Shown: positions 1 through 64,000 of the stretch, piece after piece
How the letters are laid out: the number at the start of each line of letters is the position of its first letter
How positions within the stretch are numbered: the stretch's first letter is position 1
Assembly (NCBI GenBank): GCA_051294905.1
Contig: CM119372.1
Span: 28,956,001-29,020,000 of the forward strand
Direction of reading: 5' to 3'
Length of the DNA stretch: 64,000 nucleotides
From: Botryllus schlosseri
Lineage: Eukaryota
Translations under genes and position numbers: made by a program
Notes under the pieces: model-generated
What the model saw: only the letters and a program-made list of their open reading frames with translations
Told to the model about the DNA's origin: nothing
Databases searched by the model: none

Positions 1-278
1 AAATTATGCCATAATTGTGTACATTAGAGATGTCCATAATTTGGAAAATCTCAAAATTGATGCGTATCCATGTCTCATTATATGGATTATTCATAAAAAG
101 CGTCAATGACCCTGCAGTAAGCTCACAGGAAAGTCGTTAGGATCTGTCTAAATGCGTTTGAAAGTAGCTGCTGTAGAGAGGGCGTGCCAGCAACCATAGA
201 ACGCGCCCTGCAAATTTTAATGGTTCACGGTCACTTGGAAAATCAACACAAAGCAACGCGCTATAGTTTTTACTAGAT

Positions 279-639
279 CATAGTTCCCAGCAGCCGGGGT
301 GATTTTGAGTAAAAAGGGGGCGAAAATATCAAGGGCGGCGACGGGGGGGGGGGGGGGCGATAGGGGGTGAAAATATTAAAACGTTTAGTCATATATACTT
401 AATTAACACGGTCAAAAATCAACGTGAAGATGATCTATTCTGCATCTGACGCCGAAAGGTCCGAAAGTAAACGCGGAAACCGGTTTTCTGAGCACCTAAC
501 ACATTTTCGGTACAGTAAATTCACCAGCGATGAGAGTTAAGTGAATACATTTTCAGAATATATGTCATTTTCGGATCCATAAATACGTGGGGCGAAAATT
601 TGTGTCGAGCAATGCGTCGAAAAAGGTTGGGAAACACTA
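279..639. mobile_element. Old hAT (Buster/Charlie-type) MITE
   Basis: Degenerate TIRs (catagttccca...tgggaaacacta); flanks tactagat/ttctggat match 6/8. Confidence 0.55.
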
Positions 640-1239
640 TTCTGGATCAATATGACTGGTGTATCTGCGACTTTGCGATGACCTGTTTGGTTACGTTTTG
701 GACATCGCATTCAGCACAATAAACAATAGGATATACCCACCAAAACACGACAGGAAAGTAGCGATGCAAAGTTACGCGAGTCAACAAAACTAAGAACTCG
801 TAATTTTCTCACAAAGACGCCGACCCAGGCGAAAATAAACAACGTCAGGATTACGAATGATATGATACTATACTAAATCATAGGGATGTTTATTATTTAT
901 CGCGCGCGCGGGCTTCTAAAATATTCACGATGTAACATTCTGCCCCTGTATCCAATGTTCCCCACCTCAAATGTCGGACAACTAGATTTAATTGAGTAAG
1001 TACAGCAAGTGGAGGTAAAGTACTTGAGTATTTCGAAAAAGTAGAAGTACTTGGTCACTGACAACCTCTGAACAAAACCAAACTCAACCCTGGACTTTTT
1101 TTGTTAATGGCAATTATTAACATGCTAATTTGCCTGTTATGTCGTTCGATCGGTATGAAGTAACTTCCTCAATTTACGTCGCTTCTCATTTTGCAAATTG
1201 ATTCAAACAACTTAGTGAACGAGTTCCATGGCATTTTGA

Positions 1240-1245
1240 TTTATT
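1240..1245 (-). promoter_or_regulatory. Candidate polyadenylation signal (AATAAA) of gene A
   Basis: AATAAA about 135 nt after the stop; conserved in the same context in the paralogue (54752-54757). Confidence 0.55.
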
Positions 1246-1379
1246 CACAGAGTAACACATATCGATCAGATGTACCGCAGATTAAAGGATAATATACTCA
1301 ATTACATTTCACATCGTGCACTTTCGCGTTGAGAAGTCGCGTATCTGCAACATGATTCATCCCATTGTCTTGTCTCCTT

Positions 1380-1396
1380 TCATTTTTCGGGATGAA
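1380..1396 (-). CDS. Gene A terminal coding exon: (V)HPEK-stop
   Basis: Acceptor atttcag|ttcatcccgaa is identical in the paralogue ((V)HPEA-stop at 54887-54903). Phase 1 fits the Ig exon, and the total CDS (1011 nt) is divisible by 3. Confidence 0.8.
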
Positions 1397-2599
1397 CTGA
1401 AATGAATTAAAAAGGTGATTTCGATCAAGAATAAAACCACTGGATAAATATGAAGAATCGATGGTATCTTCAATTGGAAAAGTCGAAATACATTTGAAAC
1501 TTTCTGTCTCAACGATGTGCTTTGACATGAGAGAGAGTCAACCGGCTTCTCTCGTGAGTGGGGTTGAGGAACCCCATCCCGCCGCACATAGTTTCCCTCG
1601 CCAGACATGGAATCAGGTAAGACAGCCGTAGAAAATTGAAGGGACGGCTGCGAGGCCAGACGCGTATTGCCGAGGCGACTGTCGGTTTGCTTTGGTTTAC
1701 ATTCGTTTTTCTCTAGACGAACATTGATAATGCCTTATCCGAATATTGGGCTATAACAGCTGAAGGACCGCTAAGCTTCGAAATCCACTTTAGTCACAAC
1801 GAAATACCGTTATGATAATTGGTTATATAGGGCTAGGCTACATCGTTTCGTACAGGATCGGTCTTCTCATCTCGTGGGCCACTGCTATTCTGTGACGCAA
1901 TTTGGTATCTTGCAAATTTATGTCGACCGAGAAAACTTATCCGCATTATTTACATCAAAGTAATGAAAGAATATCAAGAGCCTTGGTGATATATAGATTT
2001 TAGCGTTCAGAAATAGATGTTTCTAGGTTCATTTTCGTGAGTTACGTTTAGCATCGAGAAATTTCCACTGAGATAGGAATCTTTCACGTGGAAATTACAA
2101 GCACTTGGTAGTGATTTCTTATTGTGCTTATCTCGCCTTCGTGATCTTCATGAACACAAATCACCACACTCGAGCTGTAAGCATTACAACTCGATCGGGT
2201 GTACAGTACATGTACAGCCACAAGGTTATGCGCGGACAGGGAGTCCGACCGTTGCTAGGAACCGTAACATGGCGTATATACATCAACGGATCCGGTTGTT
2301 TCTTAAGAAAAAAATCTAGCAATACTGCCACAGTGTTCCAGGCAAAATTTGATGTAAGCATGGACGAAGCTAGGGAAATATCGATCCCGCTGTCTTGAAA
2401 AGCCCAGAGGAAGAGTGAGCCGAGCTCCCAAAGTCGGCAGCAGAGACCCAAAATTGAACGCAAGAAATTCGAGAGTGAATGGAAGTGTGGGAGTGGAAGA
2501 GCATGAAAAGTCGTCCTCGAGATAGAAAGCAAAGATTCTGAACTTTACCAAATTCATTGTCGTGGAGCACCAAGCCTGAACAGGCGATAAGCGCTACTG

Positions 2600-3310
2600 T
2601 AGGGTTACCATATTTTTGTGACACAAATTCCGGACGCTCTTTAGCGCCCACTAGGGGAGTTTAAAATGATGTATGAGCACATTGTCGATCAATAAGACGT
2701 CACACCAGCTGAGCTTTGTCTATCGACTAAAGGTGGTCGCGATCCGGTTCATGACGATATGGTTGTGTGTTGGAAGTTGTAACCAGGGCCGAAGACACAT
2801 TTTCAGCCCCCTTTCGCACAAATATACACATGATTTTGGGCCCACCGTCGGGTAATCGATGCCACTTTTGGGAGCTTACTATATGCATCGGGTAGTTAAA
2901 TGATTAGAATGAGTTATGACAATAATATTGGTTCATCCATATATTACTAAATATGTTTGATCCTCTCTCCGCTCGCATGATCAAAGTTAGCGGGGTAGAG
3001 CAGGTGGAGGATGACTTCGAAAGTGCAAGGAACGTAATTGTACATCGTTAAGTCATGTTCATGTCACAGCAGTAAGGTCATTTATCAGCCTGATGCCGGT
3101 GCGCACTGCAACACTGAGCTGTATAAACTCCGCATATCCGGTGGTTTCCTACCATTTATGGTCGCGACTCCATTTCCAATTTGCCGTGGCCCAGCTCCAA
3201 ATTTGATAAGCTGATTGATAATTGAACTTCGTCTCACATTTGCCCACACTTACTCACGGCCTATGTTGGAAACTGATTATGTTCAACATCTTCGCGAACC
3301 CCAGAATGAA
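2600..3310. mobile_element. Partial inverted copy of the 13373-14498 element
   Basis: tagggttaccatatttttgtgacacaaattccggac is the reverse complement of 14447-14498; patchy similarity continues to about 3310; the other end was not found. Confidence 0.65.
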
Positions 3311-3540
3311 GTTGCCATTGTTGCCAGCCAACCCGGTGTATAGGCTATATATGCCTGAGACGATTGCGAATTTGCATTTTCCTTGAATTTACAACGATTA
3401 TCTATCGTATCGTTAAAGGCTCGTGTTCACAAGTGAATATAATAGGATAAGTCCTGAGTGTACACAAACTTAGACTTCATGTGATCGCAAAATCGTTGAA
3501 TGTCCTGTAGTCGCCCAAATATATATAGAGATAGGCCTAC

Positions 3541-3828
3541 CTCTTATGTTGACAAAAGTCGCATAAGCTCTTGACTGGCCAATAATGTCCTTGTTAGCGG
3601 TGCATCTATACTTTGCAGAGTCGTCCTGGGTGGCGCTTTTGATAATCAAAGTTGCCTTTCCAGGTTCAATGTTTTGAAGAGGATCCATCCAAATATTGTC
3701 GGTGGGTGCGCCTTCCTGCTTTTGCCATTTGACAGTCGAAACCACAGATGAAGTACATTCTATTTTTATCGTATCGCCAACCATGTAATCCTCATCTTGG
3801 CTTGATGGTTCCAGAGCGAGAGGGAAAA
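3541..3828 (-). CDS. Gene A exon 7: immunoglobulin domain (I/C2-set-like)
   Basis: 288-nt phase 1-1 exon containing VGDTIKIEC...KWQK...ATLIIKSATQDDSAKYRC, i.e. the canonical Ig Cys, Trp and D-x-A/G-x-Y-x-C. Acceptor cacgcag, donor G|GTAGGC. Confidence 0.95.
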
Positions 3829-3924
3829 CTGCGTGGAATTGAAAACCATAAGTTTTGCAACGTAATGAAATCAATTGTAAGTCAGTGGTAGAAAGGAGCC
3901 ATCGATACCGACATACCCACATAC

Positions 3925-5514
3925 CAGGGCTGTGGAGTCGGTAATTTTACCACCGACTCTAACTCCGACTCCGACTCCACATATTTTCAATATACTGACT
4001 CCGACTCCGACTCCGACTACTGAGTCTTCAAACGTACCGACCCCGACTCCGACTCCAACAATAATACCAATTTACTTCGAAAATTATATGCCACGGTAAC
4101 GGTTAAATGACTATCATATAACCATTAAACATATGCAAACATGATTAACGATGGCATGCATAATTGTTTCATTGTAGCACAGCTCGAATTATGCACTACG
4201 CAATTAACATGAAAGTTTGCCTTTCTAAATATCCTTCCCTTCTTCATATTTGATTAACATGGATTGTCTAATATCCTAATATGCATGAATCATTCAAACA
4301 TGACTTGTATCCAATCCTGTATAATTAAAATGTAGATAAAACAATCAATGTGTTGTTCTTGTGTATGAGTCAGCAACTGATACAGAGATGTAACTTATTA
4401 ATTTTCTCATTAAACACTATGCTGAATATAACACAAACATTCTTACCACTAATAGACATTGGTCATTAATGAAATTTAGAAAGTAGTCAAATAGCATATG
4501 TCTAGTCTACATGTACTAAGTCAAGTATTCAAAGACTAGGACTTGCAGTCTTTCTTAATCACTTGTTCGACCCAAGCACCTAAGTTATACTACATATATT
4601 TTTACTTTTGTCAAGTGGGAAGAACCGTTTGGTTATATTTACATCAATCTTACAAAACCAAACGATGTCACAGTATCATGGTATAATTCCAAAAATTGCA
4701 TCAGTTTGTGACTGCATCGCGAAGATGCATATTGCGATTTTCTTCCTCTATGCAACTAAAATGCAATTCGCAAATAATGCCCAATTTTATCTATATCAGG
4801 GGTGGCAAGTCATTTCGGCCAAAGGGCCACAAGAGATGTACGAACCATTGCGCGGGCAACTTGAATGTTGATAACCTTTTTTAGTCTTCCGATAGGAGCG
4901 GACCGAATTAGGTTACATTGGAAACAAGACTTATATTACTACGCTTTAAAATTGATAACAATTATGTCATGCAACTGTGCAGTGTGCAGTTATGCCCTGA
5001 TCGCGCCAAGCGCGAATTTTTTTTAAAGGTAATGAATGAATTCTATCAATAAATATGCTACTCACATATATTGGGCTCAAGCTCATTTGGCAAGGACAGG
5101 ATTATTTGGCGTTTAGACATAGCAATATCGACGGTTGCAGTGAACATGCCTCTATCATTTTGTTGCAATTTTCTAATTTCGAGAATTACCTCGCAGGCCA
5201 CACAAAACGTTCTCGTGGGCCACATTTGGCTTGAGGGCCACGGTATGACCCCCTGATCTGCATCGCTGTTAATAACGGTGATGGATGGTACATAAATATC
5301 CTATTAAAAATCCTTTGAGAGCAATTGTTTTCATGATAAAGAAATTGGAGTCGGAATCGATTTCGGAGTCAGGGTCATTTTCACAAATTACGACTCTCAC
5401 TCCAGTCAATATTTTTCCTCGATTCCGACTACGAATCCAGCCACTATAGTTTTCACGACTCCGACTCCGACTCCATCAAGCGAAATTTAGCCAAACTCCG
5501 ACTCCACAGCCCTG
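3925..5514. mobile_element. Non-autonomous hAT element with (CCGACT)n subterminal repeats
   Basis: TIR cagggctgtggagtcgg/ccgactccacagccctg; perfect 8-bp TSD ccacatac; empty site visible in the paralogue near 55990. Confidence 0.93.
4797..5255. mobile_element. Charlie/Buster-type MITE nested in 3925-5514
   Basis: cagggg...cccctg ends, GGGCC motifs, flanks atctatat/atctgcat. Confidence 0.75.
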
Positions 5515-6126
5515 CCACATACAAGGTCAGTAACACAGAATATCAACTTTTTGAATACGTTGTGCTTATTTTCCTATATTGAGCACTCCACAGTTATATT
5601 TCATCTATCCGACAGATTTGGTCACCATAGCCCGAGTTCATATTCCCATTTCTAACTCAAATTTTATAGATTTAAAGCTGGCATATTTTGCTTTCACTTT
5701 TCGGAATTTTTGAAATACAATTTGATTACCGTATCGATTATGAGTGATATGGTCCTAGCAACCGGATCGGATGGATCGCAATATATTACGGTCCCAGAAT
5801 AAAATTTCATAATAGTACCTACAACATTGTCTATTATAGTGCGTTGATCGCGAAGATGCTTCACGAGATTTTTCAAGTTGCCAACAACGATGGACTAGTG
5901 AACTGCTGTGTCATCTCTAGCCTAATTCAGTTCTATCAATTCCCACTTCTACTTGAAGTAGTTCTCCATGCCTTGGATTCACTCCGTCAACTGCGGATGG
6001 GTCACTGTTGCCCCTCAACTAACACTTCTGCCAATGACTAGACACAGTTGTAATATGGTTTACTTTCGTATGCACCACCGAGGTGCTTGTACGATGAGGA
6101 GGCGAAGGAATCACAGTGCTATAATG

Positions 6127-7495
6127 CAGTGTTGGGATGACTCGAGTCATGACTTGACTCGAGTCAGACTCGAGTCAACTTTTTCGAATGACTTGACTTG
6201 ACTCGAGTCACTTTGCAAAAATGACTTGACTTGACTTGACTCGGCGCTTCAAAAATGTGGATTGACTCGTGACTCGGAGCAAAATTTACGAGTCAATTTC
6301 AAGTCATCAAGTAAACGGTGTCGACTAAATCAATGTATTTTGTGCATGTTCGGATTATTCACGATACGCCGTTGTGACTTGTGAGAGCAACCAGTCATTT
6401 ACTGGTTGTACGTTTCACTGATCCTACATTGTTACATCACAAATACATTGACCGCAAACGAAATGATCACAGCTTGCGTTGTCGTAGCAGCAGATTAATT
6501 TGATAGCAACGTATCGCTGTTTATTGGACGGCTCTGTTCTTACATTGCACGGTGCTCACCTTTACCAACCCTCTTGTATGGTTTAAATGGAACAAATATA
6601 TTTTATGCATTCATATCCTCACGAATGTGTATATACGGCTAGTGTATTGTACGATATCAATTTCCTCCATCTTCTCGAGGCTTCGTATTCGATCCTCTAT
6701 TTTGGCTGATAATAAGAGAATGTAGCATGTAGCTCAGAGTTATCAAACTCAACTGACGTCGCGGGTCGAATTCAAATATTCAGATCACTCGCGGGCCGCA
6801 CCAGTCAAATGATTCCAAAATATTACTAACTCTTAACTCAATATATGCGCTTTTTCGCATTCTCGGAATTAGGTGTCAATGTCAGCGATTTTCTCCTGAC
6901 GATGACTACAATCACAACTCCTCTGTCGGGTGGTTATAATGTGGCCTATGAATATACTCGAAATCTTGAAGGAATATTTATTAGTAGTATTTCTTACTAG
7001 AAATTCGAGAAATGTGTTGAATAAAATCACGCAATTTTCAACATATAGCCTACTCAGAATTTCTTCGCGGGCCGAATGAAATCATTTGGCGGGTCGTATG
7101 TTTGACACCCCTGATGTAGCTATACAGTTACTGGCATATTTTATTAGCAGTTATACGTGTGCGTGAGCGATACAACGTATTTTTGCACGTATATTTACCT
7201 TTAAATTCGTTATTTGATTCAAGATTAATGACCAATTGATCTCTTTAACACAGCTAGTAAAAGATAATGAATTTAAATGATCACTCATACTTCGAAAATT
7301 CAATTTGACTTGAATTGTGACTTGACTCGTGACTTGACTTGACTTGACTTGACTCGAGTCACCTCCAAAAAACGAGTGACTTGACTTGACTCGAGTCACC
7401 TTTGAAAATCGATTGACTTGACTTGACTCGAGTCAAAATGTGCAATGACTCGAGCTGACTCGTGACTCGAAGGTGGTGACTTGATCCCAACACTG
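6127..7495. mobile_element. Non-autonomous hAT element with GACTT/GACTCGAGTC repeats
   Basis: TIR cagtgttgggat/atcccaacactg; perfect TSD ctataatg. Confidence 0.93.
6735..7113. mobile_element. Charlie/Buster-type MITE nested in 6127-7495
   Basis: cagagttatcaaac...gtttgacacccctg; perfect TSD atgtagct; related copy at 39793-40570. Confidence 0.85.
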
Positions 7496-8753
7496 CTATA
7501 ATGTCAGTATCACAACCTTTTCTCTTCACCACATTTCGGGGTAGGGATTTGGAGCCGAAGGAAGAGGCCAGGCATGGAGCTGCTCATTACCAACGATGCG
7601 GGAACGGGAGCCCGATCTCTACGTGAAATTCAAATCGAGCTTGACAAGAAGCTGGAGGCAGTTGTTTGAAAACTAGCTCCGCCTCTAACGCATTTCATGA
7701 GATGCTATACTTTTACTATCGACCAAATTAACATAATTTTTGATAATGCACATCTTAGTTGTAAAAGTCTCATTCAGTCAAACGTCAATACTTACACACA
7801 ATTATAATTCCTAACCATAACTCAACTGAGTAGCCTACATGTAGCCATGAGAGATTACCCGGGCAGGAACCCTGTCATTGTTCTTTGTTAAACGAGAGGG
7901 GACAAATATTTATTAAGGCTGGTCCGATTTTGGATTTATGACTGTGATTTTCGGAATATATACTTTGAGGTTCTCGAATCACCATCGTTCCGTCACCTTT
8001 ATGCGATTTATCATATTTTTCTGGTTATGCAAAGGCCTATTTTAATACCTTGCCAATAGCAAGAAAGCACATATTCCGCTTTATATATATATTTTATCGA
8101 AATGGCACTTCATAAATTCTGAACGTCGACAGGATTTTTCTCAGATCGGGGATCGCGAATTACAAGCTGGGAGATAGATCGCATCCATCAGTATGGCGAA
8201 TCTTTGGACTTGGACTGGAGTCCGACCTGTACATTGTAGAACTGTGATTGGCACACTTTCAATGCTACAAAGCAAGACACAAGTGTATCTAGAGTGTATA
8301 AATAAGGACGCTATGATTGGTATATAATTAGCTTGTTTCAGAAACGAGCAGTCGAGAAAGAATTTGGATTACATTTTTTAAATCACCAATTAGAACGTTT
8401 TGCCCGGAATTGGATTGGAGTTAGATCCGCACCCAGTGTGAAATTGGATTTGGTCTGTAACTCGAAATTTCTAATCATTTTCAATTTTGATGAAGCATTC
8501 CAAATATATGTTCAGTATTATCATGTTTGGACTTGGAATATTGAACCAGATAATCCCTTGCTATGTGATCCTCCGAGTCATCGTTAACTGCCGATTTCGG
8601 GGACGTAGACAATGATATTGCTTGAGTCCGCATAAATACATTTGATGCTAATTCTCCACAAAAATTCAAAAAAAATAAATCAGAAAGTATTACATAAAAT
8701 TTAGCACAAGCGGTATTTCGGAACTGAACTGTTAGCAAAAAGCAATCTCCTAC

Positions 8754-8845
8754 CATCTTCACAGACGTAACTAGTCAATCCTTCGCATTTGTCGGCGTTT
8801 AAACAGTTGTGCGTTCCATCTACCCAATAGCCAACTTTGGAATTC
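8754..8845 (-). CDS. Gene A exon 6: C-terminal part of compact CTLD-like domain 2
   Basis: Acceptor tttcag, donor G|GTAGGA: NSKVGYWVDGTHNCLNADKCEGLTSYVCED. A near-identical 92-nt exon lies at 61513-61604. Confidence 0.92.
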
Positions 8846-9134
8846 CTGAAATTCAATAACAAACCAGTCATGCATCCTCCTTCATGGAATGCTATCACCG
8901 TCGTCGAAGCCGTATCAATTATACTGATGCTGGGCACAAGAGAATAGCTTATATTGAGCAACAGCAACAATATTTTAAATTGAAATCAATTTCAGCATTT
9001 CAAAATGCCTTACTAGGCGTTCCTATGAAAACCTCAAATCAGGTCGCGGGCCACAAAATAGGAACTCGTGGGCATCATGCGGCCCGTGGGCCTCGTGCGG
9101 CCCGTGGACCTCGTGTTGGTAACCCCAGTTATAC

Positions 9135-9825
9135 GCCTATTGTTGTAGACGGCCTATTGTCTGCTCCTTATCAATCATAAACGGTCAAATGAAACAAATA
9201 GCTTCACAGGATGTTATGCTCAACGTACCGCAATATCTTATCTGAAGCAAGACTGCGTAGGAATTGGTTCTTATATAAAGAAGCGCATGATGAAAAATTG
9301 TGATGTAGACACCATTGTCAGAATGAAGCAACGCGGTGTGTCGCCAGCAGTGGACGCACAATTTCAGTTTTGCCAGCCAACAGCTGGTGCTGTTGAACGT
9401 TCTTTCTCCGTTCTTGGCGAGCTACTTAGTAAGGACAGATAGGCTACTTTCTACCCGATAATGCAGGAAAGTATCTTTCATTGTACAACAAGCAATTTTA
9501 TTGATTCCTACCATAATGCGTGATATAACCACTGGAATTCTTCATAGGTCCAGATTTCGTTAAAATAGAGTTTTCACATGTCAAAATTTGTCAGTTTTGA
9601 AGTAAGAAAAGTTTTTTCAGGCTCAACTACTTCGTATAAGGACAGACAATACCAACCAGAAATGAAGATAAGTAGAACAATTCAACCATTATGTGCAAAA
9701 ACACCTAATTTACATACATGCGGGCAAAATTACGTCAAAATTGATTTTTTAAAGATCAAAAATTGTCAAAATTTTGATTTTTTAGATCAAAGTCTTCCGT
9801 TTTTTAAGTAAAAAACTTCGCCCTA
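9135..9825 (+). mobile_element. Truncated copy of the 31760-32638 family, with a hAT dimerisation-domain remnant
   Basis: Translates as AQFQFCQPTAGAVERSFSVLGELLSKDR (ERxFS motif); ends aaaaacttcgcccta; collinear with 31930-32638. Left boundary approximate. Confidence 0.75.
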
Positions 9826-10185
9826 CTAATGAGATGCCGTTTCATCGCCGCTTGTTGGTTTAACATTGTGTCAATGAAAACATTGCTTTGACTTTACAAA
9901 ATCTATTGCTACTCCATTGCTTATACAATTTATTGTCTCCTGTGAATTGTTTGTCCATATATGTTGCATTTTGCGATCGTTTCATTGAATCTATACAGAG
10001 CGTGGCGCAAATAACCATCATCCGTTGAAATCGCCACTGTTTCCATAATAATAATCTATCTGTCATGTTCAGATGAATCTTCGGACATGTCCAGGTATAT
10101 TGCTTCATTTTTGAAATTACACCCCGCATTTAATCTTCATTTGGCATACCGCGATATCTGTTTAGATTTGTTTGTTTTTGCTTAC

Positions 10186-10360
10186 GGATTCCTGCTGTTC
10201 TCGATTTTCGTGATTACTTCGTCCGAGTCCACCACAGCAAGTCTTAACCCGACCTTCTTGCAACTGCTTCGCGCCAACTCTTGAGTGCCTTTACCGCCGT
10301 CAAAATTTCTGATTGAGAAGAGCCTGTTATCGATCGAACTTCTGCTAGCTGTAGATGGTT
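10186..10360 (-). CDS. Gene A exon 5: N-terminal part of compact CTLD-like domain 2
   Basis: Acceptor catttag, donor CC|GTAAGC: (E)PSTASRSSIDNRLFSIRNFDGGKGTQELARSSCKKVGLRLAVVDSDEVITKIENSRN(P). Has A-x3-C-x3-G-x-RLA-x-V-x-S; conserved in the paralogue. Confidence 0.9.
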
Positions 10361-10627
10361 CTAAATGTGAAATTGGGTAACATTGACGCAATCAGTCGCA
10401 GGAACGAGCAATCGAGATTCTCACGTATAATCACACATATTATTGAATTATATTGGCTATTGTGAATTCATATCCGCTTCGGCTGTTGATTATATACTGT
10501 AGCCTACTCTACCACATACTATGCCAAAACTGGAACTAGGTTCAGCCATTTCCATACCACTTACCTTTTTCGTGAACGAGGTTGGATCAGGTCAAATCTA
10601 CCCGAGAATGATATCTTGATGACATTT

Positions 10628-11172
10628 TAGGGTGGTAACCAAGTCATAAGGCTCCGAGTCACAAGTCAATCTCACTTTTATAGTTTTGACTCGAGTCAAG
10701 TCGAGTCATTTTCAATTCATCACCGATTCAAGTCCGAGTCATGGTTTTATGACTCGAGTCCTAGGCCAGTCATTGTGTTGACTGCTCAGTTTCCAGCTAA
10801 AGTCTTGTTAAACACACTTTTTATAACTCTGTTTGGTGATATCGAACCTACGGCATTTATAATATACTTATTTTCCTCATTTTTAGCAGTTTTTGGTCGC
10901 ATTTTCAAGTGCCACTACCAATAGACGAAATCGCAATAGTGGGGTTACTTTACTGTTTTTCGAAATTATAGTGAAATATTGGTCTTGGTCGTCCGAGTCT
11001 CGAGTCATGCGCAATGACTCGAGTCCAAGTCGAGTCAATACACTGATTGACTCGAGTCGAGTCGAGTGATTTCCGCATTTGGAGAATATGACACGAGTCA
11101 AGTCGAGTCATCAGAAAATCGTGACTCGAGTCAGACTCGAGTCGAGTCATGACTCGAGTCATTACAACCCTA
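10628..11172. mobile_element. MITE with GACTCGAGTC repeats
   Basis: tagggtggtaa...ttacaacccta ends; no clean TSD. Confidence 0.7.
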
Positions 11173-11543
11173 CATTCAGTTAAGCATATACATTTGTGGA
11201 AAAGAATTCGGAGCTTATCAATGTTGCTAGTAGCCAGAAAAAATGCAATAACCAATAAATGTTCATTATCTTCCTATGAAATTCTGGTAATTTGACTTGA
11301 CAGTTAAATTAAAGTATTATCACATACAGACATGTTACATTAAAAGTAACGCTAAGTTATCGACTATCACTGATAATAATTAATTCATTGCGAATGTTAC
11401 AGATATTTGTAAATTTACGAAATTGTGTCAGCGCACTTCTGCAGTTTCTACCCTTTTATTTCGCGTTATAAGGATGTTTTGAAGGAAGCAGTTTATTGCT
11501 TCAATGCAAACAAATCGATTTGTCCCAGGCAAATATCTTTTAC

Positions 11544-11662
11544 CTTGGAAGCAAATGTAAGGCAGACGTTCCCCGCAATCGATATCATTCCACCAGTTCA
11601 TTGGCCACTCTAAGGATCCGCAATCCTCGTTTCTACGATGGTTGTCCGGCTGACCCGGTCCC
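11544..11662 (-). CDS. Gene A exon 4: C-terminal part of C-type lectin domain 1 (QPD and WND motifs)
   Basis: Acceptor ttgcag, donor G|GTAAAA: GPGQPDNHRRNEDCGSLEWPMNWWNDIDCGERLPYICFQ. The first G completes the TGG split from exon 3. Confidence 0.95.
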
Positions 11663-13372
11663 CTGCAACGGAATAACACATTATAGACATATTTCTGCTG
11701 ATCTAGCCTAGCCAAACTCTGGAGCAGCAATCTCAAAAACGGATCCGGCCCGCTAAGCAATGCTAAGTAATTATAAAATATATATGACTTTTTATCGGGC
11801 ACATATAACACACATAGCAGTGACCACCTTTACCGTTCTTGGCTTTTGTAAGACACATGCTGCAGCCTGTAACCGAGGGGTCGGCAACCTTTCCTGTGCA
11901 GCGTGCCATAATATGTTAATTTCAAAAATATTACCAATTGACGTGCCAAAGTTTTTAGATTTGTCATATTTATCGTTTCAAGCAATAAGGAATTCTATCA
12001 ACCCCTTATCTGAAGCTGGCAAGTGATTCACAAAGTATGGGTCGCGAAAGGTATAAATTCTGGTCGCTACCGCACCAGACCTAATATTTCCTGTAGGCTA
12101 CGTAGGCCTAATATTTGCTTATTTTACTGCAAAAAAATCTATTCGCGCCAACATTCATATTCTGTGGTGGCTTTTGCAGTTTCCTAATCCACTATGTTCG
12201 GTACCATAGCCAATAAGTGACACGCGCACCAACGTTGTAATGACTGCGGTATGCATACCGTCATTACAACGTTGGTGCGCATGTCTCGATCATGAATAAT
12301 ATGCCTACCCGCGTATCGTGGTTTGATGACACAGTACGATTTTCTGCAAAGCTCTAAAGATAGCCGTAAAGATTGCCGCTGCACAAAATATATTTTAATC
12401 GCTTTACACGTACCAGACGAAACTATGGAATAAAATCTCCTTTCGTGAAACGAACACGACTTCAAATTCCCATTTCGTCGCTGGGCTCATTATTTTTCTC
12501 TGTGGGTATCATTTGCACCGAGCCGCTCAGACATAGGACTATTCGGCGCCGATCATTTCGACGCCTAGACATATCAATATCGAACGTTTACGCCAACATG
12601 CAACGGCTATTTAATTTGAAGGTTTTGCAGCATCCAATCAGTTTTGGAACGCACTTCACGAAGTCGCATGTTTCCCGAAAAGTTATGTCTTAGTATCTTC
12701 TACTTAAAAATACACCCAGGCCCGAAATGCCGGTTTCTATTATTCGCCCCGCCCTAGACTAATGCATCACAACGGTCACATACGATATTAGCACGCCGTT
12801 CTCTCATAATTGCTAATACGATTCGATTCATTGCGGTCTAAGCATATTTTGTGTTTTTTCGATGTATTGTTTGGGGGTGGGGATATCCACATCAAAAGCA
12901 ATCCGGTTCCAATAAATCGTACGAAGCGTGGAGAAAATTTTCAAGAAAACTAGAGCCTGCTCCAACTACTGCGGTGCTTTGCAACCTGTGGGATGGTAGG
13001 CACAGTGCGGATGACAAAAATTTCAGGGTGGATGACAAGCCTGGTGCGGATGAAAATACTGATTGAGTGCGGATTAAAATTGTCCGTTTTTCTCATCATT
13101 TTCTGACGAGGAATAATTCAAATAGACCTAAAGGAAATTCGAGTCTGTGGCTCCCTTATCACTAATCGTAGCTTTTACAATCACTTTGTCTCGTACCAGC
13201 CAGGTCATGGTATGGTATTGTATGGTAGTATGGTATGGTATGGAATATGGAAGAGTGCAAGTATGGTATGGTATGGCAATTTCACAGGTATGGTATGGAA
13301 TGTTCTTTCCATGCTTCCATAGTTTCTCCATACTTTGGCAGTTTTGCCAGAAGCATGACAATGATCCTACTT

Positions 13373-14498
13373 TAGGGTTGTCACACGTCCGGAATTTCCG
13401 GACATATCCGGGCTTCCACTGTTAAATCTGCGGCCGGGAGGAAATTCGAAAATATGCCTAGATGTCCGGAATTTTGAAGGCTTGAAGTGGGCTCATCATT
13501 TTTTTCGTAAATTTACATAAACAACATTATTTTGGGGCAGATGTATGCTATAATCGCAGTATTTCTTCGCGCTGCGCGCGATAAGTATCACATATATTAA
13601 TTTTAATATGGGGACTACTGCCCTTGCAGAAACTGCAATCAAAAATAAATAAAAATAACCTTCATTTACTGAGATGAGTCTAATTGTGATCGCAATTAAA
13701 GGAGAACGGGATATTCCTAGAGTCGGTTAAGGTCGTTTAAATGCTTTATTCAAATATATTGGTTCCAAACCTGGGGGGGGGGCGGGCGGTCGTTTGCCTT
13801 TATTCTGGGATTCGCGAAGATGTTGAACGTAATCAGCTTCCTAAATAGGCCGTGAGTTATTCTGGGCAAAGCTGCCACCCTTTTTGTAGTAATCAGTTAT
13901 TCAAATTTAGAGCTGAGCCACGGAACATTTTCAAATCGGAAATGGAGTCGCAACCATAAAAGGTTGAAAACCACCGGATGTGTGGTCTTTATATGGATCA
14001 GTGGCGCTCACCGGCACTAGGCTGATAAATAATCTTATCGGTTTAACCTGAACATGACTTAACGATGAACAATTACGCTCCTTGCATTTTCGAAGTCATC
14101 ATCCTCCATCAGCTGTACCGCTAACTCTGATCATGTGGGTGGAGAGAGCGTCAAAACTATATGGTAACATTGACAGAATTCATTCAAAACTTTAACGACC
14201 AGATGCATACAGCAAGCCTCCTAGAAGCTGCATCGATTACCCTATGGTGGGCCCAAGATCAGTGTTTATTTTGGCGGGAGGGACTGAAAAATATGGTTCT
14301 GGTCCTCGTTAGTGGTTAAGACTTACCACACACAACCACATACTCCTGAACGGGATCGTTACCGCCTCCGGTCGATAGGCAAAACTTTGCTATTGTGACG
14401 CCATATTGACAGACAGTGTGATCATACCTCATTTTGGAATCCGCAAGTGGGCGCTAACGAGTGTCCGGAATTAGAGCCACAAAAATATGGTAACCCAA
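13373..14498. mobile_element. hAT MITE (TAGGGTT ends, TCCGG repeats)
   Basis: tagggttgtca...tggtaacccaa; perfect TSD tcctactt. Confidence 0.85.
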
Positions 14499-15186
14499 TC
14501 CTACTTTCGATTTGTCAAATTGATTGCATACCTCAGAAAATCGCTCACTGTCTACTGTTCATATCTCAAATGGCGATTTATCACTCACCCACCCCGGTCG
14601 ACATCTATTTGATGAAGGAAAATAATATTAATAATGAATATTCAAATCAAATCAAATCTAAAAATTATAAAAACGAATGATATTCATCCGCTGTCGCGTT
14701 ACAACTTGCATTCCGCTTATCGTAACTTCCACTCCGTAAACTATCAAGGGAGTTTTATAATCGTAGATTCTGAGAATTTAAAAGTTACATGAATGTTTTT
14801 ATCAATTTGTAAAACTGGGAATTAACTTTCTGCGCTTAGGTAGGAGGATCATCACGCAATATCTGTTTGACATAACCATCATTGTAATTCAAAAATGTGT
14901 AGTTTGTCTTGGACCGACGTTACGATATGCTGGCCTCCAACACGCATTAAACTTCATGAAATTTTGTTATCTCTGATAAAAGAATAGACAACCTGACCTT
15001 GGGTAATGCATCTAATGTCTGGCCAACAGATGGCGGGAATAATGGACATTTGACTCGCTGTGCCAAAATGGTTGTAGTGATGTAAATTTATATTCTAAGA
15101 TATCTTCCATTGCAGTGGTTTCGAATCGGTGGGTGATTTAGGGGTTTCTGGTCGGGTATAGACTCACTCTTAACAAAAATCACATT

Positions 15187-17006
15187 TCAAAAATGGAATC
15201 AATATTGCATGACGAAACCAAATTTATCTCGCTTGGTTCGGTTTCTGAATTCGATAACACAGCCAAAATTGAAACACGACTGGTACGCCGACTACTGGCG
15301 TTGAAGGAAAACGGTGTCTTGACTGCGGAAATATATAGCTCAATCAGACCAACGGGAACGCAAAGACCACGCATGTATGGACTACCAAAAACTCACAAAG
15401 AAAGCGTCCCAATGAGACCGATACTTTCCATGATCGGGACTGCTCAATATCAACTGGCAAAATGGCTTATCGGCATCTTGGAACCTGTTCGTTAACTGTA
15501 CGGCACAGAATGTGTTCGTGATTCGTTCACTTTCGCCAGTGAGATACGAAACCTGAACCTGCCGAATTCAGAAGTGTACCTGAGCTCATTTGATATCTCT
15601 AGTCTCTTTACAAACGTTCCGCTGCAAGAGACTGTTGATATTTGTGCCAACGCGCTTTACGGCGGTAAGCTAGCACCACCGCCATTCCCGCGTAAAGTTG
15701 TCGTTGAATTTAGCTTTACCGATGTTATCTTTAAACAATTAGACGGCATGTCTATGGGATCTCCCTTGGGACCTATTTTGGCTAACATTTTCGTAGAATA
15801 TTATGAGGGCGAGCTTCTCTCCCAGCGTGTGTCCACCGAACCGTTGTTGTACCGATGATATGTCGACGATATTTTTTTCATATGCAGGAATGAGTTGGAC
15901 TGTGATCAATTTCTCATTCACTTAAACTCGCTTCACTAGGCTCTGAGATTCACAATTGAAAAATAACGAAATAACTCATTTTCATTTTTGGACGTTTTAG
16001 TCGAAAAGCATGACACCAATAAATTTGAAACATCCATCTTCAGGAAACCGACATTCACTGGCCAATACCTTCGTTGGAATTCAATTAGTCCTAGACGCAG
16101 AAAAATCAACCTCATAGGCACCCTCGTGCATAGAGCGTTGATGATATGTTCGGGTAATAAACTGAACTTAGAACTTTACAATATCCGCAAAATCTTACTT
16201 GATAACGGTTACCCTGAACATGTCATCAACCGCGGCATAGAGAGGAAAGTAACGCAACTCAACGCAGAAAAGTCAACAGAGCCCACCGAACAAACAACCA
16301 AAGATGTTTACATCCACCAACTTTAGATAGGGCCTATTTCCACCCGCTTTGAAAGGCAATTGATTTCAGCGGTCAATAAGTGTTACGACACAGTGAAGAC
16401 CAACGTGATTTTCACGACAACGCAGCTGTTCCCTGCAACACGTAAAGACGTGCTTCCCGCACTTCAACAAAGCAATGTAGTCTACGAATTTAAGTGTCAC
16501 TGTGATTGTGGCTACGTGGGAAGAACGTCAAAGCGCTTGCAGGAACGCATAAATCAGCATGTCCCTAGATTCATTAGAACACGCTCGGTGAAAAGCTCAC
16601 CCTTAACTCATCCGCTCAAGATTGATGCGGAACAATCAAAGGCCATAAATTCTGCAATTGGCAAACACTTGTTGGATAATCCCGCCTGTGCGAAAAATTA
16701 TCGAGACGACAGATTTCGCATACTTGGAAAGGGTCGTTCACACTTTCATTTGTGTGCCTTGGAGTCGACTTTCATCAAAATACACCAGCCAAGGCTGTGT
16801 CAACAAAAACAGTTCGTGTATCATCTAAAATAGTAGGCTACATTGAACGCTCTCGTATTCGACATATCATGCTGGTGACGTCATATTTTGTGCTACGATT
16901 GTTGATATACGATGTTCTTTTGAATTCTGTTCTAGTTGCTGACGTTTACCCCTGACGAGTGTCTGCCGAAAATATTCGGGTTCATTTCAGTATGAATATA
17001 CTATTT
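15187..17006 (+). mobile_element. 5'-truncated, inactivated Penelope-like retroelement (RT plus GIY-YIG endonuclease)
   Basis: Single frame with YGLPKTHK..PMRPI, SFDISSLFTNV, GMSMGSPLGPILAN, YR*YVDD, FLDV, RKPT and VYEFKCHCDCGYVGRT..L.ERINQH; about five in-frame stops; 12-bp direct repeat aaaaatcacatt at 15175-15186 and 17007-17018. Confidence 0.95.
16948..16981 (+). ncRNA. Minimal type I hammerhead ribozyme at the Penelope 3' end
   Basis: accc-CTGACGA-g(tgtctgc)c-GAAA-ata-TTC-gggt: helix I accc/gggt, both core boxes intact, palindromic helix III AATATT, UUC cleavage triplet. Confidence 0.8.
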
Positions 17007-17260
17007 AAAAATCACATTATTAACCTCGTTTATTAAACGTCTCTATGAAATGCCGATCGTATCTCTAATATTTAGGCCTATTAGCTCATTTGCAATTCAG
17101 CAATTAGTATTATCAGTGCTTCCAATTAGCGAGAATCGACTCGACACGTCGACAGCGGCACGCGATCTCCCGCATGTACGTTGTTATTCAGTCGCATGTG
17201 AAATGGTGTGATTGGAATCACCTGATTCGTTGTAATAAAAGTTCATAGGTATGAGGATAT

Positions 17261-18759
17261 CAGTGGCGGCTCGTGACAATATCGGGTGGTGGGGCAAGGG
17301 CTGCAAGCGACTTTTTATCAAGATGACGTCACAATGGCGTTTTCCAACGTAAACAAGTAACTTAATGATGGTACGGTAACATGAATTTCCCGGCAACAGT
17401 GATTTTAACGTATGTGCCACGAGAGGTCCGCTGGTGAGCTGTGACTTGAAGTGTGGTAACGGCGTACGGAACAAAGATTCAACACGGTTCATGTTCGCAT
17501 TAGACCTGACTAATTATCTGCAGAAATGGAAATGACTATAACTCGAGAGATAGCGTAAGCCTAATTGGAAAGGTCAACGAATTCGGACAGATACGCAATT
17601 GTTATCTCATAGATAGGGCCTGTCCTATTGAATCCAAAACATCATTGTAAAGGACTAAGAATAGCAGCCTCGGAAATTTGGTCTCGGTACAGCATAAGAG
17701 ATTTTGGCCTTGAAACTGGAGACTGTAACACGACACATACGTTTTTATTACTGTCTTATAGGTCTGCTGCGAAATCGCCTTTGAAAAATATATTACCGAA
17801 TAAATACGTGGATGAAAGCCTTAAACTTGGTACACTGTTACATGACATTATCGAGAAGTGGCCTCATGGCCCTTTTCGGTATGGTACACTGTCAAAATTA
17901 ATGCGAACAGACCAACACCGAATTTTGCGTAAAATTTACTGAGGAATAGGCTGATCAAGTGACGAGGGGTTGTACGCAAATGGCTTGAAGGCCACAATTT
18001 CACGGTGAAATTGACATTGGAGAACATACGATCAAAGTAAATATTTGAATGCAAACTGAGAATGATATCATCATCTCACTTAACGTTACCGCAGATGCAC
18101 CGGCTTTTGCGTGAAATCCGCAATGTGTTGTAGGCTAAAGTGTCAGATCGGAGCACATCTTTACCATACTCGACCTTGATAACGAAATTACTGCCCTAAT
18201 CATTGAGTGTCAACCTTGAGACTTGGCACAGCGTTCGATACTGAAATCAAGACATACCGTGCAAAAGCTTATGACGGATCTAGGTAAGGAGCATCGTTAA
18301 AATCAACCCCATGAAAATCGACCTATACCAACAAAGGTCGACTAAACGCATAGGACGGTAACAGAGTTCAGCTATAGATACGATTGTTACATCACACTTT
18401 AAGGGCACAGAGCTATCGTGCCCCGGTTGCTCGGTAATTTTATGAATAGGAGAGAGTAAATCACCGTTTCTTTATTATGCGCGGTTTTGAGAGAATAGAC
18501 AGTGAAAGCTTGTTATGAGCGCTACCGGGGCAAGCCCCGGCTAGGCATTCGCAAAGCGAAAACACAGAAGAGAATTTGATTTTCGCATAGACTTCGCTAT
18601 ATATGGGCATTTACAAGCGAAAGGACAAGAAGTATACGATTTCGCTGTGATTTCGGTTTATATAGATAGGTGTGCGTCTTTAAATGGTAAAGAATTGTTA
18701 TTGAACAGAATTTTAGGTGGGCCAATGCCCCAGTTGCCCTATAGGACGAGCCGCCACTG
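17261..18759 (+). mobile_element. Non-autonomous hAT (Tip100-like) element, copy 1, internally deleted
   Basis: TIR cagtggcggctcgt/acgagccgccactg; TSD gaggatat. Confidence 0.95.
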
Positions 18760-19279
18760 GAGGATATGTATTCAGGGAGATCGCAGACTCGCTAATTGAT
18801 AATATAGCCGGACTCGTTACAGATGAAATGACATATTTCTTTTCGAGTTATGTAGCGTGCGAAGGTGTAGCTTATGGCGGCTTATATCTAACAACAGGAA
18901 TGTATCTGACCCATGCATTGTTTGGCATTTACACATGTAAATTGGTGCTACCTCGCTACATTTGGTAATATTGCAAACCTTCCTATTTTTTCCGTTGGCG
19001 TACACACACATCTGACGGAGGCGCAGCATTGCGTTTACCGTTGCCAGTTTACTGCTCGTTCATTTCATTGCGTGCTGTTCAATTCTGGGGATCTAAAACT
19101 TTCACCAATAGCTAGTCTTTACAAAACAAGGTCTTGACCAAATTTTATTTGAGGGGGCAATTTTAAAGGGTGGAAATATAGATTTCAGGTTGTGAGGAAT
19201 AAAGAAAAATGAGTTGCGAACCAATCTTCTAATTTCACAATGACTTTGGTTTATTTAATTTTGTAGATGATGTTACTGC

Positions 19280-21010
19280 CAGACATGGGGTAATCGTGAT
19301 TAGTAATCGGAATCGATTACGACGATTACAGCATTTCCAAGTAATCGTAATCGCAATCGATTACATTCGAAAAAAATCCGAAGTAATCGTAATCGTAATC
19401 GACTACTTCACATATCTAATCGATTTCTTTGTGAAAGAACGATTACTTTTCATTTGTACAATGCCCATGACAAAAACTGAACATTCATGAGCAACGAAGA
19501 GTGTGATTTAAGACAGGTTTTGGATAGCAGAAATGTCGGGTTTTCACACGCCTCTATACTCATTATTGCGTCACAAGTTTTAGCTTGGTTCTTGATTGCG
19601 TAACGAATTCGATGTACATGTAGTACTGTAATTGTAAGAACACCCGCTGTTGATTATGTCAGGTTATCAATACACTGTACACGCCACTACCTCGCAGCAG
19701 GATAATAATCACCAATCGGCCTAGTTTCGAATAGTAACGTATGTACAAATTGTACAATGTACATAGTACAATGTAATGATGTTTTGTTATGCTTAGGTAA
19801 ACGCAATCTGATCGTAGCTGATTGGCAAGCGGTAGGCCTATTTACGTATACGATGGCCAAAGATTTGAAATTTTGTACCCGTCAAATTACACATGACAAT
19901 TTCTACATCGAAGCATTAAAAACCAGGCTGCTGATAAAAAAATCATAACCAAGCCGTTATTTTCCGTTACTCGTATAACGGTAGATCGAAATATCTGTAT
20001 TAAGTGGATTGCAGTCAGAAGTTGATGATTACCTTATGATATTCTCATACGGCCCTAAAACGGGCAACAATTGTTCTTTCGCAATTTTATACTCATCATT
20101 CGGATATGCCACTAGCCATCCGTTTACACACCATGTTAGCGTGGATTGCAGCTAGAATCAGTTCCGAAACAGCACTTCGCCACCCCCATTCTCACAAATG
20201 GTGATCTTGTGCTCCCCATAAGGCGATCAATAAAGCTTGTGGCGGGCGAAGTCCCCCAGACCCCCCTTAACGACCGGGCTTTTCACAAGAACTGGAAAAC
20301 ACGATTTGATGCGATGGATCCGCTGTGCATTTGTTGTCAAGTCGCGCCAAGCGCGAATATTTAGGCACATAATTTACAACTATAACTTTATTGTATGCTG
20401 TTAACTCGTGACCTCCTGTCTGCTATATAGTCAACAGATATTGGAGTCACCAAATCGTAGCAGACGAAAAAAAAAACTAAACGAAAAACTTTCGTGACAC
20501 GCACCCAAAAATTGTCATTTATGCACGTGGTTCATCATTTTCCTCAGTGAGTGCCCCCGGTGGCATTTGTATTGTGGGGCTGAGATTGAGCAGACTATTC
20601 TTCTCGACCATCGAGCGTGGATATGGACAAATACACAATGTTTCGGCCGATGTAGCATGTCTTGGTGTGTTGCGGCGCGATATTGGCTGGCACCGAAATG
20701 CTTATTTCTGTGTGAATCATGCAATGGTATATTATGTCATACACAGGAAATGACGTCATTATGTCTCATTTAAAAATAAAGACCTTCCCTCATGAGGCCT
20801 TTTCATCGCATTGTTGTCTTCCAAAGATAACTTCTCAAAAGCAAAATGAATGTAATCGTGAGTAATCGTGATTACATTTCCAAAGTAATCGTAATCGTAA
20901 TCGACTACTCGCGGATTTCGCTGTAATCGTAATCGTAATCGTAATCGCGTGATTCATAAGTAATCGTAATCGCAATCGATTACATTCATGAAGTAATCAC
21001 CCCATGTCTG
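19280..21010. mobile_element. Non-autonomous hAT element with (GTAATC)n repeats
   Basis: TIR cagacatgggg/ccccatgtctg; perfect TSD gttactgc. Confidence 0.93.
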
Positions 21011-22813
21011 GTTACTGCTAGCTGTCCGTTACCACACTATACTAGACATGTCATGAGATTCTGTTGTGATTTCCAAATAATCCCGTGTGTAGACCTATCT
21101 AATATGCGTTCCGTCTTCGTTGATTGGTAACGTACATTGCTGACGACATATGATATGAAGAAATTGAGGATATAATTGTGCATCAGGGCTGTTTAAATGG
21201 ATAGTTTCATCCAAAAAAATTAGAATAAAAACGCTGAAACATTTCCACATATCAAAAATAGAATATCATTCGAGAGGTTGGGCAAGTTGCGAAAGATGGA
21301 AAAAGTATCAAATATTATATGGAAGAATGTTGCTATGGTATGGAAAATTGTCAAGTATATGGTATGGAACGATTTGGCGGGGATGTAGTATGGAAAATCT
21401 CCATTCCATTCCATACCATACCATGCCCTGGTACCAGCCGCAGTTAATTAATATATGCGCAATACGCGGTCAGAGGTAACAATTCGAGAGTGGTTGTAAT
21501 GACAGGCAAACGGTGCATCAGCCCGTCAGACCCTGCGACACGCGGAAAACAATGAAGTAAAATTGACTTTCTGCGCTCTTTCTCTGAACAATCATCATAT
21601 TTTCGTAATAAGGGTTCGATTTGCACGAGACACGAATATAGTGTGGAGCCCTGGCCCCCTCTCTCTCCTATCTGTTATGGTATAATGCTATATCACGTGA
21701 CCTATCGCTGGTATATGACATAGTGCATATCGTATTATTGACTCATGTACGCTGTACGTACAACCTTGTTTGAATTACTAACCCTCCGTACAATATATCC
21801 GGAGAAGGCAATATTGTCGTCTATTGAGCTGCCAGTAAAGATCTCACTCAGGAGCAATAGTAGTAAATACCATCATTACGGACTCACATATGCAAGTTAC
21901 TGAAACGTAAATCACTCCTTAAAGTTTCTAAAGTATGGGTCGCAACGGGTCTTCACGTGACCAGAGCGATCTGTTAATATGTATGCCATATTTTTTAAGT
22001 TTTTACAAAAAAAAAAAAATTCTTCGTGACTCGCGCGATTTTCTGTGGATGGTTTTTACATATCATGGGTCACTGCGTTTGGTATAGTAGCGAAAAAGCG
22101 ACACACGAAAAACATATGGCGTGATCATGAAAATGTGCTTACCTTTGTAATACATGGTTTGATTTAATGATAAGATTTGTCCTCCAGGTTTCTCTGGAAA
22201 AGACCGTCGAAGACCATTCGGATGCTTTAGTCTAGGGCAGTGGTTCTTAAACAGGGGTCCACAGACCACTTGGGGGTACGAGATGAAGTGTGCAATTATA
22301 CGCTATTTAATTACCTCGATATTACTTTGCAAATTATCATACAGTGGAATATTATTAGTCGGCTTTCTTCAACCCGAAAATTTTCTTTGCGCGTAGCGCG
22401 ATACCCCTTCAAGTGCATTCTTGCTTGAAATTTGGTTATGCCATTCCCTCCGACAAAACAATTGTAGCCTTATAATAAAAGATACAATATTAGTTACAGA
22501 AATGAGTCTAGACTTTTTCAAAATTATGAGAGAATGGTGGCTTGAGGCCGTCAGGGTGTTTTAGTACTGGGTTGTGAAGCTTGCTGGGGCGGGACTATCA
22601 CGCTCCTATACATTTCGGCACTGACCGTAATTTCCGTCCCAGAGCACGCCAAGACCTGTGACATTTCGGTGCACCGACGGCAACCATAAACATTTATACC
22701 CTAAAATCGGTTAAACCGTCGCTGTCCCTGAAATCCACATAAATTGTGTTGGAAACCTTATGGGGACCTTTGAGGGTGGATTGACAAAGTACTGTTTCGA
22801 TCCTGATTAGGGG

Positions 22814-22984
<171 letters not shown>

Positions 22985-24019
22985 CGGTTCCATGAACATA
23001 CATAGATACATGAATACAAAGCAGAGTATATAGAATTCAATTCAGAACCAGGCTGTAGCGAAGGGATCGGGAAATCATCAACTCAGCTACAGCCTGAAAG
23101 GCTGGATGTATTATGAAACTAAATGGGAACATTCACAGTAGGTAACCTAAAGAATGGCCAAGATAACACTTTGGAATTATTTCATGACAGCTCAAGGGGT
23201 ACGAGCGCTAAGGTGTTTAAGAAACACTATAGTCTGCGGGTGTGCAACGGGCTGGTGCTGCTGGCTGGAAGCCGTGAAGTTTTGGTCGATATACCAGTGG
23301 GAAAGTGGGGTGCCAAAATGATCGGCGGCGATAAAAGCTTGGCCGAAAATGACCGTCGCTGGTTGACCACAACTTTCGATATTAATATGCTCGGTCGTCG
23401 AAATGGTCGATAGTCGGCACCGAATTGTTCCGCCTTCGCAACCTTGAGTAGACAGTGGAACAATTGCGACGCACAGAGGAAAATTTATTCACCCCGATTT
23501 GATATCACGTGTGTCAGACATGTTTCGTAAAGCTGGGTGGCGTTGTTGTCTGTCTATGCGTTCTCTATGTCATACATGCCCGTAAAATCGTAGCATACTA
23601 TTATAATATAAAAAAATGCAATCCTTTTATTGTGTGAGGTTTGGGTCGCGAGATCACACTGAAACTCCAATTTTCGTCGCTGTTTAAAAAGTTTAAGAAC
23701 CATGGCTATTGAACTGCTATGAACTTCCAAGTTAGATTGAGCTACAGAGCCAAACATACGGTATCGTGAATTTCTTTGCTCTTCTGATTTAGTCGCGAGT
23801 CAATTTTCGATAGGTTTGTGCGAATGGATTTTTTTGCAAAAAAGTGCGGCTGGAGTTCAAAAAGGTTGAAAAGCACTTCTCTACTGTATATTGATTTACG
23901 AACTAATTTTTGGTCACCTTCGAGCTTTTTCCAATTTGAAAACTTCTGTTCCACTTTTTGCAACAAACATGATTACAACATGTCGTATGAGTTATTTCAT
24001 TCGGCGTGCCATGAAATAT

Positions 24020-26005
24020 CAGTGGCGGCTCGTCCTATAGGGCAACTGGGGCATTGCCCCACCTAAAATTCTGTTCAATAACAGTTCTTTACCATTTAGA
24101 GACGCACAGCAATCTATATATACCGAAATCACTGCGAAAATCGTATTCTTCTTGTCCTTTCGCTTGTAAATGCCCATATATAGCGAAGTCTGCGAAAATC
24201 GAATTCTCTTCCGTGTTTTCGCTTTGCGAATGCCTAGCCGGGGCATGCCCCGGTAGCGCTCATAACAAGCTTTCACTGTCTATTCTCTCAAAGCCGCGCA
24301 CAATAAAGAAACAGTGATTTACTCTCTCCTATTCAAAAATTACCGAGCAACCGGGGCAACATAGCCTAGTCGCCCTTAAGGTGTGATGTAACAATCGTAT
24401 CTATATCTGAACTCGGTTACCGTCATATGCGTTTAGTCGACCTTTGCTGGTATAGGTCGATTTTGATGGTGTTTCACACCATGATAATTCTTGAAACTTG
24501 GTATGTCATGTCGTGATGGTAGTATTTAACACTGTCCCAAGTTACAGGGTTTCCACTTAAAGTTTAGGGTAGTAATTCCGTTTCCGAAGTTGAGTGTGTG
24601 CTGACCGTCATGTATCGCAAACAGATTTTACTCAAAAGCCGGTATTGGTATCCATTGATTTTGACGATGTTCCATACCGAGATCGGTCATAACATTTCGT
24701 ACGGTAAGTCTTAATGTTACTATCGAACGCTGTACCAAGTTTCAAGTTTGTCACTGTACTGTGTTTGTGGTAATTTCGTTTCCTAAGTCGAGTGAGAGCT
24801 GACTCGTCATTTATCGCAAACATATTTTACGCAAAGCCGGTATTGGTCTCCATTGATTTTAACGATGCTCCTTACCTAGATCCGTCATGAGCTTTTGCAT
24901 GGTATGTCTTGATTTTAGTATCGAACGCTGTGCCTAGTCTCAAGGTTGGCACTCAATGATTAGGGCAGCAATTTCGTTATTAAGGTCGAGTATGGTAGAG
25001 ATGTGCGCTGATCTGACACTTAGCCCACCTAACGCATTGCGGATTTCACGCAAAAGCCGGTGTATCTGTGTTAACGCTAACTGTGTTCCATACTGAGATA
25101 GGTGATGAGATGATGATATCATGAAACAGTTTACTAACATCCTCGGTTTACATTCAAATATTTACTTTTATTTTATATTCTCCAATGTCAATTTCACCGT
25201 GAAATTGTGGCCTTCAGGCCATTTGCTTACAATTACAACCCCTGTCAAGCGCGATAGCTGTTTCGTTTTCGATGGCGGCTAAGAGCTGATCGCTTGATCA
25301 GCCTATTCCTCAGTAAATTTTACGCAAAATTCGGTGTTGGTCTGTTCGTATTAATTTTGACAGTGTGCCATACCGAAAACGGTCATGAGGCTATTTCTCG
25401 ATGATTTCATGTAACAGTGTACCAAGTTTTCGGCTTTCATCCACGTATTTATTCGATAATATATTTTCCCAAGGCGATTTTGCAGCAGACATATAGACAC
25501 TATAGACCGTAAGCCGTATGTGTCGTGTGACAGTCTCCAGCCTCAAGGCCAAAATCTCCTATGCTGTACCGGGACCGAATTTCCGAGGCCGCTATCCGTA
25601 GTTCTTCAGAATTATGTTTTGGATTCAATATGACATGTCCAATCTATGAGATAACAATTGCGTATGTGTCCGAACTCGTTGACCTTTCCAGTTAGGCTTA
25701 CGCAATCTCTCGAGTTATAGTCATTTCCATTGCTGCAGATAATTAGTCAGGTGTAGTGCGAACATGAACCGTGTCGAATCTTTGTTCCGTACGCCGTTTA
25801 CGCAGTTACCACACATCAAGTCACAGCTCACCGGGCCGCGGCACATACGTTAAAATCACTGTTGTCGGGAAGTTCGTGTTACCGTACGTAGTCCGTACCA
25901 CCAAGTTACTTGTTTACGTTGGAAAACGCCATTGTGACGTCATCTTGATAAAAAGTCGCTTGCAGCCCTTGCCCCACCACCCGATATTGTCACGAGCCGC
26001 CACTG
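24020..26005 (-). mobile_element. Tip100-like element, copy 2 (inverted)
   Basis: Same 14-bp TIRs; TSD tgaaatat. Confidence 0.95.
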
Positions 26006-26946
26006 TGAAATATCATCTCGATTACCACAATTGGCACGCGTGCCAGGGGTTGCCGATCCCTGCTGTAACGTATCAGCCCTAGACTTGATCCGGGATTTTA
26101 TAGAGCAGTGCTCTTCAACCGGGGTGGTCGTACACCCTAGGGTGTACCAGAATTCGCAAAGGGTGTACCACTCGGATGGGGTGTACAGGGGTGTACCAGA
26201 TCCAAATTACAATGAGCCGATGGCTAGCTATCACAAATGCCAGTTTATAGGTCAGTACAGACAGGTTGACGCACAGGTTAACGAGCAATATGGTACAATG
26301 TTATCTCAAGTGTAATACTGTACACCGCTTGATTGTGATGTCATAAGCAAATATTTCTTTTATTCATTTAGCCGTCGGCAATAGACCAATGGTTCCGTTT
26401 GGTGTTGTAAAGTATGCAGTTAACAAACATGTGTTCAGCTAGTCATTAGTATTTTATTGATTTGTGAGGAAACCGCCGCGATAGCTCAGACTTTTTGAAT
26501 CCGTGCTTCCTACCCGACGCTAATAAATACCGCAATGCACATAAATGAAGTGACGTAGCTAGCCAGGGTCGAAACAGCTTCCATATTGAAATCGAAACCC
26601 TTTTGTTTTAAAATGCCAATTGTATGTCCAATCTTTCGCCATACATTTGCAATTTAGTATTTTGTTATAAGTGATGTAAATTAGCGACAATAGACTGTGT
26701 ATAGCGGCATACGATCTGAGGTTACTGACATCTCTTGCAGCCCATGTGCTACTATCGACTGTGTGTGGTGTGTGGCAGGCCTGATGCGCAGTAGGCTGGT
26801 GCGCCTGCTATCATCGCTGATCTGAATTACCGCTTCTGCAGCAGTAGCTTTAACTACTCTCCCCCCAATACTGTTACATTTAGGTTGAATATCGTTCGTT
26901 ATATCATGCTGTTTTTGCTCTGACACGAAATAAATTCCAATTTGCG

Positions 26947-27385
26947 TAGGGTTACCCTTACCATACGTCCTCTTTTAAGAGGATTTGTCCTCTTTTTTGA
27001 CTTTTTTTAAAGTGTCCTCGGAGGACGCCCTTTTGTCTTCTTTTTTTGAGATTTTGTCCTCTTTTTCGAAAATTTAGGTCAGATTTAGAGCAAATTGATA
27101 TGCCATAAATCAGCACAGAAGTGACGCTCCGGCTGGTATTTCGGAGTGAAAAATTGTGATTTTAGCTCTGAGTGAAAAGTTGACCTTTTTTTAGTCATCC
27201 ACCTAGCAATGCGGAGAGAAAAACGATATTTTGAGCTCTGAGCGGAAAGATGACCTTTTTTTATAGTCAATTGATCACCAAGTGGGAAAAATTCACCGGT
27301 TTTTTAGAATTCTTCTCCGGTTTCGCAAGTCTCAAATTTCTGAAAAAGTGTCCTCTTTTTAGATTTCCAAAATATGGTAAGCCTA
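26947..27385. mobile_element. hAT MITE (TAGGGTTACC ends, GTCCTC repeats)
   Basis: Perfect TSD aatttgcg; related degenerate copy at about 30608-30898. Confidence 0.88.
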
Positions 27386-27707
27386 AATTTGCGTGGCGGG
27401 CTGCCTAACTGGCTGCGAATAGACTCTGTGACCAAATACTATTTTATTCAAATCCAATTTTTTTGACGGCAATACCTCCGTTTCTACTGGTCGGAATTGA
27501 AGCAAATTTGAAGAACATAGTTTTTATAGACAACCTAATACTTTCATGGGGTGAACAGAAAAATTCAAATTTTTCGTTATTTATTTTTGTATAGTAAATA
27601 GAACTTTCCTCTCCCGTAGCAAAGCGGCTACTAGTTGGAATTGAACCAAATTTGGGGTGTAGGCTTAAGTTAGGTAACCTAATAATTTTATCAAGTAGCC
27701 CGTACGA

Positions 27708-30145
27708 CAGGGGTCGGCAACCTTTTGCTAGTCGCGGGCCAAATTTCAGGTGCGCAACATGTTGGCGGGCCGGACCGGAATTTTTCTTAATTCTATATTA
27801 AACGGTCACGTCGGTATATTACCCTACAATGCTGCAATCTCAATCATACAAATCACAAAAAGAGCAAAACACATGTATTTACACTTCAACAACGCAGCAT
27901 AAATGTGACACAGGGCGCAGCTTGCTTTGTGAAAGCTTTTCAACTTCTGGTAACAAGTCCGATGAAGCTAGAATCAGGCCATATTCTGAATGTGCGTTGG
28001 GATACGTGATCTTAGCTTGCTCTTCGTGAATTTCAATTGTTGAAAACTATTGTTCACATGCGCACGTGCTACCAAAAGTCGATGCTATTCTTTTGCATTG
28101 TTGGTCAAGCTGGGATGAAGACCCATTTCAAGAACTTACTCTTTGTCAAAGTCAATCCGCGATATGCTCTTTGTATGAAATTTGTCATTCAATTCAACTG
28201 CATGGCATTTCAAATGGGCCCATTTGAAATTTTCTGGCAATGGTATTGGCGCCCACATTAACCGGAGTACTGGGTAGTCAGAATTTATTTTGTACAGAAC
28301 GAATGTCGGAAAAGCGGATGGAAATTCATTAATTAAATTTGGTATATCACAGTTACAAATGTATAGTGCTGGTACTAGGTTTACTCTCCTCCAGTATAGG
28401 AAAGTGAGGTTATTTAGTTGTTTCCCCCTGAAGTTGCAAATTCAATTTGTTTAGATGTGACGTTAAATATTCTACGAAAGCAAGATTAGATACCCATTTT
28501 CGATGACAAGATTATGAGTCGGCGATGTTTGTATTTTCAAGGAAAGTTGCTATTTCATTTCTCAGTTCATACACTCGTGCAAGCATCTCGACGTAACAAA
28601 GCATGTACCCGTTTTGCCAGTGACACTTGCAACCGACGGGTTTTCCCAAGACACAGAAAACTTCAGAAGAACGCATATTGCTTGGAATGCCGAACAGCGT
28701 CTTGTAGTTGAAGTGCTCTATGTTTCGTTGTTCTTGTGTTTGAAATATACGTGACAAAGCAATGCTTATTGGGGTAGTCCTATCTTTACTATTGCTTTTG
28801 GGTCTGCATTCATTACAGTGGAACATATTGACTCAAAGGCTTTTCGTATGCGCCTTGTCAGGAGTAGGGCTGGGCAAAATCGAGTACCTGAGTGATTCGA
28901 TTCTGAATCACGTATTATGCTTCGAGTCGAGTCGAGTATTCGAGTACCACTCATTATGACGTCATAACAGAATGTTATATGTCAAAGCTCAAATATGTAC
29001 CTTTTAAGCCACCACAAATAATATAATGTCTGTTATTCATCACATAAAAGATACTTAGGTATATTTTTCGACCATACCGATTTCATTGCACTTTGTGACA
29101 ATGTTGTGGGATGATCATGACTTTTTAAATGTGCTATTTCTAGTAACGTTCTTGTTTTTTTACTGTTTTGTATACTGCGATACGGACAATCAAGGTTTCA
29201 AGGCTACCACCGTGGAAAACAGCATGGTAAATTTAATTCTCGTTTATAAATTAACTTTCAGTGGCGAGGAGCGTATAATTTCAGTACTCGAAAAAATCAT
29301 CTTTTACTACTCGACTCGAATCATTAATATTAATACTCGATTCAGATTCGAGTACTCGAATCATTGTGCCCAGCCCTAGTCAGGAGTTAGCGACACAAGA
29401 AGAGCTTACTGAAATATGGACATACGAAAACCAAATTGGCAAAATATGACGTAACAATGCAATAATAAAAAGGATCGCTAACAGCTGTACCGGTACTCCG
29501 GTAGTCATAACAAAGTGACAAGAGAAAATCAAATCATACAAAACACAGACAATTAGCGGTATTTTATTTAATATTTTAGGATTGCATAGATAGGCCTACT
29601 CTTTGTGCTTGTTATTGTGCCGTTAACTCTTTGATGGGGGCACACGGGGGATCTTTGAGGTGATGGATTCTGCTGTGGTGAATGTGGTTCTGAGAGCAAT
29701 ATTCAAGTTCAGTACCGCTAGTAACATTTGAGGTATCTCTGCGTTTCTCTGAGAGCTATTAATGTGATTAACATTTAAAAAGTGGTATTCTGCGACTCAC
29801 GCAGCAGCCTGATTCTAAAATCGGAATATGACGAACCCGGATCAGTACGGGGCTCGTTCACTTTCGGACCAAAAACCCTTTTTCTCCGTAACGCTGTACT
29901 GAGTTTGGTTCGAAAGTGAACGAGCCCCGTAGGTGCGTGAATTACATGTTCCGGAATCATCATCCGTAAGTGGAAGGAAACATTATAAATTTTGACATTT
30001 TTCGAAGCAGTGCTGCACTGCAGATTGGAACTCATTACGAAACGGCGGGCCGTATTCTTGTGGTAACTAATTATTTCGTCGCGGGCCGGACGATTTCGCT
30101 TGGCGGGCCGGATCCGGCCCGCGGGCCGTAGGTTGCCGACCCTTG
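27708..30145 (-). mobile_element. Decayed Charlie/Buster hAT transposon with transposase remnants
   Basis: TIR caggggtcggcaacct/aggttgccgacccttg; TSD ccgtacga; minus-strand LARVYELRNEIATFLE...KWVSNLAFVEYLTSHLNKLNLQLQG, typical of Buster/ZBED5/GTF2IRD2-type transposases. Confidence 0.9.
28865..29378. mobile_element. hAT MITE (TCGAGT/TCGAAT repeats) nested in 27708-30145
   Basis: TIR tagggctgggca/tgcccagcccta; TSD gtcaggag. Confidence 0.93.
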
Positions 30146-30360
30146 CCGTACGATTTGAGAAAAATAGTCATGTTTGAAGACCCCTTATGAACAGGGGTGT
30201 ACGAGTTTTGAGCAAACCTTAAAAGGGTGTACCACGTCGAAAAAGGTTGAAGAGCACTGTTATAGAGTACTATTAGGACGGATTTGAGCCAGGATCCGAT
30301 TCGCATTTCAACAATGTAATATCCCATGTTCAAGGTTCCTTTAGCATTGCCTATGCTCAC

Positions 30361-30465
30361 CAATTTTGATGAACCACTGGGATGTCGTCATTCCATTTCC
30401 ACCAGCCTTCATGTGAGTAATCAGTCATGCCGATGAAGGGGCTCCAATACCCATAATCACCGGTA
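30361..30465 (-). CDS. Gene A exon 3: middle of C-type lectin domain 1
   Basis: Acceptor ttttcag, donor TG|GTGAGC, phase 2-2: TGDYGYWSPFIGMTDYSHEGWWKWNDDIPVVHQN(W), matching the WIGL-x-D...EG-x-W-x-W...NW motif. Confidence 0.92.
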
Positions 30466-31759
30466 CTGAAAATATAAACAAATATAAACTGATCGCCAAT
30501 TTAACACTTCCGTAAGCCGTCCAATGAGTCTTGATGTCGCCCGAAGACGTCTCAACTCGGAGACGACTTCTTCGTGTAAGCATGTCTATTGAATATAACA
30601 ATTATTACAGAATTTACCATACGTCCTTCTTTAGTAGGATTTGTCCTCCATTTCCAGTGAATTGAAAATGTCCTTCGAGGACCCCTAAATGTCCTCCTTT
30701 TTGGCAATTCGTCTTTAATCGTAAATCGTAAAAAGTGGGTAATTCGGGAGTCTAATAAAAGTGATGACCTTTTTTTAGTCAACACAACAGTATTTCCAGT
30801 AAATATTTCAAAATCGGTTGTTTTCGATTTCGGTAAACTAACTTTTTTCGATTTTAAAAAGTGTCCTCCTTTCCGGATTCCAAAATATGGTAACCCTGAT
30901 TATTAGATATAGTCTTGAATCGACAATGGCCGGAAGCTCAGTATTCTAAGGTATAGACAGTATTTTATAACTGTTAGCAAATCTTGTTGCTCTCCATCAA
31001 ATCTTGCGGACCGAAAACTAGCTCCAATTCATTGCCTAAATAATACAACCACAGGAAATTTCTATCAGGTCACTGACACCAAACATTCTGTGATTATGAC
31101 AACACCACTCTGAAAAAAGACGTGGGGAGGATGAGGCAAAACTTGATATGTGTATGAATTAGCATTGCGCCATCACGTTACGTCTATGCTACTCTTCACG
31201 TTGGTGTTCGAAACGAATCTTTGATAAATGTTCGTTTTCACTTGAACTCGAACTTTATAGGGGTTCGCACTATCCCTAACATATTTTCCGTCGATATTGC
31301 GAAAGGCGAATCCCACCATTTCCTATTCCATCTACACTTCCGATGATCGTAATCTCCTAATAGAGACTTGGAATCCTTTCAATTAAAAATTAGGACTTTG
31401 AAATGGTTCCTTATTCCACAAAACATGCAATCAGAAATTTGATTCTGACTCGTGAATCAGTCGACTCTTACCCCATTTCACTCATTAATGATATTGCGAC
31501 TCCAAATCTTACTTAGAACGCCGAGTCCGACTCAAAATGCAAGCTATACTTTATTGTTACCACCCGATTGGGGGTCTGGAAAATAATTTCGTTGCGACTA
31601 TTACAACCGAATTTTTATTTCATGAATCAGCGACTGCCTCCGAACAAACATGCGCCTGCGACTCTGACTCCTGAGTCCTGATTCCTTCAAACGAATTTAG
31701 CAACTCTGACACCAACAAATTGAACAGAGCCACCTCAACTCTGATTCGTTAGTGATCAC

Positions 31760-32638
31760 CAGGGCGGTTTTTTTTGACATGTCAAAATTTGTCAAAATTT
31801 TGTCAAAATTGTAGCGCTAGGTCAAAATTTGTCAAAATTTTTCATAAAATTAAAAAAATTTTGACGTCTGCATTTTGTTTGTATCGTAGATTTAGCACTG
31901 TCGGTGAACTTATAATTTGAAATTTTAACGCTTTTAGCCTATTTTATAGGCCTACCGTTGTAAACGGCTAATCGTCTGCTCATTGTGAATCATAAACGAT
32001 AAAAAAAAAACAAATAATAGGTCGACATGGTGTTATGGTCAACGTACCGCAATATCCTAACTGAAGAAAGACTTCTTGTGCATTGCATCATTCTTATATT
32101 AAGAAGCGCATGATGAAAAATTGTGATGTAGACAACATTGGCAGAATGAAGCATCACGGTGTGTCACCAGCACCAGCAGTGTACGCACAACTTGAGTGTT
32201 GTCGGCCAACAACTGCTGCTGTAGAACGTCCTTGACAAGCTTCTTAGTAAGGACGTGCACTTTCTACCCAAGAATGTAGGAAAGCATCTCTCGTTGTACT
32301 ACAAAATATTTTAATTATTTCTACCATAATACATATTGTAACCACTGGAATTCTTCATCGGGCCAGATTTCGTTAAAAAATTGTTATTTTCATGTAAAAA
32401 CATGCTTGTTTTTAAGCCAAAAACGTTTTTTCAGGCCAAACTACTTCGTTAGGACAGTCAGTTCAAACCAGAAATGAAGATAAGTGGTGCAATTTTAACA
32501 TAATGTGGGAAAACACCTAATTTGCATACCTTAGGTCAAAATTTGGTCAAAATTCAGTTTTTTTAGGTCAAAAAAAGTCAAAATTTTGATTTTTTAGGTA
32601 AAAATTTTCTTTTTTTTAGGTAAAAAAAAACCGCCCTA
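31760..32638 (+). mobile_element. hAT deletion derivative (GTCAAAATTT repeats) with a dimerisation-domain remnant
   Basis: cagggcggtttttttt...aaaaaaaaccgcccta; TSD gtgatcac; internal YAQLECCRPTTAAVER. Confidence 0.9.
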
Positions 32639-33685
32639 GTGATCACCAATATTTCGACTCCCGACTTCGACACGTGACTCTTGTTTCCATGCCCTGATTG
32701 ACAGGGCACACAGACATATATTCCAAATCTATAGAGGTAAAAGCGTGAGGAAAAGTCGTCACCACAATATGCAAGGTCTTATTGCGGAACAAAATTTGGC
32801 CCCGAATATGAAGGAAGTTACCGAAGTTTAAATATTTAAAATATATAAATAGAACCTACGCTTACTACCTTCACTTGAGCATCTACAAGCGATCTTAGCC
32901 AATGACTATTCATAACCGTCATAGAAAGTGTGACAGCTATCTGGTGATGCTAGTCATACTACAAAATATATTTGACGTCCTCTTCATAATGCATTTCTGA
33001 TAGATTTGTATTCACGAAACACATTATCCCTCGAATGATCCCTGTTGCATGACCGAATGCTTTCAAGTCATGTGAACGAGCTTCTATAAAACACAAACCG
33101 TTTATTGCCAACAAGTTGCCGGTAAAGCTGTCATGATATGACAGCTGTTCTTAAAGTATGGGTCGCGAATTCTATAATTTTGGGTCGCGACCACACCAGA
33201 GATATCATTTGATGCACGCAATATTTTCTGAATCTCCTGCAAAAATATTCTTCACGTTTCGCGCGATCTTCTGTGGGTGCTTTGATCGTTTTCTAGCCTA
33301 ACGTGTTTGGTGCCATAGCCAATAACTGCACAAAAGGTAATTGTTTGGTCATTATGGCTTGATCATAAAAATATGCCCACCTCTGTATCATACAAGTCAC
33401 TTTGTTGTCATTGTAAGGTTTGTCTGACGATGGGTTTGTCTGGAAACCTCTAAAATTGTCGCTACTCAATTCCTGATATGTAGGCCTACCAGGTCAAACT
33501 AAAATAATTATACGCGATTTCGTGGTAACAAATATAAGACATGACTGGTGATACTAAGCACCTACGGTGAGAAGCGCCAATTGAAAGCTATCACTGTTTG
33601 CTTGGAGGAGTGAGAGAGACACTTCAAAAGAATATGTCGTCCTCGTGAATTGCATATCAGTGTAGGAAGGGAAGTATAAACTTAC

Positions 33686-33848
33686 TAGTCGGCAGCACCT
33701 AACATCAGGTCAGCAATTTCATTGTCAATATGATAGCTCGTGATGTAAACCAAATTCTTCCAGCCCTTGTCCTTGCAGCTCTGTTCTCCATACCCGTAGG
33801 AAAGATAACTACCCCAGTATAATCCATATAGATTACCAGTTGTAGCAC
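33686..33848 (-). CDS. Gene A exon 2: N-terminal part of C-type lectin domain 1
   Basis: Acceptor tctctag, donor TA|GTAAGT, 163 nt open: ATTGNLYGLYWGSYLSYGYGEQSCKDKGWKNLVYITSYHIDNEIADLMLGAAD. Contains the C-x3-G-x3-L-x2-I-x-S CTLD pattern. Confidence 0.88.
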
Positions 33849-35446
33849 CTAGAGACCAGTAGGTGTAATCATCCGCTGGAATGTTAATGCAGCATTACCT
33901 TGCGTCGCGTTCAGAATTATTAATTTCCTAATTTCCCAGCGAATCGAAATCGGGGAGCAAATATATCTCGATACATATGTATAGCGCAATAAACGTGAAT
34001 CTGGAACGCGCTGCATCAAACCTTTTTCAACTGAGTACCCCTTACGAATTATTTGCATGTATATGACATACCCCTTAGAAATAATGATGTGTATAGTGTG
34101 CGCAATTGAAAGACAAGTACTCTTTCTCGCATCATTCCACTGCGATAGATGAGCTGGACGCTACTTCAGGAGTAAATCTGTTTTTGAAGTGGAGGCGAAG
34201 CGAAAAAGACTCCCCTCACATTTGTCGACACAGTTGGAGCTCCATAAACTATAGCCTGCTCAGTGCTCATCGCAGGCTACATGAGCAATACACTGAAGAA
34301 TGCAATAGCGCTAATCATGTATCCTTCATCAAAAGCAAATGAAACTGGTTCTCATAAGAATTTATTCGAGATCTACAGTAGGCTAGGCTGCGTAGTTACT
34401 CTCATCAGAGTGGCAGTAAAGAAACAGAAATTCACTACGGATGATGAACATGGGGCGAGTAACGTTAGACGGCAATGTAAACATATGCTGTATTGAACCT
34501 TAATAAACGCTGCATTTGTTGGTCTTAATCTTAAGTCTCGATTGTCGCATATTTCCTAAAGTCGCTGTTCTTGAAAATAATCCAGTGCCTGAAAAAGGAC
34601 GTCGCACATGTACGTCCAGTTTGAGAGCCCCTGTTATAGTGTATAGTAGAAGTGGGATGGATTAGGAATTGAAAAAGAAAATTAGAAAAAAATAAATTTA
34701 ACCGTGTTAGATTAGCGTCTAATTGGGATATGCCATTCTGGCTGAGCCGGATTACGATTTTACATGCCCTAACTCTTTTGTTGAGTTTTCGTGGGAGTTT
34801 TCAGGAAAGTCGACTGTATACCAAATGCATATTAAACATCTAGCATTTAGGTAATAAATTGATAATTATATTTAGAAATGGCAAATTTCATTTTGTTAGT
34901 TTCTAGACATATATGTAGAAGTGGTAAAAAAAAATTCTGCTTGATGTGAATTTAGTAATTTTGCTAAACTGAATTTTTATTTCGATTACGATATGGAATT
35001 GTGAATACATAGAATTTACCTCCTTTCCAACTGAATAGGTTTACAGATATGGACTTCGATTTGGCATGATGAAATATCTATTCATTATTTTGATTTTGAA
35101 TTTGAAGCTAGCATGTACACGGAATTTAATTTTAACATAATAAATCAGCCCTTAGAGTGCAGACACACGCATTGATGACCCAGTGCAGCATGTTGCCGCG
35201 AGATAAAGATATCACGATGCTAAAATATCTATTAGAGAGTGGAGAGTATAGCTTCTGGTTATGTGTGGTACCGGGTCTGTTGTCCTTGCTGTTGATAGTT
35301 TTAATGGTGAGCCACCATCTAACGTTGATTTTATATCAGACCGATGTAATCTTTTGAAGATTTCCTAGCTGCCGACTTATAGGGTGGTGCAATTTATTAC
35401 AAAGCTACAGTACGTATGATGAATGGATCGCGATCAGCAGACCTAA

Positions 35447-37318
35447 CAGTGGCGGCTCGTGACAATATCGGGCGGTGGGGCAAGGGCTGCAAGCGACTTT
35501 TCATCAAGATGACGTCACAATGGCGTTTTCCAACGTAAACAAGTAACTTGGTGGTACGGTAACACGAACTTCCCGACAACAGTGATTTTAACGTATGTGT
35601 CGCGAGAGGTCTGCTGGTGAGCAGTGACTTGAAGTGTGGTAACTGCGTAAACGGCGTACGGAACAAAGATTCGACAAGGTTCATGTTCGCACTATACCTG
35701 ACTAATTATCTGCAGAAATGGAAATGACTATAACTCGAGAGATTGCGTAATCCTAACTGGAAAGGTCAACGAGTTTGGACACATACGCAATTGTTATCTC
35801 ATAGATTGGGCCTGCCATATTGAATACAAAACATCATTCTGAAGAACTACGGATAGCAGCCTCGGAAATTCGGTCCCGGTACAGCATAGGAGATTTTGGC
35901 CTTGAGGCTGGTGACTGTCGCACGACACATACGGCCTACGAATAAATACGTGGATGAAAGCCTTAAACTTGGTACACTGTTACATGACATTATCGAGAAG
36001 TGGCCTCATGGCCCTTTTCGGTATGGTACACCGTCAAAATTAATGCGAACAGACCAACACCGAATTTTGCGTAAAATTTACTGAGGAATAGGCTGATCAA
36101 GTGATCAGCTGTTAGCCGCCATCGAAAACGAAATAACTATCGCGCTTGACAGGGGGGTTGTAAGCAAATGGCTTGAAGGCCACAATTTCACGGTGAAATT
36201 GACATTGGAGAATATAATATCAAAGTAAATATTTGAATGCAAACTGAGAATGATATCATCATCTCAGTTAACGTTACCGCAGATACACCGGCTTTTGCGT
36301 GAAATCCGCAATGTGTTGTAGGCTAAAGTGTCAGATCGAAGCACATCTTTACCACACTCGACCTTGATAACGAAATTACTGCCCTAATCATTGAGTGTCA
36401 ACCTTGAGACTTGGCACAGCGTTCGATACTAAAATCAAGACATACCGTGCAAAAGCTTATGACGGATCTAGGTAAGGAGCATCGTTAAAATCAATAGAGA
36501 CCAATACCGGCTTTGCGTATAATCTGTTAGCGATAAATGACTAGTCAGCTCTCACTCGAATTAGGAAACCAAATTACCACTAACACAGTTCAGTGACAAA
36601 CTTAAAACTTGGTACAGCGTTCGATACTAACTTTAAGACTTACCGTGCCAAATGTCATAACCGATCTCGGTATTGAACATCGTCTAAACCAATGGATACC
36701 AATACCGGCTTTTGAGTAAAATCTGTTTGCGATACATGACGGATCAGCACACACTCAACTTCGGAAACGGAATTACTACCCTAAACTTTAAGTAAAAACC
36801 CTGAAACTTGGGGCAGTGTTCAATACCACCATCACGACATGACATAACAAGTTTCAAGAGTTTTCATGGTGTGAAACCCCATTAAAATCGACCTATACCA
36901 GCAAAGGTCGACTAAACGCAGATGACGGTAACAGAGTTCAGCTATAGATACGATTGTTACATCACACCTTAAGGGCACAGAGCTATCGTGCCCCGGTTGC
37001 TCGGTAATTTTATGAATAGGAGAGAGTAAATCACCGTTTCTTTATTGTGAGAATAGACAGTGAAAGCTTGCTATGAGCGCTACCGGGGCAAGCCCCGGCT
37101 AGGCATTCGCAAAGCGAAAACACAGAAGAGAATTCGATTTTCGCAGAGACTTCGCTATATATGGGCATTTACAAGCGAAAGGACAAGAAGTATACGATAT
37201 TCGCTGTGATTTCGGTTTATATAGATAGGTGTGCGTCTATAAATGGTGAAGAATTGTTATTGAACAGAATTTTAGGTGGGGCAATGCCCCAGTTGCCCTA
37301 TAGGACGAGCCGCCACTG
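35447..37318 (+). mobile_element. Tip100-like element, copy 3
   Basis: Same TIRs; TSD agacctaa. Confidence 0.95.
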
Positions 37319-37419
37319 AGACCTAATATAGTTTAAGAAAATTCAAGGGAAATCTGTCAGACTCAAACCCGCGACCAATGAGTGCTGCAGCGCTGGAACT
37401 GTACTTGTCACCACGATTC

Positions 37420-37520
37420 CAGGGCTGGCGAGATAGAGTAGTGGCACATTCCACAGCTTCAACACAAATGGGTTGCTGGTTCGAGTCCGATCAAGGTCGA
37501 GTCCGATCAAGGTCGACTCC
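37420..37520 (+). mobile_element. Possible tRNA-derived SINE head fragment
   Basis: A-box-like tggcgagatag, B-box-like ggttcgagtcc, then a tandemly duplicated gtccgatcaaggtcga. Confidence 0.45.
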
Positions 37521-37677
37521 AAAATCCCTATCCAAGTTTTGGAGATTCATCTATAGGCTTCTCCTCGTCATGTCATGTTAATGACCTAATGACCAATACG
37601 GACTATAGTAGTCGACAAACACCATGAATGCCACAAAACAACAAACAACAACCACGATTCAAGAAAACAATACATAC

Positions 37678-37729
37678 CTTGGGCGAAGTTGACACCGAAG
37701 AGTATAGCTGCAATTCGTATCACTATCAT
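37678..37729 (-). CDS. Gene A coding exon 1: start codon and signal peptide
   Basis: MIVIRIAAILFGVNFAQ(G): basic residue, hydrophobic core and small-residue cleavage region. Donor G|GTATGT, phase 1, matches the start of exon 2. Confidence 0.85.
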
Positions 37730-39792
37730 CGTTTGTTTGGAATAATTATTCTGTAACAATTTAACCAAATGATTAATATACTGTCACCCGCGTACAATGC
37801 GACCGTATAGCGACTCTATCGGTCGCCAACTTAAAGCGGGAATGTTTATGCCGATTTTGACAAGGCACATGTGCAGATCATATGATTCGTTAGTTTCAAA
37901 GTCAAATAATATTCGGAATTTGAGTTCCAAATCTATCTCCGCGTACAAATTCCTAATATATACGCTATCGCGTCTACAGCCAAATCAAAATTCCTGTGAA
38001 AGCTGCATGAATATGTAAACTTAGGAGGTATTTCATGCCAGTAGCAACTCGTCGCAATATCGAATATAAGAGCTTATAAACTAACAACTATATTCCCGAA
38101 GACTCGCGAAACTTTTGGATTTAATGAAGTCACAATTGCGTATTGTGATATGTGAATGTTGGTTCATTGCAGTCACACGCTAGTGGTGCCCAACATGTTT
38201 ATAAGGTGACCCATTTGATTCAGATCAATAAAGTTTCGTAACCCAAGCAATATAGTCATAATACATCAAATGATCAAATTCATTCCTATATCACACTATT
38301 GAAATAGTTGTTCTCGCTTGCTGTCAGCGAGGTTTTTAAATCTGCGCGTACATCCAAATCGGCTTAAGCATGCTATTGGAATGGTAAATAGAACTATTTT
38401 ACATATCATGTATAATTCATCCTTGCCTTACGAATAAGGAATTCAATGTATTGTGGAAGATTTATGATATATTTGTTAGGCTTGAATGGTTGTGAAATGC
38501 GATCTGCGCCATGTTCCCAGAATGTTACATTGGTCCAATTGTATACTCACTAAAAATTAGAATCACTGTATCCATTTCTGAGATGGCTGAAAAGTCTTCT
38601 TGCAACCCGAATTACGAGAGTTCACGTAATCTCAAAGCGCCCTAGCGTGCACTGGCCGAAGAACGTTTTGAAATACCAATGCGGGACTATGCGGTAATCG
38701 CATTTGAGAGAGCTAATTACCGATGACGAAAGTTCTACTTTCGTTTTTTCAAGTAATGCCCCTCCCGATACTGACATTAAGCGCTTCATGATTTGGTGTA
38801 GGTATTGGCAAGTTTTGTGAATTTTTTAAATTTGTTTTTATTTTTCCTCTGATACTATATACTTCAAATCAAGCGACCAAAAATATCTTATAGGCGACAC
38901 AATTTTGGGTCGGAATAGATGAGTTAGGAACCTCTGCTCTAGAGCAGTGCTCGGCAGCACTTATGCGTAGTGCACCAGAATATTCATTGCTGCGCCTATA
39001 TGAAAAGGTAGACACAAAGACGCATCGCATCTTGTCACACAAAACCACGGGTTCTGTACTGGGGTCCGGGGACTAGTTGTGGGACACATCCAAAGACAAA
39101 ACCGAGACTAAAAAGACAAATGGGATATTTACAGTTAATCCGTGGATTGATCAATCCAGCGATTAGAAAGTAGACAGCCTTTTGCCAAAAAGTACGATTT
39201 TCGGTAGTAATTATTAGTTTTTAGATAACGTGAATGACATTACGTATATGTGCATATAACACCAAGACTTGGAATCATCCTGTTGTTACCGACACGATTC
39301 TGTAAGATTCAGACTCTGTCCTGAAAGTTTATTTGCCGGGTGGATATAGTTTTTCCTAAAATATTGAAAATTGAAGTCACTCATGATCAGGTAGTGAAGG
39401 AAGTAACAGCTAACCGTTCGAATTGTTATGGCAAGTAGTATTGTGATCTGAGAATTTCTCGGGAATTTTGATACGTATTGAAGGGACTATAGATAAGGTT
39501 ACCAAATTTTGAAATTCGGAAAGGGGGACACTTTTCACAGGCTTCAAAAGTTACTGAAGTGGAAGAGAAAACGTGTGATTTTTAGACTTATACAGCTAAT
39601 TTCATTAAGTTGCATGAAAAAGATCATTTTGTCCGACTGCGATTTGACTAAAATAAAAGGTCATTTATCGATTTCGATTCCCGAAATACCCGACTCTCGT
39701 TAACTAGGCCGACATTTTGCGTTATTCGTGGTATTCTTGGGTATTTTAAGCTAAAACAAGACGACACATTGACAAAAAGCAGGACAATAGGG

Positions 39793-40570
39793 CAGTGGTG
39801 TCAAACTCAACTTGCGTCGCGGGCCGGATTCAAACCTTATTATTGCCATGCACAATAGTATATTACATTTTATTAGGGATAATGAGCGTTCTATTCTTTC
39901 TACATCTCTGTGCGTAAACAATGGAATCGGCATCAATATGTTGATTAACTGGTTACCTGCAAAAATAGTGGCTCTAATGATGATATAAGTTGGCATATTT
40001 CTATTCTTCCTGTCTTTTAATCGTATACTGGCGTCAATTCTGTGTATGCATTTTGAGGAAAGCAACAGATCTAAATGTAAAATTCATTATTAATAAATCG
40101 CGATATGGGTTTCTCTCGAGGCCGTGGATCTTTTGAGTCAGAAGGGATGTAGCAGTGCGACCACAGATGTTTGAATATTATTTCTGTGTATCCACTATAT
40201 TCGCCTGTAACCCGTATATAACGGTTTCGCATTAGCCATTTCACTTTTGTGAATAACTAATTTTTAATTAATTTTTTTCTCATGATATACAGAAATCGGT
40301 TGCTTTCTCGGAATTGGGTGTAAATGTTAGCTACTTGCTCCTATAATGGTGACTTGAGTGAAACCACAACACGGCTGTCGGTTGGTTATGATATGGTAAA
40401 TGAACATATTCTACAACTGATGTCTTGAGGCTTTATTTAATGGAGGTATTTCTTACTTAAAATACCAACATTTGTTAGAAATATGTTGAATATTACACAC
40501 ATTTTTTAATATACTCGGAATTGCTTCGCGGGCTGGATGCGTCTCGCGGGCCGTATGTTTGGCACCCCTG
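39793..40570. mobile_element. Charlie/Buster-type MITE
   Basis: cagtggtgtcaaactc...gtttggcacccctg; ends match 6735-7113; TSD decayed. Confidence 0.7.
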
Positions 40571-43117
40571 ACGGAGGGTAATCCTACATTACAGCTGGCT
40601 CTCCTATTGCAACAACAATCAGTCATATTTCTTAGTCGAATTTGCTTTTCCTCCTGGTTGTTAATTATATACCTATTTATACACTTCAAGAGATTGTAGG
40701 AGGTACGGAGCTTCAGTATTCTATTGAATATTAAATTCATATTTTATTAAATTCAAATATTTTCGGCTGACATTCCTCAGGGGTATTCGTTAGCAACTAG
40801 TAGAGAATTGAAAAGGACTTTGTATTTCAACAGTCGTATCACCAAATATGACGTCACAGCCATGAACATTCGAATAATTGAAGGGAACAGATGGCTTAAG
40901 CTTAATGTACTATTTAAAAAAATATATAAACGAACTCCCGTTGTCATAACCTAGGTTTGTGGATTTTGATACAAGTCGACACTTAGTTTATGTCAACAGA
41001 AATATCGTAGTATAGGTTGGATTGAGATATTTCAACACCAACCATAAAAGGGCTATTCCAACGATTATATTCCATGAAATGGGCTTTACCGCACTTGCAG
41101 GGCATAAAAAATTGACCATAGCATCCAACAGCCGTCATTCCGTGTCTCTGAACGGCTAAGGGCGGAGCTGCTCTCGGTAGCTGCGTTTATATAGAAAAGG
41201 ATTTATTTGTTGAAACAATTCTATCTTTGCTATCTTTAGCTTCGTCACAGGCTGGAGTTTACACTAACGTATATCATATGGTGGTTCCCGTAGGTATCAG
41301 AATATGTTGATAATAAAGGAAGATATAGTGCTGTATAATTTTACGATTAGGCTACATATAAGATACTCCACGCTTCTACAGCAGTGGTTCGCAACCGGGG
41401 TACTGCAGCACCCTGCTTTCCTTTTAGAAGGCTCAAGGGCAGTCTTGTACAACTAGAAAATTTTGAGCTTTTCAAAATTAGATTAGAATTAGAATTACAA
41501 ATGCAGCTACACAGTCCTTTAAAAATTAGATTAAAATTAAAATTATAACTACAATCATTTAAAAACTATATCAACATTAAAACTACTGAATTCGCAAGAA
41601 CTTTATCGACAAGCTCAAAGTAAGGGCGAAGTGATTCTAGGAGTTGGTTCTCATTTTTACCCTCTTCTCATCTTCGTCAGAATGTCTTGAATCAGGGTTA
41701 AACCTCATCTCCTGCGTAGATTCGTTCATGTCAATACTCATCCACGTATTGCAATACTGAGTAATTGAGTATTGATGAGAATCTAAATTGTTGATTATTC
41801 ACGCAACTAGACTATACAAAACAACTAGTTAAAAAGAATAAGTGCCAAATAGGCTATGTGGCGGTAAACCTATACTCTCTATTCATTGCCGCGTTGTCAG
41901 CCTACAGACTACTCTACTATGCCAGTGTGACTAATAACGTAAAAATAACCGCTATCACGGTACTCGAGGCGACTACGGCTTGGCGCTGGTTTTCCCTGTC
42001 TGAGGAATATTCATGTATTTGATGAAATACGTCGCCGACAAAGTGGCATTTCAGAGAAACCAGAAATTAAATCCGAATTAGGATTAGAACGTAGAAATAT
42101 CTCACAAATTAGATTAGAATTTGTATTAGAGCATTTCACAAATTAGATTACTGACATTTCGCTTGAAATCAAACGGAGGACCTTCAAACATCAAAATTAC
42201 CCCTAAATTTAATTACGAAAAATGGATGCAACTCCAATGTAATATTGGAAACTTTATTTAATGGAGCCTTTTTAATATTAGATTTGAAACTCGCTGACTT
42301 TTCGGTAAGCCTTGAAGGAAATACGACTTTGCCGTTTGTTACAGCCTCTATACTGCGACTTGTTGCTAAATTGCATTTTCCGAATTTAACGATGTTTGTT
42401 TAGTAGTCTCTGCTTTCACATGTAACTTGTCCGGAATGAGTTTAAGGCTACTTCTAAACAGTTTCGTACAGCACTTGCACCATTGTGATGTACGCTCGAA
42501 CTAAATCATCAACGGTCTATTACAGACCTCGGCATTTACGGCCCGCGACGCGATGCTGGCAGGTCCGCGAAAAGATTATTGGATTTTAAAACATGAAACC
42601 TACTTTCGAACGTAATGCGTGGACTAAACCAAAGGCTGTATAAACTGAACCGGACTTGCGCTTGCTTCGAAGCCTGTTTATTTGTGTACCTTGATCACTT
42701 CGCCTATACGCGTGTCGTATGCATAATTCAGATTCAAAATAAATTCGATGTACCAAAGTTTGTCGCAAAAATTTAGTTTCTGAAAACGCGCGAGTAACTT
42801 ATGTAATCATCAATTTAAAGCTCCGATGGGACTCTGTTGTCGGTGATTCCCCAAATGCCGTTGCTGCCGCCAAGGCTACCGATACAACAAAGATATTCCA
42901 CTCCGGTAATAGAAATGCCGAGCCTATTGCTGCGAAATGCGAAATTATTGCTTCGATGACGCCCAATTCATCGAAGAGGAGATTACTGAAGGAAGATGCT
43001 ATTGAGAAGTCGGTCTGTCGGTGGCGAGATCAGATTCTGGTAACGAATGATAAGCACCACAAAAAGCGGCTAGTGATCGACTGACTATCCTGAACGAATT
43101 ATAGATACAGGACTACT

Positions 43118-43338
43118 CAGAGGTGGTCAGTAACGAAGTACTTCTACTTTTTGAAGTACTTGAAGTAGATTTTGCCTACTCACACTACTTTACCAGTAGT
43201 TATGATTTTGGACTACTTCTGCTTGATAGTTTTCAGTTTTGTAGGCAGAATTAAGCGTAGAATACCTACTTACATACTTGTGAACCACCACTCCTAATTC
43301 TACTTGAGTAGCGACGGTGACTACTTTGACCACCTCGG
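43118..43338. mobile_element. Small hAT MITE (AAGTA/TACTT repeats)
   Basis: cagaggtggtca...tgaccacctcgg; flanks ggactact/ggcctact; related ends at about 985-1070 and 54400-54512. Confidence 0.8.
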
Positions 43339-43505
43339 GGCCTACTCCTCTGGTAGCGTATAGTCACTACCTGAAATCGAGGATATTCTAATTAAGTCGA
43401 TTTGAAATCCGCCTATATCACGATGGGCCACCAGGTTGCCCGTACGACCATCTTTTTACTGTTTTCGAACCTGACGGTAATTTATACCAATATCATCAAT
43501 TATCA

Positions 43506-43718
43506 TTAGGTATAACAAACGGCTTCGTAAGCGTTCCAGAGCGTCATAGACAATTTTATTCGAAATCATAACTTGCAAATAACGATTGCTTACATTGACG
43601 GTGTTACCGTTTATGGCAAAATTAGAGAAGAACACGATAAGAGCTTGAACCTTTCGTGACTTCAACTAAGGTAGACGGGACGGCGCTCAATGAGAAGAAA
43701 TGTGTGTTCTCTGTTGAG
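43506..43718 (+). mobile_element. Ty3/Gypsy reverse transcriptase fragment (decayed)
   Basis: LGITNG / AFQSVIDNFIRNHNLQITIAYIDGVTVYGKIREEHDKSL / LNEKKCVF; YIDD mutated to YIDG; frameshifted. Confidence 0.75.
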
Positions 43719-46149
43719 ATATTATCGCTTCACCTCATTTCCCATGGCAATACTCCACTTCTGCTTGTCATCTGAAACATTTGATAGAGATGCCTATCTC
43801 TAACAATACCAAAGTCTGAAGAACTGTCTGGGTACGTTCGCTCATTATTCGAAATGGATAACTTCGTTTTCGGAAAAAGTGAAACCTTTGAATCCGAACA
43901 ATGGATTCCTGTTGCAGGTGGATGAACTGGGGCCTATATCAAAACATAAAAATAGTATTTAAGGACTTCGGCTAAGTTGAAAACTGTATATGACGACCGA
44001 CCCTTCGAGAAGCTTGTGGTGCATCCCACTCCTCGCCGTCATACCAAGGCAAAAAGCACTGTAGTGTTCATGTTAAATATTTGATGTGGTGTCTCATGAA
44101 AATATGTGCCAGCGCCTATCTTGGAAATTTTCGTTGTTTGGTGCCCCCCATATATTTTAATGACTGTACTAAAGACGATGGGGTAGAGGTCCAAGTCCGG
44201 TCGATTTTGTCGGGTTTTTGCCGGGATTTTGTCGAACCTTACTATTGGAACCATTTCGCGCTTGAATAGCGCCCTATGGCCACTCGGACCAATTAACAAT
44301 CCAATAATTGTATGCACTATTTTCGGGATCAAATCAAGGTTCATCAAACTATTGTTGGGTAAGGGTTCATATACCTATCGGGTGTAAGCCCAATATACAC
44401 ACCTCGGGTGACGATGTGTTTTGTATCTCTCGAAAACAAGGATATTTAGTTAATCGTTTGGTCAGAAAGCTTCAAATAATGCCTACTGTACAAATGGCTC
44501 TCACCCCTAAAAGTGGTGTGGAACAACTCTTCCAAATTTTGAGGCGCAGTGTGCTGCAATATATAATACCTATTAGTTTAAAACATTTTGTCGGGAGAAT
44601 CCCTATCTAGTGTGATCGAACTGGGAAATTTTGCTATCTAAATTTACGCGCATGATGCTTAAAACACATTTTTGATGAAATACAGTAACCACTGCATTCG
44701 CGGAAATACTAAACACATCGTCGGTACTTGCTATATTTCGTGCAAAGCTCGACGAACATTTTTGATAATTGATGAATATTGTTTGGAATGAATGAATGAA
44801 TTTTGCATCGGGATGTCAAGGATATATAGAGCTGTGAAGCTTAGTATCCCCATGACCACTACTACATAATCTGCTCTGCTACGTCATTTTTCTTCGGCGC
44901 CCCCATAACGTCTCATAGCCTCCCATATCGCCCCTTTAGTGTTTCTGCCCCTTCCAATTCCATATCGCCGCAGGGGGTTGGAGCGCTCCCGACATGGTTA
45001 AGAACCACTGATCAAAAGCAAGAGTTCCTAATAGGAGTATATTCTGCTGCACCTGCCATTCTTTGAAGTTGCTCGCCCAAGAAGAGCAAGCAACCTTTTC
45101 AATAAATAATTATTACAAATAATGTGCCGCGTCTTAGATGTTCTATATTGCTTGAGAAAGAAGCCTTTCCGGTTGGGAACATTACTGTTCAATCCTCTCA
45201 CCATGGTACTCTGATCGAATACGTCCTACTCACTGGACGACAAATATAACGATAAAAAATGATGTAAAATACTATAAGCATAGATCTGTTGCAAAATACC
45301 ATTAGAAGTCGAGCACCAATACTAAACTTATACAACATCAGCAACCACAACAGCGCGCGGTTGACGTTCGCGCTTTGTGTATGAACCTCACTAATTTAGA
45401 GGTTCTTTGCATTTCAACTTCGGACCACTCTCCGCATGGTGCTGGTAAGGTTGCGTGGAAAGAAATTCAGCACTAATCAAACATGCACCTTGTCAATCTC
45501 ACAACTATTTTGGCCGAAAGTTTGCTCGATATATTCAACTTACTTTTGTGAATATTTTGTTACTCTCCGCCGTGAGCTTTGCCCGCAATCACAAAAAGAA
45601 CGAAATACACTATTTGTACCAAATTATGCTTAATCAACCACTATATTATTTACATCAACGAAATTCATATATATAATGTATCTTTGTGGAACGTAAAAAA
45701 TATATCAGGCGTGCGAGAGCTACCTTGATTTGCTATGCTTATTGTATCATGAAAACCAAATCCGTCCGATTTGGGTGCTGGCAACTGTTAACTTGTTTTT
45801 GAGATAATATCTGGCGAAAGTATAGAAACCGGTGTTTCACTCTGATCAATATCGACGTAGTAGTAGTCTGACTATGTTTTAAGAATATATCTGTCCGGCC
45901 CTGCTGAGTCATCGTCGAAATTGTCAGCAAAGCGAAGAAAAATATTGATTTTATGGAATTATTAGAGAATTTGATTGTTCCAGTTGATACATTTGGTGGT
46001 GATTAAAAAGGCAGCATATATGTCAGCATTATGGCATAATTTAGCCTGAGTCGTCGCTAAGAACCTTGTACATTAGTATATTAATTTACGGAAATGTAGA
46101 GTTGGAATTAGCAACATGATGATACTTGACGTCAAAGGTCCGTGTTCAC

Positions 46150-48571
46150 TAGGGTTGTTCAGAATTGATCGACTTTCAAAATGTTGTGGTTTTCAGTCCG
46201 ATTCCCATGCCTTATACCATAAAAACATATTCTAGGTACTTTTTTTCGTAATTCATCCCTTGCATCCGTGTGCACATTGAGCTGGAAGAATATCGGCTAA
46301 AAATAGGGGATTCCCCTAAAATTTGAGTGTCGCTATTCGGACTAGGCTAGTAAAACGTCATATATAAGCTGGTTTTATGTAGCTATTGCGGTTGGAGTGC
46401 TACATAACCTCACTATAGAATGTATTGTCAGTTCAGGACACCATTTTCATGTCCCACACTGCCTTAGAACTCCTCAAAACTGCCTTAAGACTGATAGTCA
46501 TTTTGTTGGATCACCTATTCTACACTCCTCAACCCTATCCGAGATTGTTCATCAATTGCCGGGATCACCACGTGCAAGAATACAACTGTAAATGTATCAT
46601 TCACTCACAGCCACATTATAAACATCACATTGTTCATAGGAAAAGAAACAAAAAGGCAAAGAAACAGACCAACTTGGCAAATACTACTTAAATCAGGTCC
46701 GGATGAAATAGTTGCTTTAGAGAAATCGGCATATCTGTTCCCGTTATCTTCCACGGCTTGTAAGAGGCTCGGTATTCAATTTCACCAAACGCTCTGCTGT
46801 GCCGTTAACTATTTCAACGCTACTCACAAATTCTTGAGCAGTCACGAAATGCGAATCAGTATGCCATTCCGAAACTGGAAGACTAAACCAATCATGTTCG
46901 ACATGTATAGCATTGGATAGAAACCGTGACTTCGGTTCAATTAAAGCAACCATACTCATTGACTCAGAGACAGAGTCAGAGATTAGACTCAGAGGTATAG
47001 CCTACCTCTGCGAAATTGTTCAAGGATTGGCATTTGCAGCAATTTAGCAGCCATCGCTTCCTTCACTTTGTCAGGAATCTTTGGTTTAGCCGAGAACATT
47101 GTTGATACCACCGTTTCCTCGGTGAGATGCCAATGATGTTCTCGCATCTTTTTATATGCCACATCAGCAACTGTGAAATCGCACAATGAAAAGTCTGTCA
47201 TGCCATGAAGGAATTTGAGATCAATATACTGTGCGTCACATGCATTACCAGTTTTCAACCAAGCTGGGACATAAAACAGGGCAACTTTCTAATGAACTCT
47301 TCAGAATAGCCCATTTGCTCTCTCCACATGAACATTTTTGACAGTAGGCTACAGCACTTGACTCATCCATCCAGTGCTATTAGTAGCACCAGGCTTGCGA
47401 AAACGATTATCAATATATTGGGCAGCTACAATCGCCAAGGTGCCTGTTGCACATTCTCTGTAGTCATTTATTATCAAGACTTCTTTCTGCTTTCCATTAT
47501 ATGGCTTCATCAGTGGAATTATTTCTTGCTTAGCTTCATCATCTTTGATCGCCAACCAGCTGCATTCATCAAACTGAAGTGTTTTAAAGCTTCTTAATTG
47601 ATCAATATCTTTCCACTTCTTGGAAGGTATTAAAATCTGTGTTTTCAGGGCCTGTGGTCGCAGATCGAAATACACTTCACTTCCAGACCGCCCCGGATGA
47701 CTAGTTCATAAATATGATGGCGACAAGCAGAAGTAGAAAGTAGAAAACTTTCCTGTTTATCAATTCTTCAAGTAACAGAACCGCACCTTCATTTTTTCCA
47801 TTGTTTGAGGGTGTTGTGTCAAACACAAGAGCTCTGACATTATTTGTTAAATATTAAAGTTCCAGCAGTTCAAATGACAGATCAGCCTGTGCTTTTCCTG
47901 TAGCACTCTCCAGAGTTCGATTGCCAAGAAGTTTGCCTTTCTCAAATGCGTTGGAATACGCAGACTATGCCAGCACTGCCAAGGCCGCAAATTTCCCTCC
48001 GAAACGACTTCTAGTGAGCTTTGCATCCCAGTGCAATACAATGTGCCAAGTTGATCTGTTTCTTTGCCTTTTTGTTTCGTTTCCTTTGAACAATGTGATG
48101 TTTATAATGTGGCTGTGAGTGAATGATACATTTACAGTTGTATTCTTGCACGTGGTGATCCCGGCAATTGATGAACAATCTCGGGTAGGGTTGAGGAGTG
48201 TAGGATAGGTGATCCAACAAAATGACTATCAGTCTTAGGCAGTTTTGAGGAGTTCTAAGGCAGTGTGGGACATGAAAATGGTGTCCTGAACTGACAATAC
48301 TTTCTATAGTGAGGTTATGTAACACTCCAACCGCAATAGCTACATAAAACCAGCTTATATATGACGCTTTACTAGCCTAGTCTGAATAGCGACACTCAAA
48401 TTTTAGGGGAATCCCTATTTTTAGCCGATATTCTTCCAGCTCAATGTGCACACGGATGCAAGGGATGAATTACGAAAAAAAGTACCTAGAATATGTTTTT
48501 ATGGTATAAGGCATGGGAATCGGACTGAAAACCACGACATTTTGAAAGTCGATCAATTCTGAACAACCCTA
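46150..48571 (-). mobile_element. Decayed hAT-superfamily (probably hATm-like) transposon with ~530-bp TIRs
   Basis: Arms 46150-46679 and 48044-48571 are near-identical inverted copies; TSD gtgttcac; fragments NDYRE..FRKPGA...WM, YVPAW, HHWHLTEE and VNGTAERLVKL. Confidence 0.88.
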
Positions 48572-50042
48572 GTGTTCACGTTCGCGTTGATAGAACCTTT
48601 CAAAATGGTTCGCGTTCACATGAACCAGAATCTTTTAGCCGTACGCACTATCCCTATTCCCTAGTTCGTTCCTAAAAGATTTTGGCGCGAACCCTTTCAT
48701 TTTTGTGAGTCTTCAGGGACACACATGCAGACAGTTTACCAGTCCCAATATCAATTATGACATATATATTGATATTGTTTCGGCATTTAAGTAAACCCTT
48801 ATTCAAGATCATTCTAACAGTGAAATAGTTCATGACCCGATCAATATCATTCGAAGCTCATTGCCTGCCAGCTGATGCGTTCCCTCGAATTAGAATACAT
48901 ATATTTGTTATCATGTTACTGCGATATGTGATTAGACGCGACAATACGGTAGTACTTCAACACGCTTATGATACGCACATTGCGAATCTCCACATGTCGG
49001 ATTTCCGTATCAGTAGCAGAGAGCCCTCCACTGACCGCTGTGTCTACGGTAGTTTACTACTAGAACAAGGTATTGTAGACACGAATTCAGTGGATAAGAA
49101 AGGTTTTGTGCCGCAACTGAGAACATTACCGGCGCGATGAATGACGAGCGGTGTGGTGATCTATACGTATCTCACGACTTCAACGCTAGAAACTAACCCG
49201 GTTGTCATTCTAATCAGTAGGTGAACCGGACAAATGCCCTGCTCAACCGACTACAGATCTTAAAATTCCACATTCTACATTTGAAACACAAAATCATTAA
49301 AACTGAGCGGCTGTTTAAAGACGTCGCTAATATAATCGAGTTCGAATTGTTCTTTTTTATTTTTTGAAACGGTGGCTCGCAATATCCTTATTGGCACATT
49401 GGCATAATGGTCAAGCGATAATAGTGCATGTGACTTCTGCGCTTGTAACACTGGATTAAAGTTAGGTCTGGGTTAAGTTAAGGTTATAGTTGAATTTTGG
49501 GAGTTGGGATGATTTGGGGTTACTTTTAAGTTTATAAAGTTACATGCTCATGTGTCGCGTGCTCAAGCGTTGTTTATCATTGTCTCGCATGTTAATATGT
49601 AGGGGAACCTTCCGTACAAGATGGATTGCAAGTATTCCACTGAATGTCCATAAATCCAGAACAGAAACGAACTAATTATTTCACCATATAGTTCGAACAA
49701 AGAACAGCAGCGTATTGTGGTCAGATGTTGAAGAAGGTTGACAGTGCAAAAGTTCATCACCCGATTCATATCTTCCAAGGCTTTTCATCTGACAGCTGAT
49801 GCGTTCCTTCAAATTACAATGTTTATTTTTACCATATGGCACTGCGATACGTGTTTGGTACTTCAACGCATTTCCGATACGAACATTGCTAATCGGCATA
49901 TGTCAGACACCCGTGACAAGGCATGATAGGCGACTTAACTTATTTGCAGTGTTTGCGGTACTACAAGAACAAGGTATTGCAAACACGGAGCCAATTGATT
50001 GACCTTTTTGTACCACTGCTAACATATTACCTCACGAAGCTG

Positions 50043-50501
50043 GGAAGCGGGTGGCGGAGTGTTCTAAGAGACATCACCACGACACCAATGGTTGTTGGTT
50101 CTAGTCTTGCCCCTATCAAGTTTCTATGTGTCGGAGGTTTCTCTGGCCGCCTCATCGGTGACCTTACTGCCGGAGCAGGGTTTCCAAAGCCCAGGGTGAA
50201 GGTGAGCCGAGCCAAAAGTCGGCAGCAAAGTTCAAGCTACGGGCGCATGGAAGACGAGAGTGACCGATGATGAACAGGAACTAGCATGGAAGTCGTCTGA
50301 AACATTACAAAGGCCTGATGGACTGAAACTACTGAAAATAATTTCGTGGCGCAAATGACCAGGCGATGAGAGCCACTGTGTGTGTGTGCGTGCGTGCGTG
50401 CGTTTGTGTGTGTGTGTGTGCGTGCGTTTGTGTGTGTGTGTGTGCGCGCGCGTGCGTGCGTGCGCGAGCGTGTGTGCGCGTGTGCGCGCGTGTGCTGCGT
50501 G

Positions 50502-50532
<31 letters not shown>

Positions 50533-50557
50533 ATTAAACAAACGAACAAACAAACAA
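50043..50557 (+). mobile_element. tRNA-derived SINE with an internal TG/CG microsatellite and (AAAC)n tail
   Basis: A-box-like tggcggagtg, B-box-like ggttctagtc; perfect 14-bp TSD acctcacgaagctg at 50029-50042 and 50558-50571. Confidence 0.85.
50377..50532. repeat. Compound (TG)n/(TGCG)n microsatellite
   Basis: Read directly from the sequence. Confidence 0.97.
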
Positions 50558-50849
50558 ACCTCACGAAGCTGACGACCAATGTGGCTTTTCCCTGATTCTC
50601 CGCTTTAGAAATTAAGCCTGTTTTCCCCCCAATACCAGAGACACGTATTAAATATTTACATTTCCTCTTCTGAGCATCAATTCTTTTTTTCAATTTTCAA
50701 ACGAGCGCGTCGTCATTCAAAATGGATGCCAATGCGGGTATTGCGTCCTATTGGTCAAATAACAGCAGATAATCTGGTCTATACATGAGAAGTCCGAAAT
50801 CCTTCATAAGTAGTGTGCCAAATGTCAAAATAATAACAACTCCAGTGTT

Positions 50850-51700
50850 TGTCAAATATTCTTGTAAGTTTGGCTTTGCATTCTAAAATACCCATTCTAA
50901 TCTGGAAGATTTCCGTAAAGATAAGTCCTCTGGACCAAGAAGGTGCCCAGTATATTTGTACCTTGCGTGGATTGGCATAGTTAGTAACAGGTGTGAAAAG
51001 CAAATTAAATCTTCCGTAAGTCATGGTTTTCCACAAGCGAAACACCATAACATAATCACTACGAAATCTTTACTACTCGCAACGCGTAAGCATGTGATAC
51101 CTGCAATTAATCGGAGTACCATAATTTACCAACATATGAGCAGATGCGACAGTCGGTATGTGGGTTGCACATTTCAGCGTCTGCGACAAGGAATCAGTCA
51201 ACATGTTCCACGTCAGATTAGAAAATCGCAAAGTTATTATATTTCTGCTTCGTCATCACAGTATCTAGTTAGTAGTTACCATGCGCGACTAAGATAAAAT
51301 AACAGCATGTAACTCTGCCATCGGTCAGCACCTCTTGAAACACCGCAAGTGCGCCAAACATTATAATAGCAATAAGTTTTTTATAGTTGCTCGTAGTAGT
51401 CCTCTTTTTCATTTAAAGGTCCCCGAATCTATCATTAGAACGATGCAAAGCAGATCCACTGCCGCCAAAAGGAACATTTCTATACCCTGGGAATATTTCA
51501 GTTGTGTCGTGTTGTCATTCGACTATAGCCGAATTTGTCTCTGTTGTAACGCGACCGTGCGTTTTCATCCAGAGTTTATAACTCAGTGTCTTTTTCATTA
51601 TTGCGTCATGACGACAATATTTTTTTATATTTCGAATTTTGTTAATCGCATTTACTGACGTTAGCTTCTGACGAGGATCACTCACAAAGCTTCGAGTGGA
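50850..51700 (+). mobile_element. Older Penelope-like 3' fragment (GIY-YIG), frameshifted
   Basis: ATRKHVIPA..STIIYQHMSRCDSRYVGCT.QRL...ISQHVP and SAIGQHLLKHRKCAKHY, collinear with 16360-16833; degenerate hammerhead at 51664-51697. Left boundary approximate. Confidence 0.85.
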
Positions 51701-52493
51701 GTAAATTTGGCAATATGAACATATTGATTGTTGCGATGTTCATTGTTAAGTAAGTCCGAAATGTCCTACAGAAGCGCTGCCAAAATCGTTAGCTGAATCT
51801 GGGGAGGAAAAACGATTACCGAAACCATCGATTACTGCATGAATATGTAGAAGACCTCCGATAAAACAACTGCAACAGAGAATTTATTACTATTCTGACC
51901 GCCGGGTCGGCCAGATAGATAAGAAGGAGCGTGAAAGCACGAAATATCAATGCTGTCATTGGCGGCGGTATAGAGCACTGCTTCTGAAAATATATTGCTC
52001 CAAAGCTGTGAAATCGAAATCAGTTTCAACGGCACTGGCTCGCATGGCCTGTCATGGCAATGGCACCATGCCTGGCCACGCGGTCAGTGAGCAGCTGTGT
52101 ATAAGTTTTATATACAGACGGGGTTCGTGGGTAAAATAAATGTAGGTACCAAACTGTCTTAGATTGAGAATGTTAATTATGACTCAGTTTTCTACTATCA
52201 CTGGGCTTACTTCTACTAATGCCGAGTTGGGTGTTTCATCGAACGGTTTAGTGCTAACTACCAGGATGTCGCTTGGTTTTAAGTAGCCTATCATACGTTC
52301 CAGCTGTGGCCTAACCAATAAACATCATTGTCCAAACTGCATCCCTGGTGTCGCGAACGAAGGGTGTTGGAATTAATGAGGGCGTCAAAAACGTCACGGG
52401 GAGTGCCAAACTTCTTGAGAGAAATGATGCATTTTCAACTCAGAATGAGGTTGATTGTAAGCGGAAACTTTCAGGTCGTGGACAATAGCAATA

Positions 52494-53454
52494 GGGGAGA
52501 TGTGGTACCGATGGATCACTGGGACCGAAAATACTTTGAAAATTCTCTATGATAATTACATGATTACACTCCGTGAACTTGTCTACAATTGCATGCTGGC
52601 AAAATCTTTCCGCACATACAAAATAATTCGACGTGCGCGAGCAACGGGGTCTCTCACTGATGGTTTTTGTTTTAGGGGGTGTAAACTAAATTTAGATCGA
52701 CATATACATTCTTCTTTGTAACCTTCAACACGAACAAACCAGCAATCATTTTTATTGTGAAGTGTAGGAATTGTATCAGGCTGTATAATGGCACCTATTA
52801 TTTTTTTCAGTACTTTTCTTGAGTGGACTTTTTTTCGATTCATGTATAAAATTCGTAGGGTGGGGACCGATGATACAATAGCCAAATCAAGCAAAATAAT
52901 CAAGCATACTAATCATGAAACAAATGAAACATGTCTACGTACAGAAAATCTTTATGTTATAATTGAATATGATGTTTTATCGCTATAACGAGGTATTTGG
53001 AAGTCACACTGTCGATTTTCGGACAATGTGTATGTACCCTCAAATTTATAAGTCCGAGCCTAAATCGAAACGTGATTTTATGACAACATTTGAGTTAATA
53101 TTTATTCTACTTTTTGACAGTTGCGACCAAACATTCTTCTTTGGCTTGCTGTGGCTTAGATTATAATACTGAGCAAGAAAGTAGTCAAATTTGAGTTTTT
53201 TAGGGTATATGTGTCATAGGTCCCCGGGTCGCGTGTCATTGGACCCACCGGGTGGGGACCGATGACACGTTCGAGCAACAAATTTTGAACGCCCATAAAT
53301 ATTTTTTGAAAAGACGGATATTCATGTATATGTGCGTGATAGGTAGAGCTTGTATCAAAGTGCTGAGCCAGCAAAAGATCTGCTGTTTTCAGCTGAACAT
53401 TTCAGGGCCAGCGATCATTTTCCGATTTTTGATCCATCGGTACCACATCTCCCC
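52494..53454. mobile_element. MITE with ~25-bp TIRs (ggggagatgtggtaccgatggatca), flanked by TA; superfamily uncertain
   Basis: Perfect terminal inverted repeat; a second, inverted and interrupted copy lies at about 57012-61182. Confidence 0.85.
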
Positions 53455-54886
53455 TATCCTTTTTTTATTATAAACGTGATCCTTTGGTCGTACCAATCAT
53501 ATTCATTACACACTGACGTATAATTTTGACTGATGCTGCACCTCGAACTCGAACAGACCAGAAAACGTATCTAAATTAAAAGTCACCAGTCAATGCGTTA
53601 GGTTGTTAGCTGTTACCTGTTAGGCCTACTTTTGTTTCAAGACGTATTTTCTGGTTTGTCGGAGATCCAGTAGTAGTGAAAATAAAGCTTTGATGCAGGT
53701 TGAGCAGAAACTCTCCTCAAGTAGTTTTGAAAAGCACTCGTAATACGCTCTCATGGTTCGTCAACACCAGAAAGTTGACACATGCAGACAAGGCAGAGCT
53801 GGGTTTCTGTTGCAGCAAACCCCTTGCAGCAGATATATATTTTTAACAGCGTAAGGAATCGACCGCATTATCTGATGCAAATGATACCTTTGCTATATAG
53901 CAGTGGTTCTATACTTTTATTCATCCCAATGCCCCTCTCAGGAAATGCGATCGTATGACGGCCTCGCTCATATTACAAGGATCGTAGTTAATAAGATGAT
54001 GAGCGATAAGGAAAAGTTGTAACGGGTACTTATAGGCTAAATATATCTTTGCGCTATTAGTAATGTGAATGTGAAGATGGCGGATAGCATAATTCTAAGC
54101 GTTTTACAAAGATCTATTTACCATGATGAAAGTGTCGCATGGGCGAAGATAAGCGGCCTGAAATTGCGCACATGAACCATGCAACCGCTACATAAATATA
54201 ATGGCCACGATTGTCGTGAATATGTTCGTCACTCCATTTATATTTCGCGCGAAGCAAGACTACAAGGTTTGACTCATCCAGAAAATAGAACCTCGATTTC
54301 TCCGTCTTGGCCTCTGTCTTTTTGGTATTCGAAGTACATAACACTGCTAATTACCAAGCCGTAAATAGCGAAATTTAGGTAAGTCACAAGATATGATGAC
54401 GTAAAAGTAGAAGCGGTGGAAAATCAGATTTACTTGAGTAAGTAATGCAAGTAGAGGAAAACTACTTGAGTACATGGAAATAGCAAAAGTACTTCGTTAC
54501 TGACCACATCTGCTCGTTACTTGACCACTAATCTAAGTCAACCCATAATCCAACCTATTCCAAACACCTAAATTAAAATGAACTAAAACAAAACCAAATC
54601 TCAAACAGTTTAGGATGACTCGCAATCACCAATTTACTATTCCACACGTTTACCGTTTGATCAGAAGGAAGTTATCCTGCCAAATTTACATCGTTACTCA
54701 TTTCACAAAAATATTACACACAAATCAGTAAACGAGCTCCAAGAGTATTGATTTATTAACAGAGAAGCATTTATTGACCAAATGTGCCACATATTAAAGT
54801 ATCATATATTCAATTAGAATTTACGTGGCAGTTTCCGCTGTAGAGTGTGATATATAATTAAATTTATTAACTCGCTTTTGCTTCTT

Positions 54887-54903
54887 TCATGCTTCGGGAT
54901 GAA
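54887..54903 (-). CDS. Gene B terminal coding exon: (V)HPEA-stop
   Basis: Homologous to 1380-1396; AATAAA at 54863-54868 and 54752-54757. Confidence 0.8.
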
Positions 54904-55644
54904 CTGAAATAGATTGAAAAGGCGATTGTTTATCAAGAACACGAAAATAAACTTTTGTCAATTGTCTATCAATAGAGACACTGGCACCTTCAGTTGAAAA
55001 AAATCGAAACGAATTTGAGTCTTTGAGCCAATGATCATCAAGTTTTTTTGTCGGATGTCGTTTCTGCTGAAACACTGTCGAGTGCCCATGTACTCTCGCT
55101 TTGGAGTGGCACTGGTTTTTCTCGCAGCCAGATTGGATTCAGAGGTGACAGGCATCGGGAAATGATCCCGTGTCACATGCGATGCCAGCAGTGCAATCAT
55201 TAAAGTGGATGTTGGCATGCTATGGCGGAATTGCTTGCATTTTTCTGGGAACAGTTCCAACAAAGATGAATGATATAATATTCTAATATTTAGTTGTAAC
55301 AAAGAAATCTCTGCTTGTATCGATCGCATGCTTATTCGTTACGTAGGTCAGTTCTTTGATCTTGGTAACCGGTATTCTTGGTGACACAATGTGCTATGTT
55401 ACTAATCTGAACAAGAAATTCTAACTTTGCATTGTTTCCATATCGTTTCCATATATTCGCCACACGAGAATGGTGCCCTATATTCAATTCAAGCATTCAA
55501 AAATCAAATTGGACCCATGATATTAGCTATTAGACGGGAATATGAGATATATGGCACCCGGAATTGTCTCGTTTTCCCAAATAAGTTATTACATATAAAA
55601 AATTATCAACGACTTATATTCGCCAAATATACCTACAGATTTAC

Positions 55645-55932
55645 CTGTTATGTTAACAAAGGTCACATAACGCCTGGACAAGCCTTCAATATCATTGCTA
55701 GCGAAGCATTTGTACTTTGCAGAGTCTTCCAGGGTGGCGCTTTTGATGATCAATGTTGCCTTTCCTGGTTCAATCTTTTGAAGTGGGTCATTCCAAATAT
55801 TGTCCGTGGGTACACCGTTTTGTCTCTGCCATCTGACGTTGACAGTCGAAATTCCATACCCGGTACATTCGATTTCAATCGTATCACCAACCTTGTATTC
55901 CTCTCGACTCTCAGACAAAGCGAGAGGGAAAA
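55645..55932 (-). CDS. Gene B Ig-domain exon
   Basis: 288-nt phase 1-1 exon: VGDTIEIEC...RWQR...ATLIIKSATLEDSAKYKC. Confidence 0.94.
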
Positions 55933-57761
55933 CTGCATGGGATTGAGAACAATATTTGCAGAAAGAAACCATCGATACCGGCAGTACCCACACCGGGGTT
56001 AGTAACACAGAACTTATAATTTTTCAAAATAGCACCTGATATTGATCAGTTGTCTTTTACTTGAAGTATACTCAGATGGATTATATTTGAATGGAATAGA
56101 CTTGCTTACCTTCTAAGGCATCATACTTCTTCAAAATACTTTAAAATGGTCTACTATACTTTCAAATTCACCTAATTGGTTATATTTACAACTCACTTCC
56201 ACTTCAAAGTCGACAGTTTTCAAGCCGAACTACTTATTTTTCCTAATTTTTCAGATTTTGTAAAGTACAGTACAGTTTTATACCGATTTTTTTGCGGCAT
56301 GGACGGCGCCACAGACCCTTCACCCAATTTACTACTTCAGTATTTTGACTTCATATGCATTCAGTCCGCCAAAATACCTGTGAAGCTACGTCATTGACAC
56401 AAAATATTGCATCCTCTTCTTACAATTTGCATCTTGCATATACGGAAACTATCACTGCGATTGCCAATCAAATGTGTACAGAGTCAGGCTTCAATCCATT
56501 CATTTAAGGTCCATACTCGAGTAATTATGAAACCCTTCATTATATTACAACTCGAAGAAGTTTTTTGACATCTCTTGCAATCATACGTTCACTTGTATTT
56601 CAGTGGAAATATAGATTAATGCTACTACTTACAGAAACACGACTTTTCCTTTACCAGCACCAATTATCAATATTCATGCAACATCCCAATACAATTTTAG
56701 ATTTTGACCTGGATTTGGGAATGATATGAAAAAAACTTAAATTTGTTATTAGCATTAGGTTCAACGATCAACTGCGCAGCAGGATTCGGAAGTGAAAATA
56801 TTGAATCAGCTCGTGTCTAGTGACATGTAGGGTTGCATTTAAAACAAGTGGTTGTTTAAAACACTTTGTTTAAAACATTTTTAAAAAAGTGTTTTGAACA
56901 AAGGCTTATTTAAAAAACAAATGTTTTTCAAGTTGTGTAAGTATGCCATAATTGTGTAAATACTTTCCAAAATACGTCTTATATGAGCTTACGGACGTTT
57001 ATCACCCGATAGGCGGAGATGTGGTACCGATCAGGGCTTTGGAGCCGGAGCCCGGAGCCGGAGCTCCGGAGCCGTGCATTTTTACCGGAGCTGGAGCCGG
57101 AGCCGGAGCTCTGCATAAAATTCAGCCGGATCCGGAGCCGGAGCTGGAGCAAGTTATTTGAGGGGTAGCTCCGGCTCCGACGTATTTCATAAGATGCTAT
57201 TATATATGCAACAACCATATCTGCTGAGTTCAGATAATTCAACAGCAGGCCTTCGCGAAATTAAAAATCTTTTCCTCTTTGGCGCTACCTTTTCCGACTA
57301 ACCATGTTCCTAAGGATTTAACAGCAGAGCAGTCATATGTTCAATTTTCAATTTTCATGCATGAGTGCCGAACCTCGGTATGCTAAATATGCCTGTGAAT
57401 ATTGTGGGTATTCGGCATACCCGCAATTTCATCATCAGCACAACCTTGTTGGCCAATTGTACGGTTCGAAAAAAATGATCATAATGTGTTATGCGAAATG
57501 GGAGAGAGGATAAAAGCCTGATGTCGTTGCACATGTAGATATGACGAGTCCGAGCCGAAAAATTCCATCTTATCGTTCCTATGAATCGGTTGAGCAAATA
57601 CTCGTTCTTTCGTGATCGTTCTTTAATCGGGCCGCGAAATTGGACGGTGTTATTGTCTATGCAATTATGCATGCGTATTGGAATTCATTACTGCGTATGA
57701 TCGTCATTCACTCCAGTGAGGATTTTCGAGCGTAAATAGGGGATGGCAGAAGAGTAGCCCA

Positions 57762-57861
57762 NNNNNNNNNNNNNNNNNNNNNNNNNNNNNNNNNNNNNNN
57801 NNNNNNNNNNNNNNNNNNNNNNNNNNNNNNNNNNNNNNNNNNNNNNNNNNNNNNNNNNNNN
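57762..57861. other. Assembly gap (100 N)
   Basis: Run of N; the flanking sequence is duplicated on both sides. Confidence 1.
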
Positions 57862-59551
57862 TATAATTGTGTGTAAATACTTTCCAAAATACGTCTTATA
57901 TGTGAGCTTACGGACGTTTATCACCCGATAGGCGGAGATGTATGGTACCGGATCAGGGCTTTGGAGCCGAGAGCCCGGACGCCGAGAGCTCCGGGAGCCG
58001 TTGCATTTTTACCGGAGCTGGAAGCCGTGGAGCCGAGAGCTCTGCATAAAAATTCAGCCGGATCCGGAGGCCGAGAGCTGTGAGCAAGTTATTTTGAGGG
58101 GTAGCTCCTCGGCTCCGACGTATTTCATAGAGATGCTATTATATATATGCACAACAACCAGTATCTTCACTGCTGGAGTTCAGATAATCTCTAACAGCAG
58201 CCTTCGCGAAATATAAAATCTTTATCCTCTTTGGGCGCTACCTTTTCCGACTAACCATGTTCCTAAGGGATTTATAACAGCAGAGCAGTTCATATGTTCA
58301 ATTTTACAATTTTTCAATGCATGAGTGCCGAAACCTCGGTATGCTAAATATGCCTGTGAATATTGTGAGGTAGTTTCGGCTGCATACCCGCAATTTCATC
58401 ATCAGCACAACCTTGTTTGGCCAATTGTGTACGGTTCGAAAAAAATGATCATAATTGTTGTTATGGCGAAATGGGGAGAGAGGGATAAAAAGCCTGATGT
58501 CGTTGCACATGTAGAATATGACGAGGTCCCGAGCCGAAAAAATTCCATCTTTATCGTTCCCTATGAAATCGGTTGAGCAAAATACTTCGTTCTTCTTTCG
58601 TGATCGTTTCTTTAATCGGGCCGCGCGAGAATTGGTGACGGTCGGTGTTATTTGTCTATGCAATTTATGCATGCGTATTGGAATTCATTACTGCGTATGA
58701 TCGTCATTCACTCCAGTGAGGATTTTTCTGAGCGTAAATATAGGTGGATGGCAGAAGAGTAGCCCAAAACGCCGTTGAGCACTCAGCAAAACAATTGTCG
58801 CGTGTGCGAAGCTACTCAATGTGATATCAGGACCCCACGGTATTTTATGTTGGAGACAAATTACTGATTTGATACGCGATTTCCAATTTTGTAATCATCT
58901 GCTTCGTAAATTCATTCTGGATGTCTGCTTGATACTCCAGTATTCCCGGATTATCGCGCACTGTGTGACTTGTTACGTAAATGTGCATTGTGCAATGTGC
59001 ATACTGCATGGGTTTAAATTCGTTATGGGCATTGCGCAATATGCATGACGCAGTGTTTTAATTCGGTTCGTTTAAGCGGGAAAATATTATATTCCGATAA
59101 ACTTGATCGACAGCGGATGGACTGGTTAACGAGTGCATCAATACCGAACGTCAAACCGTGGCCATATTGAACAATATTGGTACAAATCGAATTTCTATTG
59201 ATGAGGTTCGTGATATCTGCCCTCATATTGCTCTTACAGCAGTTACAGTTGAATAATAATCGCACATTTAACGATTGAATTGAGCTGCATAGCTTAATGT
59301 TAACAAGTGCAGTGCCAGTGTTAAAACGGCCGCGTCAAAATTTTAATGCTGTACACAGCAATGGCATCGAGTAAAGTGCGTTCTAGTGCAGCTATGTTGT
59401 TATCGACAATTGACAAGTATTCATAATGACGTCACAAGCCGGCACGGCGGCACCTATGTCTTCGTTGCTGCATCCGATGTTACTGGCGGCTGACAGACTC
59501 TTGATTACTTTAGATAACTAACCTACGGGTAAATTAGTAATCTATATAGAC

Positions 59552-60060
59552 CAGGGGGTCCAACCTTTTCGGCTAAAGGGCCACATGAAATTTACGGACG
59601 AGTGCGCTGCCCACTAGCCGCGCCAGGCGCGTAAAATTTTCAAAGTATATATTATTATTAATTGGGTATATTGCGGGTCGACTGTATACCGCTTGCTGGG
59701 CTCAGTTTGCAAGGACAGGACTATTCGACCTCTGGACATATCGATATCGAAGATTTCCGCTAATATAAGACAGTCATTTTTAACCTACATTTCATAGTCG
59801 ACGATCTTTCTGCGAGCGCAAACGCGAAGACTTTCTCTCGCAATTGCGAATATAGTTAGACTCAATCTGCTAAATCAGGCGTTTTTTCATTTTCAGGAGG
59901 GGGTAGGCTACAAAGAAAGAAATCGTCTGACAATTATACACGCGAAGCGTGAAGAAAAATTGTACTACTCTTATAGTTTATTGTAATGTAACACGGTTTT
60001 CTAAAACTGTGACTGGACCGGGGCGCATATGGCCGGGAGGCCGCGGGTTGCCCACCCCTG
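59552..60060. mobile_element. Charlie/Buster-type MITE nested in 57032-60232
   Basis: caggggg...cccctg; flanks atatagac/aaacagac. Confidence 0.65.
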
Positions 60061-61512
60061 AAACAGACAGACACCTTCGATAGTTTTCAGAGCCGGAGCC
60101 GGAGCTGGAGCCGGAGCAGTGGTAATAATGCGGGTCCGGAGCTGGAGCTGGAGCCGGAGCCATTGTATGATAGAAGAAAGCTCCGGAGCCGGAGCTGGAG
60201 CAATGCAAATTTACGACTGCTCCAAAGCCCTGGTACCGATGGATCAAAAATTGCAAACTGATCTCTGTCCCTCAAATCTTCAGCCGAGAATGGCAGATCC
60301 TTTGCTGCTGCCACAACACTTTGGCCCAAGCTCTATCTATCGCGGACATTGACATGAATATCCGCCTTTTTAAAAAAAGTTTATGAACGTTCAAAATTTG
60401 TTGCTCGAGCGTATCATCGGTCCCCACCCGGTGGGTCCAAAGGCACACGACCACGAGACCTATGAGACATACGCTCAAAAACTCAAATTTCTCATCTTGT
60501 TTCGTTGTATATTATAATCTAAGCTGCAGCAAGCCAATGAAGAATGTTTCTTCGCTACCTTCAATAATAAAATAGATTATATCAAGTCAAATGTTGGCGT
60601 AAAATCACGTTTCGGTTTACGCCCAAACTTACAAAATTATTGGCACAGACATATTACCCGTAAATCGACATTTTGACCTACAAATACCTCGTTATGGCTA
60701 TAAAACTCCACAGGTAACTATGATTTGCAGCTTCTATATATGTAGGCGCGATTCTGTTGTTAAGTGATTAGTTGGTCCAATTATTTTACTTGATTTGGCT
60801 ATGGTTACCAATTACCATAGGCCCTCCAACCTATAAATATTGTAATTGAATTGAAAATACTCTACTCGAGGATGGTATGGGATTAAAAATATAGCCTGAT
60901 ACCAGCCCTACACTTCACATTAAAAATTATGGCTGGTTTGTTAGTGTGGAAAGTCATATAGAAAAATGTACACGTCGATCCAAATTTATTTTACACCCCC
61001 CAAAACATAAATCATATGCCACAGACCCCATGACGCACGCAGGTCTAAGTTTTTTGCATGTGAGGAAAGATTCTGCCAGCATGCAATTGTAGACAAATTC
61101 GCGTTCTGTAATCATGGGATTATCACAGAGAATTTTTCAAGTATTTTTAGTCCCACTGTCTCATCGGTAACACATCTCGCCTCCCACGTATGGCTGGAAC
61201 CCTCAAAATAGTCGGTTAAGCAGCTATAGTAAGCAGATATTTCGTCAATGAAGCTATAATTGCCCTAGATTTTCAATTGTCAATGTCAATCTACCATGAC
61301 GTCACAATTGAATATTCGTGACGTCATGACTTGAAAGACATAATGAAAAACTTGTTTTAAACAGGTCCTTGTTTTAATTATGTTTGTTTTAAATTGATTT
61401 TTGTTTTAAATGCAACCCTAGTGACAAGGCTGGCGGTTGATATTGGAAATAGAGCATTAGCATACTGGTCGAGCCAGCACGAGCAAACGTTTGTGAAGTA
61501 ATCATCTCCTAC

Positions 61513-61604
61513 CATCTTCGCACACGAAACTCGTCAATCCTTCGCAGTTGTCGATGTTTAAACAGTTGAGCGTGCCATCAACCCAATAGCCAACTTTGGA
61601 ATTC
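61513..61604 (-). CDS. Gene B exon 6 equivalent
   Basis: NSKVGYWVDGTLNCLNIDNCEGLTSFVCED; acceptor ctctag, donor G|GTAGGA. Confidence 0.92.
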
Positions 61605-61860
61605 CTAGAGGTAAATGAAAAGTCAGTCGTAATCACATAACTCATCTGATATGCGTACGTATCGGCATCAGCATGGTCGTTGTGGCGCGAAGTGTACCTT
61701 CACTTCGCAAGAATAGATATGCGACGTTTCACCACTATGCCCGTTCTATACCTTGATATAGTCCAAGCTAGCCGTGTCATTGTAGAAATTTCACCCCGTT
61801 TTCGAATTTTAATTTGGACTATACACCGATCTCTGTTTACGCCAGCTTTCCTTTACTCAC

Positions 61861-62034
61861 CAATTCGTGCTTTCTTTTTTTTCGCAATTACGTCATCAGA
61901 GTCCACCACAGCAAGTCTCAATCCGTCCTTTGCGCATCTGCTTCGTGCCAACTCTCGTGAGCCTTTCTCGCCATCGAAGTTTTTTATTGAGAAGAGCCTG
62001 TTATTTATCGCGCTTCTGGTAGGATCAGAGGGTT
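61861..62034 (-). CDS. Gene B exon 5 equivalent, with an apparent 1-nt frameshift near its 3' end
   Basis: (E)PSDPTRSAINNRLFSIKNFDGEKGSRELARSRCAKDGLRLAVVDSDDVIAK...; 174 nt versus 175 nt in gene A; T8 run at 61875-61882. Confidence 0.85.
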
Positions 62035-62497
62035 CTAAAGGTGAAAATGGGTAACATTTGAAGCAATCAATTTCCATATCGAGTAAATCAGATTCTCACG
62101 TCTGGTTACGTTTATTTTTGAATTATAACGGCTACTGTGAAAGCACATCCGTTACGGCTGTCAGTTCTATATTACACCCTTCCACGTACTATTCAAAAAT
62201 TGGAACTAGGTTCAGTCAGTTCCGTATAACCTACCTTTGTCGTGAATGAGCCGAGGTCGAAGAACTCACCCTTTCCGTCACAAATTACTAAGCCTTTTAC
62301 GTATCAATTTTCGATGGCAAGAGATACAACTTATGAAACTCACGTACACGTTTACATATTATTCAATGAGTTTTGATTTTGGCTGCTTCCGCCTCTACTG
62401 TTCGATATCTCAAGCTATGGTTTTCGTTGTAGAAAGTATAGATTATTTACAGCTTCATTGCCAGCAAATCGATTCATCTCGGGTGAATAGAACTTAC

Positions 62498-62613
62498 CTA
62501 CAAAGCAAATGAATGGGAGAATGCGCCCGCAATCGATGTCATTCCAACTGTTTTGTGGCCACTCTAAGGCGGCACAATCCTCCTTCCTATGATCATCCGG
62601 CTGACCCGGTCCC
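62498..62613 (-). CDS. Gene B (paralogue) exon 4 equivalent: CTLD1 C-terminal part
   Basis: GPGQPDDHRKEDCAALEWPQNSWNDIDCGRILPFICFV; acceptor ttgcag, donor G|GTAAGT. Upstream exons were not found in the window. Confidence 0.93.
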
Positions 62614-64000
62614 CTGCAAAAAATATGACATCGCAAACATATGTTTGTTGATCTAGTCCAGTGGTTCTCAACCTTTTTCACCTCGCGGCACCCTTTGGAA
62701 ATGAAAAATAGTTCGCGGCACACCATCACAGGAGTTCTGAACTTTTTCGGCTTACAGCAACTATAAACTAACAGAATACTAATTAGCACCAAATAGTAAC
62801 GCTGACTAATGTGACCTCCTCTGCAGTCAATCCAACAATGCCTCTGCACTTCCTTTCTTTTAAAATAAACTTCTCCATTTCAATATTTCTATAAATAAAC
62901 TTTTGTACGTATAGCGTCCTGAATATAGCTTACTAAGCCGTGATAGAAAGTCGTCGTCTTCCTCGGGCCAGAATATCGTTCCTTCGTGATTACAACAAAT
63001 AGTACGTATTCAGACCTAAGTAAAAGTGGTCATTTTGATGTACGGCTGCACAGAAACTATAGATAGCCTACTATTTCCTAAGATTTGTTTGACCATAAAT
63101 CTGCCCATTGCCGCATTGGGTCGAAGAGGTCAAGCACGATCGCCGCTAGCGAATACGGAGGCGTAGAGGTGTAAGCCATACCAGGCTATACAATGCATTT
63201 CCACGCAAATCATGTAGCACAAGGGCCGCCAATCTTTCGTATGCAGCGTGACAAAATATCAAAAATTATAAAATATTACCAACTGGCGTGCCAACCATTT
63301 TTAAATTTGTCATATTTAGCGTTTCAAGCAAGGAATCACACCAACCCCCCATCTGTAGCTGGCAACGCCATCGGTTACGTCAGTGATTCTAGCAGTATTG
63401 GTCGCGGAGGGTATAAATCTTGGTCGCTACTAAACTAGTCCTACCGACCAATGTACGCAATGTGTGCAGACTGTGCACCATTTAAATTTAGGCGCGTAAT
63501 GATCCATCTTATGTGGTTGCCTTGATCGTTTCCAAGTGTACTGTGTTCGGTACCATAGCCAATAACTGACAGGTCCATCAAAGATTTTATGAGGAGATGG
63601 CCTGATGATAAAAATATGCCAAACCCTGCAAATTGTTTTGGCAACGCACACAGCGCATGGAGTCGCATGTTTCTGAACGTTAGTCTCATATCGTGAAAAT
63701 GCCCTGGGCCAAAATGCTGGTTCCTATAAAATATTCGCAATATGCATATGCAATATGCATGGTGCACATGCACATTCCTAGACTAAAGATTCCGAACGAT
63801 TTCATACGATATTTGGTTGCCGTATATATAGTTACCCAAAATGAAGACATCAGGTCACGGTAAAACGCGCGGAGCGCGAAAAACTATGTCTAGGATAACC
63901 AAAATCTGCCCCCAAAGACTCTGTATTATGTTGATTTATCAAATAATTTTAGCTTTTTCCGTTTTTACAACTTATGTGACATGTTTTGCAACAAACATGG

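Follow-up and report, generated by a model that had tools for sequence, protein, structure and literature searches.

The question raised by this locus was whether eight dispersed exons on one strand form a single gene, and what role its product would play. Splice reconstruction in the 64-kb window, i.e., the whole stretch of DNA that was analysed, joined eight minus-strand coding exons into 1011 nt encoding 336 aa and a stop codon (Table 1). GT-AG borders were recomputed at all seven introns of the spliced model, and the exon phases were 1, 2, 2, 1, 2, 1 and 1; the eight-exon, 336-aa gene of the original prediction was therefore upheld. The protein contains 10 cysteines, at positions 42, 121, 136 and 144, at 180, 219, 225 and 233, and at 260 and 311.

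Table 1. Positions in the window of the exons of the gene and of its tandem paralog.
Feature	Position	Strand	Content
Exon 1	37678..37729	-	Predicted signal peptide; 17 codons + 1 nt, phase 1
Exon 2	33686..33848	-	N-terminal third of CTLD 1: helix 1 with Cys42, helix 2
Exon 3	30361..30465	-	CTLD 1 middle part: FIG strand, D88/E92, W-x-W
Exon 4	11544..11662	-	Predicted sugar/Ca site of CTLD 1: QPD, E, WND; Cys121, 136, 144
Exon 5	10186..10360	-	Domain 2 first part, putative shortened CTLD-like fold; Cys180
Exon 6	8754..8845	-	Domain 2 second part; Cys219, 225, 233; no QPD/EPN/WND
Exon 7	3541..3828	-	I-set-type Ig domain; Cys260, Cys311; phase 1-1
Exon 8, coding part	1380..1396	-	VHPEK-stop
Paralog B, exons 4-8	54887..62613	-	62613-62498, about 62034-61861, 61604-61513, 55932-55645, 54903-54887

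The two ends of the protein were studied by hydropathy and by enumeration of candidate exons. Over the whole 336-aa protein, the 19-residue hydropathy was highest (1.72) at the N-terminus, which supports the proposed signal peptide as a prediction. Because this value never exceeded 0.69 past residue 10, it may be concluded that there is no transmembrane helix, in agreement with the soluble end proposed earlier. The opposite case, a membrane exon following the Ig exon, was also considered; no hydrophobic phase-1 candidate was found in 1-3540, downstream of exon 7. In the interval 33849-54300, 32 phase-1 candidates running from ATG to GT were open; five passed a hydrophobicity filter, and exon 1 was the only one of these with an AG/GT donor. 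Among the four phase 1-to-2 candidates listed for 30500-37600, exon 2 alone showed a CTLD-like Cys/Gly pattern. It sits inside a 69-aa stop-to-stop frame. Exon 6 would be 28 aa longer if an alternative in-frame acceptor, at 8929, were used; the short form is the only version kept in the tandem paralog, paralog B, whose acceptor lies at the short position. A Pfam scan of 69 longer frames in the window revealed no further host gene (a zf-TAZ match, below the cutoff, was set aside), and an Rfam scan gave 0 matches.

Transcription was studied by mapping RNA reads over the stretch with exons 4-8; exons 1-3 and the junction 30361/11662 lay outside it. Exon bins were covered in two of the four RNA runs, X15 and X1, and in neither X19 nor X4; the X4 reads at the locus came from repeats only. 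RNA depth was observed on exon 4 (in X15 and X1) and on exon 5. Ten bins had no depth in either X19 or X4; among them, the X15 depth was 0.78-3.68 in the four with exons and 0-0.02 in the six others; the exon depth in X15 was about 3-7-fold in 1,934 million letters. Runs X1-X11 contributed small shares. In X1, a contig covered exactly exon 7 (3541-3828) with four differences, and the depth of 2.96 in bin 1102-1502 was that given by the contig's leftover 132 nt at depth 8.98 (2.956). Since this arithmetic matches, the tail of the contig would lie on the stop exon, i.e., exon 7 would be joined to exon 8. Low transcription of exons 4, 5, 7 and 8 was shown by these data.

It is very unlikely that the gene model is partly wrong, with exons 1-3 belonging to another copy, the longer exon 6 acceptor in use, or a membrane isoform extending past the window start. 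Such an error would be favoured by intron 3, which is 18.7 kb long and rich in transposons and whose junction was excluded from the RNA mapping, by the absence of every predicted splice junction from the 15 joints listed (93 further joints were present), by the mere 3.5 kb visible downstream of exon 7, and by the summed depth in X1, which was about 25 on exons 4-5 against about 9 on exons 7-8. However, X15 had no such excess, and the contig arithmetic points to the exon 7-exon 8 join. Moreover, exons 2-4 supply three successive CTLD thirds in the correct phases, no similar exon pattern that could replace exon 3 was found anywhere in intron 3, and the stop exon, which is followed by AATAAA at 1245, is kept in paralog B.

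Paralog B, which was absent from the original prediction, adjoins the gene on its upstream side, and its exons 1-3 would fall past the window end. It has Lectin_C and Ig Pfam matches and the same stop exon (15 of 17 nt identical); its exon 5, when ended at the strong donor, is shorter by one base. Across exons 4-8, the copies share 156 of 211 residues, and in exon 6, 82 of 92 nt are identical. The dN/dS between them was 0.29 over 211 codons (bootstrap 0.18-0.44). Judging from these comparisons, the two copies are evidently under purifying selection, i.e., constraint rather than diversification.

The C-type lectin nature of domain 1 (exons 2-4) was most apparent in exon 4, which alone matched Pfam Lectin_C (E 1.5e-5, 26.1 bits, cutoff 22.6) over profile positions 73-105 of 107, the exons being scanned singly and not as a joined domain. 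Exons 2 (at E<=1) and 3 gave no Pfam match when scanned alone. All 18 PDB matches of exon 4 were C-type lectin domains, as were all nine matches of exon 3 at E<=1, which were weak (the best was collectin placenta 1, E 0.037). Domain 1 carries Cys42, 121, 136 and 144 and the site-2 motifs QPD, E and WND, and its exon 4 part is kept in paralog B. The proposal of a canonical four-Cys CTLD with QPD/WND is thus borne out by the Lectin_C match and the motifs. By alignment, D88 and E92 presumably form the auxiliary Ca site. The four-Cys CTLD, QPD, downstream E and WND are the same as in galactose-type QPD/WND lectins (PF00059; MRC2/Endo180, langerin, aggrecan and collectin placenta 1 in the PDB; clam MCL3), and family knowledge would predict Ca2+-dependent binding at this site with a preference for Gal/GalNAc. 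Clam MCL3, with QPD and WND, binds Gal/GalNAc glycans in a Ca-dependent manner (PMC12842671). The earlier galactose-type assignment stands as regards the presence of QPD and WND; in invertebrates, however, the motifs give no more than a rough indication of specificity: the rule has exceptions, and QPD is no reliable guide to the sugar bound (PMC12842671).

In domain 2 (exons 5-6), a CTLD-like helix motif is accompanied by four conserved cysteines, with only five residues between Cys219 and Cys225. The dN/dS of this domain between the copies was 0.24 over 80 codons (bootstrap 0.11-0.51). In the ESM Atlas, 20 of 30 matches of exon 5 fell in clusters with minority Lectin_C members, with scores of 0.89-0.91 and 155-161 shared features against a usual level of 170. 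Neither exon 5 nor exon 6 had a Pfam match, and no CTLD was found among the 12 PDB matches of exon 5. The score of the alignment of domain 1 with domain 2 was reached by 439 and 1031 of 2000 shuffles and was not significant. An AlphaFold model of exon 5 from a two-sequence alignment contained helices only (pLDDT 60), and the sugar/Ca motifs QPD/EPN and WND were absent from domain 2 of both copies. Because a Pfam match, significant likeness to domain 1, an informative fold and a sugar motif are all missing, the "lectin-lectin" description given previously was too strong; what remains of it is the helix motif, the cysteines and the Lectin_C clusters, so that a shortened C-type lectin fold may be proposed for domain 2 as a lead only.

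Exon 7 matched Pfam Ig_3 (E 1e-8, 35.9 bits) and I-set (E 4e-8, 33.5 bits, cutoff 23.7), whereas its V-set score of 22.2 bits was below the cutoff of 26. The B- and F-strand cysteines, the C-strand Trp and D-x-A-x-Y-x-C were all present. In a low-confidence AlphaFold model from the two-sequence alignment (pLDDT 56), Ig folds were the top structure matches, none at E<=0.001. Therefore, the expected C-terminal Ig domain was confirmed and is of the I-set type by Pfam. Considering the Lectin_C and Ig Pfam matches, the PDB matches to CTLDs only, the constrained paralog and the RNA depth on the exons, it may be concluded that the eight-exon gene is real, above chance, and that it is an animal gene with weak transcription.

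The architecture of the protein was compared with that of BSCLT, which was reportedly described by Pancer et al. in 1997 and is said to be about 333 aa long. BSCLT of Botryllus schlosseri is soluble, with an N-terminal CTLD and a C-terminal intermediate-type Ig domain (PMC4944128, PMC7916673), and it has been credited with being the first soluble lectin to carry an Ig domain (PMC7916673). The predicted protein is likewise soluble, with the CTLD first and the I-set-type Ig last, so the likeness noted earlier holds at the level of architecture. However, the accessible passages of these accounts describe one CTLD and one Ig and mention no middle domain, whereas the 336-aa protein has domain 2. 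Most likely, the gene belongs to the BSCLT type and comes from an ascidian resembling Botryllus; it may be BSCLT itself, a paralog of it or a case of convergence. Word-based protein searches, which are weak evidence, gave no candidate with exon 4, 29 candidates but no match with exon 7 among longer proteins, and eight candidates but no match with the two-copy Ig alignment. HMMER with exon 5 over 1.84 billion representatives returned one protein only, P0001, which was dismissed as an artefact of repeats (singleton cluster; nine stretches, each of <=0.8 bits). None of 285 pattern matches in metagenome contigs was confirmed. Since the word-based and HMMER searches gave no BSCLT-like protein, near-identity to BSCLT appears weakly disfavoured, provided that BSCLT is in the searched collections. 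No description of a CTLD-CTLD-Ig ascidian protein was found in the open-access literature (subscription papers and supplements being outside the scope), and the accessible parts of PMC10433773, PMC514892, PMC12212465 and PMC3269628 do not mention this protein. Few openly accessible papers on BSCLT were found under that name. The soluble lectin-then-Ig design is already known from BSCLT (1997) and is not new; to it the locus adds an exon structure, a tandem duplicate, transcription evidence and a constrained middle domain, and therefore the 1997 idea can be tested by expression and glycan assays. This is of use to tunicate immunologists, although unsurprising, since fusions of Ig and lectin domains are found repeatedly among molluscs, crustaceans and chordates.

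With a probability of about one half, the 336-aa protein plays a soluble bridge or opsonin-like role. It would be secreted, as family knowledge suggests; domain 1 would bind galactose-type sugars via a calcium ion, and domain 2, as a CTLD fold without the long sugar-binding loop, would be a spacer or a surface for self-association. The Ig domain would probably dock on a host cell, and microbes or particles coated with sugar would thereby be held for phagocytes. An opsonin role is ascribed to most ascidian lectins (PMC5465252), and in crayfish PcLec3 the Ig domain determines cell binding, while phagocytosis is promoted only by the full-length protein (PMC4944128). PcLec3 and the snail CREPs and BgSel have one Ig and one CTLD, as in the BSCLT-type design (PMC4944128); they belong to other phyla, no middle domain is reported for them in the accessible text, and the likeness would be one of analogy. 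In these proteins, as in VCBPs, the Ig comes first, whereas here it is last, the reverse of the Ig-before-lectin order of CREPs and FREPs (VIgL). Besides these reversed precedents, the constraint on the copies in place of diversification, the unreliability of QPD for specificity and the failure of domain 2 in direct tests argue against a bridging opsonin. Expression was low and confined to two of four runs of unspecified tissue and condition, unlike that of an abundant plasma opsonin. Multivalency is not evident, since, by their pattern, the ten cysteines all form intradomain pairs, and neither collagen nor an obvious coiled coil was found.

A tentative alternative is a secreted matrix or developmental factor comparable to TC14 and lecticans, whose lectin would bind galactosylated self glycans, in the tunic, in the bud matrix or on cell surfaces, and whose adhesion-type Ig would link cells or matrix. 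The nearest PDB matches of exon 7 were adhesion receptors (Dscam, CEA, DCC, Robo, contactin), and low, sample-dependent expression and purifying selection between the copies would suit such a factor. In addition, the Ca-binding tunicate lectin TC14-3 acts as a cytostatic agent during budding (PMC3293724), and lecticans combine Ig and CTLD in the matrix (PMC4944128). However, the I-set likeness is generic, its best E of 6e-8 being summed over several domains. The EGF, CCP and glycosaminoglycan regions of lecticans are also absent from the 336-aa protein.

The VCBPs of Ciona and amphioxus, which are secreted and opsonic, couple Ig with a carbohydrate-binding domain (PMC5465252, PMC7916673), a pairing also predicted for the 336-aa protein; they bind bacteria via the Ig domains and mucus via the carbohydrate-binding C-terminal domain (PMC5465252). 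A similar effector in gut or pharyngeal mucus, with the lectin tethered to mucus glycans and the Ig binding or sorting microbes, is unlikely, although patchy expression across runs would suit an organ-restricted gene. VCBPs have two V-type domains followed by a chitin-binding domain, whereas here a single I-set-like Ig, with a V-set score below the cutoff, stands last, after the CTLDs, in reversed order, and no scanned exon had a chitin-binding match. Identity with FcoR/fester was rejected, since the transmembrane domains and the tyrosine motifs of FcoR proteins (PMC11507803) are both lacking in the 336-aa protein.

It is doubtful that the two copies represent a tandem ascidian family of antibody-like adaptors, in which the lectin would read foreign or allogeneic glycans, the loop-less CTLD fold would dimerise or bind protein, and the Ig would act in an Fc-like manner for a phagocyte receptor. 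If true, BSCLT would gain a third domain that had gone unnoticed, as well as a mechanism and a gene structure.

At the position two past QPD, an aromatic residue is common in the galactose receptors of vertebrates. In both copies, this position is occupied by histidine.

Rebuilding gene A, the lectin-immunoglobulin (Ig) gene, from its coordinates gave a coding sequence of 336 codons plus stop in eight minus-strand exons. All seven introns (3829, 3220, 18698, 1183, 1340, 4925 and 2144 nt) were of the GT-AG type with phases 1,2,2,1,2,1,1, which bore out the exon model of the original prediction. Exon 1 was the only one of five hydrophobic candidates (out of 32 candidates) with an AG/GT donor, and no exon-3-like pattern was found within intron 3. 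A second in-frame acceptor of exon 6 lay upstream at 8929, and its use would add 28 residues. The predicted 336-aa sequence contained ten cysteines and no N-glycosylation sequon. Its sole hydrophobic stretch was the N-terminus, and no hydrophobic phase-1 exon candidate was present downstream of exon 7 (window 1-3540). The predicted soluble end was upheld. AATAAA was found at 1245, downstream of the stop exon. An acceptor-like site was seen at 37751-37757 (minus strand), approximately 20 nt before the start codon. The transcript may begin with a non-coding exon or carry a trans-spliced leader.

Coordinates of gene A, its tandem copy and repeated elements in the window
Feature	Position	Strand	Remarks
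Gene A coding exons 1-8	37729-37678, 33848-33686, 30465-30361, 11662-11544, 10360-10186, 8845-8754, 3828-3541, 1396-1380	minus	rebuilt from coordinates
Paralog B, exons 4-8	62613-54887	minus	upstream of gene A
Reverse-transcriptase frame (PF00078, E 3.7e-6) and GIY-YIG frame (PF01541, E 3e-4), broken	15496-16830	plus	below Pfam cutoffs; inside intron 3
Repeat of ~1.5-2 kb, three copies, 82-95% identity	17258-18759, 24019-26006, 35446-37319		introns 3 and 1
542-bp inverted repeats, 97% identity	46141-46682, 48041-48580		enclose ~2.4 kb between gene A and paralog B

Exon 4 matched Pfam Lectin_C over the cutoff, and its 18 PDB matches were all C-type lectin domains, as were all nine of the matches of exon 3, each of them weak. 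Because of these PDB matches, exons 2-4 were assigned to a single four-cysteine C-type lectin domain (CTLD) with QPD, E and WND (domain 1), in agreement with the four-Cys CTLD proposed earlier. The proposed Ig domain (domain 3) was likewise recovered: exon 7 matched Pfam Ig_3 and I-set, and its PDB matches, to 22 sequences, were adhesion-type Ig domains (Dscam, CEA, DCC, Robo, contactin), with which an ESM Atlas search agreed. The low-confidence structure predicted for exon 7 returned Ig folds, none matching at E<=0.001. Exons 2, 3, 5 and 6, scanned singly, gave no Pfam match at E<=1.

Evidence on the compact CTLD-like second domain of the original prediction was divided. In its favor were the four cysteines of domain 2 (residues 147-235), conserved across gene A and paralog B; a helix motif resembling the start of a CTLD; and the ESM Atlas, where 20 of 30 matches (scores 0.89-0.91) fell in clusters with a minority of Lectin_C carriers (24% and 11% in the clusters listed). 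Against it were the Pfam scan; the 12 PDB matches of exon 5, among which CTLDs were absent; the alignment to domain 1, not significant, with a score attained by 439 of 2000 shuffles; and the all-helical structure predicted for exon 5 alone (pLDDT 60). Domain 2 contained no QPD, EPN or WND motif. Our best guess is a shortened, non-sugar-binding CTLD fold. The boldest reading, in which a loop-less CTLD serves as the hinge of an antibody-like adaptor family, is considered doubtful.

Paralog B, the tandem copy, ended in VHPEA-stop and shared 156 identical residues with gene A over 211 aligned codons (dN 0.176, dS 0.614, dN/dS 0.29, bootstrap 0.18-0.44); for domain 2, dN/dS was 0.24 over 80 codons (0.11-0.51). 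This comparison excluded the final seven codons of exon 5 because an A-run of paralog B (~61861-61880, minus strand) was one base short there. With the strong donor, this results in a frameshift, and with a weaker donor four bases on, the frame is kept; the missing base may reflect an assembly error, a recent pseudogene or use of the further donor. Four kilobases from this exon, near-identical stretches (56948-57761 and 57863-58766) flanked a 100-N gap, likely a false duplication from error-prone reads. The left copy had 91 deleted bases versus 1, and therefore the assembly is error-prone around there. In exon 6 of paralog B, the short acceptor was kept and the longer one was not. Exon 6 was 89% identical between the copies (8754-8845 vs 61513-61604), and exons 4, 5 and 7 were 75-77% identical; stronger constraint or gene conversion may underlie this.

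Four sequencing runs (X1, X4, X15 and X19) were mapped at 90% likeness on 300-12300, a stretch downstream of exons 1-3. Ten of 30 bins had no coverage in either X19 or X4 and were regarded as repeat-free; these two runs gave no signal on gene A exons in this stretch. The X15 depth (mate columns summed) was 1.27, 3.68, 2.53 and 0.78 in the repeat-free bins of exons 8, 7, 5 and 4, respectively, and 0 to 0.02 in the six repeat-free bins without exons; the exon 6 bin was confounded by a repeat. X1 consisted of contigs, some pieces of which were intronic, and its RNA status was guessed. A 616-nt X1 contig (depth 8.98) covered exactly 3541-3828 (exon 7) with 4 differences, leaving 196 letters on one side (before) and 132 on the other (after). 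Because the depth of the exon 8 bin (2.96) equaled the share of the remaining 132 nt (132 x 8.98 / 401 = 2.956), this contig appears to be spliced from exon 7 to the stop exon. The 15 joints listed, with a further 93 beyond the listing, included no predicted junction. That the gene A model is partly wrong is regarded as improbable. The summed X1 depth was ~25 on exons 4-5 (10186-11662) versus ~9 on exons 7-8 (1265-3828), an excess not seen in X15. An allele, a closely related paralog or a shorter isoform could account for it. Separately, ~35 bases at 2394-2429 drew only partial alignments, from over 1,300 reads in each of the raw RNA runs; these reads had loose ends to either side and likely come from an abundant transcript elsewhere.

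Word-based protein searches (exons 4 and 7 and the two-copy Ig alignment) and metagenome contigs yielded no homologue. A single HMMER match was rejected as a repeat artefact. The predicted likeness to BSCLT, a Botryllus lectin, held: in the part of its description available, BSCLT is also soluble, with an N-terminal CTLD and a C-terminal intermediate-type Ig domain. The gene A product may be BSCLT (about 333 aa), a paralog or a look-alike; that the protein searches did not return BSCLT argues weakly against near-identity, provided that the collections include it. The open-access listings and passages searched described neither the middle domain nor the exon structure nor the tandem copy. The protein differed from both VCBPs and CREPs in domain type and order, and a VCBP-like mucus effector (PMC5465252) is an unlikely reading.

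The observation of gene A was confirmed, and its interpretation is partly supported. The gene, domains 1 and 3, the soluble end, constraint and low expression are directly supported. From family knowledge, the protein would be secreted via a signal peptide, and domain 1 would bind sugar through a Ca2+ bridge at QPD/WND, whose preference is usually of the galactose type, with exceptions in invertebrates (PMC12842671). By analogy with crayfish PcLec3 (PMC4944128), the Ig domain would bind a host cell and, with the lectin on sugar, form a soluble bridge for phagocytosis; this reading is given a probability of roughly 0.5. A bulk plasma opsonin is disfavored because expression was low, an oligomerisation domain was not evident and signs of diversification were absent. 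A matrix or budding factor like TC14-3 (PMC3293724) is a less likely alternative to the phagocytic bridge.

The broken frames in intron 3 are likely the remnant of a Penelope-like retroelement. The three-copy repeat gave no Pfam match in the frames scanned. The element bounded by inverted repeats (46141-48580) is possibly a DNA transposon.

Follow-up and report, generated by a model that had tools for sequence, protein, structure and literature searches.

Genes A and B of the 64,000-nt Botryllus schlosseri window (the whole stretch of DNA analysed, in which all positions below are numbered) are real, old tandem paralogues, both on the minus strand. We consider it probable that they are duplicates of a BSCLT-type gene within a six-copy cluster, with products that are likely secreted, opsonin-like lectins and with Ig loops that are likely drifting under relaxed constraint. 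An earlier note on this DNA had proposed that the Ig loops diversify for ligand binding. Antibody-like loop diversification is not supported for the Ig domains of A and B, and the result removes this attractive yet unsupported claim.

Gene structure and predicted products

In gene A, exon 1 (37678..37729) encodes a predicted signal peptide, only the N-terminus being hydrophobic. Exons 2 (33686..33875, with an alternative in-frame acceptor at 33848, 27 nt downstream of the first) and 3 (30361..30465) encode the N-terminal part and the middle of the lectin domain, and exon 4 (11544..11662; Pfam Lectin_C E=1.5e-05) carries its QPD and WND motifs. They are followed by exons 5 (10186..10360, 175 nt) and 6 (8754..8845, 92 nt) for a middle domain, exon 7 (3541..3828, 288 nt) for an I-set Ig domain, and the coding part of exon 8 with the stop (1380..1396), for a product of 345 residues. 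As the earlier note had it, gene B repeats exons 4 to 8 in the same orientation (62613-54887, against 11662-1380 in A), with GT/AG ends. Exon 4 of B (62498..62613), which encodes the C-terminal part of the C-type lectin domain with QPD at 62603 and WND at 62546, passes the Pfam Lectin_C cut-off (E=9e-06), and the counterpart of A exon 3 in B gives a weak Lectin_C match (E=0.041). Exons 5 (61861..62034, 174 nt) and 6 (61513..61604, 92 nt) encode the two halves of a shortened second lectin-like domain, exon 6 having homologous exons in other subfamilies. Exon 7 (55645..55932, 288 nt) encodes a single I-set Ig domain (Pfam Ig_3 1.6e-11, I-set 5e-10), and the coding part of exon 8 (54887..54903) only five residues and the stop. 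From N- to C-terminus, the products thus comprise a signal peptide, a C-type lectin domain with QPD/WND, a second, shortened lectin-like domain and a single I-set Ig domain. Splice ends are GT/AG in copies A, C, D and F, and their spliced frames are open.

A hydropathy scan of exons 1-7 of A and D found no hydrophobic stretch past residue 20. In 34 genes, the ~2.2 kb that follow the Ig exon contained no common coding segment that might be a membrane exon; such an exon could lie farther away. With a signal peptide and no membrane segment predicted, the A/B-type proteins are likely soluble and secreted.

The QPD, EDC and WND motifs belong to the lectin domain, not to the Ig domain, a point missed in the earlier note. 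QPD and WND are present in A, B, C, D and F, together with the four-cysteine pattern. In C-type lectins, QPD denotes galactose-type sugars, bound through calcium; our literature search found no paper on this rule in ascidians. By this rule, the QPD/WND domain would bind galactose-type sugars through calcium. The middle domain is devoid of these motifs and has four cysteines in lectin order. Its atlas feature matches Lectin_C clusters at 0.89-0.90. Profile comparison links it, at scores above those of 40 shuffles, to the middle exons of other subfamilies; two of these exons match Lectin_C at E=0.045-0.05. It has no direct Pfam match, the profile comparison with the proteins' own first lectin domain was not significant, and exon 5 alone gave a poor fold model (pLDDT 52). 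This domain may be a spacer or a protein-binding module.

As for the Ig exon of A and B, it passes the Pfam cut-off for I-set and stays below that for V-set; its PDB sequence matches are Dscam, CEA, DCC and Robo, its nearest solved relatives are adhesion I-set domains (Dscam, DCC, Robo, contactin), and the atlas clusters that it matches are I-set. Foldseek searches with the Ig model put V domains on top (TM 0.6-0.74) with near-equal E-values, which does not discriminate I from V. On the profile evidence, we class the domain as I-set, not V-set. A search of a 5.8-billion protein set, which holds longer proteins only and so gives weak evidence, returned no close record for the A Ig exon, the Ig alignment or B exon 2. 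Among cluster representatives, a profile search brought up giant multi-Ig proteins and a single domain of 94 residues that is 37% identical to B.

The six-copy cluster and the state of gene B

The cluster comprises six copies (A-F) in 480 kb: three full open frames, copy C without exons 5-6 and hence without the middle domain, copy E, a fragment with a stop, and the frameshifted B. Together with the wider family, this bears out the suggestion that the clustered family extends beyond the window. Between A and B, dS is ~0.58, 32% of residues differ, and intron and 3' flank similarity amounts to 69-75% (intron flanks being mostly 63-69% alike), the 3' flank of B resembling that of A down to ~54650. 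The DNA-level homology of introns and 3' flank claimed earlier therefore stands, except for the upstream block at 63223-63592, which also matches 33153-33385 and is thus a repeat. Identity is 53-56% in exons 2-3 and 71% in the Ig exon. The greater divergence of exons 2-3 had gone unnoticed in the earlier note, as had the frameshift and the intron 6 gap of B.

Could A and B be two haplotypes joined by the assembly? An assembly gap of 100 N with an 813-base unmerged overlap at its flanks lies in intron 6 of B (57762..57861), the second copy of the overlap being riddled with small insertions, and the pairs D/F (98% alike) and B/E (98-99%) are close enough for haplotype duplicates. However, the dS, the residue difference and the similarity of the intron flanks given above do not fit this reading for A and B, and the gap sits inside B, where it is spanned by a spliced public contig from run X6. 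D and F fall to 84-87% similarity in the 5' flank, exon 1 and intron 1, and form a mosaic. We regard the mis-joining of A and B, which the earlier note had listed as a refuting case, as refuted and hardly credible. C and D differ at 26% of their exon 2-3 residues. The cluster probably evolves through birth and death of genes and through exchange among its copies.

At the A-run 61875-61882, exon 5 of B (174 nt) is one base short of the 175 nt found in A, D and F, so that the reading frame shifts in this assembly. In the spliced X6 contig this exon is one base longer and in frame. A homopolymer error was considered as the cause; this is weakened by a DNA contig of run X1, possibly the assembly's own sample, that is ungapped across exon 5, and by the in-frame form, which differs by more than one A. 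In frame and spliced at the downstream exon-2 acceptor, B would have 333 residues. No RNA run on record is listed for B. Gene A contigs were absent in four of the four runs picked for B, which says nothing about A expression.

Divergence and selection in the Ig and lectin domains

Both Ig exons have 288 nt owing to two compensating 2-residue indels, and the peptides quoted in the earlier note are present. In a structural model, its two variable segments fall, as proposed, in the BC and FG loop regions: segment 1 of B, from the first Cys to the Trp (55829..55864), covers the BC loop and strand C and is devoid of a G-x-P-x-P motif, and segment 2 (55664..55705) the end of strand F, the FG loop and strand G. 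Since the domain is classed as I-set and not V-set, their equivalence with CDR1 and CDR3 is reduced to a positional analogy.

The idea that these loops form a ligand-binding surface under positive selection, as in antibodies, draws on several observations. A and B differ at 12 of 24 residues in the segments and at 15 of 69 elsewhere in the Ig domain (Fisher p=0.010, uncorrected, if the segments were fixed in advance), and a separate loop rate, higher than that of the framework, improves the likelihood by 8.9 units of 2dL. Nevertheless, 305 of 400 shuffles yielded two equally divergent windows when windows were chosen afterwards, so that the enrichment vanishes once window choice is allowed for. 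Heavy divergence of the segments was thus overstated, 7 of the 14 residues of segment 2 being kept, and so was a nearly invariant Ig centre, with 5 changes in 34 codons and 7 of 21 silent sites diverged. The first half of the lectin domain is as divergent as the Ig segments. According to our own codon-model code (not codeml), the loops have a dN/dS of 0.68 in pairwise comparison and of 0.63 by likelihood (interval on the grid, 0.4-1.0); the remainder of the Ig domain has 0.24-0.26. The loop value is indistinguishable from 1 (p=0.10), which with four distinct sequences leaves room for a few selected sites, and site models of the Ig exon found no selected class (p=0.24-0.53). The FG segment is identical in C, D and F despite the exon 2-3 difference between C and D. 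The loops of B are unchanged in E (which equals B in the FG segment), in X1 and, so far as shown, in X6, X7 and X10, a comparison of few runs in which contigs can mask rare alleles. The 0.63 of the cluster exceeds the loop values of two larger related subfamilies (0.18/0.24 for 18 exons and 0.14/0.34 for 11 exons, no class >1 in either), where these same segments are under purifying selection. With an I-set domain in addition, antibody-like loops are largely refuted and most improbable. In the cluster the loops likely drift under relaxed constraint, probably because the BC loop lost its G-x-P-x-P motif, which is absent in A-D and found in 12 related Ig exons (in one, without the second proline). 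Only 3 of the 15 Ig residues 42-56 vary inside the cluster, though they are variable outside. No significant overlap (p=0.12) was seen between the sites variable in A, B and D and those variable in the 12 related exons.

Positive selection might instead act on the lectin domain, at helix 2 and around the site for calcium and sugar. The whole-gene site model, run with a single set of branch lengths, gave a selected class (p=0.001-0.005); of its 23 top sites, 17 belong to the lectin domain, some of them adjoining WND, and two to the Ig domain, both in FG, which the antibody-like model could claim. This class was rejected as not robust, p rising to 0.14-0.18 under domain-specific branch lengths. 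The lectin domain alone gave p=0.038 for M8a/M8, against 0.17 for M1a/M2a, and an exon-4 set of another subfamily (16 sequences) p=0.032; that set is deeply diverged, its branch proportions were fixed, and its top site is a boundary one. In every region dN/dS is <1. Across 31 exons of the family the sugar triplet varies (EPN, QPD, NPD, EPS and others), with ten proline-containing types and two exons without proline, one triplet being mis-parsed. Selection on the lectin side is conceivable, though we doubt it. That the proteins serve adhesion in the tunic or matrix, or development, rather than immunity, is unlikely in our view: the nearest solved relatives of the Ig domain, listed above, argue for it, and BSCLT comes without a functional test in the sources consulted, but the family is large and clustered, with pseudogenes and variable sugar motifs. 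Such features are typical of recognition genes.

The wider family and known systems

Related Ig exons at other loci have a lectin exon upstream in 35 of 53 cases. The family varies more in its lectin part, which is predicted to set the sugars bound, and its recognition variety would lie mainly there. The literature covered, which lay outside subscription journals, genome-paper supplements and the 1997 BSCLT paper, contained no description of the cluster or family. This is a known protein type within an apparently undescribed, large family: known as a single cDNA since 1997, it would become one of dozens of genes with a shared hidden middle domain. The genome carries a cellulose synthase exon, and of five published botryllin primers, two have exact matches that lie 218 bases apart; the other three were not found in the 3-kb locus, one of them not genome-wide either. 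By these markers the genome is that of Botryllus schlosseri or, less probably, of a very close relative.

Pancer et al. are said to have reported in 1997 that BSCLT has 333 residues and a non-polymorphic Ig domain. This length fits B, and the original BSCLT might equally be another member of the family. Two papers describe BSCLT of B. schlosseri as soluble, with an N-terminal lectin domain and a C-terminal intermediate-type Ig domain (PMC4944128, PMC7916673). A and B share with it species, domain order, I-type Ig and predicted solubility, a match of described features; these descriptions concern one cDNA and say nothing of a middle lectin-like domain, of a cluster or of a family.

Our working model for function is crayfish PcLec3, a secreted protein with a lectin and one Ig domain, in which the Ig domain binds blood cells and the full-length protein promotes phagocytosis (PMC4944128). 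By this analogy, the Ig domain of A and B might attach to an invariant partner on the host side, for instance the surface of blood cells. The suggested opsonin-like function rests on analogy with an arthropod protein of 252 residues with two domains only, in reverse order.

VCBPs of Ciona and amphioxus are secreted opsonins and, like A and B, protochordate Ig proteins with a carbohydrate-binding module (PMC5465252, PMC7916673). Their N-terminus carries a pair of V-type domains, and their binding module is a chitin-binding domain, in contrast with the single C-terminal I-set domain here, and A and B show neither the V-set domain nor the loop dN/dS >1 or hypervariability of diversified V-region receptors. 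The Fester family and FcoR receptors of Botryllus resemble the cluster as clustered Ig-superfamily genes evolving by birth and death, with copy-number variation; they are membrane proteins with Ig and Sushi domains, tyrosine motifs and no lectin domain, and their polymorphism is concentrated in the N-terminal Ig (PMC12582321). The VIgL plasma proteins of Biomphalaria (FREPs, CREPs and GREPs; PMC5433772) are likewise a multigene family combining Ig and lectin domains. Their order is Ig N-terminal and lectin C-terminal (PMC4944128, PMC5433772), reversed in A and B, which show no sign of comparable Ig sequence variability.

Tentatively, we propose that Botryllus might possess a repertoire of 40-60 secreted lectin/short-lectin/I-set Ig proteins, in clusters on five or six chromosomes. 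Colonies would differ in null alleles and in copy number. In this repertoire, the Ig end would stay constant and bind an effector of the host, and the lectin end would vary and read different sugars. Such proteins would be the chordate counterpart of molluscan VIgL, with domain roles reversed relative to antibodies. A varying sugar motif, rather than varying Ig loops, would offer a model, open to testing, of how innate recognition works in the invertebrates closest to vertebrates.

Structure and duplication of genes A and B

The peptides quoted in the earlier note are located in gene A (37729-1380, minus strand) and gene B (62613-54887, minus strand, continuing past the window edge), with GT/AG at every exon edge. 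Gene A has eight exons in open frame, which encode 345 residues. A signal peptide is followed by a C-type lectin domain that is recognised by Pfam and carries the QPD and WND motifs (exons 2-4), then by a middle domain of 90 residues (exons 5-6) and a single Ig domain (exon 7), and the last five residues form a short tail. The Ig domain is of the I-set type according to Pfam, PDB sequence matches and the atlas. No hydrophobic stretch was found beyond the signal peptide. In the middle domain, which is devoid of QPD and WND, four cysteines follow the order seen in lectins. A profile comparison links this domain to the corresponding exons elsewhere in the family, two of which match Lectin_C weakly. 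It may be read as a shortened lectin fold.

The Ig exon is 288 nt long in both genes, as the earlier note had claimed, with a 2-residue deletion near its start in B compensated by a 2-residue insertion ahead of the Trp. As exon-adjacent introns and 3' flanks of A and B align at 69-75% identity, the proposed DNA-level duplication is also confirmed. The alignment of the two products covers 327 residues and shows 106 differences (53, 56, 74, 73, 87 and 71% identity for exons 2 to 7), and dS is 0.58. A and B are therefore old paralogues, and these values rule out two haplotypes.

Exon 5 of B is 174 nt instead of 175, so the product as assembled ends at a stop at residue 225, ahead of the Ig domain. 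A DNA contig of public sequencing run X1 spans this site ungapped. In run X6, exons 5 to 7 are spliced together on a contig of 1062 bases, which crosses the 100-N gap, has one base more than the assembly and reads in frame. At least one further sample thus transcribes and splices B, and given this in-frame form, the frameshifted assembly likely carries a null allele. In raw RNA reads of run X23, depth is ~2.5 in the bin of the B Ig exon and 0 in the adjoining bins. The 100-N gap is flanked by an unmerged contig overlap (56948-58766), whose second copy resembles uncorrected long-read sequence.

Several repeats were observed in the window. Intron 3 of gene A harbours a broken Penelope-like retroelement, in which pieces of a reverse transcriptase and of a GIY-YIG domain are recognisable (15142-16830, plus strand); a further decayed piece lies at ~50887-51655. 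Inverted repeats of 540 bases (97% identity) bracket transposase-like frames with no Pfam match at 46141-48580, likely a DNA transposon. A 2-kb element with internal repeats is present in three copies in both orientations (17258-18759, 24019-26006 and 35444-37319), and a long (CT)n run at ~22818-22981.

A six-copy cluster within a wider family

Genome searches yielded, as close matches, six Ig exons, six exons 2, five exons 4 and four exons 5, all within G000:C2:28.96-29.44 Mb, on the chromosome of the window. Three copies (A, D and F) are complete; in C, exons 5-6 are missing but the frame is retained, and E, 98-99% like B, retains only exons 2, 7 and 8, with a stop inside the Ig exon. D and F are 98% identical over 30 kb from exon 2 on, and 84-87% at exon 1 and upstream; an assembly duplicate is possible, but because of this drop a recombinant duplicate is favoured. 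At silent sites, C and D differ less in the Ig exon (5/68) than in the lectin exons (20/86; p=0.008), which suggests exchange between cluster copies.

Other features of this region include an inverted orphan exon 8 with 3' flank, 85% like B, the remnant of a seventh copy (29321250-29321583), a 6-kb inverted duplication (98%) within intron 3 of C (29078296-29092598) and, in exon 3 of C, changes within a conserved lectin motif. Downstream of gene A, a tandem array of ~0.9-1 kb units (95-99% identity) extends over >45 kb (28856001-28902562). Between C and D (29148000-29181000), intronless long frames include an inhibitor-of-apoptosis gene (3 BIR plus RING), a leucine-rich-repeat frame, a reverse-transcriptase frame with a Tpt1/KptA RNA 2'-phosphotransferase domain, and frames of 853 and 1139 residues with no Pfam match; this interval is possibly a large inserted mobile element.

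Using two distant Ig exons as queries, plus the regions around their matches, we identified, besides the cluster, at least 53 related Ig loci on C2, C3, C4, C5, C6 and C12, all wider-family counts being lower bounds from loci read in part rather than end to end. The suggestion of a clustered family reaching beyond the window thus holds, and the family is larger than was seen at first. A same-strand lectin exon is found ≤20 kb upstream in 35/53 loci (opposite strand, 1/53); for 14 of the 18 loci with no upstream lectin exon, ~7.5 kb was covered. An exon-5-like segment is present in 26 of the 34 genes having both exon 4 and Ig. Outside C6, the exon-4 triplets (n=31) are EPN (15), QPD (4), NPN (2), NPD (2) and six single types, and two sequences lack the proline. 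On C6 (19.5-20.0 Mb), nine related Ig exons are clustered; in four cases a strongly diverged lectin exon without the usual triplet lies directly upstream.

The window cluster forms a separate, long-branched clade (100/99). In its BC loop, the G-x-P-x-P motif kept by the relatives has been lost; based on I-set structure, this loss would plausibly explain looser BC and FG loops.

Divergence and selection in the Ig loops

The earlier note proposed that the segments following the two Ig cysteines are BC and FG loops that diversify for ligand recognition. Their position agrees with a structure model, which places segment 1 on the BC loop and strand C, and segment 2 on the end of strand F, the FG loop and strand G. 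The proposed concentration of divergence stands in part. A and B differ at 12/24 residues in the segments and 15/69 in the rest of the Ig domain (p=0.010), but two windows were equally divergent in 305 of 400 shuffles, and pairwise dN/dS, 0.68 in the segments and 0.24 in the rest of Ig, reaches 0.76 in lectin exons 2-3.

Diversifying selection in the loops was not supported. By likelihood, with A to D included and E and F omitted as near-copies, dN/dS is 0.63 in the segments (grid interval 0.4-1.0) and 0.26 elsewhere in Ig, and site models detected no significant selected class in the Ig exon (p=0.24-0.53). Over the whole gene, shared branch lengths gave a selected class (p=0.001-0.005), with 17 of the top 23 sites in the lectin domain, four in the middle domain and two in Ig; with domain-specific branch lengths, p=0.14-0.18. 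In the wider family, dN/dS is 0.18 and 0.24 in the two segments and 0.26 in the rest for C3-C5 Ig exons (18 of 28 matches, after dropping stop-containing and short sequences and one outlier), and 0.14, 0.34 and 0.42, respectively, for 11 C12 exons. No class >1 was found in either set. Sixteen exon-4 sequences gave a marginal selection signal (p=0.032).

The younger copies leave the loops unchanged: segment 2 is base-identical among C, D and F, and both segments are identical between D and F and between E and B. In contigs, which hide rare alleles, X1 shows no difference in the B loops and X6 two differences across the 288-base Ig exon, one of them silent. X6, X7 and X10, from three studies, share the same Ig centre, with B's own letters wherever loose contig ends are shown. 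Our verdict is that the duplication is real, with no sign of antibody-like loop diversification.

Protein type and comparison with known systems

Judged by sequence, A and B are BSCLT-type genes, a known protein type. A 1997 study reportedly described BSCLT as a 333-residue protein with a non-polymorphic Ig domain. Put in frame and with a downstream exon-2 acceptor, B also codes for 333 residues, and B or another family member is a candidate for BSCLT itself. The genome contains a cellulose synthase exon, and exact matches to two of five published botryllin primers lie at a spacing of 218 bases; these markers identify it as Botryllus schlosseri or a very close relative. No published account of the cluster or family was found in a search with subscription journals mostly outside its scope, and genome-paper supplements may list the genes.

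These proteins would most likely be secreted bridges. QPD is the galactose-type motif of C-type lectins, and the first lectin domain would bind such sugars, with the middle domain acting as a spacer or protein binder and the Ig domain contacting a constant host partner. The A/B layout matches the BSCLT architecture given in PMC4944128 and PMC7916673. Membership of VIgL/CREP was rejected (reversed domain order), as were VCBP (Ig not V-set) and identity with a fester/FcoR gene. Ig-mediated binding to a host partner has been shown for crayfish PcLec3 (PMC4944128), and the mode of action of the Botryllus proteins would resemble that of PcLec3 or of molluscan VIgL proteins.
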